From assembly GCF_051903065.1 (NCBI RefSeq), contig NZ_CP178438.1: a stretch of 64,000 nt of DNA; one strand, written 5' to 3'. Each line of letters begins with the position of its first letter. Positions within the stretch are counted from its first letter, which is position 1. Positions 1 to 64,000 of the stretch are shown one piece after another. This stretch comes from Escherichia coli (GTDB lineage Bacteria > Pseudomonadota > Gammaproteobacteria > Enterobacterales > Enterobacteriaceae). The notes beneath the pieces were generated by a model, which searched no databases, was not told the DNA's origin, and worked only from the letters and a program-made list of their open reading frames with translations. The translations under genes were made by a program, and so were the position numbers.

Positions 1-105
1 GTGCTTACGCTTATCCGGCCTACGAATCGTGCTTTAACGGTAGGCCGGATAAGGCGTTCACGCCGCATCCGGCAATTGTGCACCAATGCCGGATGCGCCC
101 CTTAA
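1..105. repeat. REP/BIME-type palindromic repeat cluster
   Basis: Repeated GCCGGATG...CCTTATCCGGCCTAC-type palindromic units typical of E. coli REP elements. Confidence 0.6.
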
Positions 106-112
106 AGGCCAA

Positions 113-1885
113 TCAACTCAACGCCCCCATAATCTTCAACTCCAGCTCATCCGGCACTTCGTTATACGACAGCACATGCAGCCCCGGCGCAAACAATCTT
201 GCATAACGCGCCAGCAAAGGGCGCAGCTGCGGCGGCACCAGCAGCACCGGGTCTTTCCCCGCTGCTTTCATCTGCTCCTTCACCTGCGGCATCGTGCTCT
301 GGAACTGGTTGAGCATGTTCGGGTCGACCGGCACGCTGTCGAGCATCACTTTACCGCCCTGTTGCGCCTGATTCACCACATTGGTGAGCAGATTTTCCAG
401 CTCATTATTCAGCGTATACACCGTCAGCTCCTGCTTGCGAACGAACGGATGGGTAATGCTGCGCCGCAGCGCCAGGCGTACATCGACCGCCAGCAGAATA
501 TGATCTTTAGTCACCGCGCTACTGGCGACCAGCACGGTGGCGATGGTGACGATATCGCGCAGGGAAACGCCTTCGGTCAGTAGTGTGCGGTACACTTTCA
601 GCAACTGGCTGTAATTCAGCGCCGCGCTTAAGTCTTCTGCCAGGCGCGGTGCCATCGACGACAAACGGTTATGCAACTGTGTGATGTCGTCATAGTTAAA
701 CAAATCAGGAATATAGCTGCGTACAATCTTATTCACATGGGTGGCAATCACGCTGGCGCTGTCGATCACCTGATACCCCATATTCAGCGCCTTCGCTTTC
801 TGCGCAGGCTGGATCCAGGTCACCGGCATCCCGTACGCCGGGTCGTTCCCCAGCACGCCGTCAATCTCGCCGTAGGTTTCGCTGGAGGGCAGGGCCATCA
901 GTTTATCCGCCGGAATATCCGCTTCATCAGCCTTAATGCCGTTGATGAAAATAGCGTACTGGCTGGGCTTAAGGCGGAAGTTTTCCCGAATGCGGATCTC
1001 CGGCAGCAGCACGCCGTTGCCGTCGGATATCACCTGTCGCACGCCGCGAATACGCTGGGTGAGCGGGTTGCCCTGGGCTTTGTCCACCAGCGCCACCAGC
1101 TTGTAACCGAGGCTTAAACTGATAGGCTCGATCAGCGGTATCGTTTCCCAACTGACCTGTTGCTCGCTGGTTTCGGTGATGGTGCGGGTCAGCGTTTCGA
1201 GACTTTTCTCCTCCGCCTCCGCTGCCTGCGGGCGTTTGCTCATCCGCCAGCCGGTAAAGCCAAGCAGGGCGCTGAACAGCAAAAACGGCAGATGCGGCAT
1301 TCCCGGCACCACCGCCAGCACAAACATAATCCCGGTGGCGGTGTAGAGCACCGACGGGCTTGCCAGCAGCTGGTGGCGCACGTCATGGGCGATATCGCCG
1401 TTGTCGCTGACGCGGGTGACGATAATCGCCGCCGCGGTGGAGAGCAGCAGGGAAGGGATCTGCGCCACCAGCCCGTCGCCGATGGTCATCAGCACATATT
1501 GCTGGAAGGCAGCATCGGCGCTCAGGTTGTATTTGAAGATCCCGATACAGACACCGCCGATCAGGTTGATCGCCAGAATCATCATCCCGGCGATGGCGTC
1601 CCCGCGCACAAACTTTGATGCCCCGTCCATCGCGCCGTAGAAATCGGCCTCGCTGGCGACATCTTTACGCCGGGTTTGCGCCTGCGCCTGGTTGATCAAC
1701 CCGGCGTTAAGGTCGGCGTCAATCGCCATCTGTTTGCCGGGCATCGCGTCCAGGGTAAAGCGGGCAGAAACCTCGGAAATACGCTCGGCCCCTTTGGTGA
1801 CGACGATAAAGTTGATTGTCAACAGCGTCAGTAAATCCGAGCGTGAAAGCATTATCGCCGCGCTGCACGGGCAGTCGATTTTCAA
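113..1885 (-). pseudogene. lfhA: FlhA-like flagellar export protein, N-terminally truncated (Flag-2 remnant)
   Basis: 590 aa ORF collinear with the FlhA core and C-terminal domain (KGAERISEV, GMPGKQMAIDADLNAG, EADFYGAMDGASKFVRGDAIAG) but lacking the N-terminal TM region. Confidence 0.8.
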
Positions 1886-1946
1886 CGGTGGCGGGTTGTC
1901 GCCGTTAAATAAAATCAGCCCGTCTCATCCGCCAAAACCTGCCACC

Positions 1947-2582
1947 GTGGCGGTGCCGGAAGAGACGGAGAAAAAAGCGCGCGACGTCAACGAGAAAACG
2001 GCGCTGCTGAAGAAGAAATCCGCCACCGAGCTTGGTGAGCTGGCAACCAGTATCAACACCATTGCCCGTGATGCGCATATGGAAGCGAATCTGGAGATGG
2101 AGATTGTCCCGCAGGGATTACGCGTGCTGATTAAAGACGACCAGAATCGCAATATGTTCGAACGCGGCAGCGCGCAGATTATGCCGTTCTTTAAAACGCT
2201 GCTGGTGGAGTTAGCGCCAGTGTTCGACTCGCTCGATAATAAAATTATTATTACCGGGCATACCGATGCGATGGCCTACAAAAACAATATCTACAACAAC
2301 TGGAACCTTTCGGGTGACCGCGCGCTTTCGGCTCGTCGGGTGCTGGAAGAGGCCGGAATGCCGGAAGATAAAGTGATGCAGGTAAGCGCAATGGCGGACC
2401 AGATGCTGCTGGATGCCAAAAATCCGCAAAGCGCGGGCAATCGGCGTATTGAGATTATGGTGCTGACCAAAAGTGCGTCCGATACGCTGTATCAATACTT
2501 TGGTCAGCATGGGGATAAAGTGGTGCAGCCGCTGGTGCAAAAGCTGGATAAGCAGCAGGTGCTTTCGCAGCGAACGCGCTAA
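1947..2582 (+). CDS. mbhA: MotB/LafU-like OmpA-domain protein fragment
   Basis: C-terminal OmpA-like motifs (IIITGHTD, NWNLSGDRALSARRVLE); the long ORF 1692-2582 overlaps lfhA so the start is uncertain. Confidence 0.55.
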   Translation: MAVPEETEKKARDVNEKTALLKKKSATELGELATSINTIARDAHMEANLEMEIVPQGLRVLIKDDQNRNMFERGSAQIMPFFKTLLVELAPVFDSLDNKIIITGHTDAMAYKNNIYNNWNLSGDRALSARRVLEEAGMPEDKVMQVSAMADQMLLDAKNPQSAGNRRIEIMVLTKSASDTLYQYFGQHGDKVVQPLVQKLDKQQVLSQRTR

Positions 2583-2620
2583 ATGCTGAATCTTTACGCA
2601 TTTCTCAAACCCTGAAATCA

Positions 2621-2636
2621 CTGTATACTTTACCAG
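2621..2636 (+). promoter_or_regulatory. LexA (SOS) box upstream of dinB
   Basis: CTGTATACTTTACCAG fits CTGT-N8-ACAG; positioned ~20 nt upstream of the dinB start. Confidence 0.75.
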
Positions 2637-2652
2637 TGTTGAGAGGTGAGCA

Positions 2653-3708
2653 ATGCGTAAAATCATTCATGTGGATATGGACTGCTTTTTCGCCGCAGTG
2701 GAGATGCGCGACAATCCCGCCCTGCGCGATATCCCTATTGCTATTGGCGGCAGCCGCGAACGTCGGGGGGTGATCAGCACCGCCAATTATCCCGCGCGTA
2801 AATTTGGCGTACGCAGCGCTATGCCGACAGGGATGGCGCTCAAATTATGCCCACATCTCACCTTGCTTCCGGGGCGCTTTGACGCCTACAAAGAAGCCTC
2901 AAATCATATCCGTGAAATCTTCTCGCGCTACACCTCTCGCATTGAGCCGTTGTCACTGGATGAGGCTTATCTCGATGTCACCGACAGCGTCCATTGCCAC
3001 GGTTCTGCGACCCTCATCGCCCAGGAAATCCGCCAGACGATTTTCAGCGAGCTGCAACTGACGGCGTCTGCGGGCGTGGCGCCAGTAAAGTTTCTCGCCA
3101 AAATCGCCTCCGACATGAATAAACCCAACGGCCAGTTTGTGATTACGCCGGCAGAAGTTCCGACATTTTTACAAACCTTACCACTGGCAAAAATCCCCGG
3201 CGTCGGCAAAGTCTCGGCGGCAAAACTGGAAGCGATGGGGCTGCGGACCTGCGGTGATGTACAAAAGTGTGATCTGGTGATTCTGCTTAAACGCTTTGGC
3301 AAATTTGGCCGCATTTTGTGGGAGCGTAGTCAGGGGATTGACGAGCGCGACGTTAACAGCGAACGGTTACGAAAATCCGTCGGCGTGGAACGCACGATGG
3401 CGGAAGATATTCATCACTGGTCTGAATGTGAAGCGATTATCGAGCGGCTGTATCCGGAACTTGAACGCCGTCTGGCAAAGGTAAAACCTGATTTACTGAT
3501 TGCTCGCCAGGGAGTGAAATTAAAGTTCGACGATTTTCAGCAAACCACTCAGGAGCACGTCTGGCCGCGGCTGAATAAAGCTGACTTAATCGCCACCGCG
3601 CGTAAAACCTGGGATGAACGCCGCGGCGGGCGAGGTGTGCGACTGGTGGGGCTGCATGTGACGTTGCTTGACCCGCAAATGGAAAGACAACTGGTGCTGG
3701 GATTATGA
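2653..3708 (+). CDS. dinB: DNA polymerase IV
   Basis: 351 aa, N-terminus [22 protein letters not shown] characteristic of Y-family polymerase DinB. Confidence 0.95.
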
Positions 3709-4157
3709 ATAACATACAAATAAGAAACTATCAGCCTGGCGATTTTCAGCAACTATGCGCTATTTTCATTAGAGCGGTTATGATGACCGCCAGTCAGCAT
3801 TATTCACCACAACAAATTGCCGCCTGGGCGCAGATTGACGAATCTCGCTGGAAGGAGAAACTCGCGAAATCACAAGTGCGGGTTGCAGTCATTAATGCAC
3901 AACCGGTTGGTTTTATTTCCCGCATTGAACATTATATCGATATGTTATTTGTTGACCCTGAATACACCCGCCGTGGGGTTGCCAGTGCTTTGTTAAAACC
4001 TTGGATTAAGTCTGAATCCGAACTTACGGTGGACGCCAGCATAACCGCAAAACCCTTTTTTGAACGTTATGGTTTTCAGACAGTTAAGCAGCAGCGCGTT
4101 GAATGCCGGGGAGCGTGGTTTACTAATTTTTCTATGCGATATAAACCGCAACATTAA
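3705..4157 (+). CDS. yafP: GNAT-family acetyltransferase YafP
   Basis: 150 aa, 4-nt overlap with dinB stop; sequence matches YafP; yafN/yafO are absent between dinB and yafP. Confidence 0.85.
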
Positions 4158-4462
4158 ATCCAGCTTGCAAGGAAAATAACGCCCGCTTGGTATGTGCGCG
4201 TTTTCTTATTCCACAAACTGCAAGGAGGTAAATCATGACAAATCCTTTATCAATGACTCTTTGCAGACCTTTCCAGGATTAATTCTTTTTTTCTTGCCCT
4301 GGATTCGTCTGCCATTTCCTGATTTTTATATTTATATACTCTAAATAATTCGAGTTGCAGGAAGGCGACAAGCGAGTGAATCCCCAGGAGCTTACATAAG
4401 TAAGTGACTGGGGTGAACGAACGCAGTCGCAGTTCATGCAACTTGAAGTATGACGAGTATAA

Positions 4463-5011
4463 ATGGAATGGTACATGGGCAAATATATTCGTCCCTTATC
4501 CGATGCGGTATTTACCATCGCATCTGATGACCTGTGGATCGAGAGTTTAGCGATCCAACAATTACACACCACGGCAAATTTACCCAACATGCAGCGCGTA
4601 GTGGGGATGCCAGATTTACACACCCCGGACGCGGCTACCCGATTGGCGCAGCGTTCTTCTCTGTTGGTCGTTTTTACCCGGCAAGACGTCGCGGTAACGG
4701 TGCTGGAAACCGAAGCCGGGCGTTATCCTGACACGCTGCGTTCGTCGGGGCCGGGCGGTCAACATGTCAATAAAACCGACTCGACGGTACGCGCCACGCA
4801 TTTGGCATCCGGTATTAGCGTGAAGGTTCAGTCAGAGCGTAGTCAGCATGCTAACAAGCGGCTGGCACGATTGCTGATTGCCTGGAAGCTGGAGCAACAG
4901 CAACAGGAAAATAGCGCAGTGCTGAAATCGCAGCGGCGAATGTTCCATCACCAGATTGAACGTGGCAACCCGCGACGGACATTCACAGGGATGGCTTTTA
5001 TCGAAGGATAA
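4463..5011 (+). pseudogene. prfH: ykfJ-prfH remnant (RtcB-like fragment fused to release-factor homologue with internal deletion)
   Basis: C-terminal half carries the GGQ release-factor motif ([13 protein letters not shown]) and PrfH tail; the segment between RSS and GPGGQ appears deleted. Confidence 0.7.
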
Positions 5012-5023
5012 TGAAGGATGAAA

Positions 5024-5055
5024 CTGCCGGAAGGCGATTAAACGCCATCCGGCAG
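5024..5055. terminator. bidirectional hairpin terminator between prfH and pepD
   Basis: CTGCCGGAAGGCG...CGCCATCCGGCAG inverted repeat between convergent genes. Confidence 0.55.
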
Positions 5056-5067
5056 CAAATCAAATAA

Positions 5068-6525
5068 TTACTTCGCCGGAATTTCTTTCAGCAGTTCAGT
5101 CAGCAGTGTCCAGTAATGACCTACGCTTTCGATGTGAACTTGCTCATCCGGAGAGTGTGGACCGGTGATTGTTGGCCCGATAGAAACCATGTCCATTTCC
5201 GGATACGGTTTTTTGAACAGACCACATTCCAGGCCCGCGTGGATAATCTGGATGTTCGGCGTCTTGTTGAACAGGCGCTGATAGGTTTCACGTACCAGAT
5301 GCATCACCGGAGAATTAGCGTCCGGCTGCCAGCCAGGATATGCGCCTTTTGCTTCGGTTTTCGCGCCAGCCAGTTTACCCAGCGAATCCAGCATGCTCAC
5401 CACGTAGTCTTTACCGCTGTCGATCAGAGAACGGATCAGGCAGTGAATTTCTACGTTATTGTCAGTCATGGTCACCACACCGACGTTCAGGGAGGTTTCG
5501 ACCACACCTTTTGCCACGTCGGAATTGCGGATCACACCGTTCGGGGTGGCGTTCAGCAGACGAATAAAGGTATCGCGAGATTTCGCAATCAGGGCAGCTT
5601 TATCGTTCGCAACAGAGTCCAGCAGCAATGCCAGATTCTTCTCTTTTTCTGCCAGCTCGTTTTTCAGGATCTCCTGATAGGTATTCACCAGAGATTTCAG
5701 TGCGTCGACTTTATCAGCTGCGACAGCAATGGTCGCAAAGGCTTCACGCGGGATGGCGTTACGCAGTGTACCGCCGTTGAAATCGATAAGGCGCAGATCC
5801 AGTTCTTCTGCATGACCCGCCAGGAAGCGCACCAGCAGTTTGTTGGCATTACCGAGGCCAACGTGGATTTCACCGCCGGAGTGACCGCCTTTCAGACCTT
5901 TTAAGGTTAACTTGAAGGTTTCAAAACCAGCTGGAACCGCTTCACGATCTAAATGCAGGTTGGAGGTGAAGTCGATACCCCCCGCGCAACCCATGTAGAT
6001 TTCACCTTCTTCTTCGGAGTCGGTGTTAATCAGAATATCAGCCTGCAACCAGTTGCTCTGTAAGCCAAAAGCACCGTCCATACCGGCTTCTTCGGTCATG
6101 GTCAGCAGCACTTCCAGCGGACCGTGAACCACGTTTTCGTCAGCCAGAACCGCCAGTGCAGAGGCCATACCAATGCCGTTATCCGCACCCAGCGTGGTGC
6201 CGCGCGCTTTAACCCATTCGCCATCAATATAAGGCTGGATAGGATCTTTCGTGAAGTCATGCACGGTGTCGTTATTTTTCTGCGGCACCATATCGAGGTG
6301 GGCCTGCAAGACGACCGGTTTACGATTTTCCATACCTGCTGTAGCAGGTTTACGAATCAGGATATTACCTACCTGATCGCGTTCGACATGGAAACCTTTC
6401 TCTTTTGCCCAACCAACAATGTATTCAGCGAGTTGCTCTTCATGATAGGACGGGTGAGGAATAGAACAGATTTTGGCAAAAATATCCCACAGCGGCTGTG
6501 GAGATAATTGAGACAGTTCAGACAC
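5068..6525 (-). CDS. pepD: aminoacyl-histidine dipeptidase (cytosol nonspecific dipeptidase)
   Basis: 485 aa, M20-family motifs, N-terminus MSELSQLSPQPLWDIFAKICSIPHPSYHEE. Confidence 0.95.
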   Translation of the reverse strand: MSELSQLSPQPLWDIFAKICSIPHPSYHEEQLAEYIVGWAKEKGFHVERDQVGNILIRKPATAGMENRKPVVLQAHLDMVPQKNNDTVHDFTKDPIQPYIDGEWVKARGTTLGADNGIGMASALAVLADENVVHGPLEVLLTMTEEAGMDGAFGLQSNWLQADILINTDSEEEGEIYMGCAGGIDFTSNLHLDREAVPAGFETFKLTLKGLKGGHSGGEIHVGLGNANKLLVRFLAGHAEELDLRLIDFNGGTLRNAIPREAFATIAVAADKVDALKSLVNTYQEILKNELAEKEKNLALLLDSVANDKAALIAKSRDTFIRLLNATPNGVIRNSDVAKGVVETSLNVGVVTMTDNNVEIHCLIRSLIDSGKDYVVSMLDSLGKLAGAKTEAKGAYPGWQPDANSPVMHLVRETYQRLFNKTPNIQIIHAGLECGLFKKPYPEMDMVSIGPTITGPHSPDEQVHIESVGHYWTLLTELLKEIPAK

Positions 6526-6785
6526 GTTAAGTCTCCTTGTCGATCACCCGCAAAACAGTATTGCAGGTCACAGGGTTAGCAGAAAATGTTGTCAACACAA
6601 GACAGGCTTGCGAGATATGTTTGAGAATACCACTTTATCCCGCGTCAGGGAGAGGCAGTGCGTAAAAAGACGCGGACTCATGTGAAATACTGGTTTTTAG
6701 TGCGCCAGATCTCTATAATCTCGCGCAACCTATTTTCCCCTCGAACACTTTTTAAGCCGTAGATAAACAGGCTGGGACACTTCAC

Positions 6786-7244
6786 ATGAGCGAAAAATAC
6801 ATCGTCACCTGGGACATGTTGCAGATCCATGCACGTAAACTCGCAAGCCGACTGATGCCTTCTGAACAATGGAAAGGCATTATTGCCGTAAGCCGTGGCG
6901 GTCTGGTACCGGGTGCGTTACTGGCGCGTGAACTGGGTATTCGTCATGTCGATACCGTTTGTATTTCCAGCTACGATCACGACAACCAGCGCGAGCTTAA
7001 AGTGCTGAAACGCGCAGAAGGCGATGGCGAAGGCTTCATCGTTATTGATGACCTGGTGGATACCGGTGGTACTGCGGTTGCGATTCGTGAAATGTATCCA
7101 AAAGCGCACTTTGTCACCATCTTTGCAAAACCGGCTGGTCGTCCGCTGGTTGATGATTATGTTGTTGATATCCCGCAAGATACCTGGATCGAACAGCCGT
7201 GGGATATGGGCGTCGTATTCGTCCCGCCAATCTCCGGTCGCTAA
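6786..7244 (+). CDS. gpt: xanthine-guanine phosphoribosyltransferase
   Basis: 152 aa, [27 protein letters not shown]-binding [11 protein letters not shown]. Confidence 0.95.
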
Positions 7245-7335
7245 TCTTTTCAACGCCTGGCACTGCCGGGCGTTGTTCTTTTTAACTTCAGGCGGGTTAC
7301 AATAGTTTCCAGTAAGTATTCTGGAGGCTGCATCC

Positions 7336-8580
7336 ATGACACAGGCAAACCTGAGCGAAACCCTGTTCAAACCCCGCTTTAAACATCCTGAAACCTCGAC
7401 GCTAGTCCGCCGCTTTAATCACGGCGCACAACCGCCTGTGCAGTCGGCCCTTGATGGTAAAACCATCCCTCACTGGTATCGCATGATTAACCGTCTGATG
7501 TGGATCTGGCGCGGCATTGACCCACGCGAAATCCTCGACGTCCAGGCACGTATTGTGATGAGCGATGCCGAACGTACCGACGATGATTTATACGATACGG
7601 TGATTGGCTACCGTGGCGGCAACTGGATTTATGAGTGGGCCACCCAGGCGATGGTGTGGCAACAAAAAGCCTGTGCGGAAGAAGATCCGCAACTCAGTGG
7701 TCGTCACTGGCTGCATGCGGCTACGTTGTACAACATTGCCGCCTATCCTCATCTGAAAGGAGATGACCTGGCCGAGCAAGCGCAGGCTTTGTCAAACCGC
7801 GCCTATGAAGAGGCCGCTCAGCGTCTGCCGGGCACGATGCGGCAGATGGAGTTTACCGTACCTGGCGGTGCGCCCATCACCGGCTTTTTGCATATGCCGA
7901 AAGGCGATGGCCCGTTCCCGACGGTATTAATGTGTGGTGGTCTGGATGCGATGCAGACGGACTATTACAGCCTGTATGAACGTTATTTTGCGCCGCGCGG
8001 CATTGCGATGCTGACTATTGATATGCCGTCGGTGGGCTTTTCTTCAAAATGGAAGCTCACCCAGGACTCCAGCCTGTTGCATCAGCACGTCTTAAAGGCA
8101 CTGCCTAACGTACCGTGGGTGGATCACACTCGCGTCGCGGCCTTTGGTTTCCGTTTCGGCGCTAACGTTGCCGTGCGTCTGGCATACCTTGAATCACCGC
8201 GTCTGAAAGCGGTTGCCTGTCTTGGTCCGGTAGTTCATACCCTGTTGAGTGATTTTAAGTGCCAGCAACAGGTGCCGGAAATGTATCTTGACGTTCTGGC
8301 CAGTCGTTTGGGGATGCATGATGCTTCCGACGAAGCGTTGCGCGTGGAGCTGAATCGCTATTCATTAAAAGTGCAAGGATTGCTGGGACGTCGCTGCCCA
8401 ACGCCAATGTTATCAGGCTACTGGAAGAACGATCCGTTCAGCCCGGAAGAGGACTCACGCTTAATCACCTCATCATCTGCTGACGGTAAATTATTAGAGA
8501 TCCCATTTAACCCGGTGTATCGGAATTTTGACAAAGGTCTTCAGGAAATCACAGAATGGATCGAAAAACGTTTGTGTTAA
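7336..8580 (+). CDS. frsA: esterase FrsA (fermentation/respiration switch protein)
   Basis: 414 aa alpha/beta hydrolase, matches FrsA length and gene order after gpt. Confidence 0.9.
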
Positions 8581-9039
<459 letters not shown>

Positions 9040-9077
9040 GTGAAATGTGCCGGATGCATCACATCCGGCAATAATCA

Positions 9078-10133
9078 TTAAAACTGATAGGTCATGCCAA
9101 CCGCGACAATATCATCATTATTAATATTCAATTTGTTATCGCTATCCAGTTGGTTGATTTTATAATCAACAAACGCTGACATATTTTTGTTGAAATAATA
9201 TGTAGCCCCGACATCGATATAATTGACCAGATCTTCATCACCGATACCTTCAATATCTTTCCCTTTCGATAAGACATAACCCAGCGATGGACGCAGACCA
9301 AAATCAAACTGGTATTGAGCGACCGCTTCAAAGTTCTGTGTCTTATTGGCAAAGCCGCCAGTTATTGGCGTCATTTTGCGTGTTTCAGAATAAAAAGTTG
9401 CCAGATAAATATTATTGGCATCGTATTTCAGACCTGTAGCCCATGCTTCTGCACGCTTGCCTGTGCCACGGCTTTGCAGGTTCTGCTCGTTGGTGCGATC
9501 TGAGTTGGTATAGGCCCCACTAATGGCGAAATCGCTGCCGCCAAAGTCATATGTCAATGACGTGCCGAAGCCATCGCCGTTTTGCTTTTTAACGTCGCGG
9601 TTTTCGTTTTTCCCTTGATATTGCAGGGTTAAGTTCAGGCCATCGATAACGCCGAAGAAGTCGGTGTTCCGATACGTCGCCAGACCGCTGGCGCGTTTGG
9701 TCATAAAGTTGTCGGTCTGCGCCGAGGAGTCGCCACCAAATTCCGGGAACATATCGGTCCAGGCTTCCACGTCATACAACGCGCCCAGGTTACGACCATA
9801 ATCGAAAGAACCCAAATCTTTATATTTCAACCCGGCAAAAGCGAGACGCGTTTTTTGCTGTGCAGTATCACTCTCCGCTTTATTACCGGCAAACTCCGCT
9901 TCCCAGCGGCCATAACCAGTCAGTTGATCGTTAATTTGTGTTTCGCCTTTAAAACCAAAACGGATATAACTCTGGTCGCCATCTTTACTGTCATTATCAC
10001 TCATATAATGCATGGCTTTAACTTTGCCATAGACATCCAGTTTATTACCGTCTTTGTTATATACTTCTGCGGCCTGTACGGATGCAGATGCCACAATGCC
10101 CATCACCACTAATGCCAGAGTGCTCTTTTTCAT
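9078..10133 (-). CDS. phoE: outer membrane phosphoporin PhoE
   Basis: Porin with signal peptide [21 protein letters not shown] and C-terminal ...VAVGMTYQF; start taken at the second Met. Confidence 0.9.
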
Positions 10134-10420
10134 TTTCATTCCTGATTTTAATTAACGCGCGAATATTCAGCGGGAGAGTCCCGTTGAAAACAGGAAAGTT
10201 TTTAACCTGAGATTGTTAAAGATATATTACGGATTAATAATATTCTTAAAATGTGGTAATTTATTAAATCTGTAATAAAAGCGTAAACAACTGCCGCTAG
10301 GCTTGCTGATCCCGCGCAACAAAACGCCATGCTTTGCTCGCAGATGGTTGGCAACCGACGACAGTCCTGCTAAAACGTTCGTTTGATATCATTTTTCCTA
10401 AAATTGAATGGCAGAGAATC

Positions 10421-11524
10421 ATGAGTGACAGCCAGACGCTGGTGGTAAAACTCGGCACCAGTGTGCTAACAGGCGGATCGCGCCGCCTGAACCGTGCCCA
10501 TATCGTTGAACTTGTTCGCCAGTGCGCGCAGTTACATGCCGCCGGGCATCGGATTGTTATTGTGACGTCGGGCGCGATCGCCGCCGGACGTGAGCACCTG
10601 GGTTACCCGGAACTGCCAGCGACTATCGCCTCGAAACAACTGCTGGCGGCGGTAGGGCAGAGTCGACTGATTCAACTGTGGGAACAGCTGTTTTCGATTT
10701 ATGGCATTCACGTCGGGCAAATGCTGCTGACTCGTGCTGATATGGAAGACCGTGAACGCTTCCTGAACGCCCGCGACACCCTGCGTGCGTTGCTCGATAA
10801 CAATATCGTTCCGGTAATCAATGAGAACGATGCTGTCGCTACGGCAGAGATTAAGGTCGGCGATAACGATAACCTTTCTGCGCTGGCGGCGATTCTGGCG
10901 GGTGCCGATAAACTGTTGCTGCTGACCGATCAAAAAGGTTTGTATACCGCTGACCCGCGCAGCAATCCGCAGGCAGAACTGATTAAAGATGTTTACGGCA
11001 TTGATGACGAACTGCGCGCGATTGCCGGTGACAGCGTTTCAGGCCTCGGAACTGGCGGCATGAGTACCAAATTGCAGGCCGCTGACGTGGCTTGCCGTGC
11101 GGGTATCGACACCATTATTGCCGCGGGCAGCAAGCCGGGCGTTATTGGTGATGTGATGGAAGGCATTTCCGTCGGTACGCTGTTCCATGCCCAGGCGACT
11201 CCGCTTGAAAACCGTAAACGCTGGATTTTCGGTGCGCCGCCGGCGGGTGAAATCACGGTAGATGAAGGGGCAACCGCCGCGATTCTTGAACGTGGCAGCT
11301 CCCTGTTGCCGAAAGGAATTAAAAGCGTGACTGGCAATTTCTCGCGTGGTGAAGTCATCCGCATTTGTAACCTCGAAGGTCGCGATATCGCCCACGGCGT
11401 CAGTCGTTACAACAGCGATGCATTACGCCGTATTGCCGGACACCACTCGCAAGAAATTGATGCAATACTGGGATATGAATATGGCCCGGTTGCCGTTCAC
11501 CGTGATGACATGATTACCCGTTAA
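10421..11524 (+). CDS. proB: glutamate 5-kinase
   Basis: 367 aa from [16 protein letters not shown]; ORF-track start 10334 is an upstream extension. Confidence 0.92.
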
Positions 11525-11535
11525 GGAGCAGGCAA

Positions 11536-12789
11536 ATGCTTGAACAAATGGGCATTGCCGCGAAGCAAGCCTCGTATAAATTAGCGCAACTCTCCAGCCG
11601 CGAAAAAAATCGTGTGCTGGAAAAAATCGCCGATGAACTGGAAGCACAAAGCGAAATCATCCTCAACGCTAACGCCCAGGATGTTGCTGACGCGCGTGCC
11701 AATGGCCTTAGCGAAGCGATGCTTGACCGTCTGGCACTGACGCCCGCACGGCTGAAAGGCATTGCCGACGATGTACGTCAGGTGTGCAACCTCGCCGACC
11801 CGGTGGGGCAGGTAATCGATGGCGGCGTACTGGACAGCGGCCTGCGTCTTGAGCGTCGTCGCGTACCGCTGGGGGTTATTGGCGTGATTTATGAAGCGCG
11901 CCCGAACGTGACGGTTGATGTCGCTTCGCTGTGCCTGAAAACCGGTAATGCGGTGATCCTGCGTGGTGGCAAAGAAACCTGTCGCACTAACGCGGCAACG
12001 GTGGCGGTGATTCAGGACGCCCTGAAATCCTGTGGCTTACCGGCTGGTGCCGTGCAGGCGATTGATAATCCTGACCGTGCGTTGGTCAGTGAAATGCTGC
12101 GTATGGATAAATACATCGACATGCTGATCCCGCGCGGCGGGGCTGGTTTGCATAAACTGTGCCGCGAACAGTCGACGATCCCGGTGATCACAGGTGGTAT
12201 AGGCGTATGCCATATTTACGTTGATGAAAGTGCAGAGATCGCTGAAGCATTAAAAGTGATCGTCAACGCGAAAACTCAGCGTCCGAGCACATGTAATACG
12301 GTAGAAACGTTGCTGGTGAATAAAAACATCGCCGATAGCTTCCTGCCCGCATTAAGCAAACAAATGGCGGAAAGCGGCGTGACATTACACGCAGATGCAG
12401 CTGCGCTGACACAGTTGCAGGCAGGCCCCGCGAAGGTGGTGGCGGTTAAAGCCGAAGAGTATGACGATGAGTTTCTGTCATTAGATTTGAACGTCAGAAT
12501 CGTCAGCGATCTTGACGATGCCATCGCCCATATTCGTGAACACGGCACACAACACTCCGATGCGATCCTGACCCGCGATATGCGCAACGCCCAGCGTTTT
12601 GTTAACGAAGTGGATTCGTCCGCTGTTTACGTTAACGCCTCTACGCGTTTTACCGACGGCGGCCAGTTTGGACTGGGTGCGGAAGTGGCGGTAAGCACAC
12701 AAAAACTCCACGCGCGTGGCCCAATGGGGCTGGAAGCACTGACCACTTACAAGTGGATCGGCATTGGTGATTACACCATTCGTGCGTAA
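11536..12789 (+). CDS. proA: gamma-glutamyl phosphate reductase
   Basis: 417 aa, [37 protein letters not shown]. Confidence 0.95.
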
Positions 12790-12902
12790 ATAAAATCGGG
12801 TGATGCAAAAGTAGCCATTTGATTCACAAGGCCATTGACGCATCGCCCGGTTAGTTTTAACCTTGTCCACCGTGATTCACGTTCGTGAACATGTCCTTTC
12901 AG

Positions 12903-12979
12903 GGCCGATATAGCTCAGTTGGTAGAGCAGCGCATTCGTAATGCGAAGGTCGTAGGTTCGACTCCTATTATCGGCACCA
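12903..12979 (+). tRNA. thrW: tRNA-Thr (CGU anticodon), prophage attachment site
   Basis: GCCGATATAGCTCAGTTGGTAGAGCAGCGCATTCGTAATGCGAAGG...TCGGCACCA cloverleaf ending in CCA, immediately followed by an integrase gene. Confidence 0.85.
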
Positions 12980-12993
12980 TTTAAATCAATAAG

Positions 12994-14157
12994 TTACACA
13001 TCATTAGTACCTTCCTTATTTTTTGACTGGGACAAATTTGGGACCGATGGGTTCAGGATCGAGTCTATTTGCCGTGCGTGTTCGGTAAGGTGATTAGGTG
13101 CAAGGTGAGCATATCGACGAACCATTTCGATAGACTCCCAGCCTCCCATTTCCTGTAACACTGACAACGGGACTCCGGCTTGAACTAGCCAACTTGCCCA
13201 GGTGTGTCTCAAGTCGTGAAATCTGAAATCATCAATACCAGCCCGTCTCAGCGCCGCTTTCCAGGCTGTGTTTGCGTCATACCGCATCTTCCTTACTGTT
13301 GGCGCTTTCGTTCCGTCTGGTTTGGTACAGCTTTCCTTGTACACAAATACCCAACGGTGATGATTCCCGATTTGTTTTTTCAAAACGCGACATGCAGTAT
13401 CATTCAGCGCAACGCCAATTGCGCGGTTTGATTTACTCTCTTCCGGGTTTATCCATGCCACCCGGCGCTGCATGTCTATTTGTTGCCATTCAAGGTTGAT
13501 GATGTTCGAGCGTCTTAAGCCTGTTGCCAGTGCAAATTCAACAACAGACTTTAATGGCTCCGGACATTCATCAATCAGCCTTTGTGCTTCATGGGGCTCC
13601 AGCCAGCGGATCCGTTTATTCTTTGGTTGAGGCACTTTAATAATTGGTGCCTTATCCAGCATTTTCCATTCACGCTCTGCGGCTCTTAGTAGGGCCTTTA
13701 TAAATGAAAGATGCGTAGCCTTCGTTGCAACGGACGCTGGTTTTGGCGTGTATTCTGGAACAGGTTTCCCTTTTTTTCTGCATGCTTCTGCCCTGAGTCT
13801 CCAGTTTTCCTCATGACGCCGGTTCGTCATTTTCTGCATTGCTGAATAAATTTTTGATTCAGTAATGTCTCTTAGTTGCATTCCTGCGAAATGTTGAAGC
13901 CAGAATCCGATCCGGCTTTTGTCATCGTCCAGTGATTTTTTATGTGCTTTCTCTTCAAGCCACCTGACACACGCTTCCTCGAACGTTATATCAGGTATTT
14001 CACCAAGTTTGCTGACCCGCCATGCTTCAGCCTTTAGCTTGTCATGGAGTTCTGTCGCCTGCCTTTTGTCCTTTGTTCCAAGAGACTGTTTAAATCTTTT
14101 ACCGTTCGGCAATGTGAAACTGGCGTACCATATTTCACCTCTGCGGAAGAGTGACAT
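12994..14157 (-). CDS. int: tyrosine integrase, P22 Int-like
   Basis: 387 aa, [31 protein letters not shown]..., catalytic [15 protein letters not shown]...VRRYAHL; adjacent to thrW. Confidence 0.95.
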
Positions 14158-14387
14158 TTTCTTTCCTCTGTTATGCCATCACCCGCGCTCACCTGGACAG
14201 TATGCAGCGGAGACTGAAGAGCCGCAATGCAGGCTTGTCGTGTTGTGAGGTAAGGAGATTTATTCTTAGTGGGATCTTTGCGTGTTGCCTGAAGACGCCC
14301 TGTGCGTATCCAGTTAATGGCAGTCGGTCTGGATATCTTGAGAAAATGACAGGCCTCATCGAGTGTGAGGCTGTATGGCTCCATTAT
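14034..14387 (-). CDS. xis: excisionase
   Basis: ~117 aa from [33 protein letters not shown] (HTH); overlaps the int 5' end as in P22. Confidence 0.8.
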
Positions 14388-14689
14388 TTCACCTCTTGCT
14401 GTGACATTGTTGAAAAATGGATACCAGCTCGTTGCTGCCAGACGATCCAACCGAGAGTCATATCCCATGCCATGTATTCGTTATCGCCGTTTTTTGCTCT
14501 CCGACGATCTACTAAGTCACCGAAACGCTTTTCCATGAATAATTCATAAGCTTCGCGTTCATCTGGTTCTACTTCCAGAGATAGGAGTGCGATTTCATAA
14601 GCACGGCGCTCAATATCGTCTCGCACGTCAAGGCTGCTGATACGCTCTTTAATTTCTTTAATCAGTTCTTTGTCGGTAAAAGTGGTCAT
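14384..14689 (-). CDS. hypothetical prophage early protein
   Basis: 101 aa ORF translationally coupled within the leftward early operon. Confidence 0.5.
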   Translation of the reverse strand: MTTFTDKELIKEIKERISSLDVRDDIERRAYEIALLSLEVEPDEREAYELFMEKRFGDLVDRRRAKNGDNEYMAWDMTLGWIVWQQRAGIHFSTMSQQEVK

Positions 14690-15051
14690 TATGCTCCAGC
14701 CTCCGGTGCTTTTGGCATTACTGCCCAGTGAGTGATATTGACGTTTTCAAGGTCCCCGACCTGAAATGTCCACTGCCATTCTCCGGTTTCTTTTTGTCCC
14801 CAGGTGTACCAGAGAGAACGCCAGCCAATTAGCCAGCCTTCTCCGTTAGCATCGAATAACAAAACACTTTCATTTGCTGGTGGCAGTTCAGTTGACACTG
14901 GTATTACTTTGTTTTCCTGTGCTGCACATTTAGCTTCAAGCGCATCGAATTTACGCACTAGGTATTCAGCATCTGTTTCATTTACTTTCAGATCTCGCGG
15001 TACACATCTCCCACGAAGAAACCCTTCCATTTCGAAAACATTCATGCGCAT
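14689..15051 (-). CDS. DUF551-like prophage protein
   Basis: 120 aa, W-rich C-terminus (GWLIGWRSLWYTWGQKETGEWQW) typical of lambdoid DUF551 proteins. Confidence 0.5.
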   Translation of the reverse strand: MRMNVFEMEGFLRGRCVPRDLKVNETDAEYLVRKFDALEAKCAAQENKVIPVSTELPPANESVLLFDANGEGWLIGWRSLWYTWGQKETGEWQWTFQVGDLENVNITHWAVMPKAPEAGA

Positions 15052-15578
15052 TTGCGTAACTCCGATAACTCGTTAAAGCGTTCCATAAACATCCCGTAGG
15101 CATGGCCCGGTGCCAGTGGAATCACGTTGAACATCTCTGTTGCCGGGATACCTTCCAGTACAGGCCAGAAAGAGCCATCATCAAGCCCGAGATCGCGGCG
15201 TTCGGTTGCCAGCATGATGAGATCGGCATATTTCACGGGCGTACTCATAACTGGGGGTAACCCGTATTTCTCACGGATTACGGCGTCTATTTTTTCTTCC
15301 ATTTGTTTATAGTCAGGAAGAAGGCGTTTCAGTGGTGCGGGAATGTCCTGGCAATACGCTTCTGTTGCATCATGCATTAACGCTTCAAAAGCAAATTCCT
15401 GCGGCACCAGCTGGCTGCAAAGAACCGCATGTTGGGCGACGCTGTAGAAGTGCGAAAGATGACCGGCAAAGCGACAGATATTTGAAAGGGAAACCGCGAT
15501 ATCGTTAATATCGATGTCGTCTTTATTTATCCTGTCATAATAAAAATGCTTCCCGGAAAAAGTTTTAATAAATGACAT
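15042..15578 (-). CDS. HD-domain phosphohydrolase (YfdR-like 5'-deoxynucleotidase)
   Basis: MSFIKTFSGKHFYYDRINKDD..., HD motif context AQHAVLCSQL...MHDATEAY. Confidence 0.7.
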   Translation of the reverse strand: MSFIKTFSGKHFYYDRINKDDIDINDIAVSLSNICRFAGHLSHFYSVAQHAVLCSQLVPQEFAFEALMHDATEAYCQDIPAPLKRLLPDYKQMEEKIDAVIREKYGLPPVMSTPVKYADLIMLATERRDLGLDDGSFWPVLEGIPATEMFNVIPLAPGHAYGMFMERFNELSELRKCA

Positions 15579-15705
15579 TTTGTTCTCCACGTATATGCGC
15601 TGCACCGCGCTGAATTCTGGTAAAAAGAATCCCTCACCATCCGGCGATTATTGAGTAAATTACGTTTCCATAAATGCCCCCGCAGGGGCATTTGCAGTAA
15701 TGAAA

Positions 15706-16530
15706 TCAGGCGGTGAAAGTACCAATAAAGGTTTCTACTTTGCTGTCCTTGAATTTCTCAACAAGCAGATCACGAAATTCGTTAGCCATTTCTTCCTGCA
15801 CCGCCTCCAGCTGAATAATGCGCAGAACCAGTACAGGACGATCGCCAGTGATAATACTGAGGCGTAATTTAAACGGACGTTCTTTCAGACCTTCAAACGG
15901 AACGCATTTAAATTCAAATGCCACTGGCATAATGTCTTTGGTCTTCGCTTCGACAGACTCCATCAGGGAGCGTTTGCCGCTGAAGTCATTATCTTCAAAA
16001 TCAGCGGTCTGGTTTGCTTCAATCGTGATTTTACGGACAGCCGCAGCCGCTTTTGTTGCCTGAATAGCGTCACCATTAGCATCAAAGCCCACAAGATAGT
16101 CGGCCCAGTCTTCAATCCATTCTGCTAGTGACTTCTGGGAGTTACGCTCGCCGTTAACAGACAACAGAGCAGAGAACGGTGCTGTCTTTTTCAGTTTGAG
16201 TGTGGCGGTGTTATCTGCGTGACCTGGTTCATCAATAGTACCCAGGTTAAGCACACTGACGGCACGCATATTATCAGCATCGATAAAGCAGCGGGTGCCT
16301 TCATCTGCAAGATCTTTAGAATAACGGGTAAAGTCATCGATGCTGGCAGTGGAAAGCGCACCACGGAAACGGAAGCGATTTAAATTAAATTTTTCCAGAT
16401 CATGAATGCGGAAATTCTCAGGCAATGCCACAGCATCGGCACCAATCTTACTGATAATTTCATTAACACCCTGAGCAGAAATAAGGGCATGGATTTGATT
16501 AATTGCGGTTGCGTCTAAGTTCTGAGACAT
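15706..16530 (-). CDS. DUF2303 family protein (YfdQ-like)
   Basis: 274 aa; resemblance to CPS-53 YfdQ and position next to the YfdR-like gene. Confidence 0.6.
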
Positions 16531-16595
16531 AATAAGTCCTCACTATATAAAGATATTCAGTGATGAGATAAATAATCAGTTAATTAAAAACGATA

Positions 16596-16958
16596 TTAAC
16601 GACCTGCTGCGCGGAGTTTTCCGTCAGGTTCACCGGCAAGAGTCAGTAACTGTCCCTGGTCTTCCTGCAGAATAGTCAGGCGACCACCGCGATTGACATA
16701 CATCGGCGTTTCGGTGGTGTCTTCTTCGGAAATTTTCCCGCGGTTAGTCGGGCGAACATATGAGAGTTTGTGTTTGATTTTCACTCGGTTCTCATCAAAC
16801 GGTTCGATTTCCAGGTTGAGCGAGACCTTACCTTTGGTTTTCGTGTTCATCACACCGGAAGCGACTTCACTGAGAACTGCGCCGATTTTGGTTTCAAATA
16901 CGCCGCCGTCCAGCTCCCCGATAAATGCCTGCACATCAGTACTGCGTTCGCTAGCCAT
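16596..16958 (-). CDS. hypothetical prophage protein (YfdP-like by position)
   Basis: 120 aa from MASERSTDVQAF... with AGGAG RBS 8 nt upstream; the longer track ORF is a 5' extension. Confidence 0.5.
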   Translation of the reverse strand: MASERSTDVQAFIGELDGGVFETKIGAVLSEVASGVMNTKTKGKVSLNLEIEPFDENRVKIKHKLSYVRPTNRGKISEEDTTETPMYVNRGGRLTILQEDQGQLLTLAGEPDGKLRAAGR

Positions 16959-17090
16959 TTTGCTGCTCCTCATCATATCGACCCTGCAAGGTCGGTTAGT
17001 TTCTCCACAAAACAGAGAAGAACACCTGCGGTGACTGCCGCCCGGATGGATTGGGTTATGAGCCCGTCGTCCGGTGATGCTCTTCTCTGT

Positions 17091-17139
17091 TTTGTAAAAA
17101 GGACGGTACCAGCCGGAAGCAAGAGTACAAGCTGGTACC
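17091..17139 (-). terminator. intrinsic terminator (tL-like) upstream of the leftward early genes
   Basis: 9-bp stem GGTACCAGC/GCTGGTACC followed on the minus strand by a T-run. Confidence 0.5.
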
Positions 17140-17426
17140 GCCAAGACTACACACAGCATAAAGTTGTGGTGCCGGGTGCCTCCCGGTGCCTGGCGAAGGT
17201 TGCACACCAGGCGGGTGGGTATCCACAGAAGGTCGACTGTCAGCCTCAACCTTAACCCGCGTGCGCTGAGCCGCATTCACCACAACGCTAAGGATTCTCT
17301 CTGGTTGAAAATACTTAGCTGTTATGTGCCTGCTTTTAGCCACATCAGGCGAGGTGGACCTAGTTATTCCCCAACAACAAGGATTCGGTTAATCTGGTTA
17401 TCCCCAACAACGCAAAAGGAAAAGAA

Positions 17427-17861
17427 ATGTCCGGTAATATCTATACGCTGTACAAATCCCACTGTGAAAATGTTGGAAAGTATCGGGGCATTGAAATCAG
17501 TGGGGTAGTGTCATCAGTCGAAATAAGCAAAGTTGAATCAAGGGCAACATTACTTACTCTTTTGGACCTTGTCTTACATGAGCACCGGAAGAAATTCGGC
17601 ACTCCCTATAATCAGTTGAATGGGAAAAAGGCTCTGGTTCACCTTATTCTGATGAAGCATCACTGGATGCCAAAACAGATTAATGAGATGAAATTTGATG
17701 AACTTCTTCTTTCAATTCAGGATGAACTCACACTTGATAAAATAAGCGTAACCGCCCAGAAATTTTTAGATTATCGAGACTGGAGATCACAAATTCATCA
17801 CTTTGATGATTTTGACGAAAATGAATGGGATCCTAATTTGTCTGCACAATATCTAAAGTAA
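17427..17861 (+). CDS. hypothetical AT-rich moron protein in immunity region
   Basis: 144 aa ORF on the opposite strand to flanking early genes; preceded by two GTTAT(T)CCCCAACAAC direct repeats. Confidence 0.55.
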   Translation: MSGNIYTLYKSHCENVGKYRGIEISGVVSSVEISKVESRATLLTLLDLVLHEHRKKFGTPYNQLNGKKALVHLILMKHHWMPKQINEMKFDELLLSIQDELTLDKISVTAQKFLDYRDWRSQIHHFDDFDENEWDPNLSAQYLK

Positions 17862-18039
17862 CATCCTGTGATAAAACCGTGATTTCCTGATCCAGTTTTT
17901 TTAAGGAGTCTATTGTTTCCTGTCGATAAGACAGCACTTCACGAAGCTGGTTTATAGCTGCCAGCTTCTTTGTCATCCACTCATAAATTTCCTCATCTGT
18001 GTAGCCAGGCGCGACGATTTTGGGTTCTGTTTTGTGCAT
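17833..18039 (-). CDS. small hypothetical protein, first gene of leftward (pL-like) transcript
   Basis: 68 aa from MHKTEPKIV with GAGGAG RBS 7 nt upstream; overlaps the 3' end of the convergent gene. Confidence 0.45.
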   Translation of the reverse strand: MHKTEPKIVAPGYTDEEIYEWMTKKLAAINQLREVLSYRQETIDSLKKLDQEITVLSQDVTLDIVQTN

Positions 18040-18098
18040 TTCACATCTCCTCAAGTTATCAGTTACTTGTTGATGGGGACCAGATTGTTAAAGAGCTA

Positions 18099-18122
18099 AG
18101 CGTCCTGTAGGGCGCTTTTTTG
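18099..18122 (+). terminator. intrinsic terminator
   Basis: AGCGTCC-loop-GGGCGCT hairpin followed by TTTTTT. Confidence 0.5.
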
Positions 18123-18196
18123 TTGCTAACGAATCATCCTGGACTTCATATGCTCCAGGCGGCTACTTCGTGGGCGTCCTGCCTGTTCGTTGTTTC

Positions 18197-18234
18197 GCTT
18201 GGGTACATTATGTATCTCAAAGGTACATTGTCAA
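18197..18234. promoter_or_regulatory. OL-like operator/promoter region
   Basis: GGTACA half-sites (CTTGGGTACATT...AAGGTACATTGTCAAG) related to the OR palindromes. Confidence 0.45.
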
Positions 18235-18235
18235 G

Positions 18236-18260
18236 TATAAAAAAACCTGCCGAAGCAGGT
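18236..18260 (-). terminator. intrinsic terminator downstream of cI
   Basis: ACCTGC-CGAA-GCAGGT hairpin followed by a T-run on the minus strand, just after the cI stop. Confidence 0.55.
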
Positions 18261-18273
18261 TCATAAACATTGA

Positions 18274-18948
18274 TTAGGCTTTGATTTTGTATCTTCTTGG
18301 TTTTCCTGAGAAAATCACTGTACCAATTATAGAGCAATTACCGTTGATCTTAATGTAAGGCTCAGGCCAGTTTGGGTTTAACGCTTTGAGATAACGCTGT
18401 GTCCCATCTTCTATCAACCTTTTGAAGGTGGTTTCGCCTGTATCGTGCATCAATGCAATAACGTCGTCACCGTGGCAGGCAGGTACTTCAGGATCGACAA
18501 AAATCATGTCTCCCGGGCGGTACTCATCAATCATTGAATCACCTATCACCCGCAAGATATAAGTCATTTCCCCACAGGGTACAGGGCAGGGATACGTTTC
18601 TGCTGTGCTCAAATCAACCTCAGAATATCCAACTTCTTTCCATGCTCCGGCCTGTACCCATGATATGACAGGGACTAATGTGATTTGTTTATTAGTGATT
18701 GAAACATCAGGTTTTTTTGTGATGTTCGTTGTCTGGTGTTCTTGATCGAGCCATCCGACAGGCAGGTCGAAACATTTTTCGATGTGTCGTGCCATGCTGT
18801 CACCGATATTTTTAGTAGCACCATCTCCCATAAACCTGCTGGTCTGGGTTGGCTCGCGATCAATCATAGTGGCAAAGGAAGAATTCCCGCCAACACCATC
18901 TCTCAGTTTTCTGGCGTTAGACCGCCGGATGTCATGGATTGTTTTCAT
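18274..18948 (-). CDS. cI: CI-like repressor (HTH + S24 LexA-like peptidase domain)
   Basis: 224 aa, C-terminal S24 motifs (VIGDSM...YRPGDMIFVDPE...GDDVIALMHDTGETTFKRL); divergent from cro. Confidence 0.9.
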   Translation of the reverse strand: MKTIHDIRRSNARKLRDGVGGNSSFATMIDREPTQTSRFMGDGATKNIGDSMARHIEKCFDLPVGWLDQEHQTTNITKKPDVSITNKQITLVPVISWVQAGAWKEVGYSEVDLSTAETYPCPVPCGEMTYILRVIGDSMIDEYRPGDMIFVDPEVPACHGDDVIALMHDTGETTFKRLIEDGTQRYLKALNPNWPEPYIKINGNCSIIGTVIFSGKPRRYKIKA

Positions 18949-18963
18949 AACGAAATTAAAACC

Positions 18964-19033
18964 CTTGTACCGTTAAGGTACAAGTATCTTGAAGGTTCAT
19001 TTCAATCATGTAATATGTACACCGGAGGTACAT
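18964..19033. promoter_or_regulatory. OR operator/promoter region (pRM/pR)
   Basis: Perfect palindrome CTTGTACCGTTAAGGTACAAG (18964-18984) and imperfect ATGTACACCGGAGGTACAT (19015-19033) between cI and cro. Confidence 0.7.
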
Positions 19034-19038
19034 ATTGT

Positions 19039-19239
19039 ATGAAAGCGTATTGGGACTCTTTAACCAAAGAACAGCAGGGCGAGTTGGCCGGAAAAGTTGG
19101 CTCAACACCTGGCTACTTACGGCTGGTTTTCAATGGCTATAAAAAAGCCAGTTTTGTGCTGGCTAAAAAACTTGAGCAATGCACGTCAGGTGCAATTACG
19201 AAATCTGACTTAAGACCGGATATCTATCCGAAAGATTAG
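19039..19239 (+). CDS. cro: Cro-like repressor
   Basis: 66 aa MKAYWDSLTKEQQGELAGKVGSTPGYLRLVFNG..., GGAGG RBS; the track ORF 18736-19239 is a 5' extension. Confidence 0.8.
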   Translation: MKAYWDSLTKEQQGELAGKVGSTPGYLRLVFNGYKKASFVLAKKLEQCTSGAITKSDLRPDIYPKD

Positions 19240-19270
19240 CAGAACACTTTCAATTTTTAACCACAGAACG

Positions 19271-19834
19271 ATGAGGCTAACCGTGGGTAAGCATCACTGG
19301 AAAATAGAAAAACAGCCTGAGTGGTACGTGAAAGCTGTCAGAAAAACTATCGCGGCGTTGCCGGGTGGTTACGCTGAAGCGGCTGACTGGCTCGATGTAA
19401 CAGAAAACGCTTTATTCAACCGCCTTCGTGCAGATGGCGATCAGATTTTCCCGCTGGGATGGGCAATGGTTTTACAGCGTGCTGGTGGCACTCACTTCAT
19501 TGCTGATGCTGTGGCGCAGTCTGCAAATGGCGTCTTTGTGTCTCTTCCTGACGTCGAGGATGTGGACAACGCCGATATCAACCAACGCCTGCTGGAAGTC
19601 ATTGAACAGATCGGCAGTTATTCAAAACAGATTCGTTCAGCAATTGAAGACGGTGTAGTGGAACCGCATGAGAAGACAGCAATTAACGATGAGCTGTACC
19701 TCTCAATTTCGAAGCTGCAGGAGCATGCAGCACTGGTCTACAAAATCTTTTGCGTTTCAGAAAGTAGTGACGCCCGCGAGTGTGCAGCTCCGGGCGCCGT
19801 GGCGTGTCGTGACTGTGGAGAAACTAACGCATGA
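19271..19834 (+). CDS. CII-like regulatory protein (CP76/YdaT-like), tentative
   Basis: 187 aa, position immediately after cro; family assignment from memory only. Confidence 0.45.
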
Positions 19835-20169
19835 ACAGTTTAACAACACACTACCGTCGCTCGCAACTGATTGCGCTTCCTGTACCGGGTGGAAAAGCGA
19901 AGGTGGAGTATTGCTATGCAGTAAATGTACCAGGTGACAGGGAAATTGTAACCCACAGCTTTGCAGAGTGGGCTGTGGGTGATTTCAACCGGCAGAAGGA
20001 GACAGTCCTTTGCGACAAGTTAACCGCTGGTTCAAAGATCACTACGGAGTGCCCGTCAGAGTCATTCGTTGGGAGCCGGAAACACAACGGGTTATCTACC
20101 TCCGTGAAGGCTATGAGCATGAGTGCTTCAGCCCGCTCGAACAGTTTCGTCGTAAATTCAGGGAAATAG
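19831..20169 (+). CDS. hypothetical protein, possibly frameshifted
   Basis: 112 aa ORF; an alternative frame (19983-20189) encodes ...[55 protein letters not shown], overlapping the next start. Confidence 0.35.
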
Positions 20170-20178
20170 AGGTCGGTC

Positions 20179-21120
20179 ATGAGCACTAAATTAACCGGCT
20201 ATGTATGGGATGGTTGCGCTGCGTCAGGCATGAAATTATCCAGCGTGGCAATTATGGCCCGCCTGGCTGATTTCAGTAATGACGAAGGTGTGTGCTGGCC
20301 ATCAATTGAAACCATTGCCCGTCAGATTGGCGCGGGGATGAGTACCGTCAGAACGGCTATCGCACGGCTGGAAGCAGAAGGCTGGTTAACGCGTAAGGCG
20401 CGTCGCCAGGGTAACCGCAATGCGTCGAATGTTTATCAGCTTAACGTTGCGAAGCTTCAGGCAGCGGCATTTTCTCAACTGTCAGATTCTGACCCGTCAA
20501 AATCTGACGCATCAAAATCTGACCCGTCAAAATTTGATGCGTCGAAATCTGGCAAAAAAGCGGGTTTTCACCCGTCAGAATCTGGCGGGGATCCGTCAGT
20601 AAAATCAAAACATGATCCGTCAGATAAAAAAACTTCTCGTCCGGACGCTTCGCAACCGGACACGCAGACGGCTGAACAGGAGTTTTTAACTCGCCATCCT
20701 GATGCGGTTGTATTCAGCCCTAAAAAGCGCCAGTGGGGAACGCAGGATGATTTGACCTGCGCACAGTGGCTCTGGAAAAAAATCATCGCCCTGTACGAGC
20801 TGGCCGCCGAATGTGACGGCGAGGTGGTTCGTCCCAAAGAACCGAACTGGACAGCCTGGGCAAACGAAATTCGCCTGATGTGTGTGCAGGATGGTCGTAC
20901 TCACAAACAAATCTGCGAGATGTACAGCCGCGTCAGCCGCGATCCGTTCTGGTGCCGTAACGTGCTCAGCCCGTCGAAGCTGCGGGAAAAATGGGATGAG
21001 CTTTCCCTGCGCTTATCGCCGTCCATCAGCACATACACAGAAAAACGCGAAGACCCGTATTTCAAATCCAGTTACGACAACGTGGACTACAGCCAGATCC
21101 CGGCAGGATTCAGGGGGTGA
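20179..21120 (+). CDS. replication initiation protein (O-like)
   Basis: 313 aa, N-terminal HTH region, low-complexity SKSD repeats, conserved C-terminal domain; iterons within the gene. Confidence 0.75.
   Translation: MSTKLTGYVWDGCAASGMKLSSVAIMARLADFSNDEGVCWPSIETIARQIGAGMSTVRTAIARLEAEGWLTRKARRQGNRNASNVYQLNVAKLQAAAFSQLSDSDPSKSDASKSDPSKFDASKSGKKAGFHPSESGGDPSVKSKHDPSDKKTSRPDASQPDTQTAEQEFLTRHPDAVVFSPKKRQWGTQDDLTCAQWLWKKIIALYELAAECDGEVVRPKEPNWTAWANEIRLMCVQDGRTHKQICEMYSRVSRDPFWCRNVLSPSKLREKWDELSLRLSPSISTYTEKREDPYFKSSYDNVDYSQIPAGFRG
20470..20600 (+). repeat. origin iterons within the replication gene
   Basis: Tandem CCGTCAAAATCTGA-like repeats (at least five) followed by an A-rich stretch. Confidence 0.65.
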
Positions 21121-21611
21121 GCATGAGTCTTTTGAATGAAGTTCAGAAATTCATTGAAGCCCATCCGGGCTGTACTTCCGGAGACATTGCGGATGCTTTT
21201 GCAGGTTACTCACGGCAGCGCGTTCTGCAGTCAGCAAGCAAGTTACGTCAGAGTGGGCGTGTGGCTCACCGTTGTGAAGGGGATACACGCAGACATTTCC
21301 CGCGCCTGACTGAGAGAGCGCAGGAGCCGGAACCACAACCAGTTCGTGAAACCAGACCTGTGCGCAATTTCTATGTCGGCACTAACGATCCACGGGTGAT
21401 TTTGTGCCTGACCCGCCAGGCTGAAGAACTGGAGTCCAGGGGCCTATACCGTCGTGCTGCAACGGTGTGGATGGCGGCATTCCGTGAAAGCCACTCCCAG
21501 CCAGAACGAAACAATTTTCTGGCGCGTCGTGAGCAGTGCTTACAGAAAAGCAGCAAGCGCGCTGCATCGGGTGAAGAGTGGTATCTGTCAGGGAATTACG
21601 TGGGGGCGTAA
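21117..21611 (+). CDS. PerC-like transcriptional regulator, tentative
   Basis: 164 aa; motif GLYRRAATVWMAAF resembles the PerC/Pch family as I recall it. Confidence 0.4.
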   Translation: MSMSLLNEVQKFIEAHPGCTSGDIADAFAGYSRQRVLQSASKLRQSGRVAHRCEGDTRRHFPRLTERAQEPEPQPVRETRPVRNFYVGTNDPRVILCLTRQAEELESRGLYRRAATVWMAAFRESHSQPERNNFLARREQCLQKSSKRAASGEEWYLSGNYVGA

Positions 21612-21937
21612 TGACGACGTTAACTCAATGCCAGCAGCAGGTGCTGGATATGCTGATTTCTTATCAGAAAGAACGTGGCTTCCCGCCAACCAATCAGGAG
21701 GTGGCTACCATGCTGGGATACCGTTCAGTGAATGCAGCGGTGGAGCATCTTCGCGCACTGGAGAAAAAAGGCGTCATCACGATAAAGCGTGGCGTGGCAC
21801 GGGGGATAACGCTTCATACCGCGGTGAAGGACGACGACAGCGAGGCGGTCGGGATTATCCGCTCACTGCTTGCCGGTGAGGAAAACGCCAGGCTGCGTGC
21901 AGCCCACTGGTTACATGAGAGGGGCCTGAAAGTATGA
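21611..21937 (+). CDS. LexA N-terminal DNA-binding-domain protein
   Basis: MTTLTQCQQQVLDMLISYQKERGFPPTNQEVATMLGYRSVNAAVEHLRALEKKGVI parallels the LexA N-domain; no S24 peptidase domain. Confidence 0.6.
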   Translation: MTTLTQCQQQVLDMLISYQKERGFPPTNQEVATMLGYRSVNAAVEHLRALEKKGVITIKRGVARGITLHTAVKDDDSEAVGIIRSLLAGEENARLRAAHWLHERGLKV

Positions 21938-22323
21938 AGCTGATCCTGCCTTTTCCGCCCAGCGTGAACACGTACTGGCGACACCCCAACAAAGGGGCGT
22001 TTGCTGGTAAGAGCCTGATAAGCGCGGCGGGGCGCAAATTCCAGAGCGCGGCGTGTGCAGCAATAGTTGAGCAGTTACGTCGTCTGCCAAAACCAACGTC
22101 GGCACCTGCTTCAGTGGAGATCGTGTTGTTTCCTCCGGATAACCGGATCCGCGATCTGGACAACTATAACAAGGCGCTGTTTGACGCCCTGACCCACGCG
22201 GGGGTGTGGGAAGACGACAGCCAGGTGAAAAGAATGCTGGTGGAGTGGGGGCCGGTTATCCCGGAAGGGAAGGTCGAGATCACTATCAGTAAGTACGAGA
22301 AAACGGCGGGTGCAGCCGCCTGA
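21934..22323 (+). CDS. rusA: Holliday junction resolvase RusA
   Basis: 129 aa, MKLILPFPPSVNTYWRH..., D-rich catalytic region RDLDNYNKALFDALT. Confidence 0.85.
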   Translation: MKLILPFPPSVNTYWRHPNKGAFAGKSLISAAGRKFQSAACAAIVEQLRRLPKPTSAPASVEIVLFPPDNRIRDLDNYNKALFDALTHAGVWEDDSQVKRMLVEWGPVIPEGKVEITISKYEKTAGAAA

Positions 22324-22342
22324 TTAAGAGGAGAAACGAAGT

Positions 22343-23140
22343 ATGAATAATCTGATGGTCATTGATGGTATTGAAGTTCGTCGTGATGCTTATGGGCGTT
22401 ACAGCCTGAACGATCTGCACAGGGCTGCCGGTTCTCAGGATAAGCATAAGCCTGCATTCTGGCTCCGCAATGAGCAAACCGAACGTTTAATACGCGAGTT
22501 GCAGATTTGCAACTCGGTCAATATAGAGCCAGTTAACGTTAGTCGTGGCGGAAATAACCAGGGGACGTATGTCTGCAAAGAACTGGTGTATGCCTATGCA
22601 ATGTGGATCAGCCCGTCATTCCATCTGAAGGTGATCCGTACTTTCGATATGGTAACCAGCGCACCGGAAAAATTATACGGGCAGGCTGCTGACAAGATGC
22701 AGGCTGGCGTGATTCTGCTGGACTTTATGCGCCGGGAGTTAAACCTGTCTAACTCATCTGTGCTTGGGGCCTGTCAGAAACTCCAGGAGGCTGTTGGCTT
22801 ACCGAATCTGGCACCACGCTATGCCATTGATGCTCCTGCTGACGCGCCTGATGGCTCAAGTCGCCCGACACTGTCACTGAGTGCACTGCTGAAACAGTAT
22901 GGTATCTGCCTGACGGCTAATCAGGCATATCACCAGATGGCGAAGCTGGGGATCGTGGAACAACGCGAACGATACAGCCGTACCGCGATTAACAACATCA
23001 AAAAATTCTGGTCGCTGACAGCGAAAGGCTGCATGTTCGGCAAGAACATCACCAGTCCCGCAAATCCGCGCGAGACGCAGCCGCATTTCTTCGAATCCCG
23101 ATTCCCTGAGCTGTTAAAGCTGCTCGATACCGTTCATTGA
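22343..23140 (+). CDS. KilA-N domain antirepressor-like protein
   Basis: 265 aa with an N-terminal KilA-N-like region (IDGIEVRRDAYGRYSLNDLHRAAG...KPAFWLRNEQT). Confidence 0.7.
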   Translation: MNNLMVIDGIEVRRDAYGRYSLNDLHRAAGSQDKHKPAFWLRNEQTERLIRELQICNSVNIEPVNVSRGGNNQGTYVCKELVYAYAMWISPSFHLKVIRTFDMVTSAPEKLYGQAADKMQAGVILLDFMRRELNLSNSSVLGACQKLQEAVGLPNLAPRYAIDAPADAPDGSSRPTLSLSALLKQYGICLTANQAYHQMAKLGIVEQRERYSRTAINNIKKFWSLTAKGCMFGKNITSPANPRETQPHFFESRFPELLKLLDTVH

Positions 23141-23141
23141 G

Positions 23142-24137
23142 GTGACCGTGAGAGCACTACTGACCCCTGAAATAGCCCCGCGTATGGGGATCGTATTGTT
23201 CAGACCCGGTTCAGAGCTGATGCCCCTGTTTATGCAGGGGCGTGTCCTGCTGGAGCCTGAGCCGGAACGTTATTCATCTTTCGCCAGTGGTGCCGTTCCC
23301 GCGGCATCACAACCGCTGGCGGATGATCCTGCCGTTCGGGCCGTGTTCTGCAATGAGGCAGTGATCCGTCGTACTGGTGGCGTGGAATGTCTTGAAAGCT
23401 GGTTACTTCGTGAAAAGGGCTGTCAGTGGCCTCATTCCGACTGGCACAGCGAGAACATGACCACAATGCGACACGCGCCGGGCGCGATCCGTCTGTGCTG
23501 GCACTGCGATAACCAGCTGCGCGATCAGTTCACGGAACGGTTGGAATCAATGGCAACGGATAACTGTGCCCGCTGGGTGTTGTCTGTTGTGCGTCGGGAT
23601 CTCGGTTTTGATGACAGTCACGTTGTGACAATGCCGGAACTGTGCTGGTGGCTGATTCGTAATGACCTGGCGGATGCCTTACCGGAAAGTGCAGCCCGTA
23701 AGGCACTGAGATTACCGAAGCCTGTTGTGCCGTCTGTCACCCGGGAAAGTGACCTTGTTCCTTCGGTTCCTGCCACCAGCATTATCCAGGATAAAGCGAA
23801 AAAGGTGCTGGCGCTGAAAGTGGATCCAGAGTCGCCGGAGTCTTTTATGTTACGCCCAAAACGTCGCCGCTGGGTTAATGAAAAGTACACGCGCTGGGTT
23901 AAGACACAGCCGTGTGCATGTTGTGGAAAGCCTGCTGATGATCCCCACCACCTGATAGGTCACGGTCAGGGTGGAATGGGTACAAAAGCGCATGACCTCT
24001 TTGTGTTGCCTTTGTGCAGAAAGCATCACGACGAGCTGCATGCGGATACCGTGGCATTTGAAGAGATGTATGGCTCCCAGTTGGAGCTGATATTTCGTTT
24101 TATTGATCGTGCGCTGGCAATTGGCGTGCTGGCCTGA
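23142..24137 (+). CDS. DUF968 family protein with C-terminal HNH-like zinc motif
   Basis: C-terminal CACCGKPADDPHHLIGHGQGG...CRKHHDELH. Confidence 0.65.
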   Translation: MTVRALLTPEIAPRMGIVLFRPGSELMPLFMQGRVLLEPEPERYSSFASGAVPAASQPLADDPAVRAVFCNEAVIRRTGGVECLESWLLREKGCQWPHSDWHSENMTTMRHAPGAIRLCWHCDNQLRDQFTERLESMATDNCARWVLSVVRRDLGFDDSHVVTMPELCWWLIRNDLADALPESAARKALRLPKPVVPSVTRESDLVPSVPATSIIQDKAKKVLALKVDPESPESFMLRPKRRRWVNEKYTRWVKTQPCACCGKPADDPHHLIGHGQGGMGTKAHDLFVLPLCRKHHDELHADTVAFEEMYGSQLELIFRFIDRALAIGVLA

Positions 24138-24151
24138 TTTGGTGGAGAAAG

Positions 24152-24502
24152 TTGATGCGTGATATGTATGAAGTATTGGACCGCTGGGGAGCATGGGCTG
24201 CAGCAGAAAATAGTGGTGTGGACTGGCAGCCGATAGCGGCTGGTTTCAAGGGACTTTTACCACACGGTAAAAAGTCACGTCTCCAGTGTGATGATGATGA
24301 AGGCATCATGATAGATAGTTGTGTGGCTAGGTTGCGTAAATATAAGCCGGAAGAGTATGAGCTGATAATTGCTCACTTTGTTATCGGTATCTCATTACGC
24401 ACTATTGCGAAGAAGAGAAAATGCTCTGATGGGACTATAAGAAAAAAGTTGCAAGCTGCATTGGGATTTATTGATGCAGTTATATATATAATACATGGGT
24501 AA
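24152..24502 (+). CDS. Q: antitermination protein Q
   Basis: 116 aa, position upstream of late promoter and lysis genes; Q-family C-terminus. Confidence 0.7.
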   Translation: MMRDMYEVLDRWGAWAAAENSGVDWQPIAAGFKGLLPHGKKSRLQCDDDEGIMIDSCVARLRKYKPEEYELIIAHFVIGISLRTIAKKRKCSDGTIRKKLQAALGFIDAVIYIIHG

Positions 24503-24510
24503 TTTATTAG

Positions 24511-24529
24511 ACGGCCATATTGGCCGTCA
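24511..24529. terminator. bidirectional hairpin between Q and cargo operon
   Basis: Perfect palindrome GACGGCCA-TAT-TGGCCGTC. Confidence 0.55.
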
Positions 24530-25714
24530 GCTAAATAAATATGTAATAGCATAAGGCGTAAGTAAAAAGTAGAACCTAAATGTAAGATATAAGCCACATA
24601 AAACTATAATTCCTAATGAGGCAAAAACAACTTTCTGAACAAGCAATCTTGTGGTTAAACTATCAAATGTATCCTTTATATCTTCGTAAATAGCCTTGAA
24701 GTTATATTCTGCTTGTTGTTTTTTATGATTTAACTCATCATTTATTGCTGTTAAAGTTTGCCATTGATTAAATAGAACAAATAGAATCATAATAGTGAAG
24801 AACAATGCACCCAACACTACAGCTGTATTTATTAATGCTTGACTATCCCAACCATTAGCCTGCTTCATTTGAGTCGCAACGATAATTGTTGCGACGGGGA
24901 TACCTAATATCTGATTTTGTATGTCACTGAATACTTTATGTATTTTTCCCATCTCTTCTATTTTGGCTACTCGTAACTGATCCAGTATTTTCTCGTAAGA
25001 AAAACCAGAAACGAATACTTTGTATCCTTTTTGATAACTTTCATAAAGTTGTCCTAAATCCCTTAACATGAAGGAAAAAGAGGTTTCTTTAGTTTTAGAT
25101 TCACATGATGATTTTATGCTACTTGCTAAAATAGTAAGTTTTTGATCTTTATGCGTATCTTCTGCAAAGTTTGCGATCAAATTATGAATCAGATCTCCAT
25201 TAACATTCATAAGATCATCGCTAGAATAATTTACTGGAATTTTTAGTACGTTGGATTCGACGAATACCAATTCAAAATTTGTTTCATCTAAATAAGCAGA
25301 ACAATCTTTGAATAAAGTAATTAAGCTCAAAACATCTCTGTACTTGGATATAATAGCAGGCGACTTTTTATCCCTGTTGTGATAATTAAGTTCGATTATA
25401 AAGAAGTTACTGGCTTCCTTTATCCTATTTTTAGGATTTTTTAAATACTCATTAAAAGAGAAATGTAGCTGCCCCAATCGTAATTTGGGGGGGGTTATAT
25501 GTAAGGTTATAGTTTGGCCTAACTCAATGTTGCCAGATTCAAGGGTGATGCCAAAATCATGGGGATTCTCTGTGATATCGTTGATGATGTCACAGAGCTC
25601 CTCGTTTGAAAGAATGAGTGATGCTTCAGATAGGGTACCTGCAAATGTAGCGGCCTTGTAAATAGTCACTAAGTCTTTGAAGGTTCTCTGATTGTTACTG
25701 CTCATCCTCTTCAC
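24527..25714 (-). CDS. membrane protein with two C-terminal TM helices (candidate effector)
   Basis: 395 aa; hydrophobic helices ALINTAVVLGALFFTIMILFVLF and VVFASLGIIVLCGLYLTFRFYFLL; AT-rich by eye; start overlaps upstream gene stop. Confidence 0.7.
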   Translation of the reverse strand: MKRMSSNNQRTFKDLVTIYKAATFAGTLSEASLILSNEELCDIINDITENPHDFGITLESGNIELGQTITLHITPPKLRLGQLHFSFNEYLKNPKNRIKEASNFFIIELNYHNRDKKSPAIISKYRDVLSLITLFKDCSAYLDETNFELVFVESNVLKIPVNYSSDDLMNVNGDLIHNLIANFAEDTHKDQKLTILASSIKSSCESKTKETSFSFMLRDLGQLYESYQKGYKVFVSGFSYEKILDQLRVAKIEEMGKIHKVFSDIQNQILGIPVATIIVATQMKQANGWDSQALINTAVVLGALFFTIMILFVLFNQWQTLTAINDELNHKKQQAEYNFKAIYEDIKDTFDSLTTRLLVQKVVFASLGIIVLCGLYLTFRFYFLLTPYAITYLFS

Positions 25715-26729
25715 CTAATTCTGATAAAATCTCTGATCTTAGCGTATCCGGAATCTCGGTAAGTATCAATTTATCGTTTTCTGAATCATAAAGAACGCTG
25801 CCATCATGCAAGGCCGCACGCTCGAATTTCAGAGACCAATGTTTGGACTTTCCTTTGAAACTAACAAGCCCACGTATAACGTTGCCATCAGGCACGAACC
25901 CATCAGAGAACTCCAGATCGTCATTGGTTAACTTTTCAACTAACAACTCAGGAGCAGTTGGCCATATCTCGTTTGCAAAAACTTGAGTGTCGAAAGCTTC
26001 ACCAGAACGATTTAAATTTTTTAATTTTTCATGAGCCTTATTTAGGAACTCTTCACGTGCCTCTGGTTCAAAACCTCTTTCAGTAGCAAATTCTAAAAGT
26101 GCATTCCGTAATTTTGTTGTTTCTTGTTTGGCAATTAGAATATCGTTACAACCTAAAAACTTTTTGAAATAACCTGCTACTGAATTTTGCCCCTTTAGAA
26201 AGCTAATATATCTCTCTTTGCCATTCTGGCGCCCAGTTAAGTCAATTCGTCCCGCTACTCGAAGTTTAGCAATGTCTAGATATTCACTTTCTTGAATTTC
26301 AAAATCGTGGACTGAAGAGCCAACTGCTGATGTTAGGATTGCAACCATCAAATAATGATTTCCATTTACCTCATTATGGGCAATTATTACATAACCACCA
26401 GTAGACATTGATTCATCATCGGCTCTGGCTTTTAAATGATTGATCATTCGGATACTAGTATCATAAAAACTATGTGTTTTATTTACGAAATAATCATCAA
26501 CGATATTACCCATAGGGTAACTATCGCGGTCATCTTCAAATTTACCATATCCTTTACCTGCTCTCCCAGAGTACCTTTCAGTAAGTGCGTTAGAGAGGTC
26601 TTTTGATGCTTGCTGAACAGGTTTTTCTGAAGGACAAGGAATAATGGTGGCTAACCCCTGTTGTTCCTTGTTCATAATGTGAACAATAAACTTATGAGTG
26701 ATATTAGTGGGGGTCGCTGATGCAGTCAT
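25695..26729 (-). CDS. NdpA/YejK-like (NA37 family) nucleoid-associated-type protein
   Basis: 344 aa; collinear motifs with E. coli YejK as recalled (YLMVAILTSAVGS, DIAKLRVAGRIDLT, RYISFLKGQ); AGGA RBS upstream of ATG. Confidence 0.65.
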   Translation of the reverse strand: MTASATPTNITHKFIVHIMNKEQQGLATIIPCPSEKPVQQASKDLSNALTERYSGRAGKGYGKFEDDRDSYPMGNIVDDYFVNKTHSFYDTSIRMINHLKARADDESMSTGGYVIIAHNEVNGNHYLMVAILTSAVGSSVHDFEIQESEYLDIAKLRVAGRIDLTGRQNGKERYISFLKGQNSVAGYFKKFLGCNDILIAKQETTKLRNALLEFATERGFEPEAREEFLNKAHEKLKNLNRSGEAFDTQVFANEIWPTAPELLVEKLTNDDLEFSDGFVPDGNVIRGLVSFKGKSKHWSLKFERAALHDGSVLYDSENDKLILTEIPDTLRSEILSELGEEDEQ

Positions 26730-26845
26730 AACAACATCCTTTTAATGGTTTTGAACAATTGGTGTTGATAATACTTCAAAAAATACTAATGCGTACGCAA
26801 AAAATACAGTACTCTGTTAAGAGTGGTTACTTCGCCACACAGCTT

Positions 26846-26875
26846 AAACCCGCCGTCGAGCGGGTTTTGTCGTTT
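26846..26875 (+). terminator. tR'-like terminator of the late leader transcript
   Basis: AAACCCGC-CGTCGA-GCGGGTTT hairpin followed by a T-rich tract, upstream of the holin gene. Confidence 0.55.
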
Positions 26876-27019
26876 CTGGGCTTTGGTATTCGTTGGGCTT
26901 GGTCTATCTAGCTCTTATCCATTGGCTCGGCTTCTTTTACGTTTCCGCTTCTGATTTGCGGTTCGTGGTACTCCCTCAATTTGCACCTCTTGTATCGGCG
27001 AGGTGAGAGATAACTACAA

Positions 27020-27346
27020 ATGCCTCATAACCCAAATACCTGGCTGGAGTTGGTCCAGAGCTGGTGGCGTGGAGACACACCGCTGGGCGCAGTGATTATG
27101 TCGATTGTTATGGCTGGTTTGCGCATTGCCTATTTTGGCGGTGGTGGTGGCTGGAAGCGAAAAACACTCGAAATTCTACTCTGTGGCGCTCTGACGCTGA
27201 CTTTTGCATCCGCTCTTGAGTATGTCGGATGGCCTAAATCGCTTTCTGTTGCCATTGGTGGTGGGGTGGGGCTGATCGGTGTCGATGCTATTCGTGGGGC
27301 TGCAATGAGAGTAATCGGTAATAAGTTTGGTGGCTCTAAGGAGTAA
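27020..27346 (+). CDS. holin
   Basis: 108 aa small membrane protein with TM segments, directly upstream of endolysin. Confidence 0.8.
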   Translation: MPHNPNTWLELVQSWWRGDTPLGAVIMSIVMAGLRIAYFGGGGGWKRKTLEILLCGALTLTFASALEYVGWPKSLSVAIGGGVGLIGVDAIRGAAMRVIGNKFGGSKE

Positions 27347-27349
27347 TTT

Positions 27350-27826
27350 ATGCAGGTACTAAATTCCCAGCGTAAAGCTTTCCTCGATATGGTGGCATGG
27401 TCAGAAGGAACGGATAACGGGCGACAACCGACACGTAACCACGGTTATGATATTATTGTTGGTGGTGAACTATTCACTGATTACTCCGATCACCCTCGCA
27501 AACTTGTCACGCTAAACCCCAAACTCAAATCAACAGCTGCAGGCCGTTATCAACTTCTTTCACGCTGGTGGGATGCTTACCGCAAGCAGCTTGGGCTGAA
27601 AGACTTCTCTCCAAAAAGCCAGGATGCTGTGGCATTGCAGCAGATTAAAGAGCGTGGCGCTTTACCGATGATTGATCGCGGCGATATTCGTCAGGCTATC
27701 GATCGTTGCAGCAATATCTGGGCTTCACTGCCGGGCGCTGGTTACGGTCAATATGAACATAAAATAGGTGACCTGATTGCCCGATTCAAAGAGGCTGGCG
27801 GGGTGGTAAATGAAGTTGAGCTATAA
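27350..27826 (+). CDS. R: endolysin (lambda R-type lytic transglycosylase)
   Basis: 158 aa, NSQRKAFLDMVAWSEGTDNGRQPTRNHGYDIIVGGELFTDYSDHPRKLV close to lambda R. Confidence 0.92.
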   Translation: MQVLNSQRKAFLDMVAWSEGTDNGRQPTRNHGYDIIVGGELFTDYSDHPRKLVTLNPKLKSTAAGRYQLLSRWWDAYRKQLGLKDFSPKSQDAVALQQIKERGALPMIDRGDIRQAIDRCSNIWASLPGAGYGQYEHKIGDLIARFKEAGGVVNEVEL

Positions 27827-28202
27827 GCTGGTTATCGCAGCATTCTTCTCTACTGTCATCGGTTCTTTCATCTGGTCTGCTAACCACTACTACAGCAAAT
27901 ATCAGCACGAAAAGAAACGTGCTGATGAGGCTGTACAAAATGCTGAATCCGCAACCGCTATTACCAATAATGTCCTGCAATCACTGCAAATCGTCAATAC
28001 AGTTCTGGAGGCTAACCAGCATGCAAAACAGCAGATCGCACTGGAGTCACAGAGAACCCAGGAAGATATCAAAGTGGCTGTTGAGAATGATGATTGCGCT
28101 TCCCGTCTTGTTCCTGCTCGTGCAACTGAGCGGCTGCGCCGGTACGCGGACAATTTACGTACCAGTTCCGGCGGTACCACTACCGGCGAACCTGACCGCT
28201 GA
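27810..28202 (+). CDS. Rz: i-spanin Rz
   Basis: 130 aa, N-terminal TM then coiled-coil; overlaps the endolysin end. Confidence 0.8.
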   Translation: MKLSYKLVIAAFFSTVIGSFIWSANHYYSKYQHEKKRADEAVQNAESATAITNNVLQSLQIVNTVLEANQHAKQQIALESQRTQEDIKVAVENDDCASRLVPARATERLRRYADNLRTSSGGTTTGEPDR

Positions 28203-28344
28203 AACCCCACAGCCAGCTATTCCTGATCCGCTGACTTACAGAGATAGTCTGGATTTAAACGTGAGCCTGCTGTCAGTGCTGGCTGCCTGTAATAGGGATA
28301 AGGCTGATATTCGTAAAATTGAAGCAGAGAAGAGTGAGCCATGA
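28087..28344 (+). CDS. Rz1: o-spanin Rz1 (lipoprotein, overlapped architecture)
   Basis: Starts within Rz in the +1 frame; signal peptide with lipobox LSGC; Pro-rich. Confidence 0.65.
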   Translation: MMIALPVLFLLVQLSGCAGTRTIYVPVPAVPLPANLTAETPQPAIPDPLTYRDSLDLNVSLLSVLAACNRDKADIRKIEAEKSEP

Positions 28345-28538
28345 AGCAGTAAAGTGGAAAGATCGCAGCAAGAAGTGCCTGTTCAGAATTAATGAAGATG
28401 CCTCAAATACCTAAAATAGCGAGTAGCCAGATGCACGTCAACTACGAGTGTGTGGCCAGCATAACGTTGTATAAACTAAGTGATAGCAGAGTTCAATATA
28501 CGTATACTGAGAGAACTATTTCTATTTGAGAACTGAAA

Positions 28539-29132
28539 ATGACGGACTATACTTTTTTTTACTGGATAGAGATGCTTCTTAAAGAAGGCAATGTTTTATT
28601 TATTGTTCTTGCTTGTTTGATTGTCTTTTTTACTTTAAAAAAAGAAATAATAATGGTTTTAGGTCGTCTTAATACAGTTAAGCTAGGTGACTATGAGATT
28701 AAATTTAAAAAAGAAATGTTTGAAATAGAATCTAAAAGTATAGAGGTTATTAAAAATTTACCTGGAACAAATCCTGTCCTGCCGACACAACTCATTGAGA
28801 ATTTCAATATTTTTGAGAGTCTTGCTAGTACTCAGCCTAATGTTGCTGTACTTTCAGCTTGGCGCGAATTGGAGTTAACCGCTATAACGCTTGCATCTAA
28901 AAAGGGGGTTGAGATCAACGGGACATCTTTAGGGCGGGCTTCAGGTATCGCTGCCTTGAAAAATGTCCAATCTGCAAACAAAATTTCTAGTGACATTGTT
29001 AAGCTTTATGAAAAAACAGGAGAGTCTATTAAGCCTATATCCCAAGGAAAGCTCTTATGTACTCAGGAAGATGCTTTGGCATTCTGTAAGAATGCAAAAA
29101 GACTTAGCAATTATTTAACATCCATATTTTAG
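28539..29132 (+). CDS. hypothetical membrane-anchored moron protein
   Basis: 197 aa, N-terminal TM helix (VLFIVLACLIVFFTL), AT-rich by eye. Confidence 0.55.
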   Translation: MTDYTFFYWIEMLLKEGNVLFIVLACLIVFFTLKKEIIMVLGRLNTVKLGDYEIKFKKEMFEIESKSIEVIKNLPGTNPVLPTQLIENFNIFESLASTQPNVAVLSAWRELELTAITLASKKGVEINGTSLGRASGIAALKNVQSANKISSDIVKLYEKTGESIKPISQGKLLCTQEDALAFCKNAKRLSNYLTSIF

Positions 29133-29174
29133 TATGTATCCATAGAGCATCCATTATTATTGGAGTAGTCGTTA

Positions 29175-29201
29175 CAGCAGGCATTCACTGAGTGCCTGCT
29201 G
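29175..29201. terminator. bidirectional hairpin between convergent moron genes
   Basis: CAGCAGGCA-loop-TGCCTGCTG inverted repeat. Confidence 0.5.
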
Positions 29202-29208
29202 CTGAACT

Positions 29209-29421
29209 CTAATAGCAAGATGGAGAATCTGCATTAAATTTTTGAGAGAGATTACTTATTTCATTCACTCCCTTATGATTAAGTAATAGCCTAATATTTT
29301 CTGGAGCCTTGAATATAAATGGGCCTTTTAGATCCTCGATGATTCCTCCTGCGACGCAGATCAAATGCTTGAAATCAACATCTTCAATTGTGGGCTTGGA
29401 GTCCAGATTATCGCTTGTCAT
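29209..29421 (-). CDS. small hypothetical protein
   Basis: 70 aa ORF convergent with the preceding moron; AT-rich. Confidence 0.4.
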   Translation of the reverse strand: MTSDNLDSKPTIEDVDFKHLICVAGGIIEDLKGPFIFKAPENIRLLLNHKGVNEISNLSQKFNADSPSCY

Positions 29422-29550
29422 TTAAAAACATCCTTTCTTGCCATTAGCAGCATTGAGCATGTTATGGAATCTGTAATTTAGGATGCTGGTACTACCAGTA
29501 CTTTTTTTGTTTCATTTTGTGAATCACCTCATTTACGAGGGGAGCCTATC

Positions 29551-29901
29551 ATGCCACCACGAACACCAAAAGCCTGCCGTGTTCGCGGCTGCCGCTCTAC
29601 AACCACAGACCCTTCAGGCTACTGCGAAAGCCACAAAAGCGAAGGCTGGAAGCAATACAAAACTGGACAATCCCGTCATCAGCGCGGCTACGGTTCGAAG
29701 TGGGACAGTATCCGCGCGCGTGTCCTGAAGCGTGACAAAGGCCTGTGTCAGTTATGTCTGCGTGCTGGTGTGGTGCGTGAGGCGAAGACCGTTGACCACA
29801 TCATCCCTAAATCGCATGGCGGCACTGATGTCGACAGTAATCTGCAGAGTTTGTGCTGGCCGTGTCATAAGGCGAAGACGGCCCGTGAACGGCTGAAGTA
29901 A
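29551..29901 (+). CDS. HNH endonuclease (terminase-associated)
   Basis: 116 aa with Cys-rich N-terminus and HNH core (VDHIIPKSHGG...CWPCH), directly upstream of the terminase genes. Confidence 0.85.
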   Translation: MPPRTPKACRVRGCRSTTTDPSGYCESHKSEGWKQYKTGQSRHQRGYGSKWDSIRARVLKRDKGLCQLCLRAGVVREAKTVDHIIPKSHGGTDVDSNLQSLCWPCHKAKTARERLK

Positions 29902-30017
29902 GAACCAGTTCCCACTGCCAGAGGGGAGGGGCGGGTCAAATCCCTGTGACCTGACGTCTTCCGGACTGCCCGCCCCATCGTTTTTTTATACCCGCGAAAA
30001 ATGAAATTTAACCAGGA

Positions 30018-30521
30018 GTGCCGCATATGGCTGGAACGGCGGGGCGTTCCGGGCGTCGCCCCAAGCCAACGGCGCGCAAGGCGCTGGCCGGAAACCCCGG
30101 CAAGCGAGCCCTGAACAAAGATGAACCTGTTTTTACGCCCATCAAAGGTGTTGAGCCACCGGAGTGGTTCGCTGAAGAGGATCTCCCTCTCGCCACGATC
30201 ATGTGGCAACTGACAACCAAAGAACTCTGCGGTCAGGGCCTGCTGTGCGTGACTGACCTAGCGGTACTTGAGCGGTGGTGCGTGGCCTATGAGTTCTGGC
30301 GACGTGCCGTGAAAAATATTGCCAAACAGGGCAACACCATCACCGGTGCAATGGGCGGTATGGTCAAAAATCCGGAGCTGACCGCCAAAAAAGAACAGGA
30401 GTCCGAGATGAGCAGTACGGGGGCAATGCTCGGACTCGACCCCAGCAGCCGCCAGCGTCTGATTGGCCTGGCGGGGAAGAAGAAAGCCACTAACCCGTTT
30501 CTGAAAATCATCGAATCATGA
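30018..30521 (+). CDS. terminase small subunit (P27 family)
   Basis: 167 aa, basic N-terminus, position between HNH and the large terminase. Confidence 0.75.
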
Positions 30522-31225
30522 GCCGGAAATCTTACCCCAACGTAAATGCTGCCAATCAGTATGCCCGGGATGTCGTGCGCGGAAAGATTGTGGCCTGCCA
30601 GTTTGTGATTCAGGCCTGCCAGCGCCATCTTGATGACCTGATGGCGGAAAAAAGTAAGTCGTTTCGTTACCGCTTCGACAAGGACCTGGCTGAACGGGCC
30701 GCCAAATTTATTCAGCTGTTGCCGCACACCAAGGGTGAGTGGGCATTCAAGAGGATGCCCATCACGCTGGAGCCGTGGCAGCTCTTTGTGATCTGCTGCG
30801 CGTTTGGCTGGGTCAATAAAGGCTCCCGGCTGCGCCGCTTCCGTGAGGTGTATACCGAAATCCCCCGTAAGAACGGCAAATCGGCAATCTCTGCCGGTGT
30901 CGCCCTGTATTGTTTTGCCTGTGATAACGAGTTTGGCGCGGAAGTGTATTCCGGTGCCACGACAGAGAAACAGGCGTGGGAAGTCTTTCGCCCGGCGCGA
31001 CTGATGTGTAAACGCACACCCATGCTGACGGAAGCGTTCGGGATTGAGGTTAACGCCTCAAACATGAACCGTCCGGAGGATGGCGCGCGGTTTGAACCGC
31101 TGATCGGTAACCCCGGTGATGGATCATCACCCCACTGTGCGGTGGTGGATGAATATCACGAGCACGCCACCGATGCGCTTTACACCACGATGCTTACCGG
31201 GATGGGGCGCGACGTCAGCCACTGA
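30518..31225 (+). CDS. terminase large subunit, N-terminal fragment (ATPase), ends at a frameshift
   Basis: Walker B-like VVDEYHEH; reading frame terminates after ...[10 protein letters not shown]. Confidence 0.85.
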
Positions 31226-41812: not shown

Positions 41813-42045
41813 CAGAGAAAGTTAGCCTGGATAATTTAAGTGTTATTGAAGAGTCTAAACTAGAGCTCGTTTCTGCGGTGCGTTACTCTGCTCAGTATGT
41901 TCCTATGTTTACTCTGACGCTGGACAAAAAAGAAATTACCATGCCTAAAAATACGGTAATATTTCCATTTGCCAGCGATGAAACAGCTAAGTATTTAAAT
42001 GAACAACAGCAAAAGTATAAAGATTCGTTGTTTCTGACTCGCTAA
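41806..42045 (+). CDS. small AT-rich hypothetical protein within tail cluster
   Basis: 79 aa ORF followed by an intrinsic terminator. Confidence 0.4.
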   Translation: MVAEKVSLDNLSVIEESKLELVSAVRYSAQYVPMFTLTLDKKEITMPKNTVIFPFASDETAKYLNEQQQKYKDSLFLTR

Positions 42046-42065
42046 TTAATAAAATTCATTACAAG

Positions 42066-42092
42066 GCCACCTTCTAATAGGTGGCTTTTTTA
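42066..42092 (+). terminator. intrinsic terminator
   Basis: GCCACCT-loop-AGGTGGC hairpin followed by TTTTTT. Confidence 0.7.
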
Positions 42093-42100
42093 TTTTCGGA

Positions 42101-43435
42101 GTGTATATGACGTGGAAAGACAGGCTTCAGGATGCGTCATTTCGAGGTGTGCCGTTTAAGGTTGAAGAAGAAAGTGCGGGAACCGGCCGTCGTGTGGAAA
42201 CACACGAATATCCGAACCGCGACAAACCCTATACCGAAGATCTGGGAAAAGTCACTTTCCGCCCGTCCATCACGGCTTATGTGGTGGGAGATGACTGCTT
42301 TGACCAGCGCGATCGCCTGATTGACGCGCTGAATAAACCCGGTCCCGGCACGCTTGTCCACCCGACATACGGTGAGTTGAAAGTCTGTGTTGACGGGGAA
42401 GTTCGGGTCAGCACATCGAAGAGTGAAGGGCGTATTGTCCGCTTTGACCTGAAGTTTGTCGAAGCGGGAGATCTCTCTTACCCCACATCAGGCGTGGCGA
42501 CGGCGCAGACGCTGATGTCATCCTGTTCTGCACTGGATGACTGCATCAGTGACAGCTTCAGCGGTTTCAGTATCGATGGCGTGGCGGATTTTGTGCAGAA
42601 CGACGTTATCGGTAATGCCAGCACAATGCTTGGGTATGTTTCTGATGCGATGAAAGTGGTGGATTCTGCCGTATCGGATGCCGCCAGGCTGTTGCAGGGT
42701 GATATCTCGGTACTTCTGCCGCCGCCATCGTCAGGCAAAAATTTCGTTGAGCAGGTGCAGAAAATGTGGCGTACCGGGAAACGCCTTTATGGTAACGCCA
42801 GCGACCTGGTCACCATGATCAAAACGCTTTCCGGTGTCAGCCTCGGCAGCGATCTGCAACCGCGCGGCGTCTGGAAAACGGACAGTAAAACCACCGCCAC
42901 GGCGACGCAGCAGCGTAACGTGGTTGCCAGCACCCTTCGTACGACCGCAATCAGCGAAGCGGCGTATGCCGTCATCCGATTGCCTGCGCCAACAACTTCC
43001 GCGGTGATGCAGAATGCCACAGTGGGGCAGGCAACAACACCCGCGCAGAGCACTGGCTGGCCTTCCGTCACGCATCCGGCACTGAACAATGCACCGGCGG
43101 TGAAAAACACGGTTGACCTGCCGACGTGGGAAGAACTGACTGACATTCGCGACACACTGAATACGGCAATTGATAAGGAGTTGTCCCGTACAACCAGCGA
43201 TGCGCTGTTTCTGGCGCTGCGCCGGGTGAAAGCAGATCTGAATGCGGATATCAACACGCGCCTTGAACAGTCTGCACGGATCATTCAGCGCACACCGGAT
43301 GAGGTTTTACCCGCGCTGGTGCTGGCGGCGACCTGGTTTGATAACGCGGCGCGTGACGCGGACATTATCCGGCGTAATGCCATTACGCATCCCGGCTTTG
43401 TGCCGGTGATCCCTCTGAAGGTGCCAGTGCAATGA
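42101..43435 (+). CDS. DNA circulation protein (Mu gpN-like)
   Basis: 444 aa, N-terminal WKDRLQDASFRGVPF motif. Confidence 0.75.
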   Translation: MYMTWKDRLQDASFRGVPFKVEEESAGTGRRVETHEYPNRDKPYTEDLGKVTFRPSITAYVVGDDCFDQRDRLIDALNKPGPGTLVHPTYGELKVCVDGEVRVSTSKSEGRIVRFDLKFVEAGDLSYPTSGVATAQTLMSSCSALDDCISDSFSGFSIDGVADFVQNDVIGNASTMLGYVSDAMKVVDSAVSDAARLLQGDISVLLPPPSSGKNFVEQVQKMWRTGKRLYGNASDLVTMIKTLSGVSLGSDLQPRGVWKTDSKTTATATQQRNVVASTLRTTAISEAAYAVIRLPAPTTSAVMQNATVGQATTPAQSTGWPSVTHPALNNAPAVKNTVDLPTWEELTDIRDTLNTAIDKELSRTTSDALFLALRRVKADLNADINTRLEQSARIIQRTPDEVLPALVLAATWFDNAARDADIIRRNAITHPGFVPVIPLKVPVQ

Positions 43436-44511
43436 ACGACAATGTCACGCTACGGGTAAATGGCCGGGAGTGGAATGGCTGGACATCGGTGCGCATCGGT
43501 GCCGGTATTGAACGGTTGGCGCGGGATTTCAGTGTGGAGATCACCCGCCAGTGGCCGGGTGATGAGGGTATTACCACGCTTCAGCCGCGCATTAAAAACG
43601 GTTCAAAAGTGGAGGTGCTGATTGGTGATGAGCTGGTGATCACCGGCTGGGTGGAGGCGACGCCCGTTCGTTACGATGCCCGTTCGGTCAGCACCGGTAT
43701 TGCCGGACGTAGTCTGACGGCTGACCTGATTGACTGTGCAGCCGAACCGACACAGTTTAACGGACGATCACTGGTACAGATTGCGCAGGCGCTTGCTGCG
43801 CCCTTCGGCATTGAGGTGGTGAACAGCAGTGCGCCGTCGGGTGTTATTCCTGATGTCCAGCCTGATCACGGTGAAACGGTGATCGAGGTGATTAACAAAA
43901 TACTCGGTCAGCAGCAGGCGCTGGCTTATGACGACCCGCACGGCAGGCTGGTGATTGGCGGTATTGGCTCAACGCGGGCACATACCGCGCTGGTACTCGG
44001 GGAAAACATCCTTTCCTGCGATACGGAGAAGAGTATCCGGGAGCGATTTTCTGTTTACCAGGTGGCGGGGCAGCGTGCCGGAAACGACGATGATTTCGGT
44101 GAGGCCACCACCACCGCGCTGCGGGCCCGCACAGAGGACGCATTTATTGCCCGTTACCGTCCGATGTATATCAGGCAGACAGGGCAGGCTACGGGGGCAG
44201 GTTGTATTGCCCGTGCGGACTTTGAAGCCCGACAACGGGCGGCGCGGACGGATGAAACCACCTATGTGGTGCAGGGCTGGCGACAGGGTAACGGTACGCT
44301 GTGGCAGCCCAACCAGCGGGTGATTGTCTTTGATCCGGTCTGTGGTTTCGACAATACCGAACTGCTTGTCTCGGAAGTCACGTTTACTCAGGACCAGAAT
44401 GGCACCCTGACGGAAATCCGTGTCGGCCCACCTGATGCTTATCTGCCTGAACCCGAAGCCCCCGGCGCGCGGAAAAAGAAAAAAGCCAGAGTACAGGAGG
44501 ACCCGTTCTGA
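43432..44511 (+). CDS. baseplate hub protein (Mu gpP / late control gene D-like)
   Basis: 359 aa in baseplate block. Confidence 0.7.
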   Translation: MNDNVTLRVNGREWNGWTSVRIGAGIERLARDFSVEITRQWPGDEGITTLQPRIKNGSKVEVLIGDELVITGWVEATPVRYDARSVSTGIAGRSLTADLIDCAAEPTQFNGRSLVQIAQALAAPFGIEVVNSSAPSGVIPDVQPDHGETVIEVINKILGQQQALAYDDPHGRLVIGGIGSTRAHTALVLGENILSCDTEKSIRERFSVYQVAGQRAGNDDDFGEATTTALRARTEDAFIARYRPMYIRQTGQATGAGCIARADFEARQRAARTDETTYVVQGWRQGNGTLWQPNQRVIVFDPVCGFDNTELLVSEVTFTQDQNGTLTEIRVGPPDAYLPEPEAPGARKKKKARVQEDPF

Positions 44512-45059
44512 TGAAGGCGATTGAAACCATACAGCGACAACTCCTCGGCCTGATTGGGCGGGCGGTGGTGAAAAGCATCAGTGCCGCCACGAAATGTCAG
44601 ACCGTGGATGTGTCCCTGATTGCCGGTGAACCCAAAGCCGGGGTTGAACATCTTGAACCCTACGGTTTTACCGCAAGGGCAAACAGCGGTGCGGAAGCGG
44701 TGGTGTTGTTTCCGGATGGTGACCGTTCTCATGCGGTGGTTGTTACGGTGTCGGACCGGCGCTACCGCCTGAAAGGGCTGCAGACGGGTGAGGTGGCTGT
44801 CTATGACGATCAGGGGCAGTCCGTGACGCTGACCCGGGCGGGGATCGTGGTGGACGGTGCAGGGAAAACGATCACGTTTCGCAATGCGCCTAAGGCTCGT
44901 TTTGAAATGGACCTGGAAGTGACCGGACAGGTGAAAGACCTGTGCGACTCCAGCGGCACCACCATGTCAGCGATGAGGCTTGCCTATAACGGGCATCGTC
45001 ACAGAGAGAACGGTCAGGGCAGTAACACCGACAAACCTGATAAAGCGATGGAGGCATGA
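44511..45059 (+). CDS. baseplate spike / assembly protein V
   Basis: 182 aa gpV-like. Confidence 0.7.
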   Translation: MKAIETIQRQLLGLIGRAVVKSISAATKCQTVDVSLIAGEPKAGVEHLEPYGFTARANSGAEAVVLFPDGDRSHAVVVTVSDRRYRLKGLQTGEVAVYDDQGQSVTLTRAGIVVDGAGKTITFRNAPKARFEMDLEVTGQVKDLCDSSGTTMSAMRLAYNGHRHRENGQGSNTDKPDKAMEA

Positions 45060-45484
45060 TGGAACTGTGGCTGACGGTGAACGGTAAACGCACCTGCGCC
45101 AGCGCACCGCTGGATCCGCTGACCCGTGCCGTGGTGATTTCCATGTTCACCTGGCGGCGGGCTGAACCTGATGACAATGCCGACGTCCCGATGGGATGGT
45201 GGGGGGATACCTGGCCTGCGGTACAGAATGACCGTTACGGCTCCCGACTGTGGCTGCTTCAGCGCAGCAAACTGACCAATCAGCTGGTGCAGACGGTAAG
45301 GGGGTATATCCGCGAATGCCTGCAATGGATGATTGATGATGGCGTGGTGTCCCGTATTGATCTGGATATCCGCCGCACCGGGATTAATGAACTGGGTAAC
45401 AGTATCACTCTCTGGCGTCGTGACGGACCGGTAATGATTTCTTTTGATGATCTGTGGAGTGCGATAACGCATGGCGGACAGTGA
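45056..45484 (+). CDS. baseplate protein (Mu gp46 / gpW-like)
   Basis: 142 aa. Confidence 0.6.
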   Translation: MMELWLTVNGKRTCASAPLDPLTRAVVISMFTWRRAEPDDNADVPMGWWGDTWPAVQNDRYGSRLWLLQRSKLTNQLVQTVRGYIRECLQWMIDDGVVSRIDLDIRRTGINELGNSITLWRRDGPVMISFDDLWSAITHGGQ

Positions 45485-46529
45485 ATTTCAGCGTCCGACG
45501 CTGGCAGAAAATATCAGTATGCTCCGTAACGATTTATTCGCCAGGCTGGATGTCAGCGACACGCTCCGGCGCATGGATGAAGACGTGCGGGCAATGGTGT
45601 ATGCGGCGGCGCTGCATACGGTTTACGGGTACATCGATTATCTGGCAATGAACATGCTGCCTGACCTGTGCGATGAGTCCTGGCTGGCGCGACATGCTGC
45701 GATGAAACGGTGTCCGCGCAAGGGGGCCACGGCTGCCAGCGGGTATATGCGCTGGGAAGGTGTCAGCGATGGCCTGAAGGTGACCGCCGGGAGTGTTATT
45801 CAGCGCGATGACCTGGTGCAGTACACGGCAACTGCCGATGCAACCAGCTCCGGTGGTGTCCTGCGCGTGCCGATCGCCTGCTCAAGTGCAGGCGCGGTCG
45901 GTAACGCTGACGACGGTACGGCATTAATCCTGGTCACGCCGGTGAATGGTCTGCCGTCTTCCGGTGTGGCTGACACCCTGACAGGCGGATTTGATACTGA
46001 AGAGCTGGAAACGTGGCGCGCCCGCGTCATTGAGCGGTATTACTGGACGCCGCAGGGCGGGGCTGACGGGGACTATGTCGTCTGGGCTAAAGAAGTGCCC
46101 GGCATTACCCGCGCATGGACATACCGTCACTGGATGGGAACGGGGACTGTCGGTGTGATGATTGCCAGCAGCGACCTGATTAATCCCATTCCGGAAGAAT
46201 CAACGGAAACGGCGGCAAGACAACATATCGGGCCACTGGCTCCGGTGGCAGGCTCTGATTTGTATGTGTTCAGGCCGGTGGCACATACGGTGGATTTTCA
46301 TATCCGCGTTACGCCGGATACACCGGAAATACGAGCCGCCATCACCGCGGAGTTGCGTTCGTTCCTGTTGCGTGATGGTTATCCGCAGGGAGAACTGAAG
46401 GTATCGCGTATCAGTGAGGCGATTTCCGGTGCAAACGGGGAATACAGCCATCAGTTGCTTGCACCGGCGGACAATATCTCCATTGCAAAAAATGAACTGG
46501 CGGTTCTGGGGACGATTTCATGGACGTGA
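45471..46529 (+). CDS. baseplate J-like protein
   Basis: 352 aa. Confidence 0.7.
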
Positions 46530-47104
46530 CAAACGATGATTACATCCGTCTGTTGTCGGCACTGTTGCCCCCCGGTCCGGCGTGGTCAGCCAGCGATCCG
46601 GCGATTGCCGGTGCGGCACCTTCATTAACTCGTGCTCATCAGCGTGCGGATGCCCTGATGCGGGAGCTGGATCCGCGCACCACCACTGAACTGATAAACC
46701 GCTGGGAGCGTCTGTGCGGTCTGCCGGATGAATGTATTCCCGCAGGGACACAGACCCTTCGCCAGCGTCAGCAACGGCTGGATGCGAAGGTTAACCTGGC
46801 GGGCGGCATCAACGAGGATTTTTATCTTGCACAGCTTGCTGTCCTGGGCAGACCAGATGCCACCATCACGCGATACGACAAAAGCACGTTCACCTGCTCA
46901 TCGGCCTGTACTGACGCTGTGAACGCGCCTGAATGGCGGTATTACTGGCAGGTCAACATGCCAGCCGCCACCAACACCACCTGGATGACATGTGGCGATC
47001 CCTGTGATTCCGCACTGCGTATCTGGGGCGACACAGTTGTCGAATGTGTGCTTAACAAACTCTGCCCGTCGCATACCTACGTAATTTTTAAATATCCGGA
47101 GTAA
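46520..47104 (+). CDS. DUF2313 / YmfQ-like tail protein
   Basis: 194 aa, position before the tail fibre. Confidence 0.6.
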
Positions 47105-47107
47105 TCC

Positions 47108-47833
47108 ATGCATCGTATAGACACGAAAACCGCGCAGAAGGATAAGTTCGGCGCGGGTAAGAACGGTTTTACCCGTGGTAACCCCCAGACCGGCACGCCT
47201 GCCACCGATCTGGATGATGACTACTTTGACATGTTGCAGGAGGAGCTTTGCAGCGTTGTGGAGGCGTCCGGTGCCAGCCTGGAGAAGGGGCGGCACGACC
47301 AGCTACTTACCGCGCTTCGCGCGCTGCTGTTAAGCCGCAAGAATCCGTTTGGCGATATCAAATCGGATGGCACGGTGAAAACGGCTCTCGAAAACCTTGG
47401 TTTGGGGGAAGGCTCTGCGTTGCCCGTTGGTGTACCTGTTCCGTGGCCCTCAGCCACACCGCCAGCAGGGTGGCTGAAATGTAACGGCGCAGCATTTTCT
47501 TCTGAAATGTACCCCAATCTGGCAAAGGCTTATCCTACAAATAAATTACCGGATTTACGCGGTGAGTTTATTCGTGGCTGGGATGATGGGCGTGGAGTGG
47601 ATAGTGGGCGCGCGTTATTATCAACTCAAACAGATGAATTTAAATCACATAGTCATTATTTCGAAAGAACATGGGCACAAACTGGATTTGATACAACAGG
47701 TGGATATTATCTTTTAGCCGCTGATGTTTCTGGCTCAGTAAATCAACAGAGATCCGATAGCACTAACTCGGTGGGGGGGAGAGAATCTCGCCCTCGTAAT
47801 ATTGCATTTAACTATATTGTGAGAGCTGTGTAA
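47108..47833 (+). CDS. tail fibre protein (constant N-terminus plus invertible C-terminal part)
   Basis: 241 aa; inversion crossover site lies within the gene at ~47388-47412. Confidence 0.75.
47388..47412. repeat. inversion crossover site (gix/pix-like), left
   Basis: AAACCTTGGTTTGGG core, inverted relative to the site at 49295-49319. Confidence 0.65.
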
Positions 47834-48435
47834 TGGATAATGCTGTATTAAATAGCGAACATATTGCTACGAAGGCTGGAAATGTTACTGTTTATAACTT
47901 TGACGGTGAAACGCGAGAGTATATTTCCCCATCTATTGAATATATTGCCGTTGGTGTCGGTATTCCGGCATATTCATGTTTAGATGCTCCTGCCACACGT
48001 AAAGATGGTTATGCAATTTGCCGTTCTGCAGATTTTAACTCATGGGAATATGTGCCAGACCATCGCGGTGAAACGGTCTATAGCACTGAAACAGGAGAAT
48101 CAAAAGAAATCACAGCTCCGGGTGATTACCCTGAAAATACAACCACTATCTCCCCATTAACGCCATACGATAAATGGGATGGTGAGAAATGGGTGACCGA
48201 TACTGAAGCACAGCATAGCGCCGCAGTAGACGCGGCAGAAGCACAGCGCCAGTCACTGATTAATGCTGCAATGGCTTCCATTAGTCTGATTCAGCTGAAA
48301 TTACAGGCCGGACGGAAACTGACGCAGGCAGAAACAACCCGGCTTAACGCTGTGCTGGATTACATTGACGCGGTGATGGCAACAGATACCAGCACCGCGC
48401 CGAATGTCATCTGGCCTGAACTGCCGGAGGCGTAG
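47833..48435 (+). CDS. tail fibre assembly protein
   Basis: 200 aa, conserved C-terminus ...IDAVMATDTSTAPNVIWPELPEA. Confidence 0.8.
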   Translation: MDNAVLNSEHIATKAGNVTVYNFDGETREYISPSIEYIAVGVGIPAYSCLDAPATRKDGYAICRSADFNSWEYVPDHRGETVYSTETGESKEITAPGDYPENTTTISPLTPYDKWDGEKWVTDTEAQHSAAVDAAEAQRQSLINAAMASISLIQLKLQAGRKLTQAETTRLNAVLDYIDAVMATDTSTAPNVIWPELPEA

Positions 48436-48850
48436 GCCATTCAATATCTGGAGCACTGGAGGGATCAACCAGTTCCAGTGCGTCCAGATAATCCAGCCAT
48501 AAATTATATTGTTCCAGCTCGTCACCTTTCAGACGACCAATAGCAGCTTTGCCAGGCCACTGATGGGTATTGATGTAGGTATTGGCTTCTGAAACCAAAG
48601 ATATTTTTTTCATTTCAGCCGTCAATACCTCATCCTCTTTTGAAGGTGGTGGGGAATTAATCCATACTGGCCGTCCTGAACTGTCAGCGCCAATTTCTTT
48701 CCCTTCTGGATGCAGCCCAAGAAATTGCTCATATATTTCTCTGGTAATTTCAATAACATCATCAGGAAGCGTTCCCGCATCCTCATATTCTGGAAATAAT
48801 TCTTGCAGATAAAAACTTTTACTTCCGGGTGAAAAGAATACTGAGTTCAT
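48407..48850 (-). CDS. tail fibre assembly protein (alternative, inverted orientation)
   Basis: 147 aa with analogous C-terminus ...DPSSAPDIEWPTPP. Confidence 0.8.
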   Translation of the reverse strand: MNSVFFSPGSKSFYLQELFPEYEDAGTLPDDVIEITREIYEQFLGLHPEGKEIGADSSGRPVWINSPPPSKEDEVLTAEMKKISLVSEANTYINTHQWPGKAAIGRLKGDELEQYNLWLDYLDALELVDPSSAPDIEWPTPPAVQAR

Positions 48851-48852
48851 TC

Positions 48853-49347
48853 TTACCGTCCAATGATTAACGCTGATACGCTGGTATCTGAAGGAAAGGC
48901 TGCATTCAGTGGTTTGTCGACTTTGAACACAATCGTATTATTCCCCCTGACAGCGGCAAAAGAACAAGCCGCCGTCGCGTATGAACCTGTAATATTACTG
49001 GATACACCACCATAAGCTGTTGTTGATACCAGAGGGATAACGCCCAGCACCTTATTAGGAAATACAAAGGGCAATGTGGCTGTGGCAATATAAGACTTAT
49101 TAGAGCCTGTAATGGCATAAGCATTATCAGTCATTCCATTCATCGCCACTGGACCGCTTATACTTACAGTAACCATCTGAATGATTAGCCCGTCAGGTTG
49201 ACGAATCACAAAATTTCCATTGCCACCAGTAACCGTCCAGAAAGACATATCAGGGATTTGGTTTTCCCCGTTGCCCACATTCCGTTTTGCCGCTTCTCCC
49301 AAACCAACGTTTATGAAAATGCAGAAATAACGAGCAAATGGCATCAT
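48853..49347 (-). CDS. alternative tail fibre C-terminal segment (silent orientation)
   Basis: 164 aa Gly/Ser/Thr-rich fibre-tip-like ORF lacking its own N-terminal constant part. Confidence 0.6.
   Translation of the reverse strand: MMPFARYFCIFINVGLGEAAKRNVGNGENQIPDMSFWTVTGGNGNFVIRQPDGLIIQMVTVSISGPVAMNGMTDNAYAITGSNKSYIATATLPFVFPNKVLGVIPLVSTTAYGGVSSNITGSYATAACSFAAVRGNNTIVFKVDKPLNAAFPSDTSVSALIIGR
49295..49319. repeat. inversion crossover site (gix/pix-like), right
   Basis: CCCAAACCAACGTTT, reverse complement of the left-site core. Confidence 0.65.
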
Positions 49348-49373
49348 TCCTGCTTTTGTCAGGGAGATCTACC

Positions 49374-49928
49374 ATGCTTATTGGCTATGTACGTGTGTCA
49401 ACAAATGACCAGAACACAGATCTACAACGTAATGCGCTGAACTGTGCAGGATGCGAGCTGATTTTTGAAGACAAGATAAGCGGTACAAAGTCCGAAAGGC
49501 CGGGACTGAAAAAACTGCTCAGGACATTATCGGCAGGTGACACTCTGGTTGTCTGGAAGCTGGATCGGCTAGGGCGTAGTATGCGGCATCTGGTCATTCT
49601 GGTTGAGGAGTTGCGCGAACGTGGCGTTAATTTTCGCAGCCTGACGGATGCTATTGATACCAGCACACCGATGGGGCGTTTTTTCTTTCATGTGATGGGT
49701 GCCCTGGCTGAAATGGAACGAGAACTGATTGTTGAACGAACAAAAGCTGGACTGGAAGCTGCTCGCGCACAGGGACGAATTGGTGGACGTCGTCCCAAAC
49801 TTACACCAGAACAATGGGCGCAGGCCGGGCGATTAATTGCATCAGGCGTTCCTCGCCAGAAGGTGGCGATCATCTATGATGTTGGTATATCGACACTGTA
49901 TAAGAAGTTTCCGGTCGGAGATAAATGA
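49374..49928 (+). CDS. serine DNA invertase (Gin/Pin/Hin family)
   Basis: MLIGYVRVSTNDQNTDLQRNAL... with C-terminal HTH; adjacent to the invertible segment. Confidence 0.92.
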   Translation: MLIGYVRVSTNDQNTDLQRNALNCAGCELIFEDKISGTKSERPGLKKLLRTLSAGDTLVVWKLDRLGRSMRHLVILVEELRERGVNFRSLTDAIDTSTPMGRFFFHVMGALAEMERELIVERTKAGLEAARAQGRIGGRRPKLTPEQWAQAGRLIASGVPRQKVAIIYDVGISTLYKKFPVGDK

Positions 49929-49969
49929 AACCGTAGCACGTCGTATGCAAGATCGTGCTGCGGTTTATG
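49927..49969. repeat. hairpin-containing direct repeat, copy 1
   Basis: AAACCGTAGCACGTCGTATGCAAGATCGTGCTGCGG, imperfect copy of 50946-50987. Confidence 0.6.
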
Positions 49970-49985
49970 CTTATCACTTAAAGAC

Positions 49986-50855
<870 letters not shown>

Positions 50856-50945
50856 CTAATCCTTTGAATTTACATAGTAAAAAAGATACTTTTCCTCATA
50901 GTGTGAGCTAATTTTATGTTTCGTTTGATGATCGGACCGGTCTCA

Positions 50946-50987
50946 AAAACCGCAGGCACGTTGTATGCAAGAACGTGCTGTGGCTGG
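50946..50987. repeat. hairpin-containing direct repeat, copy 2
   Basis: AAACCGCAGGCACGTTGTATGCAAGAACGTGCTGTGG with 7-bp stem GCACGTT/AACGTGC. Confidence 0.6.
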
Positions 50988-51318
50988 CTGGTGAACTTCC
51001 AATAGTGCGAATATTGAATGATTTCTATCTGTTATAGATTTTACCGTATTTCGGCATGAATGAAACTGAATATCCTCCCACCGATTCTCCATGACTTTAC
51101 GCCACTGTCTCTAGGGCTGCTATGTGCCAGAGGCGGACGTTGTTAAAATAGAAAATATCCCAACCTTGTATGAGTCGTGCAATAATTTCGAACTTTATAC
51201 AAAGCTTTGGTTGTAAAGGTGTATAACCACAAGTGACATTAATCACATTTGTAAAGGCAAAATGCAACAAACTGAATTAGTTAATTGCGTAAATTTGAAG
51301 TTATGTTAAGGTGGTGAT

Positions 51319-51451
51319 GGTTTATGGGCAGATTTTGGGTCGCGTTTCGCGATCAGTGAAAAAAATGTCCGATAGGATTGCCTTTCAGGATCTCATGTTC
51401 CTCGCATTTCTTAAGGTTCTTGTCAAGTTTGCGTAAGAGTGCCCATAAACC
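51319..51451 (+). ncRNA. retron msr-msd non-coding RNA (a1/a2 bounded)
   Basis: 12-bp perfect inverted repeats GGTTTATGGGCA (51319-51330) and TGCCCATAAACC (51440-51451), the latter ~20 nt upstream of the RT start. Confidence 0.6.
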
Positions 51452-51470
51452 CTTTTAGAGGCGATCTAAA

Positions 51471-53306
51471 GTGAAACGACTACAATCATTAAAAGAAGCA
51501 AAAACAAAACCAGACTTGGCTAAGCTATTAGGAATCAAACCTTCAGCGTTAACATACTGCCTATATGTATTAAAACCTGAAAATCAATACACACAGTTTA
51601 AGATACCAAAAAAAAATGGCGGCGAACGGATAATAAGTGCACCTAACGGAATATTAAAGACGATACAGTCATCCTTATCAAGACTGCTTCTAGATTGCTT
51701 AGACGAAATAGTTTGCATTAAGTTTCCAGACTCAGAGTTAGCAAGGCAGAAAGCAAAAAACTCAAAAATATTAAAGTTAAAATGTTCCAACTCAGAAATC
51801 AAACAACCCTCACTGTCTCATGGATTTGAAAGAAAGCGTTCAATTATTACAAATGCAATGATGCACTTGGGGAAAAAATATGTTTTTAATATAGACTTGG
51901 ATAATTTTTTCGGCAGTTTTAACTTTGGTAGAGTCCGAGGTTTTTTCATAAAAAATAGAAACTTTGCACTCGATCCGGAAATCGCAACTGTAATTGCTAA
52001 AATTGCGTGCTACAACAATGAACTACCCCAAGGCAGCCCATGCTCCCCAGTAATCACTAATCTAATCACTCACTCGTTAGACATTAAACTGGCAGCGATT
52101 GCATCAAGAAACTCATCCACTTTTACAAGATATGCTGATGATATTACATTCTCTACGAGGAAGGGGGAGTTTCCTTCTGCTATAGCAAAAAATCAAAATG
52201 GTAAATATATCGTTAGTAAGAAAATTAGGGGCGAGATAACTCGCTCAGGTTTTATAATTAATGATGGGAAGACAAGAAATCAGTATAAAGACTCGAGGCA
52301 AGATGTAACAGGCTTAGTGGTTAATAAAAAGCCAAACACGAAAAAAGAATATTGGAGGCTTGTGCGTGCGCAATGTGACCATTTATTTAAACATGGTGAG
52401 TTCTTAGAGGTGATTGACGGCAAGGAAATAAAGGGGAATGTTAATAGCCTTGCAGGCAAACTTAACTTCATAGACCAAGTTGACCACTATAATAGATTGC
52501 GTCAAGGCGAAAAATTAAATCCAAAATATCACTTAAAAAAAGATGCCAATAAAAATGGCCATGCCAAAAAAAGGCGTTACTTACATAGTTCTAGAGAAAA
52601 AACGTTTAGTGAGTTTCTCTTCTATCGTTTATTTTATGGCAATGAATTACCAACAATTCTTACGGAAGGTAAAACTGACAATATTTATCTGAAGGCAGCA
52701 ATACATAAGTTAGCCTCATCATTCCCTAATTTGGCGGTCGCTGAAAGTCCAGGGCTCTCTTATAAGCCACGGACTAAATTTGTTAACTACAATGAGCGGA
52801 CAAAATATTTACTTGAACTTTATGGTGGTGCTGATTATTTAAAGGATTTTGTTATTCATTATAAACAACACTTTAATCGTTATAAGGCTCCCAAACCATC
52901 TAATCCAGTAATTATACTTGTTGATAATGATAGCGGACCAAAAGATCTGATTAATTACGTTAGTAAAGTTGATAATATTGGTATTTTCCCCACAGGTGTT
53001 CCAGATATCCGCGCCTCTGAGTTTGTACATATTTTTTGTAATCTTTATTTAGTGCTTACCCCTCAAGTTAAGGGATATACAGGAACTGATATAGAGCATT
53101 TTTTTAAAGATACAGATCGACTTAGACCACATAAAGGTAAGTTTTTCAATACAGTCTCTAAGCGTGATCATGATAATGATTTGAGCAAGGAATCTTTCGC
53201 AACTCATATTGTTCATGCCCACAAGCATGAAATTGATTTTAGTGGATTTACAAGCCTGTTAGAACGGTTAGTAAAAGTCATAAATCACTTTGACACTGTT
53301 AAGTAA
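51471..53306 (+). CDS. retron reverse transcriptase fused to a C-terminal Toprim domain
   Basis: RT motifs (NGGERIISAP, LPQGSPCSP, YADD in TRYADDITFS); C-terminal Toprim-like TEGKTD and VDNDSGP; 611 aa. Confidence 0.85.
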   Translation: MKRLQSLKEAKTKPDLAKLLGIKPSALTYCLYVLKPENQYTQFKIPKKNGGERIISAPNGILKTIQSSLSRLLLDCLDEIVCIKFPDSELARQKAKNSKILKLKCSNSEIKQPSLSHGFERKRSIITNAMMHLGKKYVFNIDLDNFFGSFNFGRVRGFFIKNRNFALDPEIATVIAKIACYNNELPQGSPCSPVITNLITHSLDIKLAAIASRNSSTFTRYADDITFSTRKGEFPSAIAKNQNGKYIVSKKIRGEITRSGFIINDGKTRNQYKDSRQDVTGLVVNKKPNTKKEYWRLVRAQCDHLFKHGEFLEVIDGKEIKGNVNSLAGKLNFIDQVDHYNRLRQGEKLNPKYHLKKDANKNGHAKKRRYLHSSREKTFSEFLFYRLFYGNELPTILTEGKTDNIYLKAAIHKLASSFPNLAVAESPGLSYKPRTKFVNYNERTKYLLELYGGADYLKDFVIHYKQHFNRYKAPKPSNPVIILVDNDSGPKDLINYVSKVDNIGIFPTGVPDIRASEFVHIFCNLYLVLTPQVKGYTGTDIEHFFKDTDRLRPHKGKFFNTVSKRDHDNDLSKESFATHIVHAHKHEIDFSGFTSLLERLVKVINHFDTVK

Positions 53307-53365
53307 TATTATGATGCGCACTGATTATTCCTTATTCAGCTAAAATTTCTGGTAATGACTCCAAC

Positions 53366-53869
53366 TTATTGATAGTGTTTTATGTTCAGATAATGCCCGA
53401 TGACTTTGTCATGCAGCTCCACCGATTTTGAGAACGACAGCGACTTCCGTCCCAGCCGTGCCAGGTGCTGCCTCAGATTCAGGTTATGCCGCTCAATTCG
53501 CTGCGTATATCGCTTGCTGATTACGTGCAGCTTTCCCTTCAGGCGGGATTCATACAGCGGCCAGCCATCCGTCATCCATATCACCACGTCAAAGGGTGAC
53601 AGCAGGCTCATAAGACGCCCCAGCGTCGCCATAGTGCGTTCACCGAATACGTGCGCAACAACCGTCTTCCGGAGCCTGTCATACGCGTAAAACAGCCAGC
53701 GCTGGCGCGATTTAGCCCCGACATAGCCCCACTGTTCGTCCATTTCCGCGCAGACGATGACGTCACTGCCCGGCTGTATGCGCGAGGTTACCGACTGCGG
53801 CCTGAGTTTTTTAAGTGACGTAAAATCGTGTTGAGGCCAACGCCCATAATGCGGGCTGTTGCCCGGCAT
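53366..53869 (-). CDS. insB: IS1 transposase InsB
   Basis: 167 aa ORF within IS1. Confidence 0.9.
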
Positions 53870-54063
53870 CCAACGCCATTCATGGCCATATCAATGATTT
53901 TCTGGTGCGTACCGGGTTGAGAAGCGGTGTAAGTGAACTGCAGTTGCCATGTTTTACGGCAGTGAGAGCAGAGATAGCGCTGATGTCCGGCGGTGCTTTT
54001 GCCGTTACGCACCACCCCGTCAGTAGCTGAACAGGAGGGACAGCTGATAGAAACAGAAGCCAC
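53788..54063 (-). CDS. insA: IS1 protein InsA
   Basis: 91 aa [42 protein letters not shown]. Confidence 0.9.
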
Positions 54064-54382
54064 TGGAGCACCTCAAAAACACCATCATACACTAAATCAG
54101 TAAGTTGGCAGCATCACCCCCTTTTCGTATATGCTAACCGTGAGCGGGAGTGAACAAGTCACCATAGCCAGGAACACTAGCGGCGTAATTCTTAAGCTGA
54201 GTGGCATTTCACCTGCGGTTTATCAGTGCATTCATAGTACCTTCATCAGCCAGATTGAACGAGTCAGCTTAGAATTTGCTGGCGAGGTTGTCACTATGAA
54301 GCATGAGAGTTACCTCAATGTTTATATAAGGATTCGGTCCCCATACCTGGAACGGTAACTCTCAATCTGATCGGTTCCTGAG

Positions 54383-56071
54383 TCAGTTCAAATCACGACT
54401 CATTTTTTTCGCTCTCACCGGCATCCCATTTGCCACAAAATATCCCGCCGTGCTCCTCGGCAACGCTCCCTGTCCACGAATCATGTCCGCTATTTTCTCG
54501 CCAATCATAATTGTCGTGGCGTTCAAATTCCCGGTGATAATCTGCGGCATAATTGACGCATCCACCACGCGCAGGCCTTCCAGCCCATGCACGCGGCCTT
54601 CGCCGTCAACCACTGCCATCTCGTCATAACCCATTTTGCAGGTACCGCACGGGTGGAAGGCGGTTTCGGCGTGGTTACGCACGAACTCATCGAGTTGCTC
54701 ATCCGTCTGACATTCCGTGCCGGGGCTGATTTCGCGGCCACGATACTGATCCAGCGCCGGTTGATGCATGATCTCGCGGGTGATGCGAATTGCGTCGCGG
54801 AACTCCTGCCAGTCCTGCTCGTGCGACATGTAGTTAAACAGAATCGCCGGATGCTGGTGCGGGTCGCGGGATTTAATCCGCACATGCCCACGGCTTGGCG
54901 AGCGCATCGATCCGACGTGGCACTGGAAGCCGTGCTCTTTCACTGCATTCGAGCCGTTATAGTTAATCGCTACCGGCAGGAAGTGATACTGAATATTCGG
55001 CCACGCAAATTCCTCTCGGCTGCGAATAAATCCGCCTGCTTCAAAGTGGTTGCTGGCACCAACGCCGGTGCCGCCAAACAGCCACTCCGCACCGATTTTC
55101 GGCTGATTCCACCACTGCAGGGCAGGGTAGAGGGAAACCGGTTCTTTGCACTCATATTGCAGATACATCTCCAGATGATCCTGAAGATTTTCACCGACGC
55201 CGGGTAAATCATGCACCAGCGGAATATCAAACTCCGCCAGCAGTTCAGCGCTACCCACGCCGGAACGTTGCAGGATCTGCGGAGAGGCGATCGCACCTGC
55301 ACATAACAGCACCTCTTTATTCGCTGTCGCGCGGGTTGGAATGGTGCTGTCGCCTTCCTGCCACTCGACGCCCACCGCGCGTTTGCCGTCAAAAATGATG
55401 TGATCGGTCATAGCGCGAGTACGAATGGTCAGGTTAGGGCGCGATTTGGCCTGATCGAGATAGCCGCGCGCGGTACTGGCGCGACGGCCCTGCGGCGTGA
55501 CGGTGCGATCCATCGGACCAAAACCTTCCTGCTGATAACCGTTGAGATCGTCCGTGCGCGGGTAGCCCGCCTGCACGCCCGCTTCAATCATCGCTTCAAA
55601 CAGCGGATTGACGCCGGGTTTGGAGGTAGTGACGCTCACCGGGCCATCGCCACCGTGGTAGTCGTTCTCGCCCACATCGCGAGTCTCGGCCTTGCGGTAG
55701 TAGGGCAGGCAGTCGAGATAACTCCAGTTCTCCAGACCGGGTTCTTGCGCCCAGTTATCGAGATCCAGCGCATTGCCACGGATGTAGCACATGCCGTTGA
55801 TCAGCGACGATCCACCCAGACCTTTACCGCGTCCGCACTCCATGCGGCGGTTATTCATAAACGGTTCAGGTTCCGTTTCATAGGCCCAGTTGTAGCGTTT
55901 ACCCTGTAGCGGGAATGCCAGGGCAGCGGGCATCTGGGTGCGGAAGTCAAAGCGATAGTCCGGGCCGCCCGCTTCAAGCAGCAGCACGGAGGTATTCGGA
56001 TCTTCAGTCAGACGGGTAGCGAGAACGTTGCCGGCTGAGCCGGCACCAATAATGATGTAGTCAAATTGCAA
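54383..56071 (-). CDS. betA: choline dehydrogenase
   Basis: GMC oxidoreductase with FAD motif [11 protein letters not shown]; start appears to be TTG with AGGAGG RBS. Confidence 0.9.
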
Positions 56072-56084
56072 ATAAACCTCCTGG

Positions 56085-57560
56085 TTAGAATATGGACTGG
56101 AATTTAGCCATCTCAACCTGGATGGACTTCACCTGGGTGTAACTCTGGAGCGTCATCACGCCGTTCTCGCGACCAATGCCGGAGTGTTTGTAGCCGCCAA
56201 CGGGCATCTCTGCCGGGGATTCGCCCCAGGTGTTGATCCAGCAAATACCCGCTTCCAGCTGATGAATGACGCGATGCGCGCGGTTCAGGTCCGCCGTCAC
56301 GATTCCCGCCGCCAGGCCGTAGTCGGTATCGTTAGCGCGGCGAATGACTTCCTCTTCCGACTCGTAGGTCAGAATGGACATCACCGGCCCGAAGATCTCT
56401 TCACGCACGATGGTCATCTCGTCGCTGCAATCGGTGAACACGGTCGGTGCAACCCATGCGCCGTTATCGAGGCCATCGCCTTTCAGTACATCGCCGCCGC
56501 ACAGTACGCGCGCGCCTTCCTCTTTGCCTTTGGCGATATAGCGCAGCACGTTATCGCGATGCGGGAAGCTGACCAGCGGGCCGAAGTTAGTTTGCGGATC
56601 GAAAACGTCGCCCGCGCGAATGCGCTCAACGCGCGCCAGAATTTTCTGCTCAAATGCGGCTTTGCATTTCGCCGGAACGAAGACGCGGGTGCCATTGGTA
56701 CACACCTGACCGGAGCTGAAGAAGTTTGCCATCATGGCGATATCGGCGGCGAGATCGAGATCCGCATCATCGAAAACGATCAGCGGTGATTTACCGCCCA
56801 GTTCCATGGTCACTTCTTTCAGGGAAGAGGCCGCCGAGTTAGCCATCACTTTTTTGCCGCTGGCGACACCGCCGGTAAATGAAACTTTGGCAATGCCCGG
56901 ATGCTCGGTCAGATATTGCCCGGTCTCCGCGCCCACGCCCGGCAACACGTTAAATACGCCGTCCGGCAGGCCCGCTTCGCTGTAAATTTCAGCCAGCTTT
57001 AACGCGGTAAGCGGGGTGACTTCGCTCGGTTTGAAAATCATTGCGTTGCCTGCCGCCAGCGCCGGGGCGGATTTCCACAGGGCAATCTGGATCGGGTAGT
57101 TCCATGCGCCAATCCCCGCCACCACGCCCAGCGGTTCGCGGCGGGTATAAACAAATGACGTCTCACGCAACGGGATCTGGCTGCCTTCCAGCGCCGGGAT
57201 CAGCCCGGCGTAGTACTCCAGCACGTCCGCACCGGTAACGATATCGACGGTTGAGGTTTCCGAATATGCTTTTCCGGTGTCGAGGGTTTCCAGTTTTGCG
57301 AGTTCGTCATTGCGTTCACGCAGAATATCAACGGCCCGACGCAGAATACGCGAGCGTTCCATAGCGGTCATCGCCGCCCAGATTTTTTGCCCCTGTTGGG
57401 CACTCTTCACGGCGCGATCGACATCCTCACGCCCGGCGGCCTGCACGGTCGCCAGCACGTTACCGTTGGCCGGGTTAATGGTCTCGAAAGTGCGACCGCT
57501 GGTGGCGGAGGTATAACCACCATGTATATAAAGCTGCTGTTCTGCCATTCGGGACATCAC
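56085..57560 (-). CDS. betB: betaine aldehyde dehydrogenase
   Basis: 491 aa aldehyde dehydrogenase, gene order betA-betB-betI. Confidence 0.92.
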
Positions 57561-57570
57561 GTCTCCTCGG

Positions 57571-58158
57571 TTAATCGGTGGGTAAATGCTGAGTAATAAA
57601 GTGACGGGTCAGCGAGTGTGCGAGAGGTTTATCCAGCGGTTTGCCGCTCAGTGCCGCGCGCAGCCATAATCCGTCAATCAGCGCGGCAAGGCCGTAGCCC
57701 GCTTCCTGTGCCTGGTGGCGCGGCAATTCGCGGCGAAACTCGCTCACCAGATTCGACAGCAAGCGGCGGCTGCTGACCTGCTGTAAACGATAGAGCATCG
57801 GCTGATGCATACTGCTGGCCCAGAACGCCAGCCAGGCTTTCATCGCCGCACTGCTCACCTGCGTTTCATCGAAGTTTCCGCCAACAATCGCCTGTAATCG
57901 CTGCTCAGCACTGCCCTGCGGAAGTGCATGTAATCGATTCAAAACCGCGTCACGCAGCTGACTGGTGATATCGCGCATGGTTGCTTCCAGCAGACCATTT
58001 TTGTCCCTGAAATAGTGGCTGATGATCCCCGTAGAAACGCCTGCACGGCGGGCGATCTGCGCGATCGTTGCATCGTGCATGCCCACTTCATTTATTGCTT
58101 CCAGCGTGGCGTCGATCAGTTGTCTGCGCCGGATCGACTGCATCCCCAATTTGGGCAT
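57571..58158 (-). CDS. betI: TetR-family repressor BetI
   Basis: 195 aa from [26 protein letters not shown]. Confidence 0.9.
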
Positions 58159-58286
58159 TTTCGCCACTCCATTCATCAGCGTTGTTTATCTATTAAAGCG
58201 GTTATTGATTGGACGTTCAATATAAAATGTGTCTTAATTGTTACGAATTTGATTTTAAATGGTAACAATAACAGTGGGGATACTGG

Positions 58287-60320
58287 ATGACAGACCTTTC
58301 ACACAGCAGGGAAAAGGACAAAATCAATCCGGTGGTGTTTTACACCTCCGCCGGACTGATTTTGTTGTTTTCCCTGACAACGATCCTGTTTCGCGACTTC
58401 TCGGCCCTGTGGATTGGCCGCACGCTGGACTGGGTTTCTAAAACCTTCGGTTGGTACTATCTGCTGGCGGCAACGCTCTATATTGTCTTTGTGGTCTGTA
58501 TCGCTTGTTCGCGTTTTGGTTCGGTGAAGCTCGGGCCAGAACAATCCAAACCGGAATTCAGCCTGCTGAGTTGGGCGGCGATGCTGTTTGCTGCCGGGAT
58601 CGGTATCGATCTGATGTTCTTTTCCGTAGCCGAACCGGTAACGCAGTATATGCAGCCGCCGGAAGGCGCGGGACAGACGATTGAGGCCGCGCGTCAGGCG
58701 ATGGTCTGGACGCTGTTTCACTACGGCTTAACCGGCTGGTCGATGTATGCGCTGATGGGCATGGCGCTCGGATACTTTAGCTATCGTTATAATTTGCCGC
58801 TCACCATCCGCTCGGCGCTGTACCCGATCTTCGGTAAACGGATTAACGGGCCGATAGGTCACTCAGTGGATATTGCAGCGGTGATCGGCACTATCTTCGG
58901 TATTGCCACTACGCTCGGTATCGGTGTGGTGCAGCTTAACTATGGCTTGAGCGTACTGTTTGATATTCCCGATTCGATGGCGGCAAAAGCGGCACTGATC
59001 GCCTTGTCGGTGATAATCGCCACTATCTCGGTGACATCCGGTGTCGATAAGGGCATTCGCGTGTTATCGGAGCTTAATGTCGCGCTGGCGCTGGGATTGA
59101 TCCTGTTCGTGTTGTTTATGGGCGACACTTCGTTCCTGCTTAATGCACTGGTGCTGAATGTTGGCGACTATGTGAATCGCTTTATGGGCATGACGCTCAA
59201 CAGTTTTGCCTTCGACCGTCCAGTTGAGTGGATGAATAACTGGACGCTCTTCTTCTGGGCATGGTGGGTGGCATGGTCGCCGTTTGTCGGCTTGTTCCTG
59301 GCGCGTATCTCGCGTGGGCGTACCATTCGCCAGTTCGTGCTGGGCACGTTGATTATTCCGTTTACCTTCACGCTGTTATGGCTCTCGGTGTTCGGCAATA
59401 GCGCGCTGTATGAAATCATCCACGGCGGCGCGGCATTTGCAGAGGAAGCGATGGTCCATCCGGAGCGCGGCTTCTACAGCCTGCTGGCGCAGTATCCGGC
59501 GTTTACCTTTAGCGCCTCCGTCGCCACCATTACTGGCCTGCTGTTTTATGTGACCTCGGCGGACTCCGGGGCGCTGGTGCTGGGGAATTTCACCTCGCAG
59601 CTTAAAGATATCAACAGCGACGCCCCCGGCTGGCTGCGCGTCTTCTGGTCGGTGGCGATTGGCCTGCTGACGCTCGGCATGCTGATGACCAACGGGATAT
59701 CCGCGCTGCAAAACACCACGGTGATTATGGGGCTGCCGTTCAGCTTTGTGATTTTCTTCGTGATGGCGGGGTTGTATAAATCTCTGAAAGTAGAAGATTA
59801 CCGCCGTGAAAGTGCCAACCGCGATACCGCGCCGCGACCGCTGGGGCTTCAGGATCGCCTGAGTTGGAAAAAACGTCTCTCGCGCCTGATGAATTATCCG
59901 GGCACGCGTTACACTAAACAGATGATGGAGACGGTCTGTTACCCGGCAATGGAAGAAGTGGCGCAGGAGCTGCGGTTGCGCGGCGCGTACGTGGAGCTAA
60001 AAAGCCTGCCGCCGGAAGAGGGACAACAGTTGGGGCATCTGGATTTGTTGGTGCATATGGGCGAAGAGCAAAACTTTGTCTATCAGATTTGGCCGCAGCA
60101 ATATTCGGTGCCGGGCTTTACCTACCGCGCACGTAGCGGTAAATCGACTTACTACCGGCTGGAAACTTTCCTGTTAGAAGGCAGCCAGGGCAACGACCTG
60201 ATGGACTACAGCAAAGAGCAGGTGATCACCGATATTCTTGACCAGTACGAGCGGCACCTTAACTTTATTCATCTCCATCGTGAAGCGCCGGGCCATAGCG
60301 TGATGTTCCCGGACGCGTGA
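58287..60320 (+). CDS. betT: choline transporter (BCCT family)
   Basis: 677 aa multi-TM transporter divergent from betI. Confidence 0.92.
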   Translation: MTDLSHSREKDKINPVVFYTSAGLILLFSLTTILFRDFSALWIGRTLDWVSKTFGWYYLLAATLYIVFVVCIACSRFGSVKLGPEQSKPEFSLLSWAAMLFAAGIGIDLMFFSVAEPVTQYMQPPEGAGQTIEAARQAMVWTLFHYGLTGWSMYALMGMALGYFSYRYNLPLTIRSALYPIFGKRINGPIGHSVDIAAVIGTIFGIATTLGIGVVQLNYGLSVLFDIPDSMAAKAALIALSVIIATISVTSGVDKGIRVLSELNVALALGLILFVLFMGDTSFLLNALVLNVGDYVNRFMGMTLNSFAFDRPVEWMNNWTLFFWAWWVAWSPFVGLFLARISRGRTIRQFVLGTLIIPFTFTLLWLSVFGNSALYEIIHGGAAFAEEAMVHPERGFYSLLAQYPAFTFSASVATITGLLFYVTSADSGALVLGNFTSQLKDINSDAPGWLRVFWSVAIGLLTLGMLMTNGISALQNTTVIMGLPFSFVIFFVMAGLYKSLKVEDYRRESANRDTAPRPLGLQDRLSWKKRLSRLMNYPGTRYTKQMMETVCYPAMEEVAQELRLRGAYVELKSLPPEEGQQLGHLDLLVHMGEEQNFVYQIWPQQYSVPGFTYRARSGKSTYYRLETFLLEGSQGNDLMDYSKEQVITDILDQYERHLNFIHLHREAPGHSVMFPDA

Positions 60321-60334
60321 TTGTTATTGCATAA

Positions 60335-60370
60335 AACCGCGCCATGTCTGCATATGGCGCGGTTTCTCTT
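60335..60370 (+). terminator. intrinsic terminator after betT
   Basis: AACCGCGCCAT-loop-ATGGCGCGGTT hairpin followed by a T-rich tract. Confidence 0.7.
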
Positions 60371-61195
60371 ACCTCTTGATACGTTATATCTGTACGGTTA
60401 AGCCCTTAGTATCGATTGATGATTGCCAGGCAACAGATAATAAAAAAGAAAAGAACTATTGAAGCCCAAAACCTACATTTGGACTGTTGTGAATGTTCAA
60501 TAAGCTTAGTCTTATTTAATGTAAATATTGGTGCTAATTTGAAATGACGATTTATTCATGGGGAACGCGTAGCGCAAATCAACTAAAATCAATGTAACCG
60601 TTTGTTGTTTAAGGTTTAATTGTCTGTGTCTGATATTTTATTGATTGTTTTAAATATTGTTTTTATTGTCATTGTTATAATGTTGGCTATCTATTGCTGA
60701 ATGGATTCAGTCTTAAAAGGCAGGTTGTTAAGGGATAGGCATAGAGTAATGACGTGTATGCATAACCAACATCTTTACTCATTATGTCATTGAATGTTGA
60801 CGCTATGCGTTTATGAGGTTGAGGTATTTTCAGTTGATCTGGATTGTTAAATTCATATAATGCGCCTTTACTCATGAGTGGGCATCAATACGTAGTGGGA
60901 AATTATAAATATCGAAATAGTCCAACTACTTCTTTATTACCAAAAATGAGTATCTGAATTTTAATATTGCATTCTTGCGTGATTATCTCCTGAGTTTGAC
61001 TTGTGATTACCTTTTTAAGGTATTTAGCGTAACTGTTTTTGAGCGAGCATCAGAGGTAAAGATAATCTTCTTGATAGTGATGTGGGATGTTATACGTATG
61101 GCATCGCTAATGTTTATGGTTACCCCTTATGTGTGCTCAGGAATCCACAGGTAATCACTCATACTGAACAGCGATAAAAGATAAAAGGTGTGTTC

Positions 61196-62284
61196 ATGAA
61201 TTCATGTGATTTTCGTGTTTTTCTGCAAGAGTTCGGTACAACGGTTCATTTGTCATTGCCTGGTAGCGTATCCGAGAAAGAACGACTGCTACTCAAGCTG
61301 CTGATGCAGGGAATGTCTGTAACAGAAATATCACAGTACAGAAATCGCAGTGCAAAGACAATTTCACATCAAAAGAAACAGCTCTTTGAGAAACTGGGGA
61401 TTCAGAGCGATATTACTTTCTGGCGCGATATTTTCTTTCAGTACAATCCGGAGATCATATCCGCCACGGGTAGTAATAGTCATAGATATATTAATGATAA
61501 TCACTATCACCATATCGTCACGCCTGAAGCCATCAGTCTGGCGTTGGAAAACCACGAGTTCAAACCGTGGATCCAACCGGTTTTCTGCGCGCAGACTGGG
61601 GTACTGACGGGCTGTGAGGTGCTTGTCCGCTGGGAACATCCACAAACGGGAATTATCCCACCGGATCAGTTTATTCCTCTGGCGGAGTCATCCGGTCTTA
61701 TTGTCATAATGACCCGCCAACTGATGAAACAGACTGCGGATATTCTGATGCCGGTAAAACATTTGCTGCCGGATAATTTCCATATTGGTATCAACGTCTC
61801 GGCGGGTTGTTTTTTGGCCGCGGGATTTGAAAAAGAATGCCTGAACCTGGTCAAGAAATTAGGTAACGATAAAATCAAGCTGGTTCTGGAACTCACCGAA
61901 CGTAACCCAATCCCTGTTACGCCGGAAGCCAGAGCGATATTTGACAGTCTTCATCAGCATAACATTACCTTTGCGCTGGATGACTTTGGTACGGGTTATG
62001 CGACCTATCGTTATCTGCAGGCGTTTCCGGTCGATTTTATTAAGATCGATAAGTCATTTGTGCAAATGGCGAGTGTCGACGAAATATCCGGTCATATTGT
62101 GGACAATATTGTCGAACTGGCGCGTAAGCCTGGTCTGAGTATCGTGGCGGAAGGGGTAGAAACCCAGGAGCAGGCGGATTTAATGATCGGTAAAGGCGTT
62201 CACTTTTTGCAGGGCTATTTGTACTCCCCGCCAGTACCGGGTAATAAATTTGTTTCTGAATGGGTAATGAAAGCTGGTGGTTGA
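61196..62284 (+). CDS. pdeL: c-di-GMP phosphodiesterase PdeL (LuxR-type HTH + EAL)
   Basis: N-terminal LuxR HTH and C-terminal EAL domain (ELTER..., DDFGTGYATYRYL). Confidence 0.9.
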   Translation: MNSCDFRVFLQEFGTTVHLSLPGSVSEKERLLLKLLMQGMSVTEISQYRNRSAKTISHQKKQLFEKLGIQSDITFWRDIFFQYNPEIISATGSNSHRYINDNHYHHIVTPEAISLALENHEFKPWIQPVFCAQTGVLTGCEVLVRWEHPQTGIIPPDQFIPLAESSGLIVIMTRQLMKQTADILMPVKHLLPDNFHIGINVSAGCFLAAGFEKECLNLVKKLGNDKIKLVLELTERNPIPVTPEARAIFDSLHQHNITFALDDFGTGYATYRYLQAFPVDFIKIDKSFVQMASVDEISGHIVDNIVELARKPGLSIVAEGVETQEQADLMIGKGVHFLQGYLYSPPVPGNKFVSEWVMKAGG

Positions 62285-62325
62285 TGTAAACCGCTATTCA
62301 CAGCGCATCGGGAGGTTGGCAGCGA

Positions 62326-63258
62326 TTAATTCTCCCGATGCAGTAAATCCTGATAGATCCCCGTTAATATGCCATTTGGCGCAAATTGTTTTTTAATCCA
62401 CTGCGTCACCTGACCCGTAGCAGAATGCTGAGTCGCCAGTAACATGCGCGAATCCTGGCGCGGATTATGGATTTGTCGGGTAACCAGCAGGGATTGCGTC
62501 ATCGCCTCACGGACCATGTAATCCGGCAAAAAACCAATCCCTTCACCTAAAATCTGGCACTGACATTTGGTGTTGAAATCTGGCACCAGAATTGACTCCT
62601 GCCCGTGCAGCAACCAGCCCACTTTTTTATTAATCGTATGCGCGGTGTCCTCCACCATAATATTAGGGTAGAGACGCAGTTGGCTTTCGGCGATGGGTTC
62701 CGGCACAAAGGCTAACGGGTGATCCGGGGCGATAGCAAAAGCCCAGCGAATCGCGCCAATTTCAGTGTAATCAATACCGCCGCCGTCCAGTAGTGTATCG
62801 GGTGCGCCGATGGCGATATTGGCCTGATTATTAATAATCGCATCCCAGACGCCGTTATACACTTCGGTCGTCACGGTAATCTGGCAGGTAGGAAACTGCT
62901 TTTTCAGCACCTGTAATAAGCGCGCGGTGTGTTTGGGCGTATAAAGCAGCTGATTAATACAAATGCGCACACGCGCTTCTATGCCCTGCGAAATAGTATC
63001 GATACTGCGTTTGATGGCGTGAAAATCATTCAGCAGGTCGGTAGCTTTGCGGAAAAAATAACGCCCGGACTCCGTTAACTCAATGCTGCGGGTACTGCGA
63101 GTGAACAGCACCACATCCAGCCCCGTCTCCATACGCTTAATGGTGTAGCTAATGGCGGAAGTGGTTAAACCCAACTCTTCTGCGGCTTTACTGAAACTGC
63201 CAAAACGCGCAGCGGTAGTAAATGCCAACAGATTCTCTTCGGTAAAAATTGAGTTCAT
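62326..63258 (-). CDS. yahB: LysR-family transcriptional regulator
   Basis: 310 aa, N-terminal HTH FTTAARFGSFSKAAEELGLTTSAISYTIKRME. Confidence 0.85.
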   Translation of the reverse strand: MNSIFTEENLLAFTTAARFGSFSKAAEELGLTTSAISYTIKRMETGLDVVLFTRSTRSIELTESGRYFFRKATDLLNDFHAIKRSIDTISQGIEARVRICINQLLYTPKHTARLLQVLKKQFPTCQITVTTEVYNGVWDAIINNQANIAIGAPDTLLDGGGIDYTEIGAIRWAFAIAPDHPLAFVPEPIAESQLRLYPNIMVEDTAHTINKKVGWLLHGQESILVPDFNTKCQCQILGEGIGFLPDYMVREAMTQSLLVTRQIHNPRQDSRMLLATQHSATGQVTQWIKKQFAPNGILTGIYQDLLHREN

Positions 63259-63349
63259 TAAACCATTCCCGCCATTATCTACTATGAATTTCTCCAGCTA
63301 TGACTGTAGAGGTATCGGTTAAAGATAGATAATCATTTTTGAATAACTT

Positions 63350-63847
63350 TTAATACCCGTCGCGTTTAGTCGTCGCTTCGCTTAATTTTTGTCCACCATA
63401 TTCTGAAATTATCCCCACGCAGTTACCCGCCAGAAAACCCAGTAATGTCACCGTCCAGTTCATCCCGCTGGCAAAAAACAGCGTCATGCCGAGAAAGCCA
63501 CCGGGAATAAATGACAGTAACCAGAAACGCCCTTGCCAGACCACCACCGCCGAGAAGGGTACGGTAGTAATTACGCTCGCCCAGAACGCGGACAGTCCAC
63601 TTACAGAGGCCAGCCAACCAGCAGCCAGCGCGGCGAAAAACGCCCACACCATCCCGGAATAATTAACCGCCAGACTTCTGATAAACCCCGATTTACCGCC
63701 GCCTGCGGCATAAAAACTGCAAAAGGCGACGAAGCCAATGGTTCCTAATAATTCCCATCCCTGAGAGAGCCCGACATGTGAAGACACTAACTGCCAAAGC
63801 CCTGCACAAATACCGACGGTGACACCCGTTGCCGTGAGTCCGTTCAT
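63350..63847 (-). CDS. yahC: inner membrane protein YahC
   Basis: 165 aa hydrophobic protein, gene order after yahB. Confidence 0.75.
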   Translation of the reverse strand: MNGLTATGVTVGICAGLWQLVSSHVGLSQGWELLGTIGFVAFCSFYAAGGGKSGFIRSLAVNYSGMVWAFFAALAAGWLASVSGLSAFWASVITTVPFSAVVVWQGRFWLLSFIPGGFLGMTLFFASGMNWTVTLLGFLAGNCVGIISEYGGQKLSEATTKRDGY

Positions 63848-64000
63848 CTTGTTCCCCTCTGGTTAGACATGGACGAAAGCTACTCTTACATGTGCAGACT
63901 ATAGAGAAATAAAACCTGATTGAGTGAAAGGGTATCGGGTCAAAGAAACAAATATTGCACTACCGCACACTGCGAAAAGATTGTTGAACATCATTCAACA

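Follow-up and report, generated by a model that had tools for sequence, protein, structure and literature searches.

Flag-2, dinB-yafP and rtcB-prfH gene-loss scars in an Escherichia coli chromosome are species-wide polymorphisms and not marks of K-12 ancestry

Do the truncated and missing genes that follow one another between positions 113 and 5011 of this E. coli chromosome tell of a K-12 origin, or are they states carried by the species at large? The question arises from a sequence-only reading of a 64,000-nucleotide stretch (hereafter the window), which regarded the Flag-2, dinB-yafP and ykfJ-prfH loci as decayed and as typical K-12-lineage scars, useful for strain placement. All three states are indeed present, and they are gene-loss scars in chromosomal loci, as that reading had it. 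We are highly confident that the segment is ordinary E. coli chromosome, namely the yafL/rayT to pepD interval, which carries the loss state of three known presence/absence polymorphisms; each of the main states (the Flag-2 scar, the lack of yafNO and the 1027-bp deletion) has been published before. The best matches to the window are E. coli 23CRST027, 23CRST031 and ECNB21-M121, not K-12, and the first of these (NZ_AP045789.1) shows 0 mismatches to window positions 1-14000 (14 kb compared).

The lfhA (fhiA) remnant, a Flag-2 homologue of FlhA, lies at 113..1816 on the minus strand. When aligned to strain AVS0753, it keeps 1704 nt (568 codons) of the intact 2094-bp lfhA, from codon 131 to codon 697 and the stop. 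At the 5' end, 390 nt with the start codon are missing; the remnant holds no internal stop codons. The ORF containing it (113..1885, minus strand) matches Pfam FHIPEP over positions 99-656 of 657 (E=1e-188), and PGAP labels it 'FlhA, incomplete, missing N-terminus' in the identical genome. The proposed loss of the N-terminal membrane region holds insofar as the N-terminus is missing, but the loss within the FlhA-type membrane domain is limited to its first 130 codons. The MotB/LafU-like fragment said to abut lfhA is there as well: directly adjoining and divergently oriented, the remnant of lafU (mbhA), encoding a MotB-like stator protein, occupies 1814..2582 on the plus strand and retains the OmpA domain (Pfam OmpA, E=9.5e-15). 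Its first 155 nt are missing, and alignment to the intact 307-aa LafU shows that residues 1-52, with most of the transmembrane helix, are gone. PGAP places a chimeric 261-aa ORF here (1797..2582), of which the first five codons are antisense lfhA. The two remnants meet at 1814..1816, in a GAT that a three-way alignment finds common to GTTGAT in lfhA and GTGGAT in lafU. Relative to AVS0753, ~38.9 kb is missing at this junction, and the alignment with K-12 is gap-free and colinear across the same nucleotides. An illegitimate deletion from lfhA to lafU at this 3-bp (5 of 6) microhomology would have taken the ~39 kb Flag-2 lateral-flagellar cluster, leaving two gene ends without promoter and without start. 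Downstream of the lfhA stop, outside the finding proper, positions 1..112 read as palindromic repeats of the REP/BIME type, presumably REP given their GCCGGATGCGGCG...CCGGCCTAC motif. In the parent genome, an IS1-truncated rayT lies just upstream of these repeats.

The neighbouring locus begins with a LexA (SOS) box, CTG-N10-CAG, at 2621..2636 on the plus strand (CTGTATACTTTACCAG), identical to K-12 in the alignment and taken here to be the SOS box of the dinB promoter. The dinB gene for DNA polymerase IV (2653..3708, plus strand; PGAP) is full length at 351 aa, with Pfam IMS covered from 1 to 148 of 148, followed by IMS_HHH and IMS_C, and its dN/dS against references is 0.02-0.05. Downstream of it, yafP (3705..4157, plus strand) encodes a full-length GNAT N-acetyltransferase of 150 aa (Pfam Acetyltransf_10, E=2.4e-19), the protein accession of which (WP_001059871.1) is also found in other strains; PGAP annotates both genes as intact. 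As had been noted, dinB overlaps yafP, namely by an ATGA at 3705-3708, and neither the ORF list nor the PGAP annotation has yafN or yafO between them. With the yafNO module absent, dinB and yafP are thus translationally coupled by this ATGA. In an alignment of the window, AVS0753 and K-12, the ATGA holding the dinB stop and the yafP start is part of a single ATTATGA (3702..3708, plus strand); K-12 has ATTATGA twice, on both sides of a 759-bp yafN-yafO module. The most likely cause of the present structure would be a deletion between such flanking copies, through which yafN-yafO was lost from the SOS-regulated dinB operon.

Between yafP and the third locus lies a 127-nt intergenic repeat (4330..4456), ERIC/IRU-like and not part of the decay, which is polymorphic among strains: the window, K-12 and Sakai carry the 127-nt form, IAI1, O104:H4 and TB06052 a short form of 55 nt, and AVS0753 none. 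No Rfam family matches this repeat, which we take to be ERIC since 4378-4420 appears to contain the ERIC1R/ERIC2 primer sequences.

The rtcB-prfH remnant consists of several lesions within one continuous 182-aa ORF (4463..5011, plus strand), as follows from the ORF list, frame arithmetic and alignments. Aligned to the intact rtcB of AVS0753 and IAI1, the 5' remnant of rtcB2 (ykfJ; 4475..4681, plus strand) is in frame for its first 49 codons, after which an extra AC in ACACAC at 4618-4623 shifts the frame; PGAP describes it as 'RtcB family, missing C-terminus'. It ends at the junction of a 1027-bp deletion (4676..4683, plus strand), which has an ACCCG(G/A)CA microhomology, is identical to the ykfJ-prfH junction of K-12, and takes out RtcB residues ~69-379 together with PrfH residues 1-32. 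The prfH remnant that follows (4682..5011, plus strand) retains PrfH residues 33-51 and 115-204 with the GGQ motif (Pfam RF-1, 15-102 of 116, E=8e-23), residues ~52-114 having been lost through a 189-bp in-frame deletion. The junction of this second deletion (4733..4744, plus strand) holds a single copy of ACGCTGCGTTCG, a 12-mer between two copies of which the deletion took place. Directly 5' of it lies a 17-nt patch (4711..4727, plus strand) with 7 substitutions, mostly at third codon positions, which is completely linked to the 189-bp deletion and found only together with it. Simple slippage does not explain this patch, and no donor for it was found in 100,044 species-representative genomes. 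Owing to the 1027-bp deletion and the AC insertion combined, the RtcB start is in frame with the PrfH GGQ domain, so that the ORF encodes 49 aa of RtcB N-terminus, then 20 aa of frameshifted linker, and finally residues 33-51 and 115-204 of PrfH. Both the internal deletion in prfH and the fused upstream RtcB-like fragment that had been proposed are therefore real, and PGAP's annotation of the identical genome concurs in every respect. In a functional RtcB2-PrfH pair, which protects 16S rRNA from cleavage by colicin E3 / CdiA-CT, the RtcB ligase is complete (about 379 aa), and so is PrfH (204 aa), whose gene has a start of its own and is coupled to rtcB in translation; here only 49 in-frame N-terminal codons are left of RtcB, and a PrfH of that kind is not encoded. 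Moreover, ORFs and annotation show no yafN or yafO, no intact lfhA N-terminus and no full-length rtcB or prfH elsewhere in this interval of the window. What inactivates the rtcB2-prfH ribosome-repair operon is the 1027-bp deletion that K-12 also has; further damage in this lineage comes from a 189-bp deletion, probably slipped, between direct repeats of 12 bp, with its linked substitution patch, and from expansion of the AC repeat in the rtcB2 remnant.

How common are these states? In 5,426 complete genomes, scored by BLAST coverage thresholds such that junctions with IS insertions are miscounted, the Flag-2 scar junction occurs in 4086 (75%), the 1027-bp rtcB-prfH junction in 2687 (50%) and the two-gene dinB-yafP junction in 2569 (47%). 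Only 32 of the 5426 (0.6%) carry the 189-bp deletion in prfH and its linked patch, and about 11 genomes (0.2%) the AC insertion, these being 10 of the 28 listed carriers of the 189-bp deletion plus TR01. Furthermore, the scars combine incongruently among K-12, Sakai, IAI1, O104:H4 and AVS0753. The shared scars are old, recombining, species-wide polymorphisms rather than K-12 marks, and a narrow lineage is marked only by the two small prfH/rtcB lesions. Since recombination has reshuffled the scars, they carry little lineage signal, and none on K-12 ancestry. This corrects a shortcut in strain placement: between roughly half and three quarters of E. coli carry each scar, and the three common markers place a strain poorly. 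The usefulness claimed for them holds for the 189-bp deletion with its patch and for the AC insertion, which are lineage-diagnostic and usable as narrow markers.

That the window nevertheless comes from the K-12 lineage, with the scars as its markers, can be set aside with near certainty. The Flag-2 and 1027-bp rtcB-prfH junctions do match K-12 base for base, which is the part of the K-12 claim that stands, and the ERIC element is present in both; among all complete E. coli genomes, however, 50-75% have these same junctions. K-12 has neither the 189-bp deletion nor the AC insertion, and because it carries a four-gene dinB-yafN-yafO-yafP operon, the missing yafNO is a non-K-12 state. MG1655 has crl::IS1, while crl is intact in the window's strain. 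From K-12, lfhA' diverges by 4.4%, dinB, yafP and pepD by 2%, and the region by 2-4.5% (95.6-98% identity), which is not near-identity to MG1655, and the best-matching strains named above are not K-12. A different doubt concerns the direction of the change at dinB. If the two-gene operon were ancestral, with yafNO inserted elsewhere under a 7-bp target duplication, this haplotype would never have held yafNO and the locus would not be 'decayed'. The perfect 7-bp direct repeat ATTATGA around yafNO in K-12 could be such a target-site duplication, the two-gene state is found in 47% of genomes, and AVS0753 combines a two-gene operon with ancestral-looking, intact Flag-2 and rtcB-prfH. We nonetheless consider this unlikely. 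E. fergusonii has a four-gene operon, from which Gutierrez et al. infer a four-gene ancestor with repeated deletion between ATGA copies (PMC3105422). Moreover, the flanks in the window are closest to the four-gene Sakai haplotype (over 622 nt on the yafP side, they differ from it at 4 positions and from two-gene B1 strains at 26), and the state therefore changed recently on a Sakai-like background. Precise loss through the 7-bp repeat also requires no donor. As judged from these alignments, loss of yafNO is the most likely direction.

The Flag-2 remnants raise the question of whether their scar is a passive relic at all. On its face, the lack of sequence decay in lfhA' and 'lafU is unlike an old pseudogene and counts against our main account: none of 9 scar-bearing strains has a stop or frameshift in the 568 codons of lfhA, the only PGAP flag on the remnants is 'incomplete' ('frameshifted' and 'internal stop' are never given), and pairwise dN/dS is 0.01-0.04 for lfhA' and 0.01-0.06 for 'lafU (~0.02) at dS up to 0.21. 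For these two genes, truncated yet free of stops and frameshifts, the term 'decayed' was therefore an overstatement. Purifying selection on truncated FlhA-like or MotB-like products, or on junction-spanning chimeric ORFs, would account for this, but we hold it to be highly improbable. In the tree, remnant alleles are interspersed with intact ones, pairs of a scar and an intact allele differ by 0.24-0.82% against up to 6% between scar alleles, and one scar allele is a visible recombinant of an intact-type allele with a K-12-type junction segment. It follows from this interleaving and the recombinant allele that the synonymous-rich diversity arose in functional genes and is shared by recombination. 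In addition, the remnants lack the native start codon and promoter, and the literature searched reports no phenotype for them. Low dN/dS is thus best accounted for by alleles shared with strains whose Flag-2 is intact. Instead of a single origin with recombinational spread, the scar could also have had many origins at the same two positions, through site-specific excision or because these positions are a hotspot for deletion. Very different flanking haplotypes do reach to within 9 nt of the junction on the lfhA side and 67 nt on the lafU side, the final 438 nt of the IAI1 remnant up to the breakpoint are those of an intact allele, and lfhA-lafU deletions are known from Citrobacter as well (PMC6993521). 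Still, we regard recurrence as rather improbable: a microhomology of only GAT (5 of 6 nt) over 39 kb offers no obvious hotspot mechanism, lateral spread is seen to occur in the recombinant allele with its K-12-type junction-proximal segment, and conversion from intact donors may reach the end of homology. As to the general view that the scar is not a passive relic, whether through directed recurrent deletion or through selection keeping truncated products or chimeric ORFs in three quarters of E. coli, it draws on the same junction lying on deeply divergent haplotypes and on stop-free ORFs with dN/dS ~0.02, and we think it very unlikely. Having their diversity in common with intact alleles makes these truncated flagellar genes look 'selected', a reason for caution when pseudogenes are dated in recombining species.

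With regard to phenotype, the gene content predicts a strain without Flag-2 motility and lateral flagella, without YafO toxin, and without RtcB2/PrfH protection from colicin E3-type cleavage of 16S rRNA, in which LexA-controlled, SOS-inducible Pol IV and YafP should be intact. The truncated K-12 operon, in BW25113, gives no protection against colicin E3, whereas the intact operon of ATCC 25922 does (PMC9223846).

Each of the three states has a known counterpart. The Flag-2 scar of K-12, B, and most E. coli and Shigella (Ren et al. 2005; De Maayer et al. 2020, PMC6993521), reported for 76 of 100 E. coli (PMC6993521), has the same gene ends at the same site between rayT/yafL and dinB, with a base-identical junction; there is no structural difference, and only the flanking allele diverges, by 4.4% in lfhA' and 2.3% in 'lafU. 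The two-gene operon of CFT073 and phylogroup B1 (Gutierrez et al. 2011, PMC3105422) has the same ATGA overlap, likewise lacks yafN and yafO, and keeps the LexA box. In that study, two-gene operons with the overlap make up 40-50% of strains, with four genes in group A, two in B1 and four in E. fergusonii. Unlike the B1 operon, however, the window carries a yafP allele of the type found in O157:H7 Sakai, a four-gene strain, and its two-gene structure therefore sits on an unrelated haplotype. Finally, the ykfJ-prfH pseudogene pair of K-12 and O157:H7, both of which have the ~1000-nt rtcB-prfH deletion (Baranov et al. 2006, PMC1586002), represents the RtcB2-PrfH ribosome rescue/repair module in its inactive form (PMC9304027, PMC9223846). 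Its 1027-bp deletion junction is identical to the one described here, to which the window adds the 189-bp in-frame deletion, the 7 linked substitutions and the AC insertion.

The scars at the start of the window are real and are not specific to K-12; the observation behind the sequence-only reading is confirmed, while its interpretation is supported in part. Its account of the anatomy was right. Over its first 8 kb the window is 100% identical to E. coli 23CRST027 (NZ_AP045789.1; from human faeces, Ecuador), and its first 14 kb show 0 mismatches. The NCBI annotation of that genome agrees, giving in order an N-terminally truncated FlhA pseudogene, lafU, dinB, yafP, an RtcB-family pseudogene without its C-terminus, a release-factor-like pseudogene that again lacks the N-terminus, and pepD. 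What fails is the description of these features as typical K-12-lineage scars: K-12 has yafNO, lacks both the 189-bp prfH deletion and the extra AC in the rtcB remnant (+AC), and in MG1655 carries crl::IS1, unlike the window, where crl is intact (8638-9039). Furthermore, K-12 and the window diverge by 4.4% in lfhA' and by about 2% in dinB, yafP and pepD. The window is not K-12. Directly upstream of window position 1 (4707-5981 of the parent-genome locus), IS1A has interrupted rayT, encoding a REP-associated tyrosine transposase, and window 1-112 is presumably the REP cluster that follows rayT; B1 strains and W have a hicAB toxin-antitoxin pair at the rayT position instead.

Junctions were resolved by comparison with AVS0753, in which both Flag-2 and rtcB-prfH are intact, with IAI1 and O104:H4 (intact rtcB-prfH), K-12 MG1655 and O157:H7 Sakai as further references. 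Alignment to the intact Flag-2 of AVS0753 bears out that the lfhA remnant abuts a MotB/LafU-like fragment, both ends meeting at GAT (1814-1816), inside GTTGAT and GTGGAT; the two breakpoints lie ~38.9 kb apart in AVS0753, one IS1 included. Of the 2094-bp lfhA, the final 1704 nt survive in the window (113-1816, minus strand; 568 codons), and the first 390 nt are gone. The truncation is therefore real, but the N-terminal membrane region thought to be missing is lost only in part, as the remnant still covers Pfam FHIPEP positions 99-656 of 657. Where intact, lafU spans 924 bp (307 aa), of which the window retains nt 156 onward: residues 1-52 are gone, as is most of the transmembrane helix, and the OmpA-type domain is still there. 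Across the junction K-12 and the window are colinear without any indel, and a 400-nt probe centred on it finds an end-to-end match in 4086 of 5426 complete E. coli genomes (75%), in agreement with the published 76 of 100 E. coli (PMC6993521).

These remnants had been called decayed, yet their sequence shows no decay: lfhA' has zero stop codons in 568 codons in 9 scar-bearing strains, and pairwise dN/dS of lfhA'/'lafU is 0.01-0.06, with dS up to 0.18-0.21, roughly double the value for pepD or dinB. The low dN/dS first suggested selection on the remnants. However, in a neighbour-joining tree of the retained 1701 nt of lfhA from the 9 scar-bearing and 7 Flag-2-intact strains, scar and intact alleles interleave. 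IAI1 (scar) is 0.24% from CFSAN027350 (intact), 204446 (scar) 0.29% from W (intact), and 2017.03.02CC (scar) 0.82% from Tig228 (intact), whereas pairs of scar strains are up to 6% apart. Moreover, the lfhA' of 2017.03.02CC is Tig228-like upstream and K-12-like in the ~200 nt closest to the junction, and this recombinant allele is direct evidence that homologous recombination carries the scar from one background to another. The synonymous-rich diversity therefore arose in functional genes and is common to the intact and deleted pools, which accounts for the low dN/dS, and remnant function need not be invoked. The scar thus spreads, and is renewed, through recombination with Flag-2-positive strains. 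The only stretch around the junction that does not vary among the nine scar strains is 1806-1882, and in the final 438 nt leading to the breakpoint the IAI1 remnant is identical to an intact allele. Most likely, the deletion arose once, and intact donors have since often converted scar alleles as far as homology extends; that it instead arose recurrently is quite improbable.

Both dinB (2653-3708) and yafP (3705-4157) are full length and overlap at ATGA, and the absence of yafNO between them was correctly noted: the 759-bp insert with yafN and yafO, which in K-12 lies between two ATTATGA copies, is missing, and one copy is left. This two-gene junction occurs in 2569 of 5426 complete genomes (47%), and the same ATGA fusion has been reported in 40-50% of strains by Gutierrez et al. 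(PMC3105422), who found four genes in nearly all group A strains including K-12 and in E. fergusonii, and two in all B1 strains. The yafP side of the window (3709-4330) has 4 mismatches in 622 nt against the four-gene Sakai and 26 in 622 against the two-gene IAI1 or O104:H4. Since the window and Sakai have nearly identical yafP alleles, and B1 strains with the same two-gene structure differ by 4.6%, the two-gene state sits on unrelated haplotypes. Repeated deletion of yafNO was inferred by Gutierrez et al. (PMC3105422), and we consider it likely that yafNO was lost in the window lineage. That this lineage never had yafNO ranks below loss and is rather unlikely.

Relative to the intact ribosome-repair operon (rtcB 1140 bp, prfH 615 bp, ATGA overlap), the window carries three lesions. 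The first is a 1027-bp deletion at an ACCCG(G/A)CA microhomology, with its junction falling in 4676-4683, through which most of rtcB is lost together with PrfH residues 1-32; its junction is that of the K-12 and Sakai ykfJ-prfH remnant and is present in 2687 of 5426 complete genomes. An in-frame 189-bp deletion between two ACGCTGCGTTCG copies, of which one is left at 4733-4744, takes out PrfH residues ~52-114; directly 5' of it, a patch of 17 nt (4711-4727) holds 7 clustered substitutions, most of them synonymous and most at third codon positions. The junction with this patch is found in 32 of 5426 genomes, and among complete E. coli genomes the patch occurs only alongside the deletion. The third lesion, +AC in an (AC)n run (4618-4623), is present in 10 of the 28 single-piece carriers of the 189-bp deletion listed, and in TR01. 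Alignment to strains with intact rtcB-prfH thus upholds the reported internal deletion of prfH and its fusion to an upstream RtcB-like fragment. Because -1027 + 2 brings the rtcB frame into that of prfH, a single 182-aa ORF results (4463-5011), in which 49 aa of RtcB are followed by a 20-aa out-of-frame linker and then by PrfH 33-51 and 115-204 with the GGQ motif; as frame restoration has a one-in-three chance, this long ORF is unremarkable. A search for a donor of the patch with an exact 23-mer and a codon-degenerate 32-mer, in one genome each for 100,044 species, gave zero matches, and a 10-nt inverted match 531 nt upstream (4176-4185), a weak lead for templated mutation, is within chance expectation.

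Between yafP and the rtcB remnant lies a 127-nt repeat (4330-4456), which we take to be ERIC/IRU-like. It is present in full in the window, K-12 and Sakai, as a 55-nt short form (without 4353-4424) in IAI1, O104:H4 and TB06052, and not at all in AVS0753, another independently segregating indel in this interval. An Rfam scan of window 1-7000 gave no match at the gathering threshold.

O157:H7 TR01 (NZ_CP033605.1) has yafNO and, at 5900-6350 of its locus, two copies of the 83-nt hybrid segment of the 189-bp deletion, which made it a candidate evolutionary intermediate. This is ruled out, as the copies replace Sakai sequence base-for-base at equal length and the sequence separating them does not differ from Sakai. 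The TR01 structure is probably a reference-guided consensus artefact over a real deletion, in a public 'complete' genome, and its yafNO may be reference fill too; with this signature, the structure and possibly yafNO are not trustworthy.

Taken across strains, the states are incongruent. K-12 and Sakai combine the Flag-2 scar with yafNO and the 1-kb rtcB-prfH deletion; IAI1 and O104:H4 have the scar, no yafNO and an intact rtcB-prfH; AVS0753 lacks yafNO with Flag-2 and rtcB-prfH intact; and the window has the scar, no yafNO, and the 1-kb deletion plus extras. Together with the mosaic mismatch profiles across the region, these combinations mean that the common scars are recombining, species-wide polymorphisms, and for strain placement, for which they had been thought useful, the common three are of little use. 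Only the two rare rtcB-prfH lesions pick out the nearest relatives at the locus (23CRST027, 23CRST031, ECNB21-M121, 14EC033, CUWW06, PapRG-06-5, XJ34 and XJ6-3). The part of the window analysed contains no Clermont phylogroup marker. Further along, the parent-genome annotation places a tyrosine integrase after the thrW tRNA-Thr, downstream of proA, and an integrated element therefore probably fills much of the remaining window from about 12900 onward.

Neither the 189-bp prfH deletion nor the +AC variant was found described in the literature searched; both are minor extra decay of an already dead operon. The Flag-2 scar, the two-gene dinB-yafP operon and the 1-kb rtcB-prfH deletion are all already known, the last having been described in K-12 and O157:H7 (PMC1586002). 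The truncated operon gives no protection against colicin E3, whereas the intact operon does (PMC9223846), by a mechanism described in PMC9304027.

Follow-up and report, generated by a model that had tools for sequence, protein, structure and literature searches.

The region from 12980 to 53350 of the 64-kb window (the whole stretch of Escherichia coli DNA that was analyzed) is very probably one prophage, a lambdoid myovirus belonging to the SfV/SfI/SfII/SfIV/e14 family, which entered thrW by means of a P22-type integrase and has since been grounded by an IS1 element. Phage genes continue uninterrupted from the integrase to position 53306. Gene names were taken from the PGAP annotation of NZ_AP045800.1 (RefSeq), which is 99.98% identical to the window. 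It names xis, early genes, cI/cro/cII-like genes, an O-like gene, Q, holin/lysozyme/Rz and HNH, as well as terminase, portal, HK97 protease, capsid, sheath, tube, tape measure, a DNA circularization protein and a Mu-type baseplate; tail fibers, pinE, a GIY-YIG protein and the reverse transcriptase (RT) of a retron complete the set.

Relationship to known phages

The first-pass annotation had described a mosaic and suggested a whole-prophage comparison, which places the element, as one element, in the SfV/e14 family. As judged by nucleotide identity, the mix of modules is that of the SfV/SfI/SfII/SfIV/e14 family, a long-described combination that was already known. The window is 96-99% identical to SfIV over 12934-22305, 29551-39606 and 42119-47411, and the identities to SfI, SfII, SfV and the e14-like phage vB_EcoM-689R6 are similar. 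The blocks shared with the Sf phages comprise int-xis-early-immunity-replication, terminase-head-sheath-tube and the Mu-type baseplate, and the thrW attB, the 46-bp core, the gene order and the cos sequence are also held in common (PMC3851460, PMC3636060). In contrast to these phages, the window element has no gtrA/B/type-specific cassette adjoining att, the cassette that defines Shigella serotype-converting phages; its right arm instead carries an invertible fiber segment, pin, PD-T4-3 and a retron. The Q-holin cargo, the post-lysis cargo and the tape-measure allele likewise differ from those of SfIV, SfV, SfI and SfII, and attR is absent from the window copy.

The e14 and e14-like elements (vB_EcoM-689R6) are about 97% identical to the window from HNH/terminase through the baseplate and have much of the early region in common with it (PMC3636060). 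Both types encode a Pin invertase and an invertible tail-fiber segment, but e14-type elements use another integrase and target icd, whereas the window element has a P22/SfV-type Int and lies in thrW. Among 5426 complete E. coli genomes, the combination of thrW, int and xis occurs in 1042, and the Mu-type tail module is carried by about 1080.

Integration at thrW and loss of the right end

At the left end, thrW, a tRNA-Thr(CGT) gene identified by ARAGORN (12904-12979, plus strand), contributes its 3' 46 nt as the attL core (12934-12979; ATTCGTAATGCGAAGGTCGTAGGTTCGACTCCTATTATCGGCACCA). P22 attP and SfI have the identical core (PMC3636060). The tyrosine integrase (12994-14157, minus strand), whose ORF ends 15 nt past the end of thrW, shares 99.7% amino acid identity with SfIV Int and 89.7% with P22 Int. 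The excisionase (14034-14384, minus strand) matches phrog_2907 and, across 116 amino acids, shares 87% identity with P22 Xis, so that the P22-type integration proposed at first pass is borne out. Likeness to P22 is confined to this integration module. P22 itself, a podovirus, packages by the headful (pac) mechanism and carries head and tailspike genes of its own type; the window prophage has neither these genes nor pac packaging.

The left end and the phage content of the region stand as first described, but position 53350 is the last prophage base before an IS1 element and not the natural end of the phage. The IS1 (53351-54118, minus strand, 768 bp) is 99-99.9% identical to K-12 IS1 copies and is flanked by AAAATTTCT and CCCTTTTCG, with no target-site duplication at these flanks. 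No attR was found anywhere in the 64-kb window, in which the att core is present as one copy. Homology to an intact relative, strain 2014C-3075, stops exactly at the IS1 end, and in that relative attR lies 286 bp past the position of the junction. IS1 stands where the terminal ~285 bp of phage DNA, attR and tens of kilobases of chromosome would otherwise be. To its right are 176 bp of the edge of the fimX/hyx island and then betA, and the deletion reaches to 264 bp from betA. Two sister genomes in RefSeq share this IS1 junction. The arrangement indicates an IS1-associated deletion that took away the phage's right end together with attR and extended through the chromosome as far as betA, and excision by Int/Xis would therefore be blocked.

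Regulation, replication, lysis and packaging

As the first-pass annotation had stated, regulation, replication and lysis are lambdoid. The leftward early genes (14384-17276, minus strand; PGAP, Pfam DUF2303 and PHROGs) encode yfdT, yfdS, the yfdR 5'-deoxynucleotidase, yfdQ/DUF2303 and yfdP. They share 98.8% nucleotide identity with SfIV; against Stx2c lambdoid phages, identity across the early region is about 96%. A CI-like repressor with an S24 (LexA-type) self-cleavage domain (18274-18948, minus strand; Pfam Peptidase_S24, E 1.5e-26) is followed on the plus strand by a Cro-like HTH protein (19039-19239; PGAP) and the CII-like YmfL (19283-19834; PGAP, NCBIfam YmfL and phrog_101 CII-like activator). 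The O-like replication initiator (20179-21120, plus strand) has an HTH_36 domain, and its homologue in vB_EcoM-689R6 is annotated "DNA replication protein O"; within the gene, a direct-repeat family of six copies at 15-bp spacing (D1, 20467-20589) provides candidate origin iterons. Beyond it, a nin-like region (within 21117-24502, plus strand; PGAP and Pfam) encodes PerC/YfdN, UmuD-like, RusA, KilA-N and DUF968/HNH proteins and leads to antiterminator Q (24155-24502, plus strand; Phage_antitermQ, E 1.2e-44).

The lysis cassette (27020-28344, plus strand; PGAP) consists of a lambda-family holin, a GH24 endolysin, Rz and Rz1 and shares 90.5% nucleotide identity with the SfIV lysis genes. It is followed by an HNH endonuclease (29551-29901, plus strand; PGAP) and a cos site (TGCCCGCCCC, 29967-29976), where the cohesive-end sequence of SfI is found at 29967 (PMC3636060); the SfIV genome ends map to 29959/29960 of the window, and the SfI cos sequence sits at that position. 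The P27-family small terminase subunit (30018-30521, plus strand; Pfam Terminase_4) precedes the large subunit gene terL (30518-32250, plus strand), which is split into two frames (ORFs 30518-31225 and 31225-32250). The break falls at a homopolymer near 31203, where the window has four Gs and AP045800, SfIV and 689R6 have five. Because all seven indels between the window and the sister genome AP045800 lie in homopolymer runs, the terL frameshift may be a sequencing error.

Head, contractile tail and invertible fiber segment

The proposed HK97-type head is supported by Pfam matches for the portal (Phage_portal, E 4e-108), S78 prohead protease (Peptidase_S78, E 1e-31) and major capsid protein (Phage_capsid, E 8e-80), all encoded within 32444-35533 on the plus strand. 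Connector/neck proteins, a tail terminator and a chaperone follow (within 35583-42045, plus strand; PGAP), as do the tail sheath (37717-39213) and tail tube (39213-39569), each with its Pfam domain, and the tape measure (39980-41812; PGAP), all on the plus strand. The Mu-type baseplate (42101-47104, plus strand), which is 97.4% identical to that of SfIV at the nucleotide level, encodes a gpN-like DNA circulation protein, the gpP/gp44 hub, gp45, gp46, gp47/J and gp48. Its Pfam matches (DNA_circ_N, GpP-like_1st, Gp44-like_2nd, GpP_4th, Phage_Mu_Gp45, GP46, Baseplate_J and Phage_Mu_Gp48), together with the sheath and tube, agree with the Mu-like contractile tail described earlier. The likeness to Mu extends to the Gin-type invertase, but the window phage inserts site-specifically, uses cos packaging and has an HK97-type head; no MuA/MuB transposition genes are present in the PGAP annotation of the prophage.

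The tail-fiber gene (47108-49347) contains an invertible segment bounded by 20-bp inverted repeats (I1) that serve as crossover sites (47392-47411 and 49293-49312), and the region has Collar, two Caudo_TAP and Gp53-like_C domains. In the present orientation, Sv (47108-47833) and tfa (47833-48435) are read on the plus strand, and the alternative tfa' (48407-48850) and Sv' (48853-49347) are on the minus strand; the Mu-like G-segment switch swaps the fiber tip plus its assembly gene. The adjacent Pin/Gin-family serine DNA invertase (49374-49928, plus strand) has Resolvase and HTH_7 domains and is about 75% identical to Mu Gin (PDB 3UJ3, E 9.5e-94). In sister strain 23CRST027, segment 47392-49312 is in the opposite orientation, switched exactly at the repeats. 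The segment does flip, as expected of the Gin-type G-segment named at first pass, and the inversion is recent.

An intact, inducible temperate phage was implicit in the earlier suggestion of induction and electron microscopy. Apart from terL, the structural, lysis and regulatory ORFs are all full length, the fiber inversion is recent, and 96-99% identity links the backbone to phages already induced and imaged, among them SfI and SfIV (PMC3636060, PMC3851460). Against this stand the missing attR, the IS1 that occupies the place of the last 285 bp together with attR, and the split terL of the window sequence, which leave an intact phage very unlikely.

Accessory genes

The AT-rich accessory genes noted at first pass have GC contents of 0.379 (immunity-region gene), 0.366 (Q-holin gap), 0.364 (post-lysis gap), 0.424 (PD-T4-3) and 0.352 (retron RT), versus a prophage mean of 0.495 and 0.555 in the structural genes. 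The suggestion that the modular combination explains these sites is only loosely right: morons usually sit where transcription units end, as these do, and syntenic relatives carry different cargo at the same positions. The immunity-region moron (17427-17861, plus strand, GC 0.379) encodes an ECs1072-family protein (NCBIfam NF033230; phrog_5286), and 2014C-3075 has another gene there. The post-lysis moron (28539-29132, plus strand, GC 0.342; phrog_30030) encodes 197 amino acids with a hydrophobic N-terminal stretch inside a long helix; homologues were found in only seven clusters, and its AF2 model is all helical (pLDDT 78), with no significant match in a PDB fold search.

The Q-holin cargo (24527-26729, minus strand, GC 0.33-0.39) is an operon of a YejK-like nucleoid-associated protein (NAP; 25695-26729, minus strand; Pfam NA37, E 1.5e-68) and a partner of 392-395 amino acids encoded by an overlapping ORF (24527-25714, minus strand), with two C-terminal transmembrane helices (residues ~291-320 and ~353-388). 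The pair matches the NCBIfam models DS1_1 (E 2.4e-15) and DS1_2 (E 1.6e-19), both far under the equivalog cutoffs, and the NAP plus membrane-protein pairing is also kept in Xenorhabdus, Gallionella and Klebsiella homologues. PANGU type II combines the NAP Pag2A with the transmembrane effector Pag2B, described as an acidic DNA mimic (bioRxiv 10.64898/2026.04.06.716658). As in this system and the DefensePredictor YejK-domain system (DS1_1/DS1_2), a YejK/NA37 protein is followed by a ~390-amino-acid partner. Compared with PANGU proteins by description only, the window partner likewise has a soluble N-terminal part and C-terminal transmembrane helices, but unlike Pag2B its N-terminal domain is not markedly acidic. 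We consider the pair a candidate PANGU type II/DS-1-like abortive-infection system.

On the right arm, a GIY-YIG protein (49986-50759, minus strand; Pfam LEM-3_GIY-YIG) matches PD-T4-3 (PADLOC PDLC04031, E 2.7e-140), a single-gene antiphage defense (PMC12409345). It is followed by a type I-C RT-Toprim fusion of the Ec67/Eco2 family (51471-53306, plus strand; PADLOC RT-Toprim_I-C, E 4e-222), full length against both the PADLOC and NCBIfam models (retron_Ec67_fus, 742 bits versus a cutoff of 450), although it is identical at only about half of its residues to the protein of Ec67 (PDB 9lm3/9i2f, E 6e-137). As in retron Ec67 (Retron-Eco2), where msr-msd lies directly upstream of a single fusion gene, a candidate msr-msd noncoding RNA (51319-51451, plus strand) ends 20 nt upstream of the RT start. 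Its a1/a2 stems (51319-51330/51440-51451) form a 12-nt perfect inverted repeat with a putative branching G at 51331, and its predicted fold has -43.3 kcal/mol (z -2.9); an Rfam search gave no family match. In Ec67, the phage nuclease DenB degrades msDNA, which frees the Toprim nuclease to cut tRNAs (PMC12916289).

The three recognized or candidate defense systems, together with lysis and tail genes that are still intact and a fiber switch that is still active despite the loss of attR, could suggest a grounded prophage kept as a domesticated defense island, possibly a tailocin-like producer with a switchable fiber, rather than a recent accident. However, the right arm is 99.95% identical to that of the intact relative and the full IS1 junction has been seen only in a pair of sister isolates belonging to a single study, so the event appears very recent, with no time for visible selection. 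No tailocin-specific features were found in the prophage, and we regard domestication as highly improbable.

That the prophage ends past the tail fibers and a separate pin/PD-T4-3/retron island with its own ends follows is extremely improbable. In favor of this reading, the block (49293-53350) is AT-rich, is 99.95% identical to 2014C-3075 even where the remaining prophage is ~97% identical, and lies in EP91B (approximately window 49295-53350, not a base-by-base alignment) behind a lambda-type J/Lom/Stf tail, so that it travels as one unit from one phage backbone to another. Against it, the block has no integrase of its own, Pin being an invertase with sites in the tail-fiber gene; a thrW-type attR lies directly right of the retron in 2014C-3075 and EP91B, not between fibers and pin; and the same position holds gtr O-antigen genes in Shigella Sf phages and the defense gene mcrA in e14 and e14-like phages. 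The block is therefore best read as a recombining right-arm phage module and not as an independently integrated element. The separate att sites that would mark two elements were sought and not found: the window has the one att core, and 2014C-3075 has the same backbone at thrW, where attL and attR bracket everything, including pin, PD-T4-3 and the retron.

By analogy with close relatives that are real phages, the LexA-like CI repressor would keep the single prophage in lysogeny, and upon SOS induction Cro, together with the CII-like and O-like functions and antiterminator Q, would turn on the lysis genes. The same switch would bring on HNH/P27-terminase cos packaging, the HK97-type head and the Mu-type contractile tail, whose fiber tip Pin would toggle by inverting the 1.9-kb segment. 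Grounded by IS1, the prophage can probably no longer leave the chromosome, and its four moron sites hold AT-rich genes, mostly known defense, that would benefit the host.

Relationship to the SfV family

The prophage at 12980-53350 belongs to the SfV family of lambdoid myoviruses and is not a new mosaic; within that common family, this copy is a new variant in its cargo and right arm, and it has been damaged by IS1. It lies in the E. coli thrW neighborhood, where the single tRNA of the window, tRNA-Thr(CGT) at 12904-12979 (ARAGORN), has proBA, phoE, crl, gpt, pepD, and dinB to its left, while betABIT, pdeL, and yah genes lie to the right of 54119. Phage genes run for 40.4 kb from thrW to an IS1 at 53351-54118, with a mean GC of 0.495 versus about 0.52 in the flanks. 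Left of the prophage, the chromosome (113-2600 and 4460-5010) also retains parts of the Flag-2 lateral flagellar cluster (lafU, truncated flhA), together with fragmentary pseudogenes for an RtcB-family ligase and a release-factor-like protein.

The first-pass annotation had described P22-type integration, lambdoid regulation, an HK97-type head, and a Mu-like contractile tail, and had proposed whole-prophage comparison as the check. In that comparison, the backbone matches SfV-like lambdoid myoviruses. Nucleotide identity to SfIV is 98.8% over 12934-22305, about 96% over 29551-39606, and 97.4% over 42119-47411, giving three blocks (9.4, 9.7, and 5.3 kb) in the 96-99% range. SfI, SfII, SfV, and the e14-like phage vB_EcoM-689R6 align in a similar pattern, and coverage by the Sf phages is 54-70%. 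Phages of the Sf/e14 type are contractile-tailed, lambdoid, cos-packaging mosaics that integrate at thrW (e14 at icd), and the Sf phages are related to e14, phiP27, and ST64B (PMC3636060, PMC3851460). Of 5426 complete E. coli genomes, 1080 carry the baseplate module (95-99% identity) and 1042 the junction of thrW, int, and xis. The SfV mosaic was reportedly described in 2002, and its architecture is said to have been known since then.

Gene modules

Checks of the individual modules bore out each element of the earlier description. The integrase, a 387-aa protein encoded on the minus strand (12994-14157), shares 99.7% of its residues with SfIV Int and 89.7% with P22 Int, and the 116-aa Xis shares 87% identity with P22 Xis. 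The 46-bp att core at 12934-12979 is identical to P22 attP and matches the core published for SfI, SfII, SfV, SfX, and P22 (PMC3636060).

Regulation, replication, and lysis genes follow a lambda-like module order with divergent cI/cro, an O-type initiator, Q, and holin-endolysin-Rz/Rz1. The control genes encode an S24 LexA-type repressor, a divergent Cro-like HTH protein, and the CII-like YmfL. Within the O-like gene, six copies of TCAAAATCTGACNCG spaced by 15 bp (20467-20589) form iterons that are probably the replication origin, as in lambda. Genes for PerC/YfdN, a UmuD-like protein, RusA, KilA-N, DUF968, and the Q antiterminator follow 3' of the O-like gene, and the lysis cassette encodes a lambda-family holin, a GH24 lysozyme, and Rz/Rz1. 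Stx2c-converting lambdoid phages share about 96% identity with around 9.5 kb of the early and regulatory region. A sub-threshold Rfam match to the sRNA STnc100 (17093-17316, minus strand; 43.4 bits, below the gathering score of 47; E 3e-6) coincides with part of the leftward early region, upstream of yfdP.

An HNH endonuclease gene and the SfI cos sequence TGCCCGCCCC (29967) precede the gene for a P27-family small terminase, and the cos site is placed by the SfIV alignment over 29551-39606 (about 96%), which passes unbroken through the SfIV genome ends. Domain scans identify a portal, an S78 (HK97-type) prohead protease, and a PF05065 capsid protein, in agreement with an HK97-type head. The tail genes encode a sheath, tube, tape measure, DNA-circulation protein, and homologues of Mu gpP/gp44, gp45, gp46, gp47, and gp48. 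SfV-like phages form inducible virions with an isometric head and a contractile tail; the assessment here was of gene content. Likeness to Mu is limited to the tail module, and integration here is by a tyrosine integrase. Neither MuA nor MuB was found in the annotation or in domain scans, the sole transposase being that of IS1, and a Mu-like transposable phage is ruled out by this absence.

Loss of attR at the IS1 junction

A direct-repeat search and searches with the 46-bp and 25-bp cores, allowing up to 3 mismatches, found no attR in the 64-kb window; attL alone matched. The relative 2014C-3075 carries the same backbone at thrW with both att sites intact, and window 49293-53350 matches its right arm at 99.95% identity. 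There, attR repeats 63 bp of the thrW 3' end and is situated 286 bp past the end of the homology to the window, and yagU, ykgJ, and the ecp operon lie beyond it. In the window, this homology stops at the end of IS1 (53351-54118), which has no 9-bp target duplication and is flanked by AAAATTTCT and CCCTTTTCG. Beyond IS1 come 176 bp found in other lineages next to betA, at the edge of the fimX/hyx island, and K-12-homologous sequence begins 105 bp from betA. Because an IS1 without target duplication joins the retron 3' flank to the island edge and then to betA (53351-54294), attR and the block between thrW and betA, which includes yagU, ykgJ, and ecp in relatives, have been lost. The simplest reading is an IS1-associated deletion, by adjacent deletion or IS1-IS1 recombination, that would have taken about 285 bp of phage DNA, attR, and the chromosomal block; the size of that block, around 28 kb by K-12 coordinates, is an estimate only.

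Two other accounts of the right end were considered. The region could have been two adjacent integrated elements with separate att sites, which would have undone the single-prophage description, and the window holds a single att core. Furthermore, in intact relatives the block of pin, PD-T4-3, and retron lies inside attL-attR and has no integrase of its own, so this account is rejected. An assembly artifact at the IS1 junction is ruled out, since the same retron-IS1-betA junction occurs in both RefSeq sister genomes and thus in three assemblies including the window.

In strain EP91B (NZ_CP149810.1, 1-10408), the same right arm of pin, PD-T4-3, retron, and attR(thrW) stands behind a lambda-type siphovirus tail (J, Lom, Stf), and thus the right arm recombines between myovirus and siphovirus lambdoid backbones.

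Integrity of this copy

With attR lost, excision by Int/Xis is impossible whatever the status of terL. The large terminase gene is itself split into 30518-31225 and 31225-32250 at a G4 run, where SfIV, vB_EcoM-689R6, and the sister genome of strain 23CRST031 (NZ_AP045800.1; human feces, Ecuador) have G5. That sister genome is 99.98% identical to the window and differs by 2 substitutions and 7 single-base homopolymer indels (positions 17100, 21885, 21954, 30473, 31203, 35557, 41005, 46568, and 49566). Its terS, rusA, umuD-like gene, and ymfQ are frameshifted, unlike those of the window. As all of the indels fall in homopolymer runs, long-read errors are as likely as real mutations, and the same applies to G4 versus G5 in terL. 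The 23 kb of flanks match throughout, and all nine differences lie in the prophage, a clustering with a chance probability of about 0.016 given that the prophage makes up 63% of the window. These genomes also contain a second place that matches the tail module. Together, the clustering and the second match suggest that two related prophages have undergone gene conversion or have been mis-polished through cross-mapping. The lack of attR and the break in terL both speak against phage production by this copy.

Invertible tail fiber switch

The Gin-type G-segment proposed from the sequence is present: a serine invertase (Pin) about 75% identical to Mu Gin is accompanied by two inverted crossover sites and two alternative fiber tips. 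The crossover sites (47392-47411 and 49293-49312) are 20 nt long, 90% complementary, and 1881 nt apart, and the first lies within the fiber gene. Each tip has its own assembly gene, the domains being Collar, Gp53-like_C, and two copies of Caudo_TAP. In the near-identical sister isolate 23CRST027 (NZ_AP045789.1, 893-2813), segment 47392-49312 is inverted with breakpoints within the 20-bp repeats, so the switch has worked in this lineage. The inversion in 23CRST027 is natural evidence for active Pin inversion. Position 49566 falls in the conserved Pin/Gin motif KLDRLGR, where the window has an Arg codon and the 23CRST031 genome a Trp codon (CGG to TGG); this substitution may impair Pin in that strain.

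Cargo slots

Several cargo sites filled with AT-rich accessory genes had been described from the sequence, and comparison with SfIV, vB_EcoM-689R6, and 2014C-3075 resolves four slots with variable content on a constant backbone. Slot a, next to cI, holds an ECs1072-family gene (17427-17861) that is also present in SfIV and vB_EcoM-689R6 and is replaced by a different gene in 2014C-3075. Slot b, the gap between Q and the holin, holds a pair of minus-strand genes encoding a YejK-like nucleoid-associated protein (NAP; 25695-26729) and a membrane protein (24527-25714); SfIV has IS1 and two ORFs here, and 2014C-3075 has two hypothetical ORFs and a methyltransferase gene. The SfIV IS1 in this gap (35186-35953) is 99.7% identical to that of the window. 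Slot c, after Rz/Rz1, holds a gene for a 197-aa protein (28539-29132), with nothing in SfIV and a GrlR-family regulator in 2014C-3075.

Slot d lies between the fibers and att. In the Sf phages, the gtr O-antigen cassette responsible for serotype conversion occupies this position, as gtr genes do in P22, and vB_EcoM-689R6 has a McrA-like gene annotated as "5-methylcytosine-specific restriction enzyme A"; here it contains pin, PD-T4-3, and a retron instead. The element is within the SfV-like lineage, yet it is no serotype-converting phage.

PD-T4-3 (49986-50759) encodes a 257-aa GIY-YIG protein that matches PADLOC model PDLC04031 (E 2.7e-140) over model positions 1-255 of 256 and Pfam LEM-3_GIY-YIG. 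It is a single-gene defense active against Tevenvirinae (PMC12409345). The retron (51319-53306) encodes a 611-aa RT-Toprim protein of type I-C in the Ec67/Eco2 family (PADLOC RT-Toprim_I-C, E 4e-222; NCBIfam 742 bits versus a cut-off of 450), which is about half identical to the solved Ec67 protein and aligns over its full length with the PDB Ec67 chains. Eco2 reportedly becomes active once its msDNA is degraded by phage DenB, and it then cuts tRNAs (PMC12916289). A perfect 12-bp inverted repeat plus G, 20 nt upstream of the RT, is plausibly an a1/a2 pair framing a putative 133-nt msr-msd. Scanned against Rfam at a permissive E-value, the prophage as a whole matched no retron msr family; besides STnc100, the only sub-threshold match was to CssrB (49906-49962).

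PADLOC returned no match for the genes of slots a-c. The slot b pair (hereafter the NAP pair) shares its architecture with type II PANGU, in which a NAP sensor, set free by phage-nuclease breakdown of the chromosome, switches on an effector in the membrane (bioRxiv 10.64898/2026.04.06.716658). The PANGU type II/DS-1 definition calls for a YejK-like NAP and a TM effector in a two-gene operon with a gap under 40 bp. Here, the upstream ORF is NA37/YejK-like (E 1.5e-68) and overlaps by 20 nt the ORF of its partner, a protein of 392-395 aa with two C-terminal TM helices, an arrangement that falls within this definition. The pair matches DS1_1 ("nucleoid-associated anti-phage protein"; E 2e-15, 56 bits versus an equivalog cut-off of 330) and DS1_2 ("anti-phage protein"; E 2e-19, 70 bits versus 315), with both scores well under the cut-offs. 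Whereas the N-terminal domain of the Pag2B effector is described as an acidic DNA mimic, the N-terminal 285 aa of the partner are not obviously acidic (pI 6.2; 35 acidic versus 32 basic residues). A YejK-domain system has been validated by DefensePredictor (PMC13092281), and from the NCBIfam names we infer that DS-1 is that system. The pairing recurs in three distant homologues, found at the tail fiber end of a Xenorhabdus prophage, among toxin-antitoxin genes in Gallionella, and just before the holin of a Mu-like phage in Klebsiella. We regard the NAP pair as a strong candidate defense system.

The family of the 197-aa protein is very small (7 clusters). Its predicted structure (pLDDT 78) is all-helical, with a long first helix (residues 4-72) that has a hydrophobic start, and Foldseek returned no PDB match with E below 0.3. 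Weak HEPN-like four-helix resemblances were set aside, as no Rx4-6H motif is conserved.

Proposed mechanism and significance

The sequence itself identifies the integration module, lambdoid circuit, packaging, head, and tail genes, the Pin switch, the defense cargo, and the IS1 truncation. By analogy with characterized relatives, CI would be cleaved upon SOS induction, late transcription would depend on Q, host range would alternate through the two fiber tips, and the retron, PD-T4-3, and NAP pair would act by abortive infection. Induction of this copy would be abortive, with no excision and possibly no packaging. The prophage may now be mainly a fixed carrier of defense genes, with a lysis cassette if derepressed.

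For basic biology the architecture is of little importance, being a mosaic described for SfV and carried by roughly one in five complete E. coli genomes. For annotation, the prophage should be labeled SfV/e14-like and defective, the latter because attR was deleted by IS1. The strain is also without the chromosomal block between thrW and betA, which includes the ecp pilus region in relatives. This copy is a clean natural example of reuse of the gtr/mcrA slot, here for a retron and PD-T4-3.

The NAP pair (24527-26729), PD-T4-3, and the retron are of kinds reported to act against T-even phages or to sense EndoII or DenB. It is unlikely, in our estimate, that the ECs1072-family gene and the gene for the rare 197-aa protein are both new phage-exclusion or defense genes; if they were, every cargo slot of the family would be a defense hotspot, and the arsenal of this copy would be aimed mainly at T-even phages. 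The prophage supplies its host with at least two recognized anti-phage systems and one strong candidate, and this cargo could affect susceptibility to T-even-type therapeutic phages.

Follow-up and report, generated by a model that had tools for sequence, protein, structure and literature searches.

The yfdP-yfdQ-yfdR-yfdS-yfdT cassette of an SfIV/SfV-like prophage in Escherichia coli and the adjacency of yfdP and yfdQ in phages

Gene content and prophage setting

On the minus strand of the window, by which I mean the whole stretch of 64,000 nucleotides of Escherichia coli DNA analysed here, positions 14384 to 16958 hold five genes, yfdP, yfdQ, yfdR, yfdS and yfdT (Table 1), and it is near certain that these form the yfdP-yfdQ-yfdR-yfdS-yfdT cassette of an SfIV/SfV-like prophage. 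The range had been drawn in a preliminary description of this DNA, and its ends coincide exactly with the stop of yfdT and the start of yfdP; four of the proteins were rightly named there, and the fifth, YfdT, which also lies inside the range, went unnamed. yfdR and yfdS overlap by 10 nt, yfdS and yfdT by 1 nt (the overlap reads ATGA), and yfdT and xis likewise by 1 nt (stop and start overlap in TAATG), and gaps of 65 nt and 127 nt separate yfdP from yfdQ and yfdQ from yfdR, respectively. The hairpin that lies 3' of yfdQ has a centroid energy of -15.8 kcal/mol and a z-score of only -1.2 in its 71-nt context, and its significance is uncertain. From yfdP to yfdT, the differences from the K-12 copy are 58 synonymous and 17 non-synonymous ones, and because the resulting dN/dS is 0.08, the possibility that these are chance open reading frames or decaying pseudogenes is ruled out.

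Table 1. Positions of the cassette genes and of neighbouring features in the window
Feature	Position	Strand	Description
tRNA-Thr(CGT)	12904..12979	+	ARAGORN; integration site beside proA
int (tyrosine integrase)	12994..14157	-	387 aa; PF00589, E 3.5e-48
xis (excisionase)	14034..14384	-	about 116 aa; PHROG 2907, E 3e-50, whole 115-116 aa form; HTH_17
yfdT	14384..14689	-	101 aa; PHROG 660, E 7e-31
yfdS	14689..15051	-	120 aa; DUF551 at C-terminus
yfdR	15042..15578	-	178 aa; HD-domain phosphohydrolase, DnaA-binding in published work
GC-rich hairpin, 9 bp	15672..15693	-	just past yfdQ stop; without U-tract
yfdQ	15706..16530	-	274 aa; DUF2303 family
yfdP	16596..16958	-	120 aa; small partner, immediately 5' of yfdQ
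candidate leftward early promoter	18207..18234	-	TTGACA-16-CATAAT, 11/12; consensus scan only
S24 repressor, CI/LexA-like	18274..18948	-	Peptidase_S24, E 1.5e-26; RefSeq name 'LexA family protein'

The cassette sits between the S24 repressor gene and xis-int, all on one strand, and the junctions from yfdR through to int overlap. This is the position of the promoter-distal part of a lambdoid early-left operon, running into xis and int, and the leftward early location that had been proposed is thereby borne out. I infer that the cassette may be transcribed as one unit, although the two intergenic gaps and the hairpin interrupt it. The candidate promoter lies just downstream of the repressor gene, and transcription from it would need to read through a convergent gene on the plus strand (17427-17861) that stands between this promoter and yfdP. 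The gene context in RefSeq is proB-proA-tRNA-Thr-int, and a direct-repeat search for attL and attR revealed none. The prophage carries repressor, replication and morphogenesis genes, and its early-left region is without a recognisable Rec module.

Relatives of the cassette and of its proteins

The DNA of the cassette is 96.6% identical to CPS-53 (KpLE1) of E. coli K-12 over 2647 bp, in one colinear blastn segment. In K-12 MG1655 (b2359-b2363) the same five genes are present in the same order, with the same lengths (120/274/178/120/101 aa) and the same overlapping junctions, and global alignments of the proteins give identities of 98.3% for YfdP, 99.3% for YfdQ, 97.8% for YfdR, 95.8% for YfdS and 96.0% for YfdT. 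The preliminary description spoke of a resemblance to yfdPQR of CPS-53; with 96-99% protein identity, equal lengths and equal order this understates the case, and it is the same cassette. The surroundings differ, however. In CPS-53 the genes are followed by ypdJ-torI with IntS at argW, whereas here they are followed by a P22/SfV-type xis and an int at tRNA-Thr, whose product is unrelated to IntS (17% identity). The homology to CPS-53 stops 19 bp upstream of the yfdP start codon, so that this prophage lacks the K-12 spacer between yfdO and yfdP and the SrsR sites within it. CPS-53 in K-12 is a cryptic remnant, in contrast to the prophage studied here with its repressor, replication and morphogenesis genes.

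The closest relatives among the compared phages are those of Shigella, SfIV (gp30-34) and SfV (orf28-32), which show 99.8% and 99.2% DNA identity, respectively, over the whole 2575 bp and share the xis-int neighbours and the repressor region, although their hosts are Shigella and not E. coli. The record of SfIV gives yfdP as an extended open reading frame of 226 aa, which is probably an over-call. In the plaque-forming E. coli phage mEp460 (gp32-35) a block of yfdP, yfdQ, yfdR and yfdS opens the early-left operon, but yfdT is missing and other genes precede xis. The Salmonella phages ST64B (sb37-sb36-sb35) and LLS (gp39-38-37) carry a trio of yfdP, yfdQ and HD-protein homologues, ordered as here and placed immediately behind the repressor region (YfdQ 57% identical, YfdP E 2e-43, HD protein E 2e-81), without homologues of YfdS or YfdT and with different downstream genes (DUF262, Ea22-like, exonuclease); this 'yfdP, yfdQ, yfbR-type' cluster has been discussed before (PMC12315714). 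Within E. coli, 3885 of 5426 complete genomes (about 70%) matched the whole cassette or much of it, and in a genome with a 100% identical copy RefSeq names the genes yfdT, yfdS, yfdR, yfdQ and yfdP.

The profile searches that the preliminary description had proposed as a check relate the cassette to YfdPQR, and its assignments of the four named proteins were upheld by them and by the identities to K-12 given above. YfdQ belongs to DUF2303 (PF10065; E 2e-92, 309.7 bits against a gathering cut-off of 26.6), with residues 7-272 aligned to positions 2-269 of 269. The small protein is YfdP, with a match to PHROG 204 (E 1.3e-50); it had no Pfam match in the scan, the Pfam copy scanned being one without a YfdP model, and its homologues are labelled PF27127 'YfdP' in precomputed Pfam results. 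A profile search with YfdP found at least 635 representative clusters at 50% identity, and its AF2 model (pLDDT 91) consists of one long helix and a three-stranded sheet. YfdS is the DUF551 protein (PF04448), marginally so by its score of 22.2 bits against a cut-off of 22 (residues 50-117, profile positions 3-68 of 68), and matches PHROG 583 with an E of 1e-82.

YfdR, by its sequence, is a member of the HD-domain phosphohydrolase superfamily. It matches PHROG 318, 'deoxyribonucleoside 5' monophosphate phosphatase' (E 2.7e-110), and it has the metal-binding residues of an HD domain (H50, H69-D70 and D119), which can be aligned with the HD core of Atu1052 (2gz4). Against the YfbR-like HD family PF12917 it scores 25.2 bits, under the cut-off of 25.9 and over residues 41-104 only, and against the YfbR equivalog (NF003009, PRK03826) it scores 20.5 bits, far under the cut-off of 122; it is therefore a distant HD relative and not a YfbR equivalog. 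YfbR (2paq) and Atu1052 share the HD-domain fold family and the H...HD...D ligands with YfdR, but the match to YfbR is only marginal (E 0.88), whereas the uncharacterised Atu1052 is closer and is the nearest solved relative (E 3e-14). DnaA binding, moreover, has been published for YfdR and is not known for YfbR.

The yfdP-yfdQ pair

In all 17 independent lineages with a readable neighbour, the yfdP homologue is located directly upstream of the yfdQ homologue. These lineages come from Escherichia, Salmonella, Vibrio, Pseudomonas, Xanthomonas, Acinetobacter and metagenomes, and they are a sample, not a census, obtained by tblastn on a phage collection and by contig look-ups, as an alignment search of viral contigs with YfdQ had yielded 80 loci, every one of them a 100% identical copy from E. 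coli. The two genes adjoin each other in temperate phages and also in phages whose examined regions show neither integrase nor repressor. The genes yfdP and yfdQ thus belong together as a unit of two that has been kept in phages of many gamma-proteobacteria. Of the 12 yfdP-yfdQ loci scanned, just 2 have a YfdR homologue and none has YfdS or YfdT; yfdR, yfdS and yfdT are variable additions, and the cassette is a mosaic. As the pair is common in phages without YfdR, its primary function is probably not the inhibition of DnaA. Although no gene is linked to yfdQ more tightly than yfdP, the initiation phenotype described in K-12 does not depend on yfdP.

Near yfdQ homologues, genes for SSB, a DnaQ/DEDD exonuclease or RecT/Erf-exo are found in PA2, CP2, VvAW1, 24E30.2, pAN and an Acinetobacter element. 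A YfdQ homologue of about 40% identity has been solved (PDB 9O7M, chain 'YfdQ Protein'), and as this single entry contains 36 such chains, it represents a large assembly. The homologue of YfdP in phage CP2 and its 511-aa neighbour have no match among PDB sequences, which gives no sign that they belong to 9o7m. No paper describing 9o7m or a YfdQ structure was found in the literature searched, and a preprint of 2026 about PhiXacm4-11, a CP2-like phage, deposits other PDB codes and does not discuss YfdQ. In a Foldseek search of the PDB with the YfdQ model (pLDDT 77), nothing fell below an E of 0.1, the fold libraries being without 9o7m, and for YfdP the structure libraries searched held no fold relative. 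Neither protein has an assigned function in the literature searched. The role of YfdR is better defined than the preliminary description had it, binding to domain I of DnaA having been reported (PMC4776307).

Two further ideas on YfdQ were dropped. Its gene is not one of plasmid leading regions, as a search of the plasmid collection gave no more than 23 records, and most of these are phage-like elements or chromosomes with a wrong label. As a PD-(D/E)xK nuclease it is rejected, the invariant residues of the inspected alignment showing no matching acid-x-Lys motif.

Possible roles of the cassette

The K-12 counterparts of these genes have been studied by Noguchi & Katayama (2016, PMC4776307). 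Purified YfdR binds domain I of DnaA in a manner dependent on Phe46, and it moderately inhibits the binding of DiaA and of DnaB to DnaA. Multicopy yfdQRS or yfdQRT inhibits initiation at oriC, and oriC replication in vitro is inhibited by extracts oversupplied with YfdQRST. The suppression of over-initiation needs yfdQ, yfdR and one of yfdS and yfdT, but not yfdP, and pull-downs gave no tight binding of YfdQ, YfdS or YfdT to YfdR or DnaA. Deletion of yfdQRST left initiation unaffected, and the authors allow that the effect is a possible artefact (PMC4776307). Elsewhere, the production of YfdQ in a strain with CPS-53 was reported to result in more plaques of phage SW1, which hints at a pro-lytic effect (preprint 10.1101/413146).

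From these observations I propose, with about an even chance of being right, that the cassette may be a set of early-left genes which shut off host initiation at oriC via YfdR and DnaA. In the lysogen, the genes would be silent under the CI-like repressor, and upon induction or infection they would be expressed together with xis and int. YfdR would then bind domain I of DnaA at the surface of Phe46 and compete with DiaA and DnaB, and in concert with YfdQ plus one of YfdS and YfdT it would block initiation at the host oriC, a shut-off of host replication that could plausibly benefit the phage replicon. The proposal builds on K-12 experiments with proteins of 96-99% identity, all by multicopy overexpression, and the YfdR encoded here is expected to bind DnaA on account of its 97.8% identity to K-12 YfdR (4 substitutions). 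Host initiation blocked by a protein that binds the initiator is also known from lambda P (DnaA domain III) and from SirA of B. subtilis (DnaA domain I), the latter of which uses DnaA Phe49, the equivalent of Phe46 in E. coli (PMC4776307, discussion). The likeness is one of functional analogy only, and no kinship of sequence or fold is claimed, as YfdR is an HD-domain protein whose effect needs YfdQ and YfdS or YfdT.

Alternatively, YfdR could act mainly as a 5'-deoxynucleotidase that reshapes the dNMP and dNTP pools early in lytic growth, with the other genes as unrelated passengers, which I consider unlikely. Its HD ligands are intact, its likeness to YfbR-like 5'-deoxynucleotidases is weak but specific, PHROG and RefSeq use the name '5'-deoxynucleotidase', and a paper on CMP production counts yfdR among the reported CMP phosphatases. 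[quoted passage not shown] A dNMP phosphatase activity of YfdR, with HD residues intact and a low reported affinity, would probably not be its main role. A shut-off of host replication on induction is better supported than an effect on the dNTP pool, because YfdR binds DnaA and multicopy yfdQRS or yfdQRT blocks oriC. The preliminary description had suggested host takeover by way of a dNTP-pool-modifying enzyme; the takeover is plausible, through DnaA rather than through the nucleotide pool (PMC4776307).

From the neighbouring genes and the assembly of 36 chains, I infer that YfdP/YfdQ may be an oligomeric protein that acts on intermediates of DNA replication or recombination. It is doubtful, though conceivable, that YfdP-YfdQ constitutes an obligate phage module with a new activity on such intermediates, which in enteric lambdoid phages is coupled to YfdR for a shut-off of the DnaA-dependent initiation of the host. 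More specifically, the two proteins could be an oligomeric DNA-binding machine, working in a single-strand-annealing or end-protecting manner, that replaces or assists Red, RecET or Erf. The missing Rec module in the early-left region of this prophage, where Red, RecET or Erf normally sit, would agree with such a role, as would the SSB, DnaQ-like exonuclease and RecT/Erf-exo genes adjoining the homologues, the 36 chains of the solved homologue, and the weak sensitivity to MMS and H2O2 reported for a yfdQ deletion (PMC4776307); I nevertheless regard it as quite unlikely. It is very unlikely, in my opinion, that the cassette serves the lysogen, by stress tolerance or by exclusion of other phages, or counteracts host immunity, instead of controlling replication. 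Deletions of CPS-53, yfdQ and yfdS lead to higher sensitivity to H2O2 according to the citation of Wang 2010, published data show mRNA of yfdPQ in K-12 during growth, and the abundance of the cassette among complete E. coli genomes is in line with a benefit to the lysogen. On the other hand, PADLOC returned no defence model for the five cassette proteins and two neighbours (E <= 0.01), and the exclusion of other phages, which had been put forward in the preliminary description, found no supporting evidence. The intact prophage moreover keeps these genes in its repressor-controlled early region, and homologues also occur in CP2 and in Vibrio podophages, phages without integrase or repressor in the regions examined, so that a benefit restricted to lysogens cannot explain those cases.

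The cassette itself is already known, as its sequences from SfV and K-12 date back decades and experiments on it followed in 2016, and it is ordinary because it is nearly identical to the K-12 copy and annotated in thousands of genomes by the standard pipeline. Within this window it is therefore of little consequence. What is added here is the strict adjacency of yfdP and yfdQ across 17 lineages, and the remaining interest is a general one that reaches beyond this locus, as YfdP and YfdQ are common early proteins in lambdoid and several other phage groups. The strict adjacency, together with the solved YfdQ assembly, makes the question of their function tractable. If the targeting of DnaA holds true in a live phage, the cassette would clearly illustrate how a temperate phage can shut off host initiation through domain I of DnaA.

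Gene order and identity of the cassette

The window consists of E. coli chromosome that carries a prophage after proB-proA-tRNA-Thr, and the five genes from yfdP to yfdT occupy exactly 14384-16958, from the stop of yfdT to the start of yfdP. This cassette is already known, annotated and widespread, and its identity is secure. RefSeq already labels the genes yfdT, yfdS, yfdR, yfdQ and yfdP, and of 5426 complete E. coli genomes 3885 contain a match to a 3.4-kb query around them.

Features of the prophage's left end and its chromosomal flank
Feature	Position	Strand	Remarks
proB + proA	10334-12789	+
tRNA-Thr(CGT)	12904-12979		after proA, before prophage
int	12994-14157	-
xis	14034-14384	-
yfdT	14384-14689	-
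yfdS	14689-15051	-	DUF551, 22.2 bits (cut-off 22)
yfdR	15042-15578	-	YfbR-like HD, 25.2 bits (cut-off 25.9); PHROG 318, E 2.7e-110
yfdQ	15706-16530	-	DUF2303, 309.7 bits (cut-off 26.6)
yfdP	16596-16958	-	PHROG 204, E 1.3e-50
ECs1072-family gene	17427-17861	+	convergent; NCBIfam E 1.7e-46
73-aa ORF	17833-18054	-	PHROG 1744
CI/LexA-like S24 repressor	18274-18948		start of leftward reading

The preliminary description had named an HD protein of the YfdR type, a DUF2303 protein (YfdQ), a YfdP-like and a DUF551 protein, all of which stand by profile matches and by 95.8-99.3% protein identity to K-12; a fifth gene in the range, yfdT, had been missed. It was also right about the kinship with CPS-53, the cryptic prophage of K-12 MG1655, but "resembling" was too weak a word for near-identity: the proteins equal their counterparts in length and are 98.3 (P), 99.3 (Q), 97.8 (R), 95.8 (S) and 96.0% (T) identical, and a single 2647-bp blastn segment (96.6% identical) covers the whole cassette, with 19 bp before the yfdP ATG and about 50 bp beyond yfdT. 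The window copy differs from K-12 by 58 synonymous and 17 non-synonymous changes (dN/dS 0.08), and judged from its sequence yfdPQRST comprises functional genes under purifying selection.

Immediately upstream of yfdP, RefSeq marks a frameshifted hypothetical CDS (about 16973-17282, minus strand), and in the record of Shigella phage SfIV this upstream stretch is fused to yfdP in a 226-aa ORF (16596-17276). As the K-12 homology begins only 19 bp before the ATG, the 120-aa YfdP is the conserved form. In RefSeq and in the SfIV record, xis encodes 144 aa (14034-14468, minus strand) and has 85 nt in common with yfdT. Only a 116-aa form is spanned by the excisionase PHROG profile; the ATG of this form, at 14384, abuts the yfdT stop (TAATG), and this shorter start is the more likely one. 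In both YfdS and YfdT the N-terminal 45-50 residues match those of several PHROG families that otherwise differ (phrog_614, 14548; phrog_5117, 60, 3323), which suggests shuffled modules, comparable to Ea22/ead-type early genes.

From yfdP through int every gene lies on one strand. The yfdR-yfdS overlap is 10 nt, yfdS and yfdT are joined at an ATGA, and the stop of yfdT runs into the xis ATG; gaps of 65 and 127 nt separate yfdP from yfdQ and yfdQ from yfdR. Just past yfdQ lies a GC hairpin of 9 bp that has no U-tract. Between yfdP and the best promoter-like site (TTGACA-16-CATAAT, 18207-18234) stands the convergent gene. As far as the sequence goes, co-transcription of yfdP to int is plausible. 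The phage-associated ECs1072-family gene, placed between the repressor and yfdP against the early-left direction, overlaps the 73-aa ORF at its end and looks like a moron inserted in the path of leftward transcription.

Mosaicism of the prophage

The cassette DNA is 99.8% identical in SfIV and 99.2% in SfV (orf28-32), and the remaining prophage is about 97% identical to SfI/SfII/SfIV-type and related E. coli sheathed-tail phages. Its int and xis belong to the P22/SfV type and are unrelated to CPS-53 IntS/TorI. The cassette is thus a mosaic block that is mobile and common to phages whose integration modules differ. The early-left operon of the plaque-forming phage mEp460 starts with the same P-Q-R-S block, lacking yfdT, and that of ST64B with a P-Q-HD trio (YfdQ 57% identical).

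Two low-GC islands (24001-27000 and 50001-53000; GC 0.36-0.43 vs about 0.5 or more elsewhere) lie inside the prophage or at its far end. Genes for gtr-type O-antigen modification are typical of SfI-SfV phages, and the distal island might contain such genes. The phage origin is probably marked by a 15-bp iteron, TCAAAATCTGAC(G/C)C(R), that occurs in five to six tandem copies at 20467-20589, within an O-like replication gene (20179-21120, plus strand). The reverse complement of the iteron, GTCAGATTTTGA, includes the 11-bp 'SrsR box' TCAGATTTTGC/a, of which four copies have been reported from the spacer between yfdO and yfdP in K-12 (PMC9181523). The strongest K-12 binding site of SrsR (YgfI) may thus be a remnant of ori iterons from CPS-53's truncated O gene.

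A conserved YfdP-YfdQ core

Well beyond enterics, all the loci examined have a YfdP homologue (phmmer/hmmsearch, E 1e-15 to 1e-51) immediately upstream of that of YfdQ. These loci lie in phages Xanthomonas CP2, Salmonella ST64B, Stx phage PA2 and Pseudomonas pAN, in Vibrio phages VvAW1, 24E30.2, D93, 1.232.O and 1F273_PE002, in one Acinetobacter phage-like element and in six metagenomic contigs; one further 1.2-kb contig is uninformative on adjacency. Because this adjacency is constant, while YfdR homologues occur in only two of 12 scanned loci (ST64B, pAN) and YfdS/YfdT homologues in none of them, the five-gene block consists of a conserved core, P-Q, and of additions that are specific to particular lineages. 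Clustered at 50% identity, the YfdP family has 635 representatives, nearly all of which are proteins of 105-135 aa that stand alone. Two singleton E. coli database proteins (P0011, P0073) join YfdP (PF27127) and DUF2303 (PF10065) in one chain, and are probably deletion or assembly artefacts fusing neighbouring genes. In the plasmid collection searched, the cassette genes are essentially missing from true plasmids.

The YfdP model (pLDDT 91) has a single long helix packed against a three-stranded sheet and gave no informative match in the structure libraries searched, which do not include PDB 9o7m. In this entry, 'YfdQ Protein', a homologue has been solved with 36 chains; it shares about 40% identity with the window YfdQ and 98.8% with a protein of the CP2-like Xanthomonas phage MET23-P3. 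The literature searched yielded no paper describing the entry. Residues that are invariant across 12 diverse YfdQ sequences include E46, T61, Q132, E140-D141 (within an [FW][IL]EDW motif), R166 and E242; H104 is almost invariant. No known catalytic signature was recognised among these residues.

Possible functions

The K-12 cluster was isolated because in multicopy it suppresses the over-initiation of hda-185; suppression needs yfdQ, yfdR and either yfdS or yfdT, and yfdP is dispensable (Noguchi & Katayama 2016, PMC4776307). In that study initiation was also inhibited by additional copies in the wild type and in dnaAcos, seqA, DARS and diaA backgrounds. Binding of purified YfdR to DnaA depended on Phe46, and YfdR competed moderately with DiaA and DnaB. 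In vitro, replication from oriC was inhibited by extracts that contained an excess of YfdQRST. Deletion was without phenotype, and the authors warn that overexpression may mislead. From these overexpression data on near-identical proteins, shut-off of host replication is the best-supported mechanism, and I give it an even chance of being correct. After derepression the cassette would be expressed together with xis and int, and YfdR would bind DnaA domain I and so shut off host replication, assisted by YfdQ and YfdS/T.

The role in the dNTP pool proposed in the preliminary description is weaker and rather unlikely, since the enzyme's affinity is low (for nucleotides much lower in YfdR than in YfbR, according to Zimmerman 2008 as cited in PMC4776307), YfdR falls short of being a YfbR equivalog (20.5 bits vs a cut-off of 122) and the phenotype requires partner genes. 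Genes for SSB, a DnaQ/DEDD exonuclease or RecT/Erf with an exonuclease recur beside the P-Q pair, and these neighbours, like the large assembly, would fit a hidden function of the pair in recombination or on ssDNA. I consider this improbable, as the pair coexists with complete Rec modules (Red/RecET/Erf-type recombination genes of the lambdoid early-left operon) and no SSAP-like fold was matched in the structure libraries searched. Least supported, and very improbable, is a benefit to the lysogen or an anti-defence role; PADLOC gave no defence match for the cassette genes.

According to a preprint (10.1101/413146), plaque production by another phage, SW1, rose in K-12 when YfdQ was produced. 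A 2025 survey of lambdoid phages found the HD/YfdQ/YfdP cluster to be common in early-left operons, whether or not these include a Rec module; it lists YfdQ and YfdP as lacking a known function (PMC12315714).

Follow-up and report, generated by a model that had tools for sequence, protein, structure and literature searches.

The gap upstream of the yfdP-family genes is occupied by an unannotated, predicted small-RNA gene of about 190 bases with a structured product. It lies in a 64,000-nt stretch of an Escherichia coli genome (contig NZ_CP178438.1 of assembly GCF_051903065.1), subsequently referred to as the window. The host element is a prophage of the SfIV/SfII/ST64B type, and the gap represents the RNA-gene block of its leftward early operon. 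In the explanation that we favor, with a probability of roughly 0.65, the small-RNA unit ends at an intrinsic terminator (T) that also serves as a gate to the early genes, the RNA is released by processing, a second structured element (module X) follows in the yfdP leader, and T is read through with the help of a leader RNA and a boxA close to the PL promoter. The features are listed in Table 1.

The non-coding gap measures about 468 bp and extends from the ATG of the yfdP-family gene (16958-16956, minus strand) to the ATG at 17427 of a plus-strand gene for a 144-aa ECs1072-family protein. The first-pass annotation had described a structured non-coding region in the leftward early operon, and this description holds: bases 16959-17426 are non-coding, and the minus strand is strongly folded. 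For 17320-17085 (minus strand), the MFE was -100.9 kcal/mol versus -76.4 +/- 4.8 in shuffled sequences (z -5.07; 0/200), and for 17100-16955 (minus strand) it was -59.5 versus -37.0 +/- 3.7 (z -6.12; 0/200). The region had also been placed between the immunity region and the YfdP/Q/R-like early genes. It is indeed located upstream of the yfdP-family genes, but the immunity region is not a direct neighbor, as the 68-aa ORF and the 144-aa gene intervene. The last ~100 bp (17320-17426) are the 5' region of the plus-strand gene and lie outside the minus-strand RNA block. They contain two direct repeats of CCCCAACAAC, starting at 17369 and 17402; in the extended form TTATYCCCCAACAAC, the repeats start at about 17363 and 17397. 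Klebsiella and Hafnia phages carry segment 17319-17411 by itself, with 86% identity and beside unrelated genes.

Several ORFs of 95-226 aa overlap the gap, and some of them are annotated in database records. PGAP lists a pseudo-CDS ('frameshifted hypothetical protein'), while the SfIV record stretches gp34 to 226 aa and adds gp35. One could suppose that the gap encodes protein in one of these forms, be it the 226-aa extension of yfdP, gp34/gp35 or the pseudo-CDS. However, PGAP itself flags the frameshift, the ST64B record carries no annotation at this place, the substitutions are compensatory within RNA helices, and the true start of yfdP, equipped with a Shine-Dalgarno sequence, is located at 16958. 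We regard a coding function as next to impossible, in agreement with the earlier view of these ORFs as junk-like.

The small-RNA unit spans from the 5' strand of P1 (GUUGUGGUG) to the U-run of T. At least 80% of it is present in 1829 of 5426 complete E. coli genomes (about 34%), with 90-100% identity. Annotations either call it a hypothetical or frameshifted protein or omit it altogether.

Table 1. RNA elements and neighboring genes of the leftward early operon, with positions in the window
Feature	Position	Strand	Remarks
yfdP-family gene	16596..16958	-	first delayed-early gene past T and X; PGAP YfdP; PHROG 204
Module X	17007..17095	-	long hairpin (about 25 bp) with three-way-junction cap; in yfdP 5' leader
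Intrinsic terminator T	17096..17142	-	stem 17142-17101, U-run 17100-17096
Predicted ~190-nt small RNA	17097..17286	-	STnc100-type core with sRNA-17-type P1 and terminator
Seed-like stretch UUUAUGCUGUGUGUAGUCUUGG	17141..17162	-	single-stranded, between P1 and T; unpaired in MFE fold
Structured core	17163..17286	-	P1, GGUGAAU, P2, pseudoknot, P4, P5
Core P1	17286-17278 with 17171-17163	-	covariation
Core GGUGAAU	17281-17275	-	shared with STnc100
Core P2	17274-17259	-	covariation; re-registered relative to Rfam
Core pseudoknot	17253-17247 with 17202-17196	-	5' strand AAGGUUG, 3' strand CAACCUU in P4 loop; complementarity
Core P4	17212-17188	-	loop carries pseudoknot 3' strand
Core P5	17186-17172	-	in covariation set
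Upstream accessory elements	17287..17360	-	predicted hairpins and conserved CACAUAACAG: small hairpin 17357-17340; CACAUAACAG 17328-17319; hairpin P0 17319-17287, abutting P1
5' region of ECs1072-family gene	17361..17426	+	not in minus-strand RNA unit; direct repeats D1/D2
ECs1072-family gene, 144 aa	ATG 17427	+	orientation opposite to early operon
68-aa ORF	18039-17833	-	PHROG 1744, function unknown; between immunity region and gap
Hairpin and boxA	18085..18117	-	hairpin 18117-18098; boxA GCUCUUUAACAA 18096-18085
PL-leader RNA, ~70 nt	18115..18202	-	unannotated; begins a few bases after PL
PL-leader P1	18191-18185 with 18135-18128	-	covariation
PL-leader conserved AGGCAGGACGCCCACGAAGUAGCCGCC	18184-18158	-	
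PL-leader stem II	18159-18154 with 18143-18138	-	covariation
Candidate PL promoter	18206..18234	-	TTGACA, 16 nt, CATAAT; 11/12 match

Judging from its sequence and predicted fold, the core of the unit is a diverged member of the STnc100/PasD fold. Both STnc100 and PasD have been reported as prophage sRNAs, PasD from Hfq RIL-seq. The Rfam model for STnc100 (RF02076) aligns over its full length (positions 1-206 of 206) with 17316-17093, with a score of 43.4 bits (E 2.7e-7) that stays below the gathering cut-off of 47 bits. None of the six window-type loci passes this cut-off, whereas all canonical loci tested do so, with 52.6-207.7 bits. The elements follow each other in the family order, namely P1, the GGUGAAU junction, the P2 hairpin, the CCGGGAGGCACCCGG hairpin and a 3' terminator, but P2 needed a register shift from the Rfam consensus structure. 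Besides this alignment, GGUGAAU and the terminator, the window unit shares with STnc100 the ACCGGGAGGCACCCGGCACC sequence, the pseudoknot and the helices P1, P2 and P5 with their compensatory changes. It differs in the sequence of P2, in its location within the PL operon and in the lack of a promoter of its own, so that it is not a free-standing gene. The GC-rich segments that had been noticed further upstream on the transcript are the multi-helix core of this STnc100-like RNA.

Covariation supports P1 and the re-registered P2 at the level of sequence comparison. In 47 canonical and window-type sequences, 96.2% of the P1/P2/P5 combinations were paired as opposed to 83.7% after shuffling (0/500), and there were 116 double-change cells versus 41 in the shuffled set. 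The predicted pseudoknot is likewise supported by complementarity, which was found in 58 of 58 cores. Among 14 independent sequence types, the mean longest run was 7.6 within a sequence and 5.9 between sequences (0/5000 permutations). This permutation test took the place of the MAFFT alignment, which was left out of the pseudoknot and P4 counts because its gaps were structurally inconsistent. The comparative sets had been retrieved by exact patterns, which is part of the reason why GGTGAAT, ACCGGGAGGCACCCGGCACC and AGGACGCCCACGAAG do not vary.

The unit is also the direct positional homologue of an experimentally mapped RNA, sRNA-17 of E. coli K1 RS218, which has a length of 193 nt according to RACE and Northern blot (Sun et al. 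2020, Front Microbiol; PMC7719688). We used phage mEp460 as a stand-in for RS218. Its unit from P1 to the U-run is exactly 193 nt long, which is the RACE-mapped size, and the window unit has 190 nt. Both units reside in the early-left locus of a prophage directly upstream of yfdP, and both share the 5' end GUUGUGGUGAAUGCG; the published alignment starts with gttgtggtgaatgc and ends at the terminator (PMC7719688). Common to mEp460 and the window are 22 nt at the 5' end of P1, the P1 3' strand, a nearly identical T that forms the 3' end of sRNA-17 in mEp460, module X and yfdP. Identity does not extend across the whole 193 nt, as the P2-P5 core could not be aligned convincingly. Because the core of the mEp460/RS218 type, unlike the window type, has no STnc100 match, the link to sRNA-17 rests on the shared ends and context and not on the core. 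The window also lacks the region upstream of sRNA-17 and, with it, the proposed ArcA-bound promoter. The authors of that study found no Rfam homologue and classed window-type copies as 'degenerative' partial matches (PMC7719688).

By analogy, the layout of the unit, with a pseudoknotted 5' domain, a single-stranded stretch and a terminator with U-tail, is that of an Hfq-type base-pairing sRNA, and a role in trans would be in line with it. Part of the seed-like stretch, UGCUGUGUGUAGUCUU, is kept in the window, ST64B and L106 lineages despite a different terminator in each. A search for complementary sites elsewhere in the window returned no match except the stretch itself. The U-tail of only five U's counts against an sRNA. 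A literature search on ST64B plus sRNA did not yield anything relevant. The canonical STnc100 copies are free-standing and carry a variable single-stranded stretch and a terminator, and several of them have TTGAC-type promoters just upstream. Several of the Rfam-scanned copies adjoin late-region tRNA genes, and the L008 copy adjoins AsxR.

It is conceivable that the pseudoknotted core is instead a cis-acting sensor or switch, riboswitch-like or protein-binding, that controls the terminator or the next gene rather than acting in trans. The complex fold, with its multi-helix junction, pseudoknot and conserved junction bases, would suit such a function. Moreover, some window-type relatives (L043, L112 and the L103 group) have no terminator after the core and are positioned 36-90 nt before the start codon of a gene; in L043, P1 is directly followed by a U-run. 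Such an arrangement suits a cis-acting leader better than an sRNA. The 5' strand of the pseudoknot could also pair locally with a different partner in at least two lineages, as AAGGUUGA/UCGACCUU in the window and as AGACUG/CAGUCU in L103-type loci. However, the conservation argument is weakened by the retrieval pattern, which forced those bases, and the canonical members have the free-standing organization described above, with a promoter of their own. The positional homologue accumulates as a discrete RNA of 193 nt, and no conserved alternative pairing between core and T was found: a 6-bp possibility in the window is absent from ST64B and was dropped. Taken together, we consider a cis-acting switch unlikely and prefer the small-RNA reading.

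A consensus scan found no sigma-70-like promoter for the small RNA on the minus strand between 17290 and 17430, nor at the equivalent site of SfV, and candidates picked by eye all lacked key -10 bases. Upstream of P1, the individual accessory elements reach modest z-scores (-1.9, -1.8 and -0.25). ST64B, mEp460 and L103-type loci likewise have a hairpin directly next to P1, but with a different sequence. Since no promoter was found on the small-RNA strand and P0 abuts the mapped 5' end, we infer that the small RNA is probably cut from a longer transcript, as DicF is from the dicBF operon. This transcript could start at PL after induction or at an unrecognised promoter in the lysogen. DicF is an sRNA in the immunity-proximal early operon (dicBF) of the lambdoid prophage Qin, a position that it has in common with the window unit, and its release reportedly involves both processing and termination at a hairpin of its own. 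The window unit does not belong to the DicF family. The Rfam model (RF00039) gave 20.2 bits at 17155-17101, compared with a cut-off of 48 (E 0.45), and the terminator region bears a weak resemblance to that of DicF, which has 53 nt and no large structured 5' domain. For sRNA-17, a promoter of its own, regulated by ArcA, has been proposed (PMC7719688), which conflicts with pure processing from PL.

The terminators and hairpins of the block might merely separate the leftward operon from the inserted gene of opposite orientation, in which case the RNA product would be functionless. Both here and in SfV the block borders on an opposite-strand gene, operons of this kind often have terminator-like sites on the opposite strand (1.65 per 2 kb), and T and the small hairpins could act in both directions. 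A simple insulator does not account for covariation that maintains helices other than the terminator (P1, P2, the pseudoknot and the X stem), for G-U pairs that occur on the minus-strand RNA only, or for a unit kept with 90-100% identity in about 34% of E. coli genomes. Furthermore, the homologue is expressed, and its deletion altered host phenotypes (PMC7719688). Mere insulation is very unlikely in our opinion.

T had been recognized before as a minus-strand hairpin with T-run, and it contains a perfect 10-bp inverted repeat (I4, 17104-17113/17131-17140). The stem extends to 12-13 pairs (GGCGGUACCAGC...GCUGGUACCGUCC, 17142-17101), and UUUUU follows one base after it. With a GC-rich stem, a subsequent U-run and a hairpin energy of -18.2 kcal/mol, T has the makeup of a Rho-independent terminator. 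A strict census (perfect stems, at least six T in eight positions) missed it, so we used an energy-based scan instead, in which T was the sole strong terminator-like site between PL and int. We conclude that T is a genuine intrinsic terminator ahead of about nine co-oriented early genes. Its efficiency is uncertain, with a large loop of about 17 nt and a short run of five U. T would have two tasks, namely to form the 3' end of the small RNA and to block unmodified RNA polymerase before yfdP, yfdQ, yfdR ... xis and int. Deletion of sRNA-17 raised yfdP expression 95-fold, and yfdR was also up; the knockout was made with a resistance cassette (PMC7719688). It is possible that the rise in yfdP reflects read-out from a cassette promoter and not the loss of T.

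Polymerases that pass T would transcribe module X, which takes in the U-run of T: its 5' arm starts there. The cap motif ACGGGCUCAUAACCCAAUC is found at 17067-17049, and the segment with the z of -6.12 (17100-16955) includes the module. We collected 26 sequence variants of module X from 46 loci, and the outer stems covary. In the window-type and related lineages, which contain most variants, module X directly follows a terminator, while in L043-type loci it immediately precedes the core. Loci with and without an STnc100-like core carry it downstream of the PL-leader. No Rfam family matches module X. It probably affects the yfdP message, be it in its stability, its processing or its translation.

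The location of T ahead of the early genes means that some form of readthrough is needed. In lambda, a terminator (tL1) likewise splits the immediate-early from the delayed-early leftward genes, and an arginine-rich N protein is encoded after nutL. No N-type antiterminator is recognisable here, and the first-pass annotation could not identify one either: none of the Pfam or PHROGs matches around the 68-aa ORF is an antiterminator. This ORF, the only leftward one between PL and the gap, is not arginine-rich (one Arg in the first 35 residues) and has no Pfam match.

For readthrough, a put-like RNA element within the gap or an unrecognised factor had been suggested. The absence of N and the presence of a structured RNA upstream of a terminator in the early operon are compatible with an RNA inside 16976-17426 that antiterminates at its own terminator. 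However, on inspection the region resembles neither putL/putR of HK022 nor the putL-like RNA of HK639 in sequence or architecture. It is situated about 900 nt from PL, past two ORFs, and not just downstream of an early promoter as put is. The putL-like RNA of HK639 was also considered as an STnc100-type element, but it is of the HK022 type, and the canonical family member of this phage (L009 in our STnc100 scan) is found at a locus other than the annotated putL. In addition, canonical copies in this set are neighbors of late-region tRNA genes, the homologous unit yields a stable RNA of 193 nt whose 3' end lies at T, and removal of the unit increased downstream expression, which is the opposite of what the loss of an antiterminator would cause. 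A put-like function of the gap is largely refuted and highly improbable. What remains of the suggestion is a covarying leader at the position where put would be expected, followed by a hairpin and a boxA; the gap itself holds the small-RNA unit.

The PL-leader RNA and the adjacent hairpin with boxA, about 900 nt upstream of the gap, are better candidates for readthrough, as far as their sequences tell. The candidate PL directly follows the terminator of a cI-family gene, and phage Ayreon has an annotated promoter at the equivalent site. P1 of the leader begins about 5-9 nt past the predicted start site, and the sigma-70 promoter ends 12-15 nt upstream of P1. About 100 distinct versions of the leader were collected. 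In the covariation test, 95.1% of the combinations were paired versus 72.4% in shuffled sets (0/500), slid controls all remained below 47%, and there were 306 double-change cells versus 94. A purpose-built model scored 91.9 bits in the window, where the leader is present as a single copy. A possible second copy after PR or elsewhere (37074-37156, plus strand) had 11.6 bits (E 0.16), was located inside a 186-aa ORF and was dismissed as noise. The leader has no Rfam match, and its sequence string was not found in a literature text search. It occurs in phages of at least 10 genera. It is widespread, with copies in about a quarter of complete E. coli genomes, in many enterobacterial temperate phages and even in T5-like Providencia phages. 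It is present irrespective of which ORF comes first. The operons headed by it are enriched in terminator-like sites (0.92 versus 0.36 in shuffles).

Like put, the leader is located directly after PL, has a length of ~70 nt and occurs in phages lacking N. At first look, ACGAAC, CAGGAUGA and UUAGC also appeared to be shared with HK022. Three observations argue against homology: there is no BLAST similarity to the HK022 immunity region, the outer closing helix is found only in the leader, and the leader model does not find anything in HK022. Also, in contrast to put, there is no copy at PR. The leader is put-like by position only.

An exact rrn-type boxA (GCTCTTTAACAA, 18096-18085) follows the leader hairpin and is the single exact match in the window. 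The module of hairpin and boxA comes after the leader in 23 of 124 loci, compared with a background of 0.0025 per 360 nt, while the loop and the top of the hairpin vary among loci. With an exact boxA beside a hairpin, the 5'-proximal part of the PL transcript is reminiscent of lambda nutL and the rrn sites, but the order of hairpin and then boxA is that of rrn leaders and not that of lambda nut. Rho-dependent termination, and not termination at intrinsic sites, is what the rrn-type complexes are mainly known to overcome.

Lytic readthrough of T would most likely proceed via these 5'-terminal signals of the PL transcript and without a phage N. It is tempting to view the leader as a second class of cis-acting processive antiterminators that is unrelated to put. 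It might then bind the elongating polymerase directly or, jointly with the boxA next to it, nucleate host Nus factors. The proposal is tentative, and we hold it to be more doubtful than not; the same applies to the idea that the core is a specific ligand- or protein-binding domain and not just a passive scaffold of a base-pairing sRNA.

Viewing the unit as an RNA gene brings together three bodies of literature that have been separate so far, on STnc100 of Salmonella, on PasD of EPEC and on the virulence-linked sRNA-17 of E. coli K1. The refined structure, with its shifted P2 and the pseudoknot, can be used for a better Rfam model. The largest effect of the sRNA-17 knockout, the 95-fold rise in yfdP, could be explained simply in cis, by the loss of T. 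The passage of early terminators in N-less phages of this type becomes a question that can be tested directly. If the leader does act as an antiterminator, it would explain how T is read through in N-less phages of the SfIV/SfV/ST64B type. If leader or boxA antiterminate, processive antitermination by RNA would be far more widespread than the small number of phages known to carry put suggests.

The stretch at 16976-17426 lies in an E. coli chromosome segment carrying a prophage of the SfIV/SfII/SfV/ST64B type. It is 97.5–99.6% identical in phages Kati, vB_EcoM-689R6 and SfIV, and 95% identical over 80% of its length in SfII; identity with Salmonella phage ST64B is 77%. The first-pass annotation had described it as structured and non-coding, overlapped only by junk-like ORFs, and this description is confirmed with slightly changed coordinates. 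There is no credible gene between the yfdP start codon (16958) and the start (17427) of a plus-strand 144-aa gene of the ECs1072 family. PGAP places a 'frameshifted hypothetical protein' here (16974-17283), and the SfIV record (L001 3637-4549) has gp34, stretched to 226 aa, and gp35 over the RNA block; nothing is annotated at the equivalent position of the ST64B record. Minus-strand folds of 17320-17085 and 17100-16955 gave z-scores of -5.07 and -6.12, and in neither case was any of 200 shuffles as stable. The reported hairpin plus T-run is also real, with a 10-bp perfect core that extends to 12–13 pairs before UUUUU (-18.2 kcal/mol). This terminator, T, is the sole strong terminator-like site from the candidate leftward early promoter PL to int.

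Coordinates of the prophage features and RNA elements in the window
Feature	Position	Strand	Remark
proA	11536-12789		
tRNA	12904-12976		between proA and prophage
integrase	12994-14157	minus	
yfdP	16596-16958	minus	yfdR, yfdQ, yfdP in same-strand run from integrase
module X	17095-17007	minus	hairpin in yfdP leader
terminator T	17142-17101	minus	UUUUU 17100-17096
STnc100 match	17316-17093	minus	
small-RNA unit	17286-17097	minus	190 nt
pseudoknot	17253-17247 with 17202-17196	minus	AAGGUUG with CAACCUU
hairpin P0	17319-17287		predicted; upstream of P1
small hairpin	17357-17340		upstream of P1
PL promoter	18234-18206	minus	TTGACA, 16 nt, CATAAT
PL-leader RNA	within 18202-18115	minus	
hairpin of boxA module	18117-18098	minus	
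boxA	18096-18085	minus	
LexA/cI-family repressor	18274-18948	minus	
cro- and cII-like genes	from about 19039		rightward

The last ~100 bp of the stretch (17320-17426) belong to the 5' region of the plus-strand gene and contain two CCCCAACAAC repeats. These direct repeats, also read as TTATYCCCCAACAAC, are ~31 bp apart, shortly before the ECs1072-family gene (17363-17416, plus strand), and a GGA motif comes after each. The ~90-bp segment carrying them turns up on its own in phages of Klebsiella and Hafnia, beside unrelated inserted genes (one annotated sieB), and could be a transferable cassette with a regulatory or 5'-UTR function.

A search of Rfam and of related prophages for conserved structure had been proposed, and both found it, as a match below the cut-off and as covarying helices. 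The one meaningful Rfam match is STnc100 (RF02076), which spans the full model with 43.4 bits (E 2.7e-7; curated cut-off 47) and whose 3' end is T. For comparison, viral contigs were scanned for GGTGAAT, a gap of 70–100 nt and then ACCGGGAGGCACCCGGCACC; as exact patterns retrieved the comparative sets, conservation of the pattern bases themselves is no evidence. The scan yielded 58 distinct cores in two groups. Canonical cores have a helix P2 of the form CCCCC...GGAGGGG; several copies have a visible promoter immediately before them, and a terminator comes after most. Seven canonical loci reach 52.6–207.7 bits in Rfam, and several adjoin tRNA genes (one, L008, also AsxR). In L008 (687-946), a Stx-phage-like contig, two bases separate the end of the canonical STnc100 (207.7 bits) from the anti-sRNA AsxR on the opposite strand, the two RNA genes being back to back. 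In window-type cores P2 reads GCGGC...GC-A-CGC, and none of the six such loci scored reaches the Rfam STnc100 cut-off. In the lambdoid loci examined, these copies come after a cI-type repressor and then a short first ORF, which places them inside the leftward early operon. Exceptions are the contigs L043 and L112, with copies beside tRNA genes and a DNA methyltransferase. There (L043 9205-9300, 9484-9660) an STnc100-like or sRNA-17-like core has the hairpin module X directly on its 5' side, twice in tandem, and the second core is 36 nt ahead of a small membrane-protein gene. The rightward region of ST64B (L002 6732-6920, plus strand) matches Rfam isrK (64.3 bits) and C4 antisense RNA (79.7 bits); neither has a counterpart in the window at the Rfam gathering score.

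In a 47-sequence alignment, the helices P1, P5 and P2 (with P2 re-registered to five pairs plus a bulged A) were 96.2% paired, compared with 83.7% in shuffles, and all slid controls stayed below 48%. Double-change cells numbered 116 versus 41 in shuffles, and none of 500 shuffles reached the observed score; as the shuffles ignore phylogeny, more weight was given to the slid-partner controls and to how many independent pair types there are. P5 is invariant because its bases were forced by the retrieval pattern. In every core, the strand lying 3' of P2 can pair with the penultimate hairpin's loop to form a pseudoknot. This pairing is kept in 14 independent sequence types, with a mean longest run of 7.6 within cores and 5.9 across them (0 of 5000 permutations as high), in a test that is conservative in that G-U pairs are allowed and some classes share motifs. 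The pseudoknot is absent from the Rfam STnc100 structure line, and the RNAalifold consensus for PasD/STnc100 could not show it, since RNAalifold does not predict pseudoknots. Two partners are available to the pseudoknot's 5' strand, AAGGUUG(A): the local UCGACCUU, with which it forms a hairpin in the MFE fold, or CAACCUU in the loop of P4 (17229-17253 and 17196-17202, minus strand), and the L103-type lineage has a comparable double choice, AGACUG/CAGUCU. These alternative partners may constitute a conformational switch.

A second relative appears in the literature: E. coli K1 RS218 makes sRNA-17 from an mEp460-like prophage, and this 193-nt RNA was mapped by 5'/3' RACE and detected on Northern blots (Sun et al. 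2020, PMC7719688). Its levels are higher in stationary phase, ArcA-P binds upstream, and when a cassette replaced it, yfdP rose 95-fold (from 0.49 to 47 reads) and yfdR rose as well (PMC7719688). The authors found no Rfam homologue and regarded window-type copies only as 'degenerative' partial matches; their supplementary alignment starts with gttgtggtgaatgcgcaggc and ends with aaaagagcggtaccagccgg in reverse complement (PMC7719688). In phage mEp460, GTTGTGGTG to GGTACCGCTCTTTT spans exactly 193 nt, and the unit in the window is its equivalent. The two agree over 22 nt around the 5' strand of P1 and in its 3' strand, CACCACAAC; their terminators are nearly identical, and hairpin X and yfdP lie downstream in both. 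Their internal cores differ; the mEp460-type core has no STnc100 match at all in Rfam. Judged by its sequence, the window RNA is a mosaic, with the ends and context of sRNA-17 and a core of STnc100 type. It thus joins two families kept apart in the literature, where Zhu et al. 2026 drew a link between PasD and STnc100 only.

We conclude that the element is a predicted small-RNA gene of the sRNA-17/STnc100 family with its own terminator, and that another conserved hairpin module comes after it. Its layout is a structured 5' domain, a single strand and a terminator with a U-tail. An unpaired stretch joins P1 to the terminator; in three lineages with differing terminators its core, UGCUGUGUGUAGUCUU, has been conserved, which would fit a seed or chaperone site; no target was found within the window. 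Upstream of P1 lie two predicted hairpins and a conserved CACAUAACAG. In ST64B, mEp460 and other lineages a hairpin of differing sequence abuts P1, the individual folds being only modestly above chance. No sigma-70 promoter was detectable on the small-RNA strand in the window or in SfV. This, together with the hairpin abutting the mapped 5' end, suggests that the 5' end is probably cleaved from a longer transcript, by analogy with DicF, which is made from the dicBF operon by cleavage. The Rfam DicF match to the window terminator itself is only 20.2 bits.

Termination at T would release the small RNA and would also stop unmodified polymerase ahead of yfdP-int. Such a block fits the 95-fold yfdP rise in the sRNA-17 knockout, which could also be explained by read-out from the cassette's own promoter. 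Polymerase that passes T would transcribe module X, with candidate roles in stability, processing or translation of the yfdP message. X is a ~25-bp stem with a three-way-junction cap containing ACGGGCUCAUAACCCAAUC, and corresponds to no Rfam family. It occurs in 46 loci of the comparison set (26 variants) with covarying outer stems. In most variants, those of window-type and related lineages, it directly follows an intrinsic terminator, and its 5' arm opens with that terminator's U-run; in some contigs it lies directly 5' of the core instead, and module and core each occur without the other.

The first-pass annotation saw no N-type antiterminator, and indeed none of the encoded proteins is N-like; the ORF that follows PL (68 aa) belongs to PHROG 1744 (unknown function) and is not arginine-rich. 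The annotation's suggestion that readthrough of T may depend on an RNA element survives in part: N is absent and an RNA-based mechanism is plausible, but the candidate RNA lies elsewhere. The flagged RNA bears no resemblance to HK022 putL/putR or the annotated HK639 putL-like RNA and was rejected as put-like. HK639 has a canonical STnc100 copy at a locus other than its annotated putL.

A conserved RNA of ~70 nt starts a few bases after PL, and about 100 distinct versions were retrieved from viral contigs. Its outer helix P1 alternates between GCGAAC/GAUUCGC, CCACC/GGUGG and GUCAUC/GAUGAC, and is followed by the conserved block AGGCAGGACGCCCACGAAGUAGCYGCC and a variable stem II. Pairing was found in 95.1% of cells versus 72.4% in shuffles (slid controls at most 46%), with 306 versus 94 double-change cells and 0 of 500 shuffles reaching the score. 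A promoter with at least 9 of 12 consensus bases precedes 55 of 114 versions, compared with 0 of 111 control segments, and its -10 element ends 12–15 nt before P1. The leader RNA has no match in Rfam or in a sequence-string search of the literature, and no similarity to HK022/HK639 put. With our own model, whose E-values are rough, it is single-copy in the window, with none after PR, and has no match in HK022. Thirty bases past it, the window has a hairpin and then an exact rrn-type boxA, GCUCUUUAACAA(UCUGG); 23 of 124 loci have this module after the leader (background 0.0025 per 360 nt). Read on the plus strand (18085-18117), this hairpin has the form of a terminator, with a T-run after AAGCGTCCTGTAGGGCGCTT.

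A great variety of ORFs comes after the leader, none of them annotated as N. A recurrent basic ORF of 40–46 aa, MIDFARKPxRQQAVxLN...AQKGNP (PHROG 22279, unknown function), comes first in L141, L146, L148, L161, L192, L194, L201, L217 and other loci, after CCACC- and GUCAUC-type leaders. In L196, L213 and L220 a 70-aa ORF without a PHROG match lies 26–86 nt after the leader; it begins MNAAQRRKAYRKHPK, and its arginine-rich N-terminus resembles N-protein RNA-binding motifs. A few leader-bearing phages may thus also encode an N-like factor. Terminator-like sites are enriched in the 2 kb after the leader (0.92 per operon versus 0.36 in shuffles). For N-independent readthrough of T, the leader RNA and the hairpin/boxA module are on sequence grounds the strongest candidates; as to the leader itself, a role as processive antiterminator is a tentative reading, which we consider rather unlikely.

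The leader RNA is present in phages of at least ten genera, among them Escherichia, Shigella, Salmonella, Klebsiella, Citrobacter, Pantoea, Yersinia, Pectobacterium and Aeromonas, and in T5-like Providencia phages. The latter, which have its conserved half, are outside the temperate lambdoid world; in vB_PreS_PR1 (KY363465/NC_041913; 5200-5249) this half occurs at two places per record, in a 'repeat_region'. The leader RNA is found in 1362–1490 of 5426 complete E. coli genomes (about 25%) and is never annotated. The small-RNA element is likewise common and misannotated, its ~190-nt unit being a 'hypothetical protein' in the E. coli genomes listed for it. Most of the interest lies in the unannotated PL-leader RNA met along the way.

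Follow-up and report, generated by a model that had tools for sequence, protein, structure and literature searches.

A predicted two-gene accessory cassette with convergent, overlapping genes just downstream of pL in an SfIV-like Escherichia coli prophage

The locus between yfdP and cI in an Escherichia coli prophage is, as judged from its sequence and from those of related phages, a two-gene accessory cassette that occupies a variable slot shortly after pL. A rightward gene encoding 144 amino acids, which belongs to the ECs1072 family, overlaps at its 3' end a leftward YdfC-like gene encoding 68 amino acids, and this convergent overlap is the most conserved feature of the ECs1072 family. The best explanation of the arrangement is that an effector expressed during lysogeny and a partner made in the lytic phase are combined in one cassette. 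The probability of this reading is put at about 0.55 for the architecture, and is lower for the biology. The DNA as such is already public, in that identical sequence is present in phage genomes and the ECs1072 family has a name; no mention of the conserved convergent pairing, the embedded terminator or the boxA-bounded cargo slot was found in the literature searched.

The window, that is, the whole stretch of 64 kb that was analysed, carries a lambdoid prophage of the SfIV/SfV type. Positions 16900-18300 are 98% identical to Shigella phage SfIV, and SfV and several E. coli phages are also close. The tRNA gene of the prophage region is read here as tRNA-Thr (CGU), based on the anticodon loop in the alignment. 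After yfdP the order along the prophage is the accessory gene pair, pL and cI, and cro and the replication genes are found on the plus strand beyond cI (Table 1). GGTACA operator half-sites flank pL (18202 and 18222) and recur around pR/pRM; between the pL region and cro, a distance of about 825 bp, there are five sites, compared with 0.5 per kb window-wide. Because pL is embedded in repeats that recur at pR/pRM, repressor control of leftward transcription is well supported. The structured RNA encoded next to the cassette gave 43.4 bits over the full length of the Rfam model RF02076 (STnc100), with an E value of 8e-07 and against a gathering score of 47; the z-score of its fold is -2.9. STnc100 and PasD are reported to be related families (bioRxiv 10.64898/2026.05.13.724894). 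An STnc100-like neighbourhood is also found in phage KPP5665-2 (108 bits) and in the loci L007 and L009.

Table 1. Features of the prophage region around the accessory cassette, with positions in the window.
Feature	Position	Strand	Remarks
tRNA gene	12904-12976		minus-strand layout of prophage
int	12994-14157	-	followed by xis
Homologues of yfdT, eaE, HD hydrolase, yfdQ and yfdP (early-left genes)	yfdP at 16596-16958	-	after xis
STnc100/PasD-like structured RNA	17093-17316	-	own terminator 17104-17140; head-to-head with the 144-aa gene
Conserved boundary segment TTAGCTGTTATGTGCCTGCTTTTAGCCACATCAGGCGAGGTGG	17307-17357		common to SfV and others; two copies in L009
Direct repeat, copy 1, GTTATTCCCCAACAAC	17363-17378	+	overlaps weak candidate -35 TTCCCC
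Left arm of inverted repeat, AATCTGGTTATCCCCAACAAC	17391-17411	+	21 nt; holds copy 2; 15 nt before ATG
Direct repeat, copy 2, GTTATCCCCAACAAC	17397-17411	+	within left arm
ECs1072-family accessory gene, 144 aa	17427-17861	+	opposed to early-left operon
3'-end overlap of the two genes	17833-17861	both	29 bp
YdfC-family small gene, 68 aa	17833-18039	-	first ORF downstream of pL
Terminator-like hairpin of the 144-aa gene	17943-17977 (also given as 17943-17968)	+	predicted; antisense within small ORF
Right arm of inverted repeat, AATCTGGTCCCCATCAACAAG	18066-18088	-	5' leader of small gene
boxA-like element AGCTCTTTAACAA	18097->18085	-	pL leader, about 100 nt after pL; directly 5' of right arm
G+C hairpin with T-run	18098-18122 (also given as 18098-18117)	+	predicted terminator closing the cargo unit; on the minus strand, hairpin just 5' of boxA
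pL promoter with repressor operator repeats	18191-18234	-	TTGACA-16-CATAAT at 18234->18207
cI	18274-18948	-	own terminator 18262-18243

The rightward ORF is, to judge from its database matches, a real gene of the ECs1072 family. The protein matches the NCBIfam model NF033230 (ECs1072 family phage-associated protein) over residues 4-144 with 157.8 bits (cut-off 70), and phrog_5286 over its full length (1.5e-90). NF033230 was taken as equal to phrog_5286, and membership was assigned on a full-length match above the curated cut-off. A preliminary description of this DNA had placed an AT-rich, rightward ORF of 144 amino acids between the leftward early genes and cI, and this was confirmed with coordinates agreeing within about 1 nt. 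The GC content of the ORF is 0.38 compared with 0.50 for the window, and AAGGAAAAG stands 6 nt before its ATG. An exhaustive search gave 65 clusters of the family at 50% identity, mostly with proteins of 143-157 amino acids. His72 and Trp134 are invariant in the family alignment and Arg54 is nearly so. AlphaFold2, run with 43 sequences, predicted a compact all-alpha domain with a pLDDT of 93.5 and a pTM of 0.88. The family was essentially prophage-bound in a plasmid search, and a locus search for one subgroup returned mostly 99%-identical Klebsiella prophages.

Profile and structure searches had been proposed as a check on the gene; they gave the match to the ECs1072 family and no known phage regulatory relative. 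No match was found in Pfam, either for the single 144-aa protein or for all 43 family members, and the PDB profile search with the family found no structural relative; neither the 144-aa nor the 68-aa protein has a known fold relative. No family in PADLOC-DB 2.0.0 matched the 144-aa or the 68-aa protein at E <= 0.1, and the profile and structure-related searches gave no likeness of the proteins to any defence or regulatory family. A known defence, regulatory or enzymatic family for the 144-aa protein is ruled out by the empty Pfam, PADLOC and PDB searches. A HEPN-like Rx4-6H motif was likewise rejected, as the distance from the conserved Arg54 to the conserved His72 is 18 residues in the alignment. 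Both proteins are acidic and, by GRAVY, hydrophilic (-0.47 and -0.50), which argues against a membrane mechanism of the Rex/SieB type.

The small leftward gene has a good Shine-Dalgarno sequence, GAGGAG, 8 nt upstream of its ATG. Its product has 41% identity with K-12 YdfC over 66 amino acids (BLASTP, E 9e-18) and matches phrog_1744 (6e-35); no Pfam model exists for the YdfC family. It had been described as a convergent gene that overlaps the 3' end of the rightward ORF and would open the pL-type transcript. Both statements were confirmed, the gene being a YdfC homologue that comes after TTGACA-16-CATAAT. From this place directly after pL it follows that leftward early transcription would pass antisense through the rightward gene, also as first proposed. 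The ydfC gene of Qin belongs to the repressor-controlled dicBF operon (PMC5069750), which fits the 68-aa gene as the first of the pL transcript. The convergent overlap had been treated as incidental in the preliminary description.

The leader of the pL transcript contains an element, AGCTCTTTAACAA, that agrees with the rrn boxA consensus TGCTCTTTAACAA at 12 of 13 positions. In 8 loci that carry different cargo the core GCTCTTTAA(C/A)AAT is invariant, also where the leader before it is not the same, and in 7 of them CTGG follows. Antitermination by boxA and Nus factors makes a transcript resistant to Rho. By analogy, the boxA-like element would let the pL transcript resist Rho over about 875 nt of untranslated RNA, from the stop codon at 17833 to yfdP at 16958, a stretch which includes the antisense of the accessory gene. 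The G+C hairpin with a T-run just 5' of boxA is kept in L009, PhiR29_1, UTI89 and Ec042.

The slot itself is delimited by comparison with sister phages. The window is homologous to SfV up to 17357 and again from 18128 on, and to PhiR29_1 up to 17411 and again from 18064 on. The cargo of the slot is the leftward orf33 (phrog_3195) in SfV, a rightward phrog_1244 gene in PhiR29_1 and in an O157 Rac-like prophage, phrog_7681 in UTI89 and phrog_6315 in Ec042; the conserved flanks enclose at least five different cargos. The four alternative cargos gave no defence-family match in PADLOC-DB 2.0.0 (E <= 0.1). The cassette has a GC content of 0.39 compared with 0.47-0.53 in the flanking early regions and 0.50 in the window, and it was found in full in 409 of 5,426 complete E. 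coli genomes.

The rightward gene had been called a moron, and most of what this term implies appears to apply. It lies on the opposite strand, is AT-rich and replaced in sister phages, is present or absent between backbone genes, deviates in base composition and has its own predicted terminators. The promoter is the weak point, because a scan of the plus strand upstream of the 144-aa gene for a consensus sigma-70 promoter found none. A weak candidate promoter is TTCCCC-17-TAATCT (17367-17372 and 17390-17395), with 6 of 12 positions in agreement; at the site of the candidate -10, Ec042 has TATAAT.

Two direct repeats had been reported before the rightward ORF, and they are present within about 1 nt of the positions first given. 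Two copies of the exact 11-mer TCCCCAACAAC are present at a spacing of 33 bp. One such pair in 64 kb is barely beyond chance (about 0.6 expected by own estimate), and the repeats do not recur as a motif elsewhere within the 64-kb window. Comparison of the loci indicates that the cargo slot is bounded by an inverted repeat whose left arm includes repeat 2, and that repeat 1, 33 bp further upstream, is an additional, partial copy. Arm pairs are found in seven loci with different cargo, all beginning AATCTGG, and each left arm is situated about 35 nt before the cargo ATG. Both repeat copies are kept before different cargo genes in PhiR29_1, the O157 Rac-like prophage, Ec042 and L009; in L009, where the big protein is only 26% identical, both direct copies persist, each reading CAACAGT. 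The arms may represent the ends of the cassette, they may pair over a long distance as a stem in the pL transcript, or they may be 5' leaders that were duplicated. The third, inverted copy of the repeat, at 18066-18088 before the small gene, was missed in the preliminary description. DNA inversion via the inverted repeats was considered and rejected: none of the 409 full-length E. coli matches is inverted, each covering at least 80% of the query in one place and on one strand.

The repeats had been suggested as regulator binding sites, and this is not supported by the comparison. Operators of a dedicated regulator that controls the rightward gene would agree with the conserved 33-bp spacing, with the GGATATCC palindrome that lies inside the arms at most loci and with the placing of one copy before each of the two genes. 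The cassette, however, encodes no candidate regulator, and the motif is absent from the ST64B and Klebsiella modules. The inverted arms moreover bound the cargo and have changed together in UTI89, to the non-palindromic AATCTGGATGACT, which cassette ends or an RNA stem fit at least as well. A role as operators is accordingly considered very unlikely.

The convergent pairing recurs far outside the SfIV-like phages. Relatives of the big gene with 25-40% identity were found in Salmonella ST64B, in Klebsiella phage KPP5665-2 and in metagenomic and genomic contigs, and the O157 Sakai prophage Sp4 carries ECs1072 itself. In at least 12 independent loci an opposite-strand, small YdfC-like ORF overlaps the 3' end of the ECs1072-family gene, and wherever a partner can be recognised the overlap measures 29 to about 200 bp. 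Common to the small ORFs is the motif P-x-I-x-x-P-G-x-T-x-x-E-(L/I)-x-x-W-(L/M)-x-x-K from the N-terminus of YdfC, after which comes a long helix. The pairs are found on the pL side in the window, L006, L007, L009 and L010, in the pR operon in Sakai Sp4, L095 and L011/L012, and between Q and holin in ST64B and the Klebsiella phages. In every case the YdfC-like gene has the direction of the lytic operon, and the ECs1072-family gene is opposed to it. A terminator-like hairpin on the plus strand lies within the small ORF at 8 of 11 loci, compared with about 0.1 expected per such stretch from shuffles. The small gene of the late-operon versions comes directly after a promoter and terminator resembling pR'-tR', and that of the window comes after pL, the hairpin and boxA. 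Three very distant members of the family (L094, L096 and L097) have no recognisable YdfC-like partner; L094 and L096 have a convergent, overlapping coiled-coil ORF instead, and no convergent ORF of 40 amino acids or more was seen in L097.

The pairing kept in distant relatives suggests a two-gene unit, perhaps a protective one. The genes are not arranged as a co-directional bicistronic operon and no toxin or antitoxin fold is recognisable, as would be expected for a type II toxin-antitoxin system. The locus can also be read as an ordinary single-gene moron, in which the ECs1072-family protein alone alters host physiology or phage sensitivity and the YdfC-like gene is a backbone neighbour at the site of first insertion, the overlap hindering separation by recombination. 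YdfC proper is solitary in Qin and in 19 phage records, and the same slot holds single-gene cargos, both of which agree with such a moron. The same can be said of the co-variation of the two proteins in the mirror-tree (Mantel) analysis, which gave r = 0.77 with a signal driven by one clade, and r = 0.21 (p = 0.11) without this close clade. It can also be said of the fused AF2 model (GS-linked, paired alignment), in which the small protein forms one long high-confidence helix and whose pTM of 0.62 is ambiguous without PAE. The pair has nevertheless moved together among three operons and between phages of several types, with identities as low as 25-30%, and such synteny over such divergence in mosaic lambdoid genomes usually means selection. 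The design with the terminator inside the ORF is conserved too. The single-gene reading is for these reasons considered rather unlikely.

Transcription data are available for homologues. The closest studied one, STMMW_20121 of ST64B in S. Typhimurium D23580, is transcribed in lysogens from its own promoter and TSS; Owen et al. 2020 (PMC7067206) list it among their candidate accessory loci. Silence in the lysogen, which the preliminary description would have counted against the gene, is thus not what is found for this homologue. STMMW_20121 is located at 2090066-2090500 (435 bp), adjoins the holin gene and overlaps STMMW_20131 (360 bp) by 71 bp (PMC7067206, Table S5); these lengths and this overlap are exactly those of the ST64B family member and sb50. 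It is expressed at 60-270 TPM in 16 of 17 conditions, like bstA and cI of BTP1, and the adjoining lytic genes are at 0.1-40 TPM, with the holin at 0.3-33 and sb49 at 1.5-7 (PMC7067206). The annotated partner CDS, STMMW_20131, also has 23-258 TPM in lysogens (PMC7067206). About 100 nt before the real start are included in its annotation, where a promoter and a terminator are predicted, and the signal may come from a 6S-like short RNA produced from pR'-tR'. No argument for interference was drawn from the drop of STMMW_20121 from 269 to about 110 TPM in peroxide/NO shock, since most cells are not induced. ECs1072 of Sakai was among the genes changing at a growth transition in a lysogen microarray (PMC2241611).

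In the preferred reading, with a lysogeny-expressed effector and a lytic-phase partner, the 144-aa gene would be an autonomous unit with its own terminator and probably its own weak promoter in the repeat region, and would be transcribed rightward in the lysogen. The leftward lytic transcript would run from pL through the hairpin and boxA to the ydfC-like gene. As the overlap is tail-to-tail and the predicted terminator of the big gene lies inside the small ORF, the two transcripts would be complementary over at least 100 nt. In the lysogen, cI would hold pL off and the accessory protein alone would be made; rightward transcription of its gene would also oppose leaky leftward read-through. Upon induction the derepressed pL, with its boxA-type anti-Rho signal, would give rise to the YdfC-like protein. 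The pL transcript would then cross the accessory gene in antisense and continue over the untranslated stretch to yfdP and onwards to xis-int, and the accessory gene would be silenced by collision and antisense pairing. In the other contexts, pR or Q-dependent transcription would play the part of pL in making the YdfC-like protein.

The conserved pairing is the reason for assuming that the YdfC-like protein would also counteract the accessory protein, making the prophage immune to its own effector. The effector could then act in lysogens without harm to the prophage's own lytic growth. Most plausibly it would work against superinfecting phages or stabilise lysogeny; defence against superinfecting phages, taken by itself, is a rather doubtful assignment. 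A wider proposal, at present improbable, is that the ECs1072 and YdfC families constitute an unrecognised two-component prophage system, with an orphan all-alpha lysogeny effector and a lytic-phase antidote expressed reciprocally by means of the convergent overlap. If this were true, the solitary YdfC of Qin, PPompW and Stx phages would be counter-measures against the effector.

Another reading places the main role of the unit at the level of RNA and transcription. Convergent accessory transcription would then act as an insulator, blocking leaky read-through from pL or pR' into toxic early or lysis genes, and the proteins would be secondary. The unit is always placed against the lytic operon, just after a promoter-terminator pair and ahead of the holin or the early-left genes; its overlapping 3' ends and embedded terminators are conserved, and the leader boxA suggests regulated passage through the stretch. 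The big protein, on the other hand, is under selection at the protein level, because its confident fold is conserved along with the invariant and nearly invariant residues. Other slot cargos would furthermore insulate equally well, and the specific pairing would be left unexplained. An insulator is consequently regarded as quite unlikely, and a cassette of effector and lytic-phase partner is kept as the preferred reading.

The cassette is common, being found also in the Shigella serotype-converting phage SfIV, with diverged relatives in ST64B, Sakai Sp4 and many Klebsiella prophages. For an abundant class of genes expressed in lysogens the pairing offers a concrete hypothesis, that of an effector with a lytic-phase partner, and it possibly gives a first functional lead for YdfC, a y-gene product of K-12. 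The pL-side cargo slot with its conserved ends and boxA is a source to mine for uncharacterised accessory genes. The pairing, the embedded terminator and the boxA-bounded slot together make the locus worth an experiment.

The parallel first drawn with rexAB/sieB of lambda turned out to be a loose positional analogy only. In both cases accessory genes with an expected function in the lysogen stand in or beside a lambdoid immunity region. The rex genes share their transcript with cI and are placed between cI and pL; RexB, like SieB, is a membrane protein. The gene in the window, in contrast, is found downstream of pL on the opposite strand, and the encoded proteins are acidic and, by GRAVY, hydrophilic. 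No sequence or profile homology with RexA, RexB or SieB was seen with PADLOC, Pfam and NCBIfam, the sole match being the ECs1072 family. The lambda oop RNA and cII likewise have 3'-overlapping convergent transcripts in a lambdoid regulatory region, and mutual interference is expected for oop/cII and similar convergent antisense pairs. Unlike in oop/cII, the partners here are both genes for conserved proteins, and as a cassette the pairing is carried from one operon to another.

STMMW_20121 of ST64B belongs to the same family as the gene in the window (about 30% identity), also encodes 144 amino acids, runs antisense to lytic genes and has a 3' overlap, in that case of 71 bp, with a convergent YdfC-like ORF (sb50/STMMW_20131). 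It differs in being situated between a Q-like gene and the holin gene in the late operon rather than downstream of pL, and it is without the CCCCAACAAC/AATCTGG repeats. The ydfC gene of Qin in K-12 resembles the 68-aa gene by its position in a repressor-controlled early-left operon upstream of an sRNA region, which in Qin comprises dicF and an STnc100-like stretch. It has no convergent ECs1072-family partner, however, and is preceded by ydfA and ydfB instead of being the first gene. BstA-aba of BTP1 (PMC8585504), a prophage defence with cognate self-immunity, combines, as in the proposed model, a lysogeny-expressed gene of the immunity region with an element that spares the phage's own lytic cycle. 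BstA is unrelated in sequence; its gene follows cI on the same strand, and self-immunity is conferred by a DNA site rather than by a second protein gene (PMC8585504). BstA-aba may be seen as the nearest functional analogy to the cassette, by its logic alone.

The ECs1072-family gene lies head-to-head with a structured RNA of the STnc100/PasD-like type, the two being separated by about 110 bp. Rfam scores this RNA at 43.4 bits (E 8e-07), below the gathering score of 47, and its fold z-score is -2.9. The same head-to-head arrangement is found in Klebsiella phage KPP5665-2 (108 bits) and in L007 and L009, two loci carrying relatives of the gene, and an STnc100-like stretch is also present in the cryptic prophage Qin, 3' of dicF. 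The ORF annotated in SfIV as SfIV_35 (window 17164-17508, +) runs antisense across the RNA and is probably spurious.

Features located in the window and in related loci.
Feature	Position	Strand	Basis or location
tRNA gene	12904-12976	+	Rfam, 71.8 bits
Long, very stable hairpin	16990-17100	-	-51 kcal/mol, z-score -7.6
STnc100/PasD-like structured RNA	17093-17316	-	Rfam match and fold z-score
Terminator belonging to the RNA	17104-17140		
Palindrome TGGGATCCCA	L004 3645-3715; L005 3697-3791		corresponding spot in window 17826-17835
boxA-like AGCTCTTTAACAA	18085-18097	-	pL leader, hairpin immediately 5'
Repetitive stretch	20480-20554	+	within replication (O-like) gene

The long hairpin, with a closing stem of 25 bp, belongs to the yfdP 5' leader, where it separates the terminator of the STnc100-like RNA from the yfdP start. 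The boundary segment of about 50 bp (window 17307-17357) occurs twice in L009 (2848-2898 and 3697-3748), each copy preceding a rightward cargo gene, which suggests tandem cargo slots with the same linker used for each.

In the Klebsiella/Salmonella clade, TGGGATCCCA codes for Trp-Asp-Pro on both strands, the ECs1072-family protein reading ...DWDP... and the convergent YdfC-family protein ...PWDPSP... there. At this spot in the window a change of CCC to CCT, synonymous in the ECs1072-family gene, creates the TAG stop of the YdfC-family gene.

The tRNA gene, which on our reading of the alignment would be a tRNA-Thr with anticodon CGU, is directly adjoined by the integrase, consistent with a prophage of SfV/SfIV type integrated at thrW. 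The repetitive stretch encodes repeated SDPSK/SDASK units and is probably the iteron/origin region; it also gave a spurious microRNA match in Rfam.

Across eight related loci GCTCTTTAA(C/A)AAT in the pL leader is unchanged. Because the window's phage has no obvious N gene at this position, antitermination of the early-left operon by Nus factors independently of N is a lead. The rrn-type order, boxB then boxA, is matched in the leader by the hairpin followed by the boxA-like element.

Follow-up and report, generated by a model that had tools for sequence, protein, structure and literature searches.

Does the DNA between the regulator gene and the replication initiator gene of an Escherichia coli prophage encode one gene disrupted or extended by a frameshift, or two genes that share the same nucleotides in different frames? 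The locus lies in a 64,000-nucleotide stretch of contig NZ_CP178438.1 (the window), in a lambdoid prophage of the e14/SfII-like type. An earlier note on this DNA had drawn attention to a 112-aa ORF ending at 20169 and to an alternative frame, open from 19983, that reaches the replication gene, and had proposed either a frameshifted gene or a short TTG/GTG-initiated ORF. The reading frames are as the note had placed them: the first runs on the plus strand from an ATG at 19831 to 20169 in the ORF list, and the second is closed by a TGA at 19980-19982 and then remains open up to the TAA at 20187-20189. The elements of the locus are the following.

19271-19834, plus strand: ymfL-like gene for a cII-family regulator (Pfam Phage_CP76, E = 1.4e-13; RefSeq name ymfL).
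19831-20169, plus strand: ymfM ORF of 112 aa with ATG start and TAG stop at 20167-20169 (ORF list; match to K-12 b1148; phrog_1170).
19831-20009, plus strand: part of ymfM outside DUF4222, aa 1-59 (polymorphism, protein conservation, AlphaFold2).
19996-20001, plus strand: Shine-Dalgarno sequence AAGGAG of DUF4222, 8 nt 5' of the TTG (read from the sequence).
20010-20189, plus strand: DUF4222 gene of 59 aa, read from a TTG in frame -1 with respect to ymfM (Pfam PF13973; RefSeq WP_001250269.1 with the same coordinates; phrog_1343).
20010-20169, plus strand: dual-coding segment of 160 nt, in which the end of ymfM, from within codon 60 through codon 112 and the stop, covers DUF4222 codons 1-53 (stop-avoidance test).
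20167-20181, plus strand: junction of ymfM and the replication gene, with TAG at 20167-20169, an SD-like GAGG at 20169-20172 and the ATG of the replication gene at 20179-20181 (read from the sequence).
20179-21120, plus strand: replication initiator (lambda O-like) gene of 313 aa (HTH_36, DnaD_N and RP-C matches).

The first frame is readily identified. Its product has the same length as the K-12 'cell division inhibitor YmfM' (b1148; 112 aa each), from which it differs at three positions, all in the tail, and it matches phrog_1170 over positions 1-112 (E = 2.9e-70). A check of gene order places ymfM between ymfL and the replication gene, as in K-12. The protein falls into two parts, a conserved N-domain of about aa 1-52 and a variable, Ser/Thr-rich tail of about 53 aa. 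Protein-level conservation of the N-domain extends to Klebsiella, Pantoea, Citrobacter, Mixta and Izhakiella, and AlphaFold2 predicts it to be folded (pLDDT 74-85 for residues 11-60, three strands and a helix), whereas the tail is predicted to be disordered (pLDDT below 50). A Foldseek search with the N-domain gave nothing usable (best E = 2.4). Other lineages possess N-domain ORFs with lengths down to 62-78 aa.

The suggestion that the second frame is protein-like is well borne out, since its 59-aa product matches Pfam DUF4222 (PF13973) far beyond chance, scoring 69 bits where the cut-off is 27 (E = 2.6e-19). The alignment pairs residues 9-62 of the 68-aa open frame with profile positions 1-52 of 53, and the product also matches phrog_1343; PHROGs lists 'unknown function' for all three families matched at the locus. 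AlphaFold2 predicts a small beta-barrel (mean pLDDT 83.5). Foldseek against the PDB returned KOW, Tudor and SH3 domains with TM values of 0.55-0.69, all generic barrels of these types and none at E <= 0.001. Stand-alone homologues of 59-70 aa occur in Klebsiella, Salmonella, Citrobacter, Enterobacter and other genera. To this family, the present locus adds a fixed place directly 5' of the replication gene, overlapping its start, and the nesting inside ymfM.

The start signals agree with an independent gene. TTG-20010 is the first start codon in the open stretch, and 12 diverged lineages carry ATG (seven), GTG (four) or TTG (one) at the corresponding position, with ATG or GTG in the Klebsiella, Raoultella, Atlantibacter and Pantoea relatives. 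Most relatives also carry purine-rich SD-like motifs of the GGAG type 5' of this start. None of the 39 E. coli-type haplotypes departs from the Shine-Dalgarno sequence or the TTG, and one differs in the spacer between them. The short TTG-initiated ORF that had been proposed is thus the DUF4222 gene. Relatives with the first-frame ORF alone, on which the earlier note had offered to abandon its second frame, were not found in the comparison of homologous loci. As regards the sources of these loci, a first scan of viral contigs yielded 80 near-identical E. coli-type loci, of use for polymorphism alone, and a scan of genome contigs with the N-domain alignment yielded six loci in all.

Polymorphism among the E. 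coli-type haplotypes shows that the frame under purifying selection switches at about 20010, from ymfM upstream to DUF4222 downstream. Across 19831-20009, 11 of the 12 variable sites are third positions of ymfM codons, and none of the 16 variant alleles alters the YmfM protein. Within the overlap, 9 of 15 variable sites lie at DUF4222 codon position 3, and of 16 alleles 10 are synonymous in the DUF4222 frame while 13 are non-synonymous in that of ymfM. The 39 haplotypes encode a single version of the N-domain region (aa 1-59) and six of DUF4222, but 17 of the ymfM tail. Between lineages, DUF4222 codon position 3, which is position 2 of the ymfM tail, diverges as fast as the neighbouring gene. 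The ymfM tail can accept amino-acid changes freely.

This freedom has one strict limit. Over DUF4222, the ymfM frame contains no stop in 52 codons in any of 12 non-redundant lineages (below 90% nucleotide identity), whereas the corresponding frame of 14 non-overlapping control loci contains one to six stops in every case. The expectation is 1.7-3 stops per lineage, and synonymous reshuffling gives a probability of 0.02-0.13 per lineage that the frame is open. Simple inheritance does not account for the open frame, since where lineages share an amino acid its codon differs in about half of the cases (0.52 in DUF4222 vs 0.50 in the cII-like gene). The avoidance is most visible in valine and leucine codons. 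Those preceding a codon that starts with A end in a purine in none and in a pyrimidine in 32 cases in the overlap class, as against 34 and 24 in the controls (p = 2e-9), whereas before C or T the same overlap-class genes have 12 purine-ending and 10 pyrimidine-ending codons (p = 2e-6); the lineages counted in these Fisher tests are phylogenetically non-independent, so that both p-values overstate the significance. Once the two genes are separated, stops return at the expected rate. The ban on G- or A-ending Val/Leu codons is complete, specific to the context and gone upon separation of the genes. DUF4222 uses none of the codons that would create stops in the ymfM frame, and this avoidance is confined to lineages in which ymfM reads into it. 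Exceptions to this correspondence are L119/L120, where a variant N-domain ORF stops before DUF4222 and the +1 frame is still open, and L102, where the +1 frame is open and no N-domain ORF was detected upstream. Each frame thus has its own selection signature, as in a dual-coding gene pair. The earlier note had not foreseen that the 112-aa ORF is itself kept up by selection; since it is, both frames appear to be used.

The ends of both frames are positioned with respect to the replication gene. The second frame was said to overlap the start of that gene, and it does run 11 nt into the gene that begins at ATG 20179, the overlap of stop and start being ATGAGCACTAA here and ATGA in other lineages. 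DUF4222 has its codons 1-53 inside ymfM and extends 20 nt beyond the end of ymfM, which itself stops 9 nt before the ATG of the replication gene. Measured from this ATG across the lineages compared, termination falls at -9 to +11 nt for the ymfM-type ORF and at +4 to +44 nt for DUF4222. At the upstream side, the TGA of ymfL (19832-19834) overlaps the ATG of ymfM in a shared ATGA. Stops thus lie near starts along the whole series, as in a coupled gene chain, and the coupling expected in the earlier note would be consistent with this layout. Between ymfL and the replication gene no promoter-like site was found when an analogue of lambda oop/pO was sought, and the only terminator candidate there is a weak one on the minus strand, vs 1.1 expected by chance. 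An Rfam search at E <= 1 gave one match, a spurious miRNA far under the gathering score, located on the 15-nt iterons of the replication gene (about 20467-20590, a repeat family with 15-nt spacing). Phage records annotate this gene as 'DNA replication protein O'.

Taken together, we propose that the locus consists of two independently initiated genes on the same strand and out of frame with each other, both of them translated, with the ymfM tail probably kept open for translational coupling and no frameshift involved. On the sequence comparisons available, we put the probability of this reading as a whole at roughly 0.75. YmfM synthesis would start at the ATG overlapping the ymfL stop and proceed through the N-domain of about 52 aa into the tail of about 53 aa, while translation of DUF4222, with its predicted SH3/KOW-like beta-barrel, would begin at a weaker start, the internal TTG behind AAGGAG. 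Translation of both frames is inferred from evolution only. Ribosomes loaded at ymfL/ymfM would be carried across DUF4222 and released at the start of the replication gene for termination-reinitiation coupling; the tail would then be kept open because of the position at which ymfM translation must end and not because of its sequence. Delivery of ribosomes to the replication gene by the tail is inferred, and the gene may not depend on ribosomes from upstream since it has an SD-like GAGG of its own. Avoidance of stops may have more than one reason, of which coupling is one; a tail needed for its length, disorder or composition leaves the same signature.

A stricter version of this proposal can be formulated, in which the 53-codon tail is a sequence-free, stop-free 'conveyor' whose sole job is the transport of ribosomes across DUF4222 to the start of the replication gene, with no selection at the protein level. 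If so, SfiC activity would reside either in the 52-aa N-domain alone or in the DUF4222 barrel that the K-12 record leaves out, and not in the 112-aa protein as a whole. We regard this version as possible but put it forward tentatively, as the odds are against it.

The most serious competitor to a tail kept open for coupling is a tail maintained for a protein-level role that rests on length or composition rather than on the precise sequence, e.g., in division inhibition itself, in targeting the protein for degradation or as a disordered linker, with no task in ribosome delivery. The stop-avoidance data fit this idea equally well, and it draws further on the Ser/Thr-rich composition and predicted disorder of the tail and on the filamentation that follows over-expression of K-12 ymfM (bioRxiv 10.1101/2020.11.19.390815). 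Yet, N-domain homologues of the phiNP type work with tails of only 10-25 residues, second positions of tail codons change at the pace of the neighbouring gene, and the end of the ORF tracks the ATG of the replication gene in two different frame arrangements. We consider a protein-level role rather unlikely on balance.

More improbable is that DUF4222 is the sole real gene in the overlap, with the N-domain as the functional ymfM product and the tail as an accidental, unselected run-on. The 17 tail variants in 39 haplotypes, the 13 of 16 non-synonymous alleles and the predicted disorder would all be expected from such a run-on, and N-domain ORFs of only 62-78 aa elsewhere, as well as the +1 frame of L119/L120 that is open with no ORF reading into it, point in the same direction. 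An unselected tail, however, is difficult to combine with a frame free of stops in 12 of 12 diverged lineages in the face of the 1.7-3 stops expected in each, with the full avoidance of purine-ending Val/Leu codons in the stop-creating context only, with stops at the expected rate after separation of the genes, or with the turnover of about every second codon where the amino acid is shared.

A programmed -1 frameshift from ymfM into the DUF4222 frame, giving a fusion of N-domain and DUF4222, is very improbable, although the geometry invites it: DUF4222 lies in the -1 frame of ymfM, with 27 nt of open frame ahead of its TTG, the internal AAGGAG could act as a stimulator in the manner of dnaX, and databases contain fused single-frame proteins of 102-152 aa. 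A slippery heptamer of the form X XXY YYZ is absent from all 12 lineages scanned (the window and 11 others), and the RNA of 19960-20080 folds no more strongly than shuffled sequence (-33.7 kcal/mol vs a mean of -35.6; z = 0.48). In one lineage (L093), the DUF4222 frame is closed by a stop 3 nt ahead of its GTG. The start codon of DUF4222 is conserved, and in phiNP-type loci (L005, L090-L092 and L098-L114; Citrobacter phages) an N-domain ORF of about 65 aa is followed by a Rha gene of about 700 nt and only then by DUF4222, directly before the replication gene. The database fusions are few, no two share a junction, which is the pattern that sporadic indels would leave, and all but one are known solely from raw read assemblies. 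A pseudogene, in which a frameshift mutation, in this strain or in E. coli, had split one ancestral gene, would account for two coding-like halves in different frames, but this reading is refuted by the comparative data, as the two-frame layout is kept at 73% nucleotide identity in Klebsiella phages and recurs in Pantoea, Raoultella, Atlantibacter and three further lineages, purifying selection acts on both parts within E. coli, and the unbroken ancestral form exists in no relative. Neither a programmed nor a mutational frameshift is supported by the sequences compared, and the 'frameshifted gene' of the earlier note falls with them. A fusion of YmfM to the replication protein by read-through of the TAG was also considered and rejected, since the two, in frame with each other in the e14 type, are out of frame in the L095 type.

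The arrangement of two independently initiated genes can be placed among known systems, and the locus is a further example of an already known type of gene overlap. In the nested out-of-frame phage gene pair Rz/Rz1 of lambda, selection constrains the sequences of both proteins, which interact with each other. As in that pair, the nested gene here is small, brings its own ribosome-binding site and lies inside a gene in another frame of the same strand, and both frames are maintained. Unlike in Rz/Rz1, the overlapped part of ymfM is sequence-free and constrained only against stops, an unusual constraint of which the locus is a clear natural example, and DUF4222 runs 20 nt past ymfM. The programmed -1 frameshifting of lambda G/GT and dnaX likewise involves two overlapping frames in a -1 relation and an internal SD-like element, whereas slippery heptamer and stimulatory structure are missing here and DUF4222 has its own conserved start and is a separate gene elsewhere. 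Stop/start overlaps of the ATGA type mediate translational coupling in operons and resemble both the ATGA shared by ymfL and ymfM and the overlap of the DUF4222 stop with the replication gene, with the ymfM stop 9 nt before the ATG. What differs is that two upstream ORFs in different frames end at one start, and that ymfM reaches it only by reading through DUF4222. The locus may serve as a model for the effect of overlap on codon usage and perhaps also for translation coupled over a long range to the replication initiator of a phage.

The closest relative is the e14 element of K-12, which shares the neighbourhood ymfK, ymfT, ymfL, ymfM and replication gene as well as an identical embedded 59-aa DUF4222 ORF; its replication gene, however, is a chimeric pseudogene (ymfN / oweE), while it is intact here. 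The SfiC phenotype, an SOS-associated inhibition of division on record for 35 years, has been attributed to ymfM. Division inhibition was shown for the clone of the K-12 ORF only (bioRxiv 10.1101/2020.11.19.390815). If that clone corresponds to the annotated ORF, it is expected to carry also the Shine-Dalgarno sequence, the TTG and 53 of the 59 codons of DUF4222, and the published ymfM deletions should have removed most of DUF4222 too. Because the clone and, most probably, the deletions also touch the nested gene, the SfiC phenotype is not yet tied to one product; the assignment is confounded, as the published experiments did not separate ymfM from DUF4222. In the ymfM literature searched, no mention of the second frame was found (the name DUF4222 lay outside that search), and a search for ymfM together with 'ribosome profiling' returned nothing.

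The dual nature of the locus is mirrored in a conflict between two major annotations. The K-12 reference record annotates ymfM and not DUF4222, whereas NCBI PGAP annotates DUF4222 and not ymfM; each is half right. The exact 59-aa ORF is annotated by RefSeq in 90 of 90 cases among the matches listed, of 2709 matching E. coli records, while PGAP leaves the strongly conserved coding region of the N-domain at 19835-20009 unannotated.

An e14/SfII-like E. coli lambdoid prophage carries the flagged ORFs in its immunity and replication region, where a cI-like repressor gene, a cro-like gene and ymfL (Phage_CP76, cII family) precede them and the replication gene, annotated as replication protein O in phage records, follows. 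Judged from sequence, this appears to be a true dual-coding locus, with both reading frames preserved. Its elements are:

19831-20169, + strand: ymfM ORF, ATG start, 112 aa, stop TAG at 20167-20169
19983-20189, + strand: second frame, displaced -1 relative to ymfM, open after TGA 19980-19982 and closed by TAA 20187-20189
19996-20001, + strand: Shine-Dalgarno motif AAGGAG, 8 nt 5' of the TTG
20010, + strand: TTG start codon of the DUF4222 gene, the earliest start codon within the stretch open from 19983
20179, + strand: ATG of the replication gene, 313 aa, with HTH_36, DnaD_N and RP-C matches

The earlier note had a 112-aa ORF ending at 20169 and an alternative frame, open from 19983 and ending at 20189, overlapping the replication gene; the sequence reads exactly so, and the overlap amounts to 11 nt. 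The 112-aa ORF is ymfM, its homologue in K-12 MG1655 being b1148, 'cell division inhibitor YmfM', with three residue differences. The second frame encodes a 59-aa protein that matches Pfam DUF4222 with 69 bits against a cut-off of 27, which bears out the suggestion of a short TTG-initiated ORF. Public databases already contain each ORF, and phages are known to carry genes nested out of frame. The locus exposes a systematic annotation conflict: PGAP annotates exactly the 59-aa ORF (WP_001250269.1) and not ymfM in 90 of 90 among the matches listed, of 2709 RefSeq records, whereas the K-12 annotation has ymfM only, without DUF4222, so that each shows a single member of the overlapping pair. In PHROGs, three separate families cover the 112-aa protein, a 63-aa version with the N-domain only, and DUF4222. 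The DUF4222 gene is unannotated in GenBank for Citrobacter phage phiNP (L005, ~2382-2564) and Klebsiella phage P7641 (L002, 1677-1856), its ORF being intact and conserved in both. In Escherichia phage PhiR47_1 (L178, 1301-2670), an ORF of 383 aa annotated as 'Rha protein' (MNSLTAN...) runs through a DNA remnant of DUF4222, in its +1 frame, before the Rha domain and has probably been called too long; immediately 5' of the O gene, a 75-aa ORF has a DUF4222-like motif (...PLIAFRS...).

The ORF ends suggest how the arrangement may operate. An ATGA is common to the ymfL stop and the ymfM start, and in the lineages examined the ymfM-type ORF ends -9 to +11 nt from the replication-gene ATG (after manual correction of one mis-called ATG, in L128), both where ymfM shares the frame of the replication gene (e14 type) and where the frames differ (L095 type). 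The DUF4222 stop ends 4-44 nt past this ATG. We therefore propose a translational chain: ribosomes leaving ymfL would translate ymfM, whose tail would take them past the nested DUF4222 gene as far as the replication-gene start, and DUF4222 would be translated from its own start inside ymfM. A single frame holds ymfM and the replication gene in the e14 type, with a TAG plus three codons between them (20167-20181); read-through of this TAG to fuse both proteins was rejected, as it is not conserved and the frames differ in loci of the L095/L097/L116/L117 type. At 19995-20012, the Shine-Dalgarno AAGGA can pair with UCCUU immediately before or within the TTG in a small hairpin with a 5-nt loop. The hairpin, which is not conserved in relatives, could keep the DUF4222 start inaccessible until a ribosome reading ymfM moves through.

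The ymfM frame across DUF4222 was compared between 12 lineages below 90% nucleotide identity in which the N-domain ORF abuts DUF4222 in its +1 frame (overlap class) and 14 control lineages with a Rha gene in between or the N-domain in another frame. Over the first 52 DUF4222 codons, ymfM-frame stops are absent from every lineage of the overlap class and number 1-6 in every control. Since TGA or TAA arises in the ymfM frame wherever a Val/Leu codon ending in G or A is followed by a codon starting with A, codon choice was scored by context. Before A-starting codons, Val/Leu codons ending in G/A versus C/T number 0 versus 32 in the overlap class and 34 versus 24 in the controls; before C- or T-starting codons they number 12 versus 10 and 13 versus 7, respectively. 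Both the contrast of contexts within the overlap class (Fisher p = 2e-6) and that with the controls in the A context (p = 2e-9) rest on counts that are not phylogenetically independent. When codons are reshuffled synonymously, so that each DUF4222 protein stays the same, 1.7-3.0 stops are expected in each lineage and the frame remains open with a probability of just 0.02-0.13. Among identical-amino-acid codons of eight diverged lineages, the differing fraction is 0.52 for DUF4222 and 0.50 for the cII-like gene, thus the amino-acid sequence of the ymfM tail exerts no detectable constraint on DUF4222 silent sites. Because of the within-gene contrast and this high silent-site divergence, simple inheritance of the open frame is unlikely. 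Two exceptions occur: in L119/L120 the +1 frame is open though a variant N-domain ORF stops before DUF4222, and in L102 it is open with no N-domain ORF detected upstream. The N-domain (19831-19989) diverges less at silent sites (0.36), which suggests either an additional constraint on the nucleotide sequence or that the module was recently exchanged by recombination.

Polymorphism was scored among 39 E. coli-type haplotypes (from 80 loci, 97.5-100% identity). In the N-domain (19831-20009), 11 of 12 variable sites fall at ymfM codon position 3 and all 16 variant alleles are synonymous in that frame, leaving one protein. In the overlap (20010-20169), 9 of 15 variable sites fall at DUF4222 codon position 3; 10 of 16 alleles are synonymous in the DUF4222 frame and 13 of 16 non-synonymous in the ymfM frame, resulting in six distinct DUF4222 proteins and 17 ymfM tails. 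The Shine-Dalgarno motif and TTG are invariant. In one haplotype, DUF4222 is cut short by a stop at codon 13 with ymfM intact, either a natural knock-out or a sequencing error.

The locus is an unusually clear case in which the frame is selected to stay open and the sequence it encodes is not under selection. Within the two-gene model, the tail may instead be needed as a protein, for its length or composition; if a long disordered tail were required, the evolutionary traces would look the same as under coupling, and we regard this alternative, which competes only with the coupling rationale, as possible though doubtful. That the tail is an accidental run-on is contradicted by the stop-avoidance data and unlikely.

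A frameshifted gene, the other proposal of the earlier note, was rejected. A programmed -1 frameshift is highly improbable given that an X XXY YYZ slippery heptamer in the ymfM frame was found in none of the 12 lineages, that DUF4222 has its own conserved start codon (at the homologous position seven ATG, four GTG and one TTG, mostly with GGAG-type motifs 5' of it) and that the genes are separate in phiNP-type loci. There, a 65-aa ymfM N-domain ORF is followed by a Rha gene and then by DUF4222 directly before the replication gene, a layout seen in Citrobacter phage phiNP, Klebsiella spallanzanii, Izhakiella, Mixta and many viral contigs. In L093, a stop in the DUF4222 frame lies just 3 nt 5' of its GTG. 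The local RNA shows no notable folding (z = 0.48). Few single-frame fusions are present in the protein database and their junctions all differ, which fits sporadic indels or assembly errors. A pseudogene is hardly conceivable, the layout being under selection and conserved across genera: relatives at ~73% nucleotide identity and beyond keep both frames (Klebsiella phages, Raoultella, Atlantibacter, Pantoea phage AH07 and unknown-host lineages from read assemblies and viral contigs).

The assignment of a division-inhibitor function to ymfM, a named K-12 gene, is confounded by the nesting of DUF4222. Ansari et al. (bioRxiv 10.1101/2020.11.19.390815) assigned the SfiC phenotype (SOS-associated division inhibition) to ymfM, 'the open reading frame' of which caused filamentation when cloned in pBAD24. 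If cloned as annotated (339 nt), the ORF would bring along the Shine-Dalgarno motif, the TTG and 53 of 59 DUF4222 codons; the genomic fragments of two earlier screens contained both ORFs, and most of DUF4222 is lost in ymfM deletions if these extend over the whole annotated ORF. The published ymfM studies examined describe no frame-specific mutant and do not mention the second frame.

DUF4222 is confidently predicted (mean pLDDT 83.5) to be a small barrel of five strands plus one helix; its closest structural neighbours are KOW, Tudor and SH3 domains (TM 0.55-0.69), with no PDB match at E <= 0.001. The YmfM N-domain is predicted with moderate confidence (pLDDT 74-85, residues 11-60) as three strands and a helix, without a usable match among solved folds, and the tail has a pLDDT below 50. 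On the - strand, 19914-20186 contains a 90-aa antisense ORF whose codons are in register with those of DUF4222; open counterparts occur in K-12 (90 aa), a Klebsiella phage (95 aa), Pantoea AH07 (117 aa) and phiNP (122 aa). The antisense frame is not favoured by the polymorphisms and is probably a by-product, since its openness needs merely the absence of TTA, CTA and TCA in the sense frame.

The replication gene contains five or six 15-nt iterons at 20467-20590 (direct repeats, 15-nt spacing, consensus ~TCAAAATCTGACCCG), typical of lambdoid origins; a sub-threshold Rfam miRNA match on them is spurious. Downstream, a PerC-like ORF (21117-21611) is directly followed by a LexA-like ORF (21578-21937), while the locus of NZ_CP028381 (L001, 4418-5888), a genome 100% identical over 19700-20300, has a 654-nt adenine methyltransferase gene between them, which looks like mosaic gene content.
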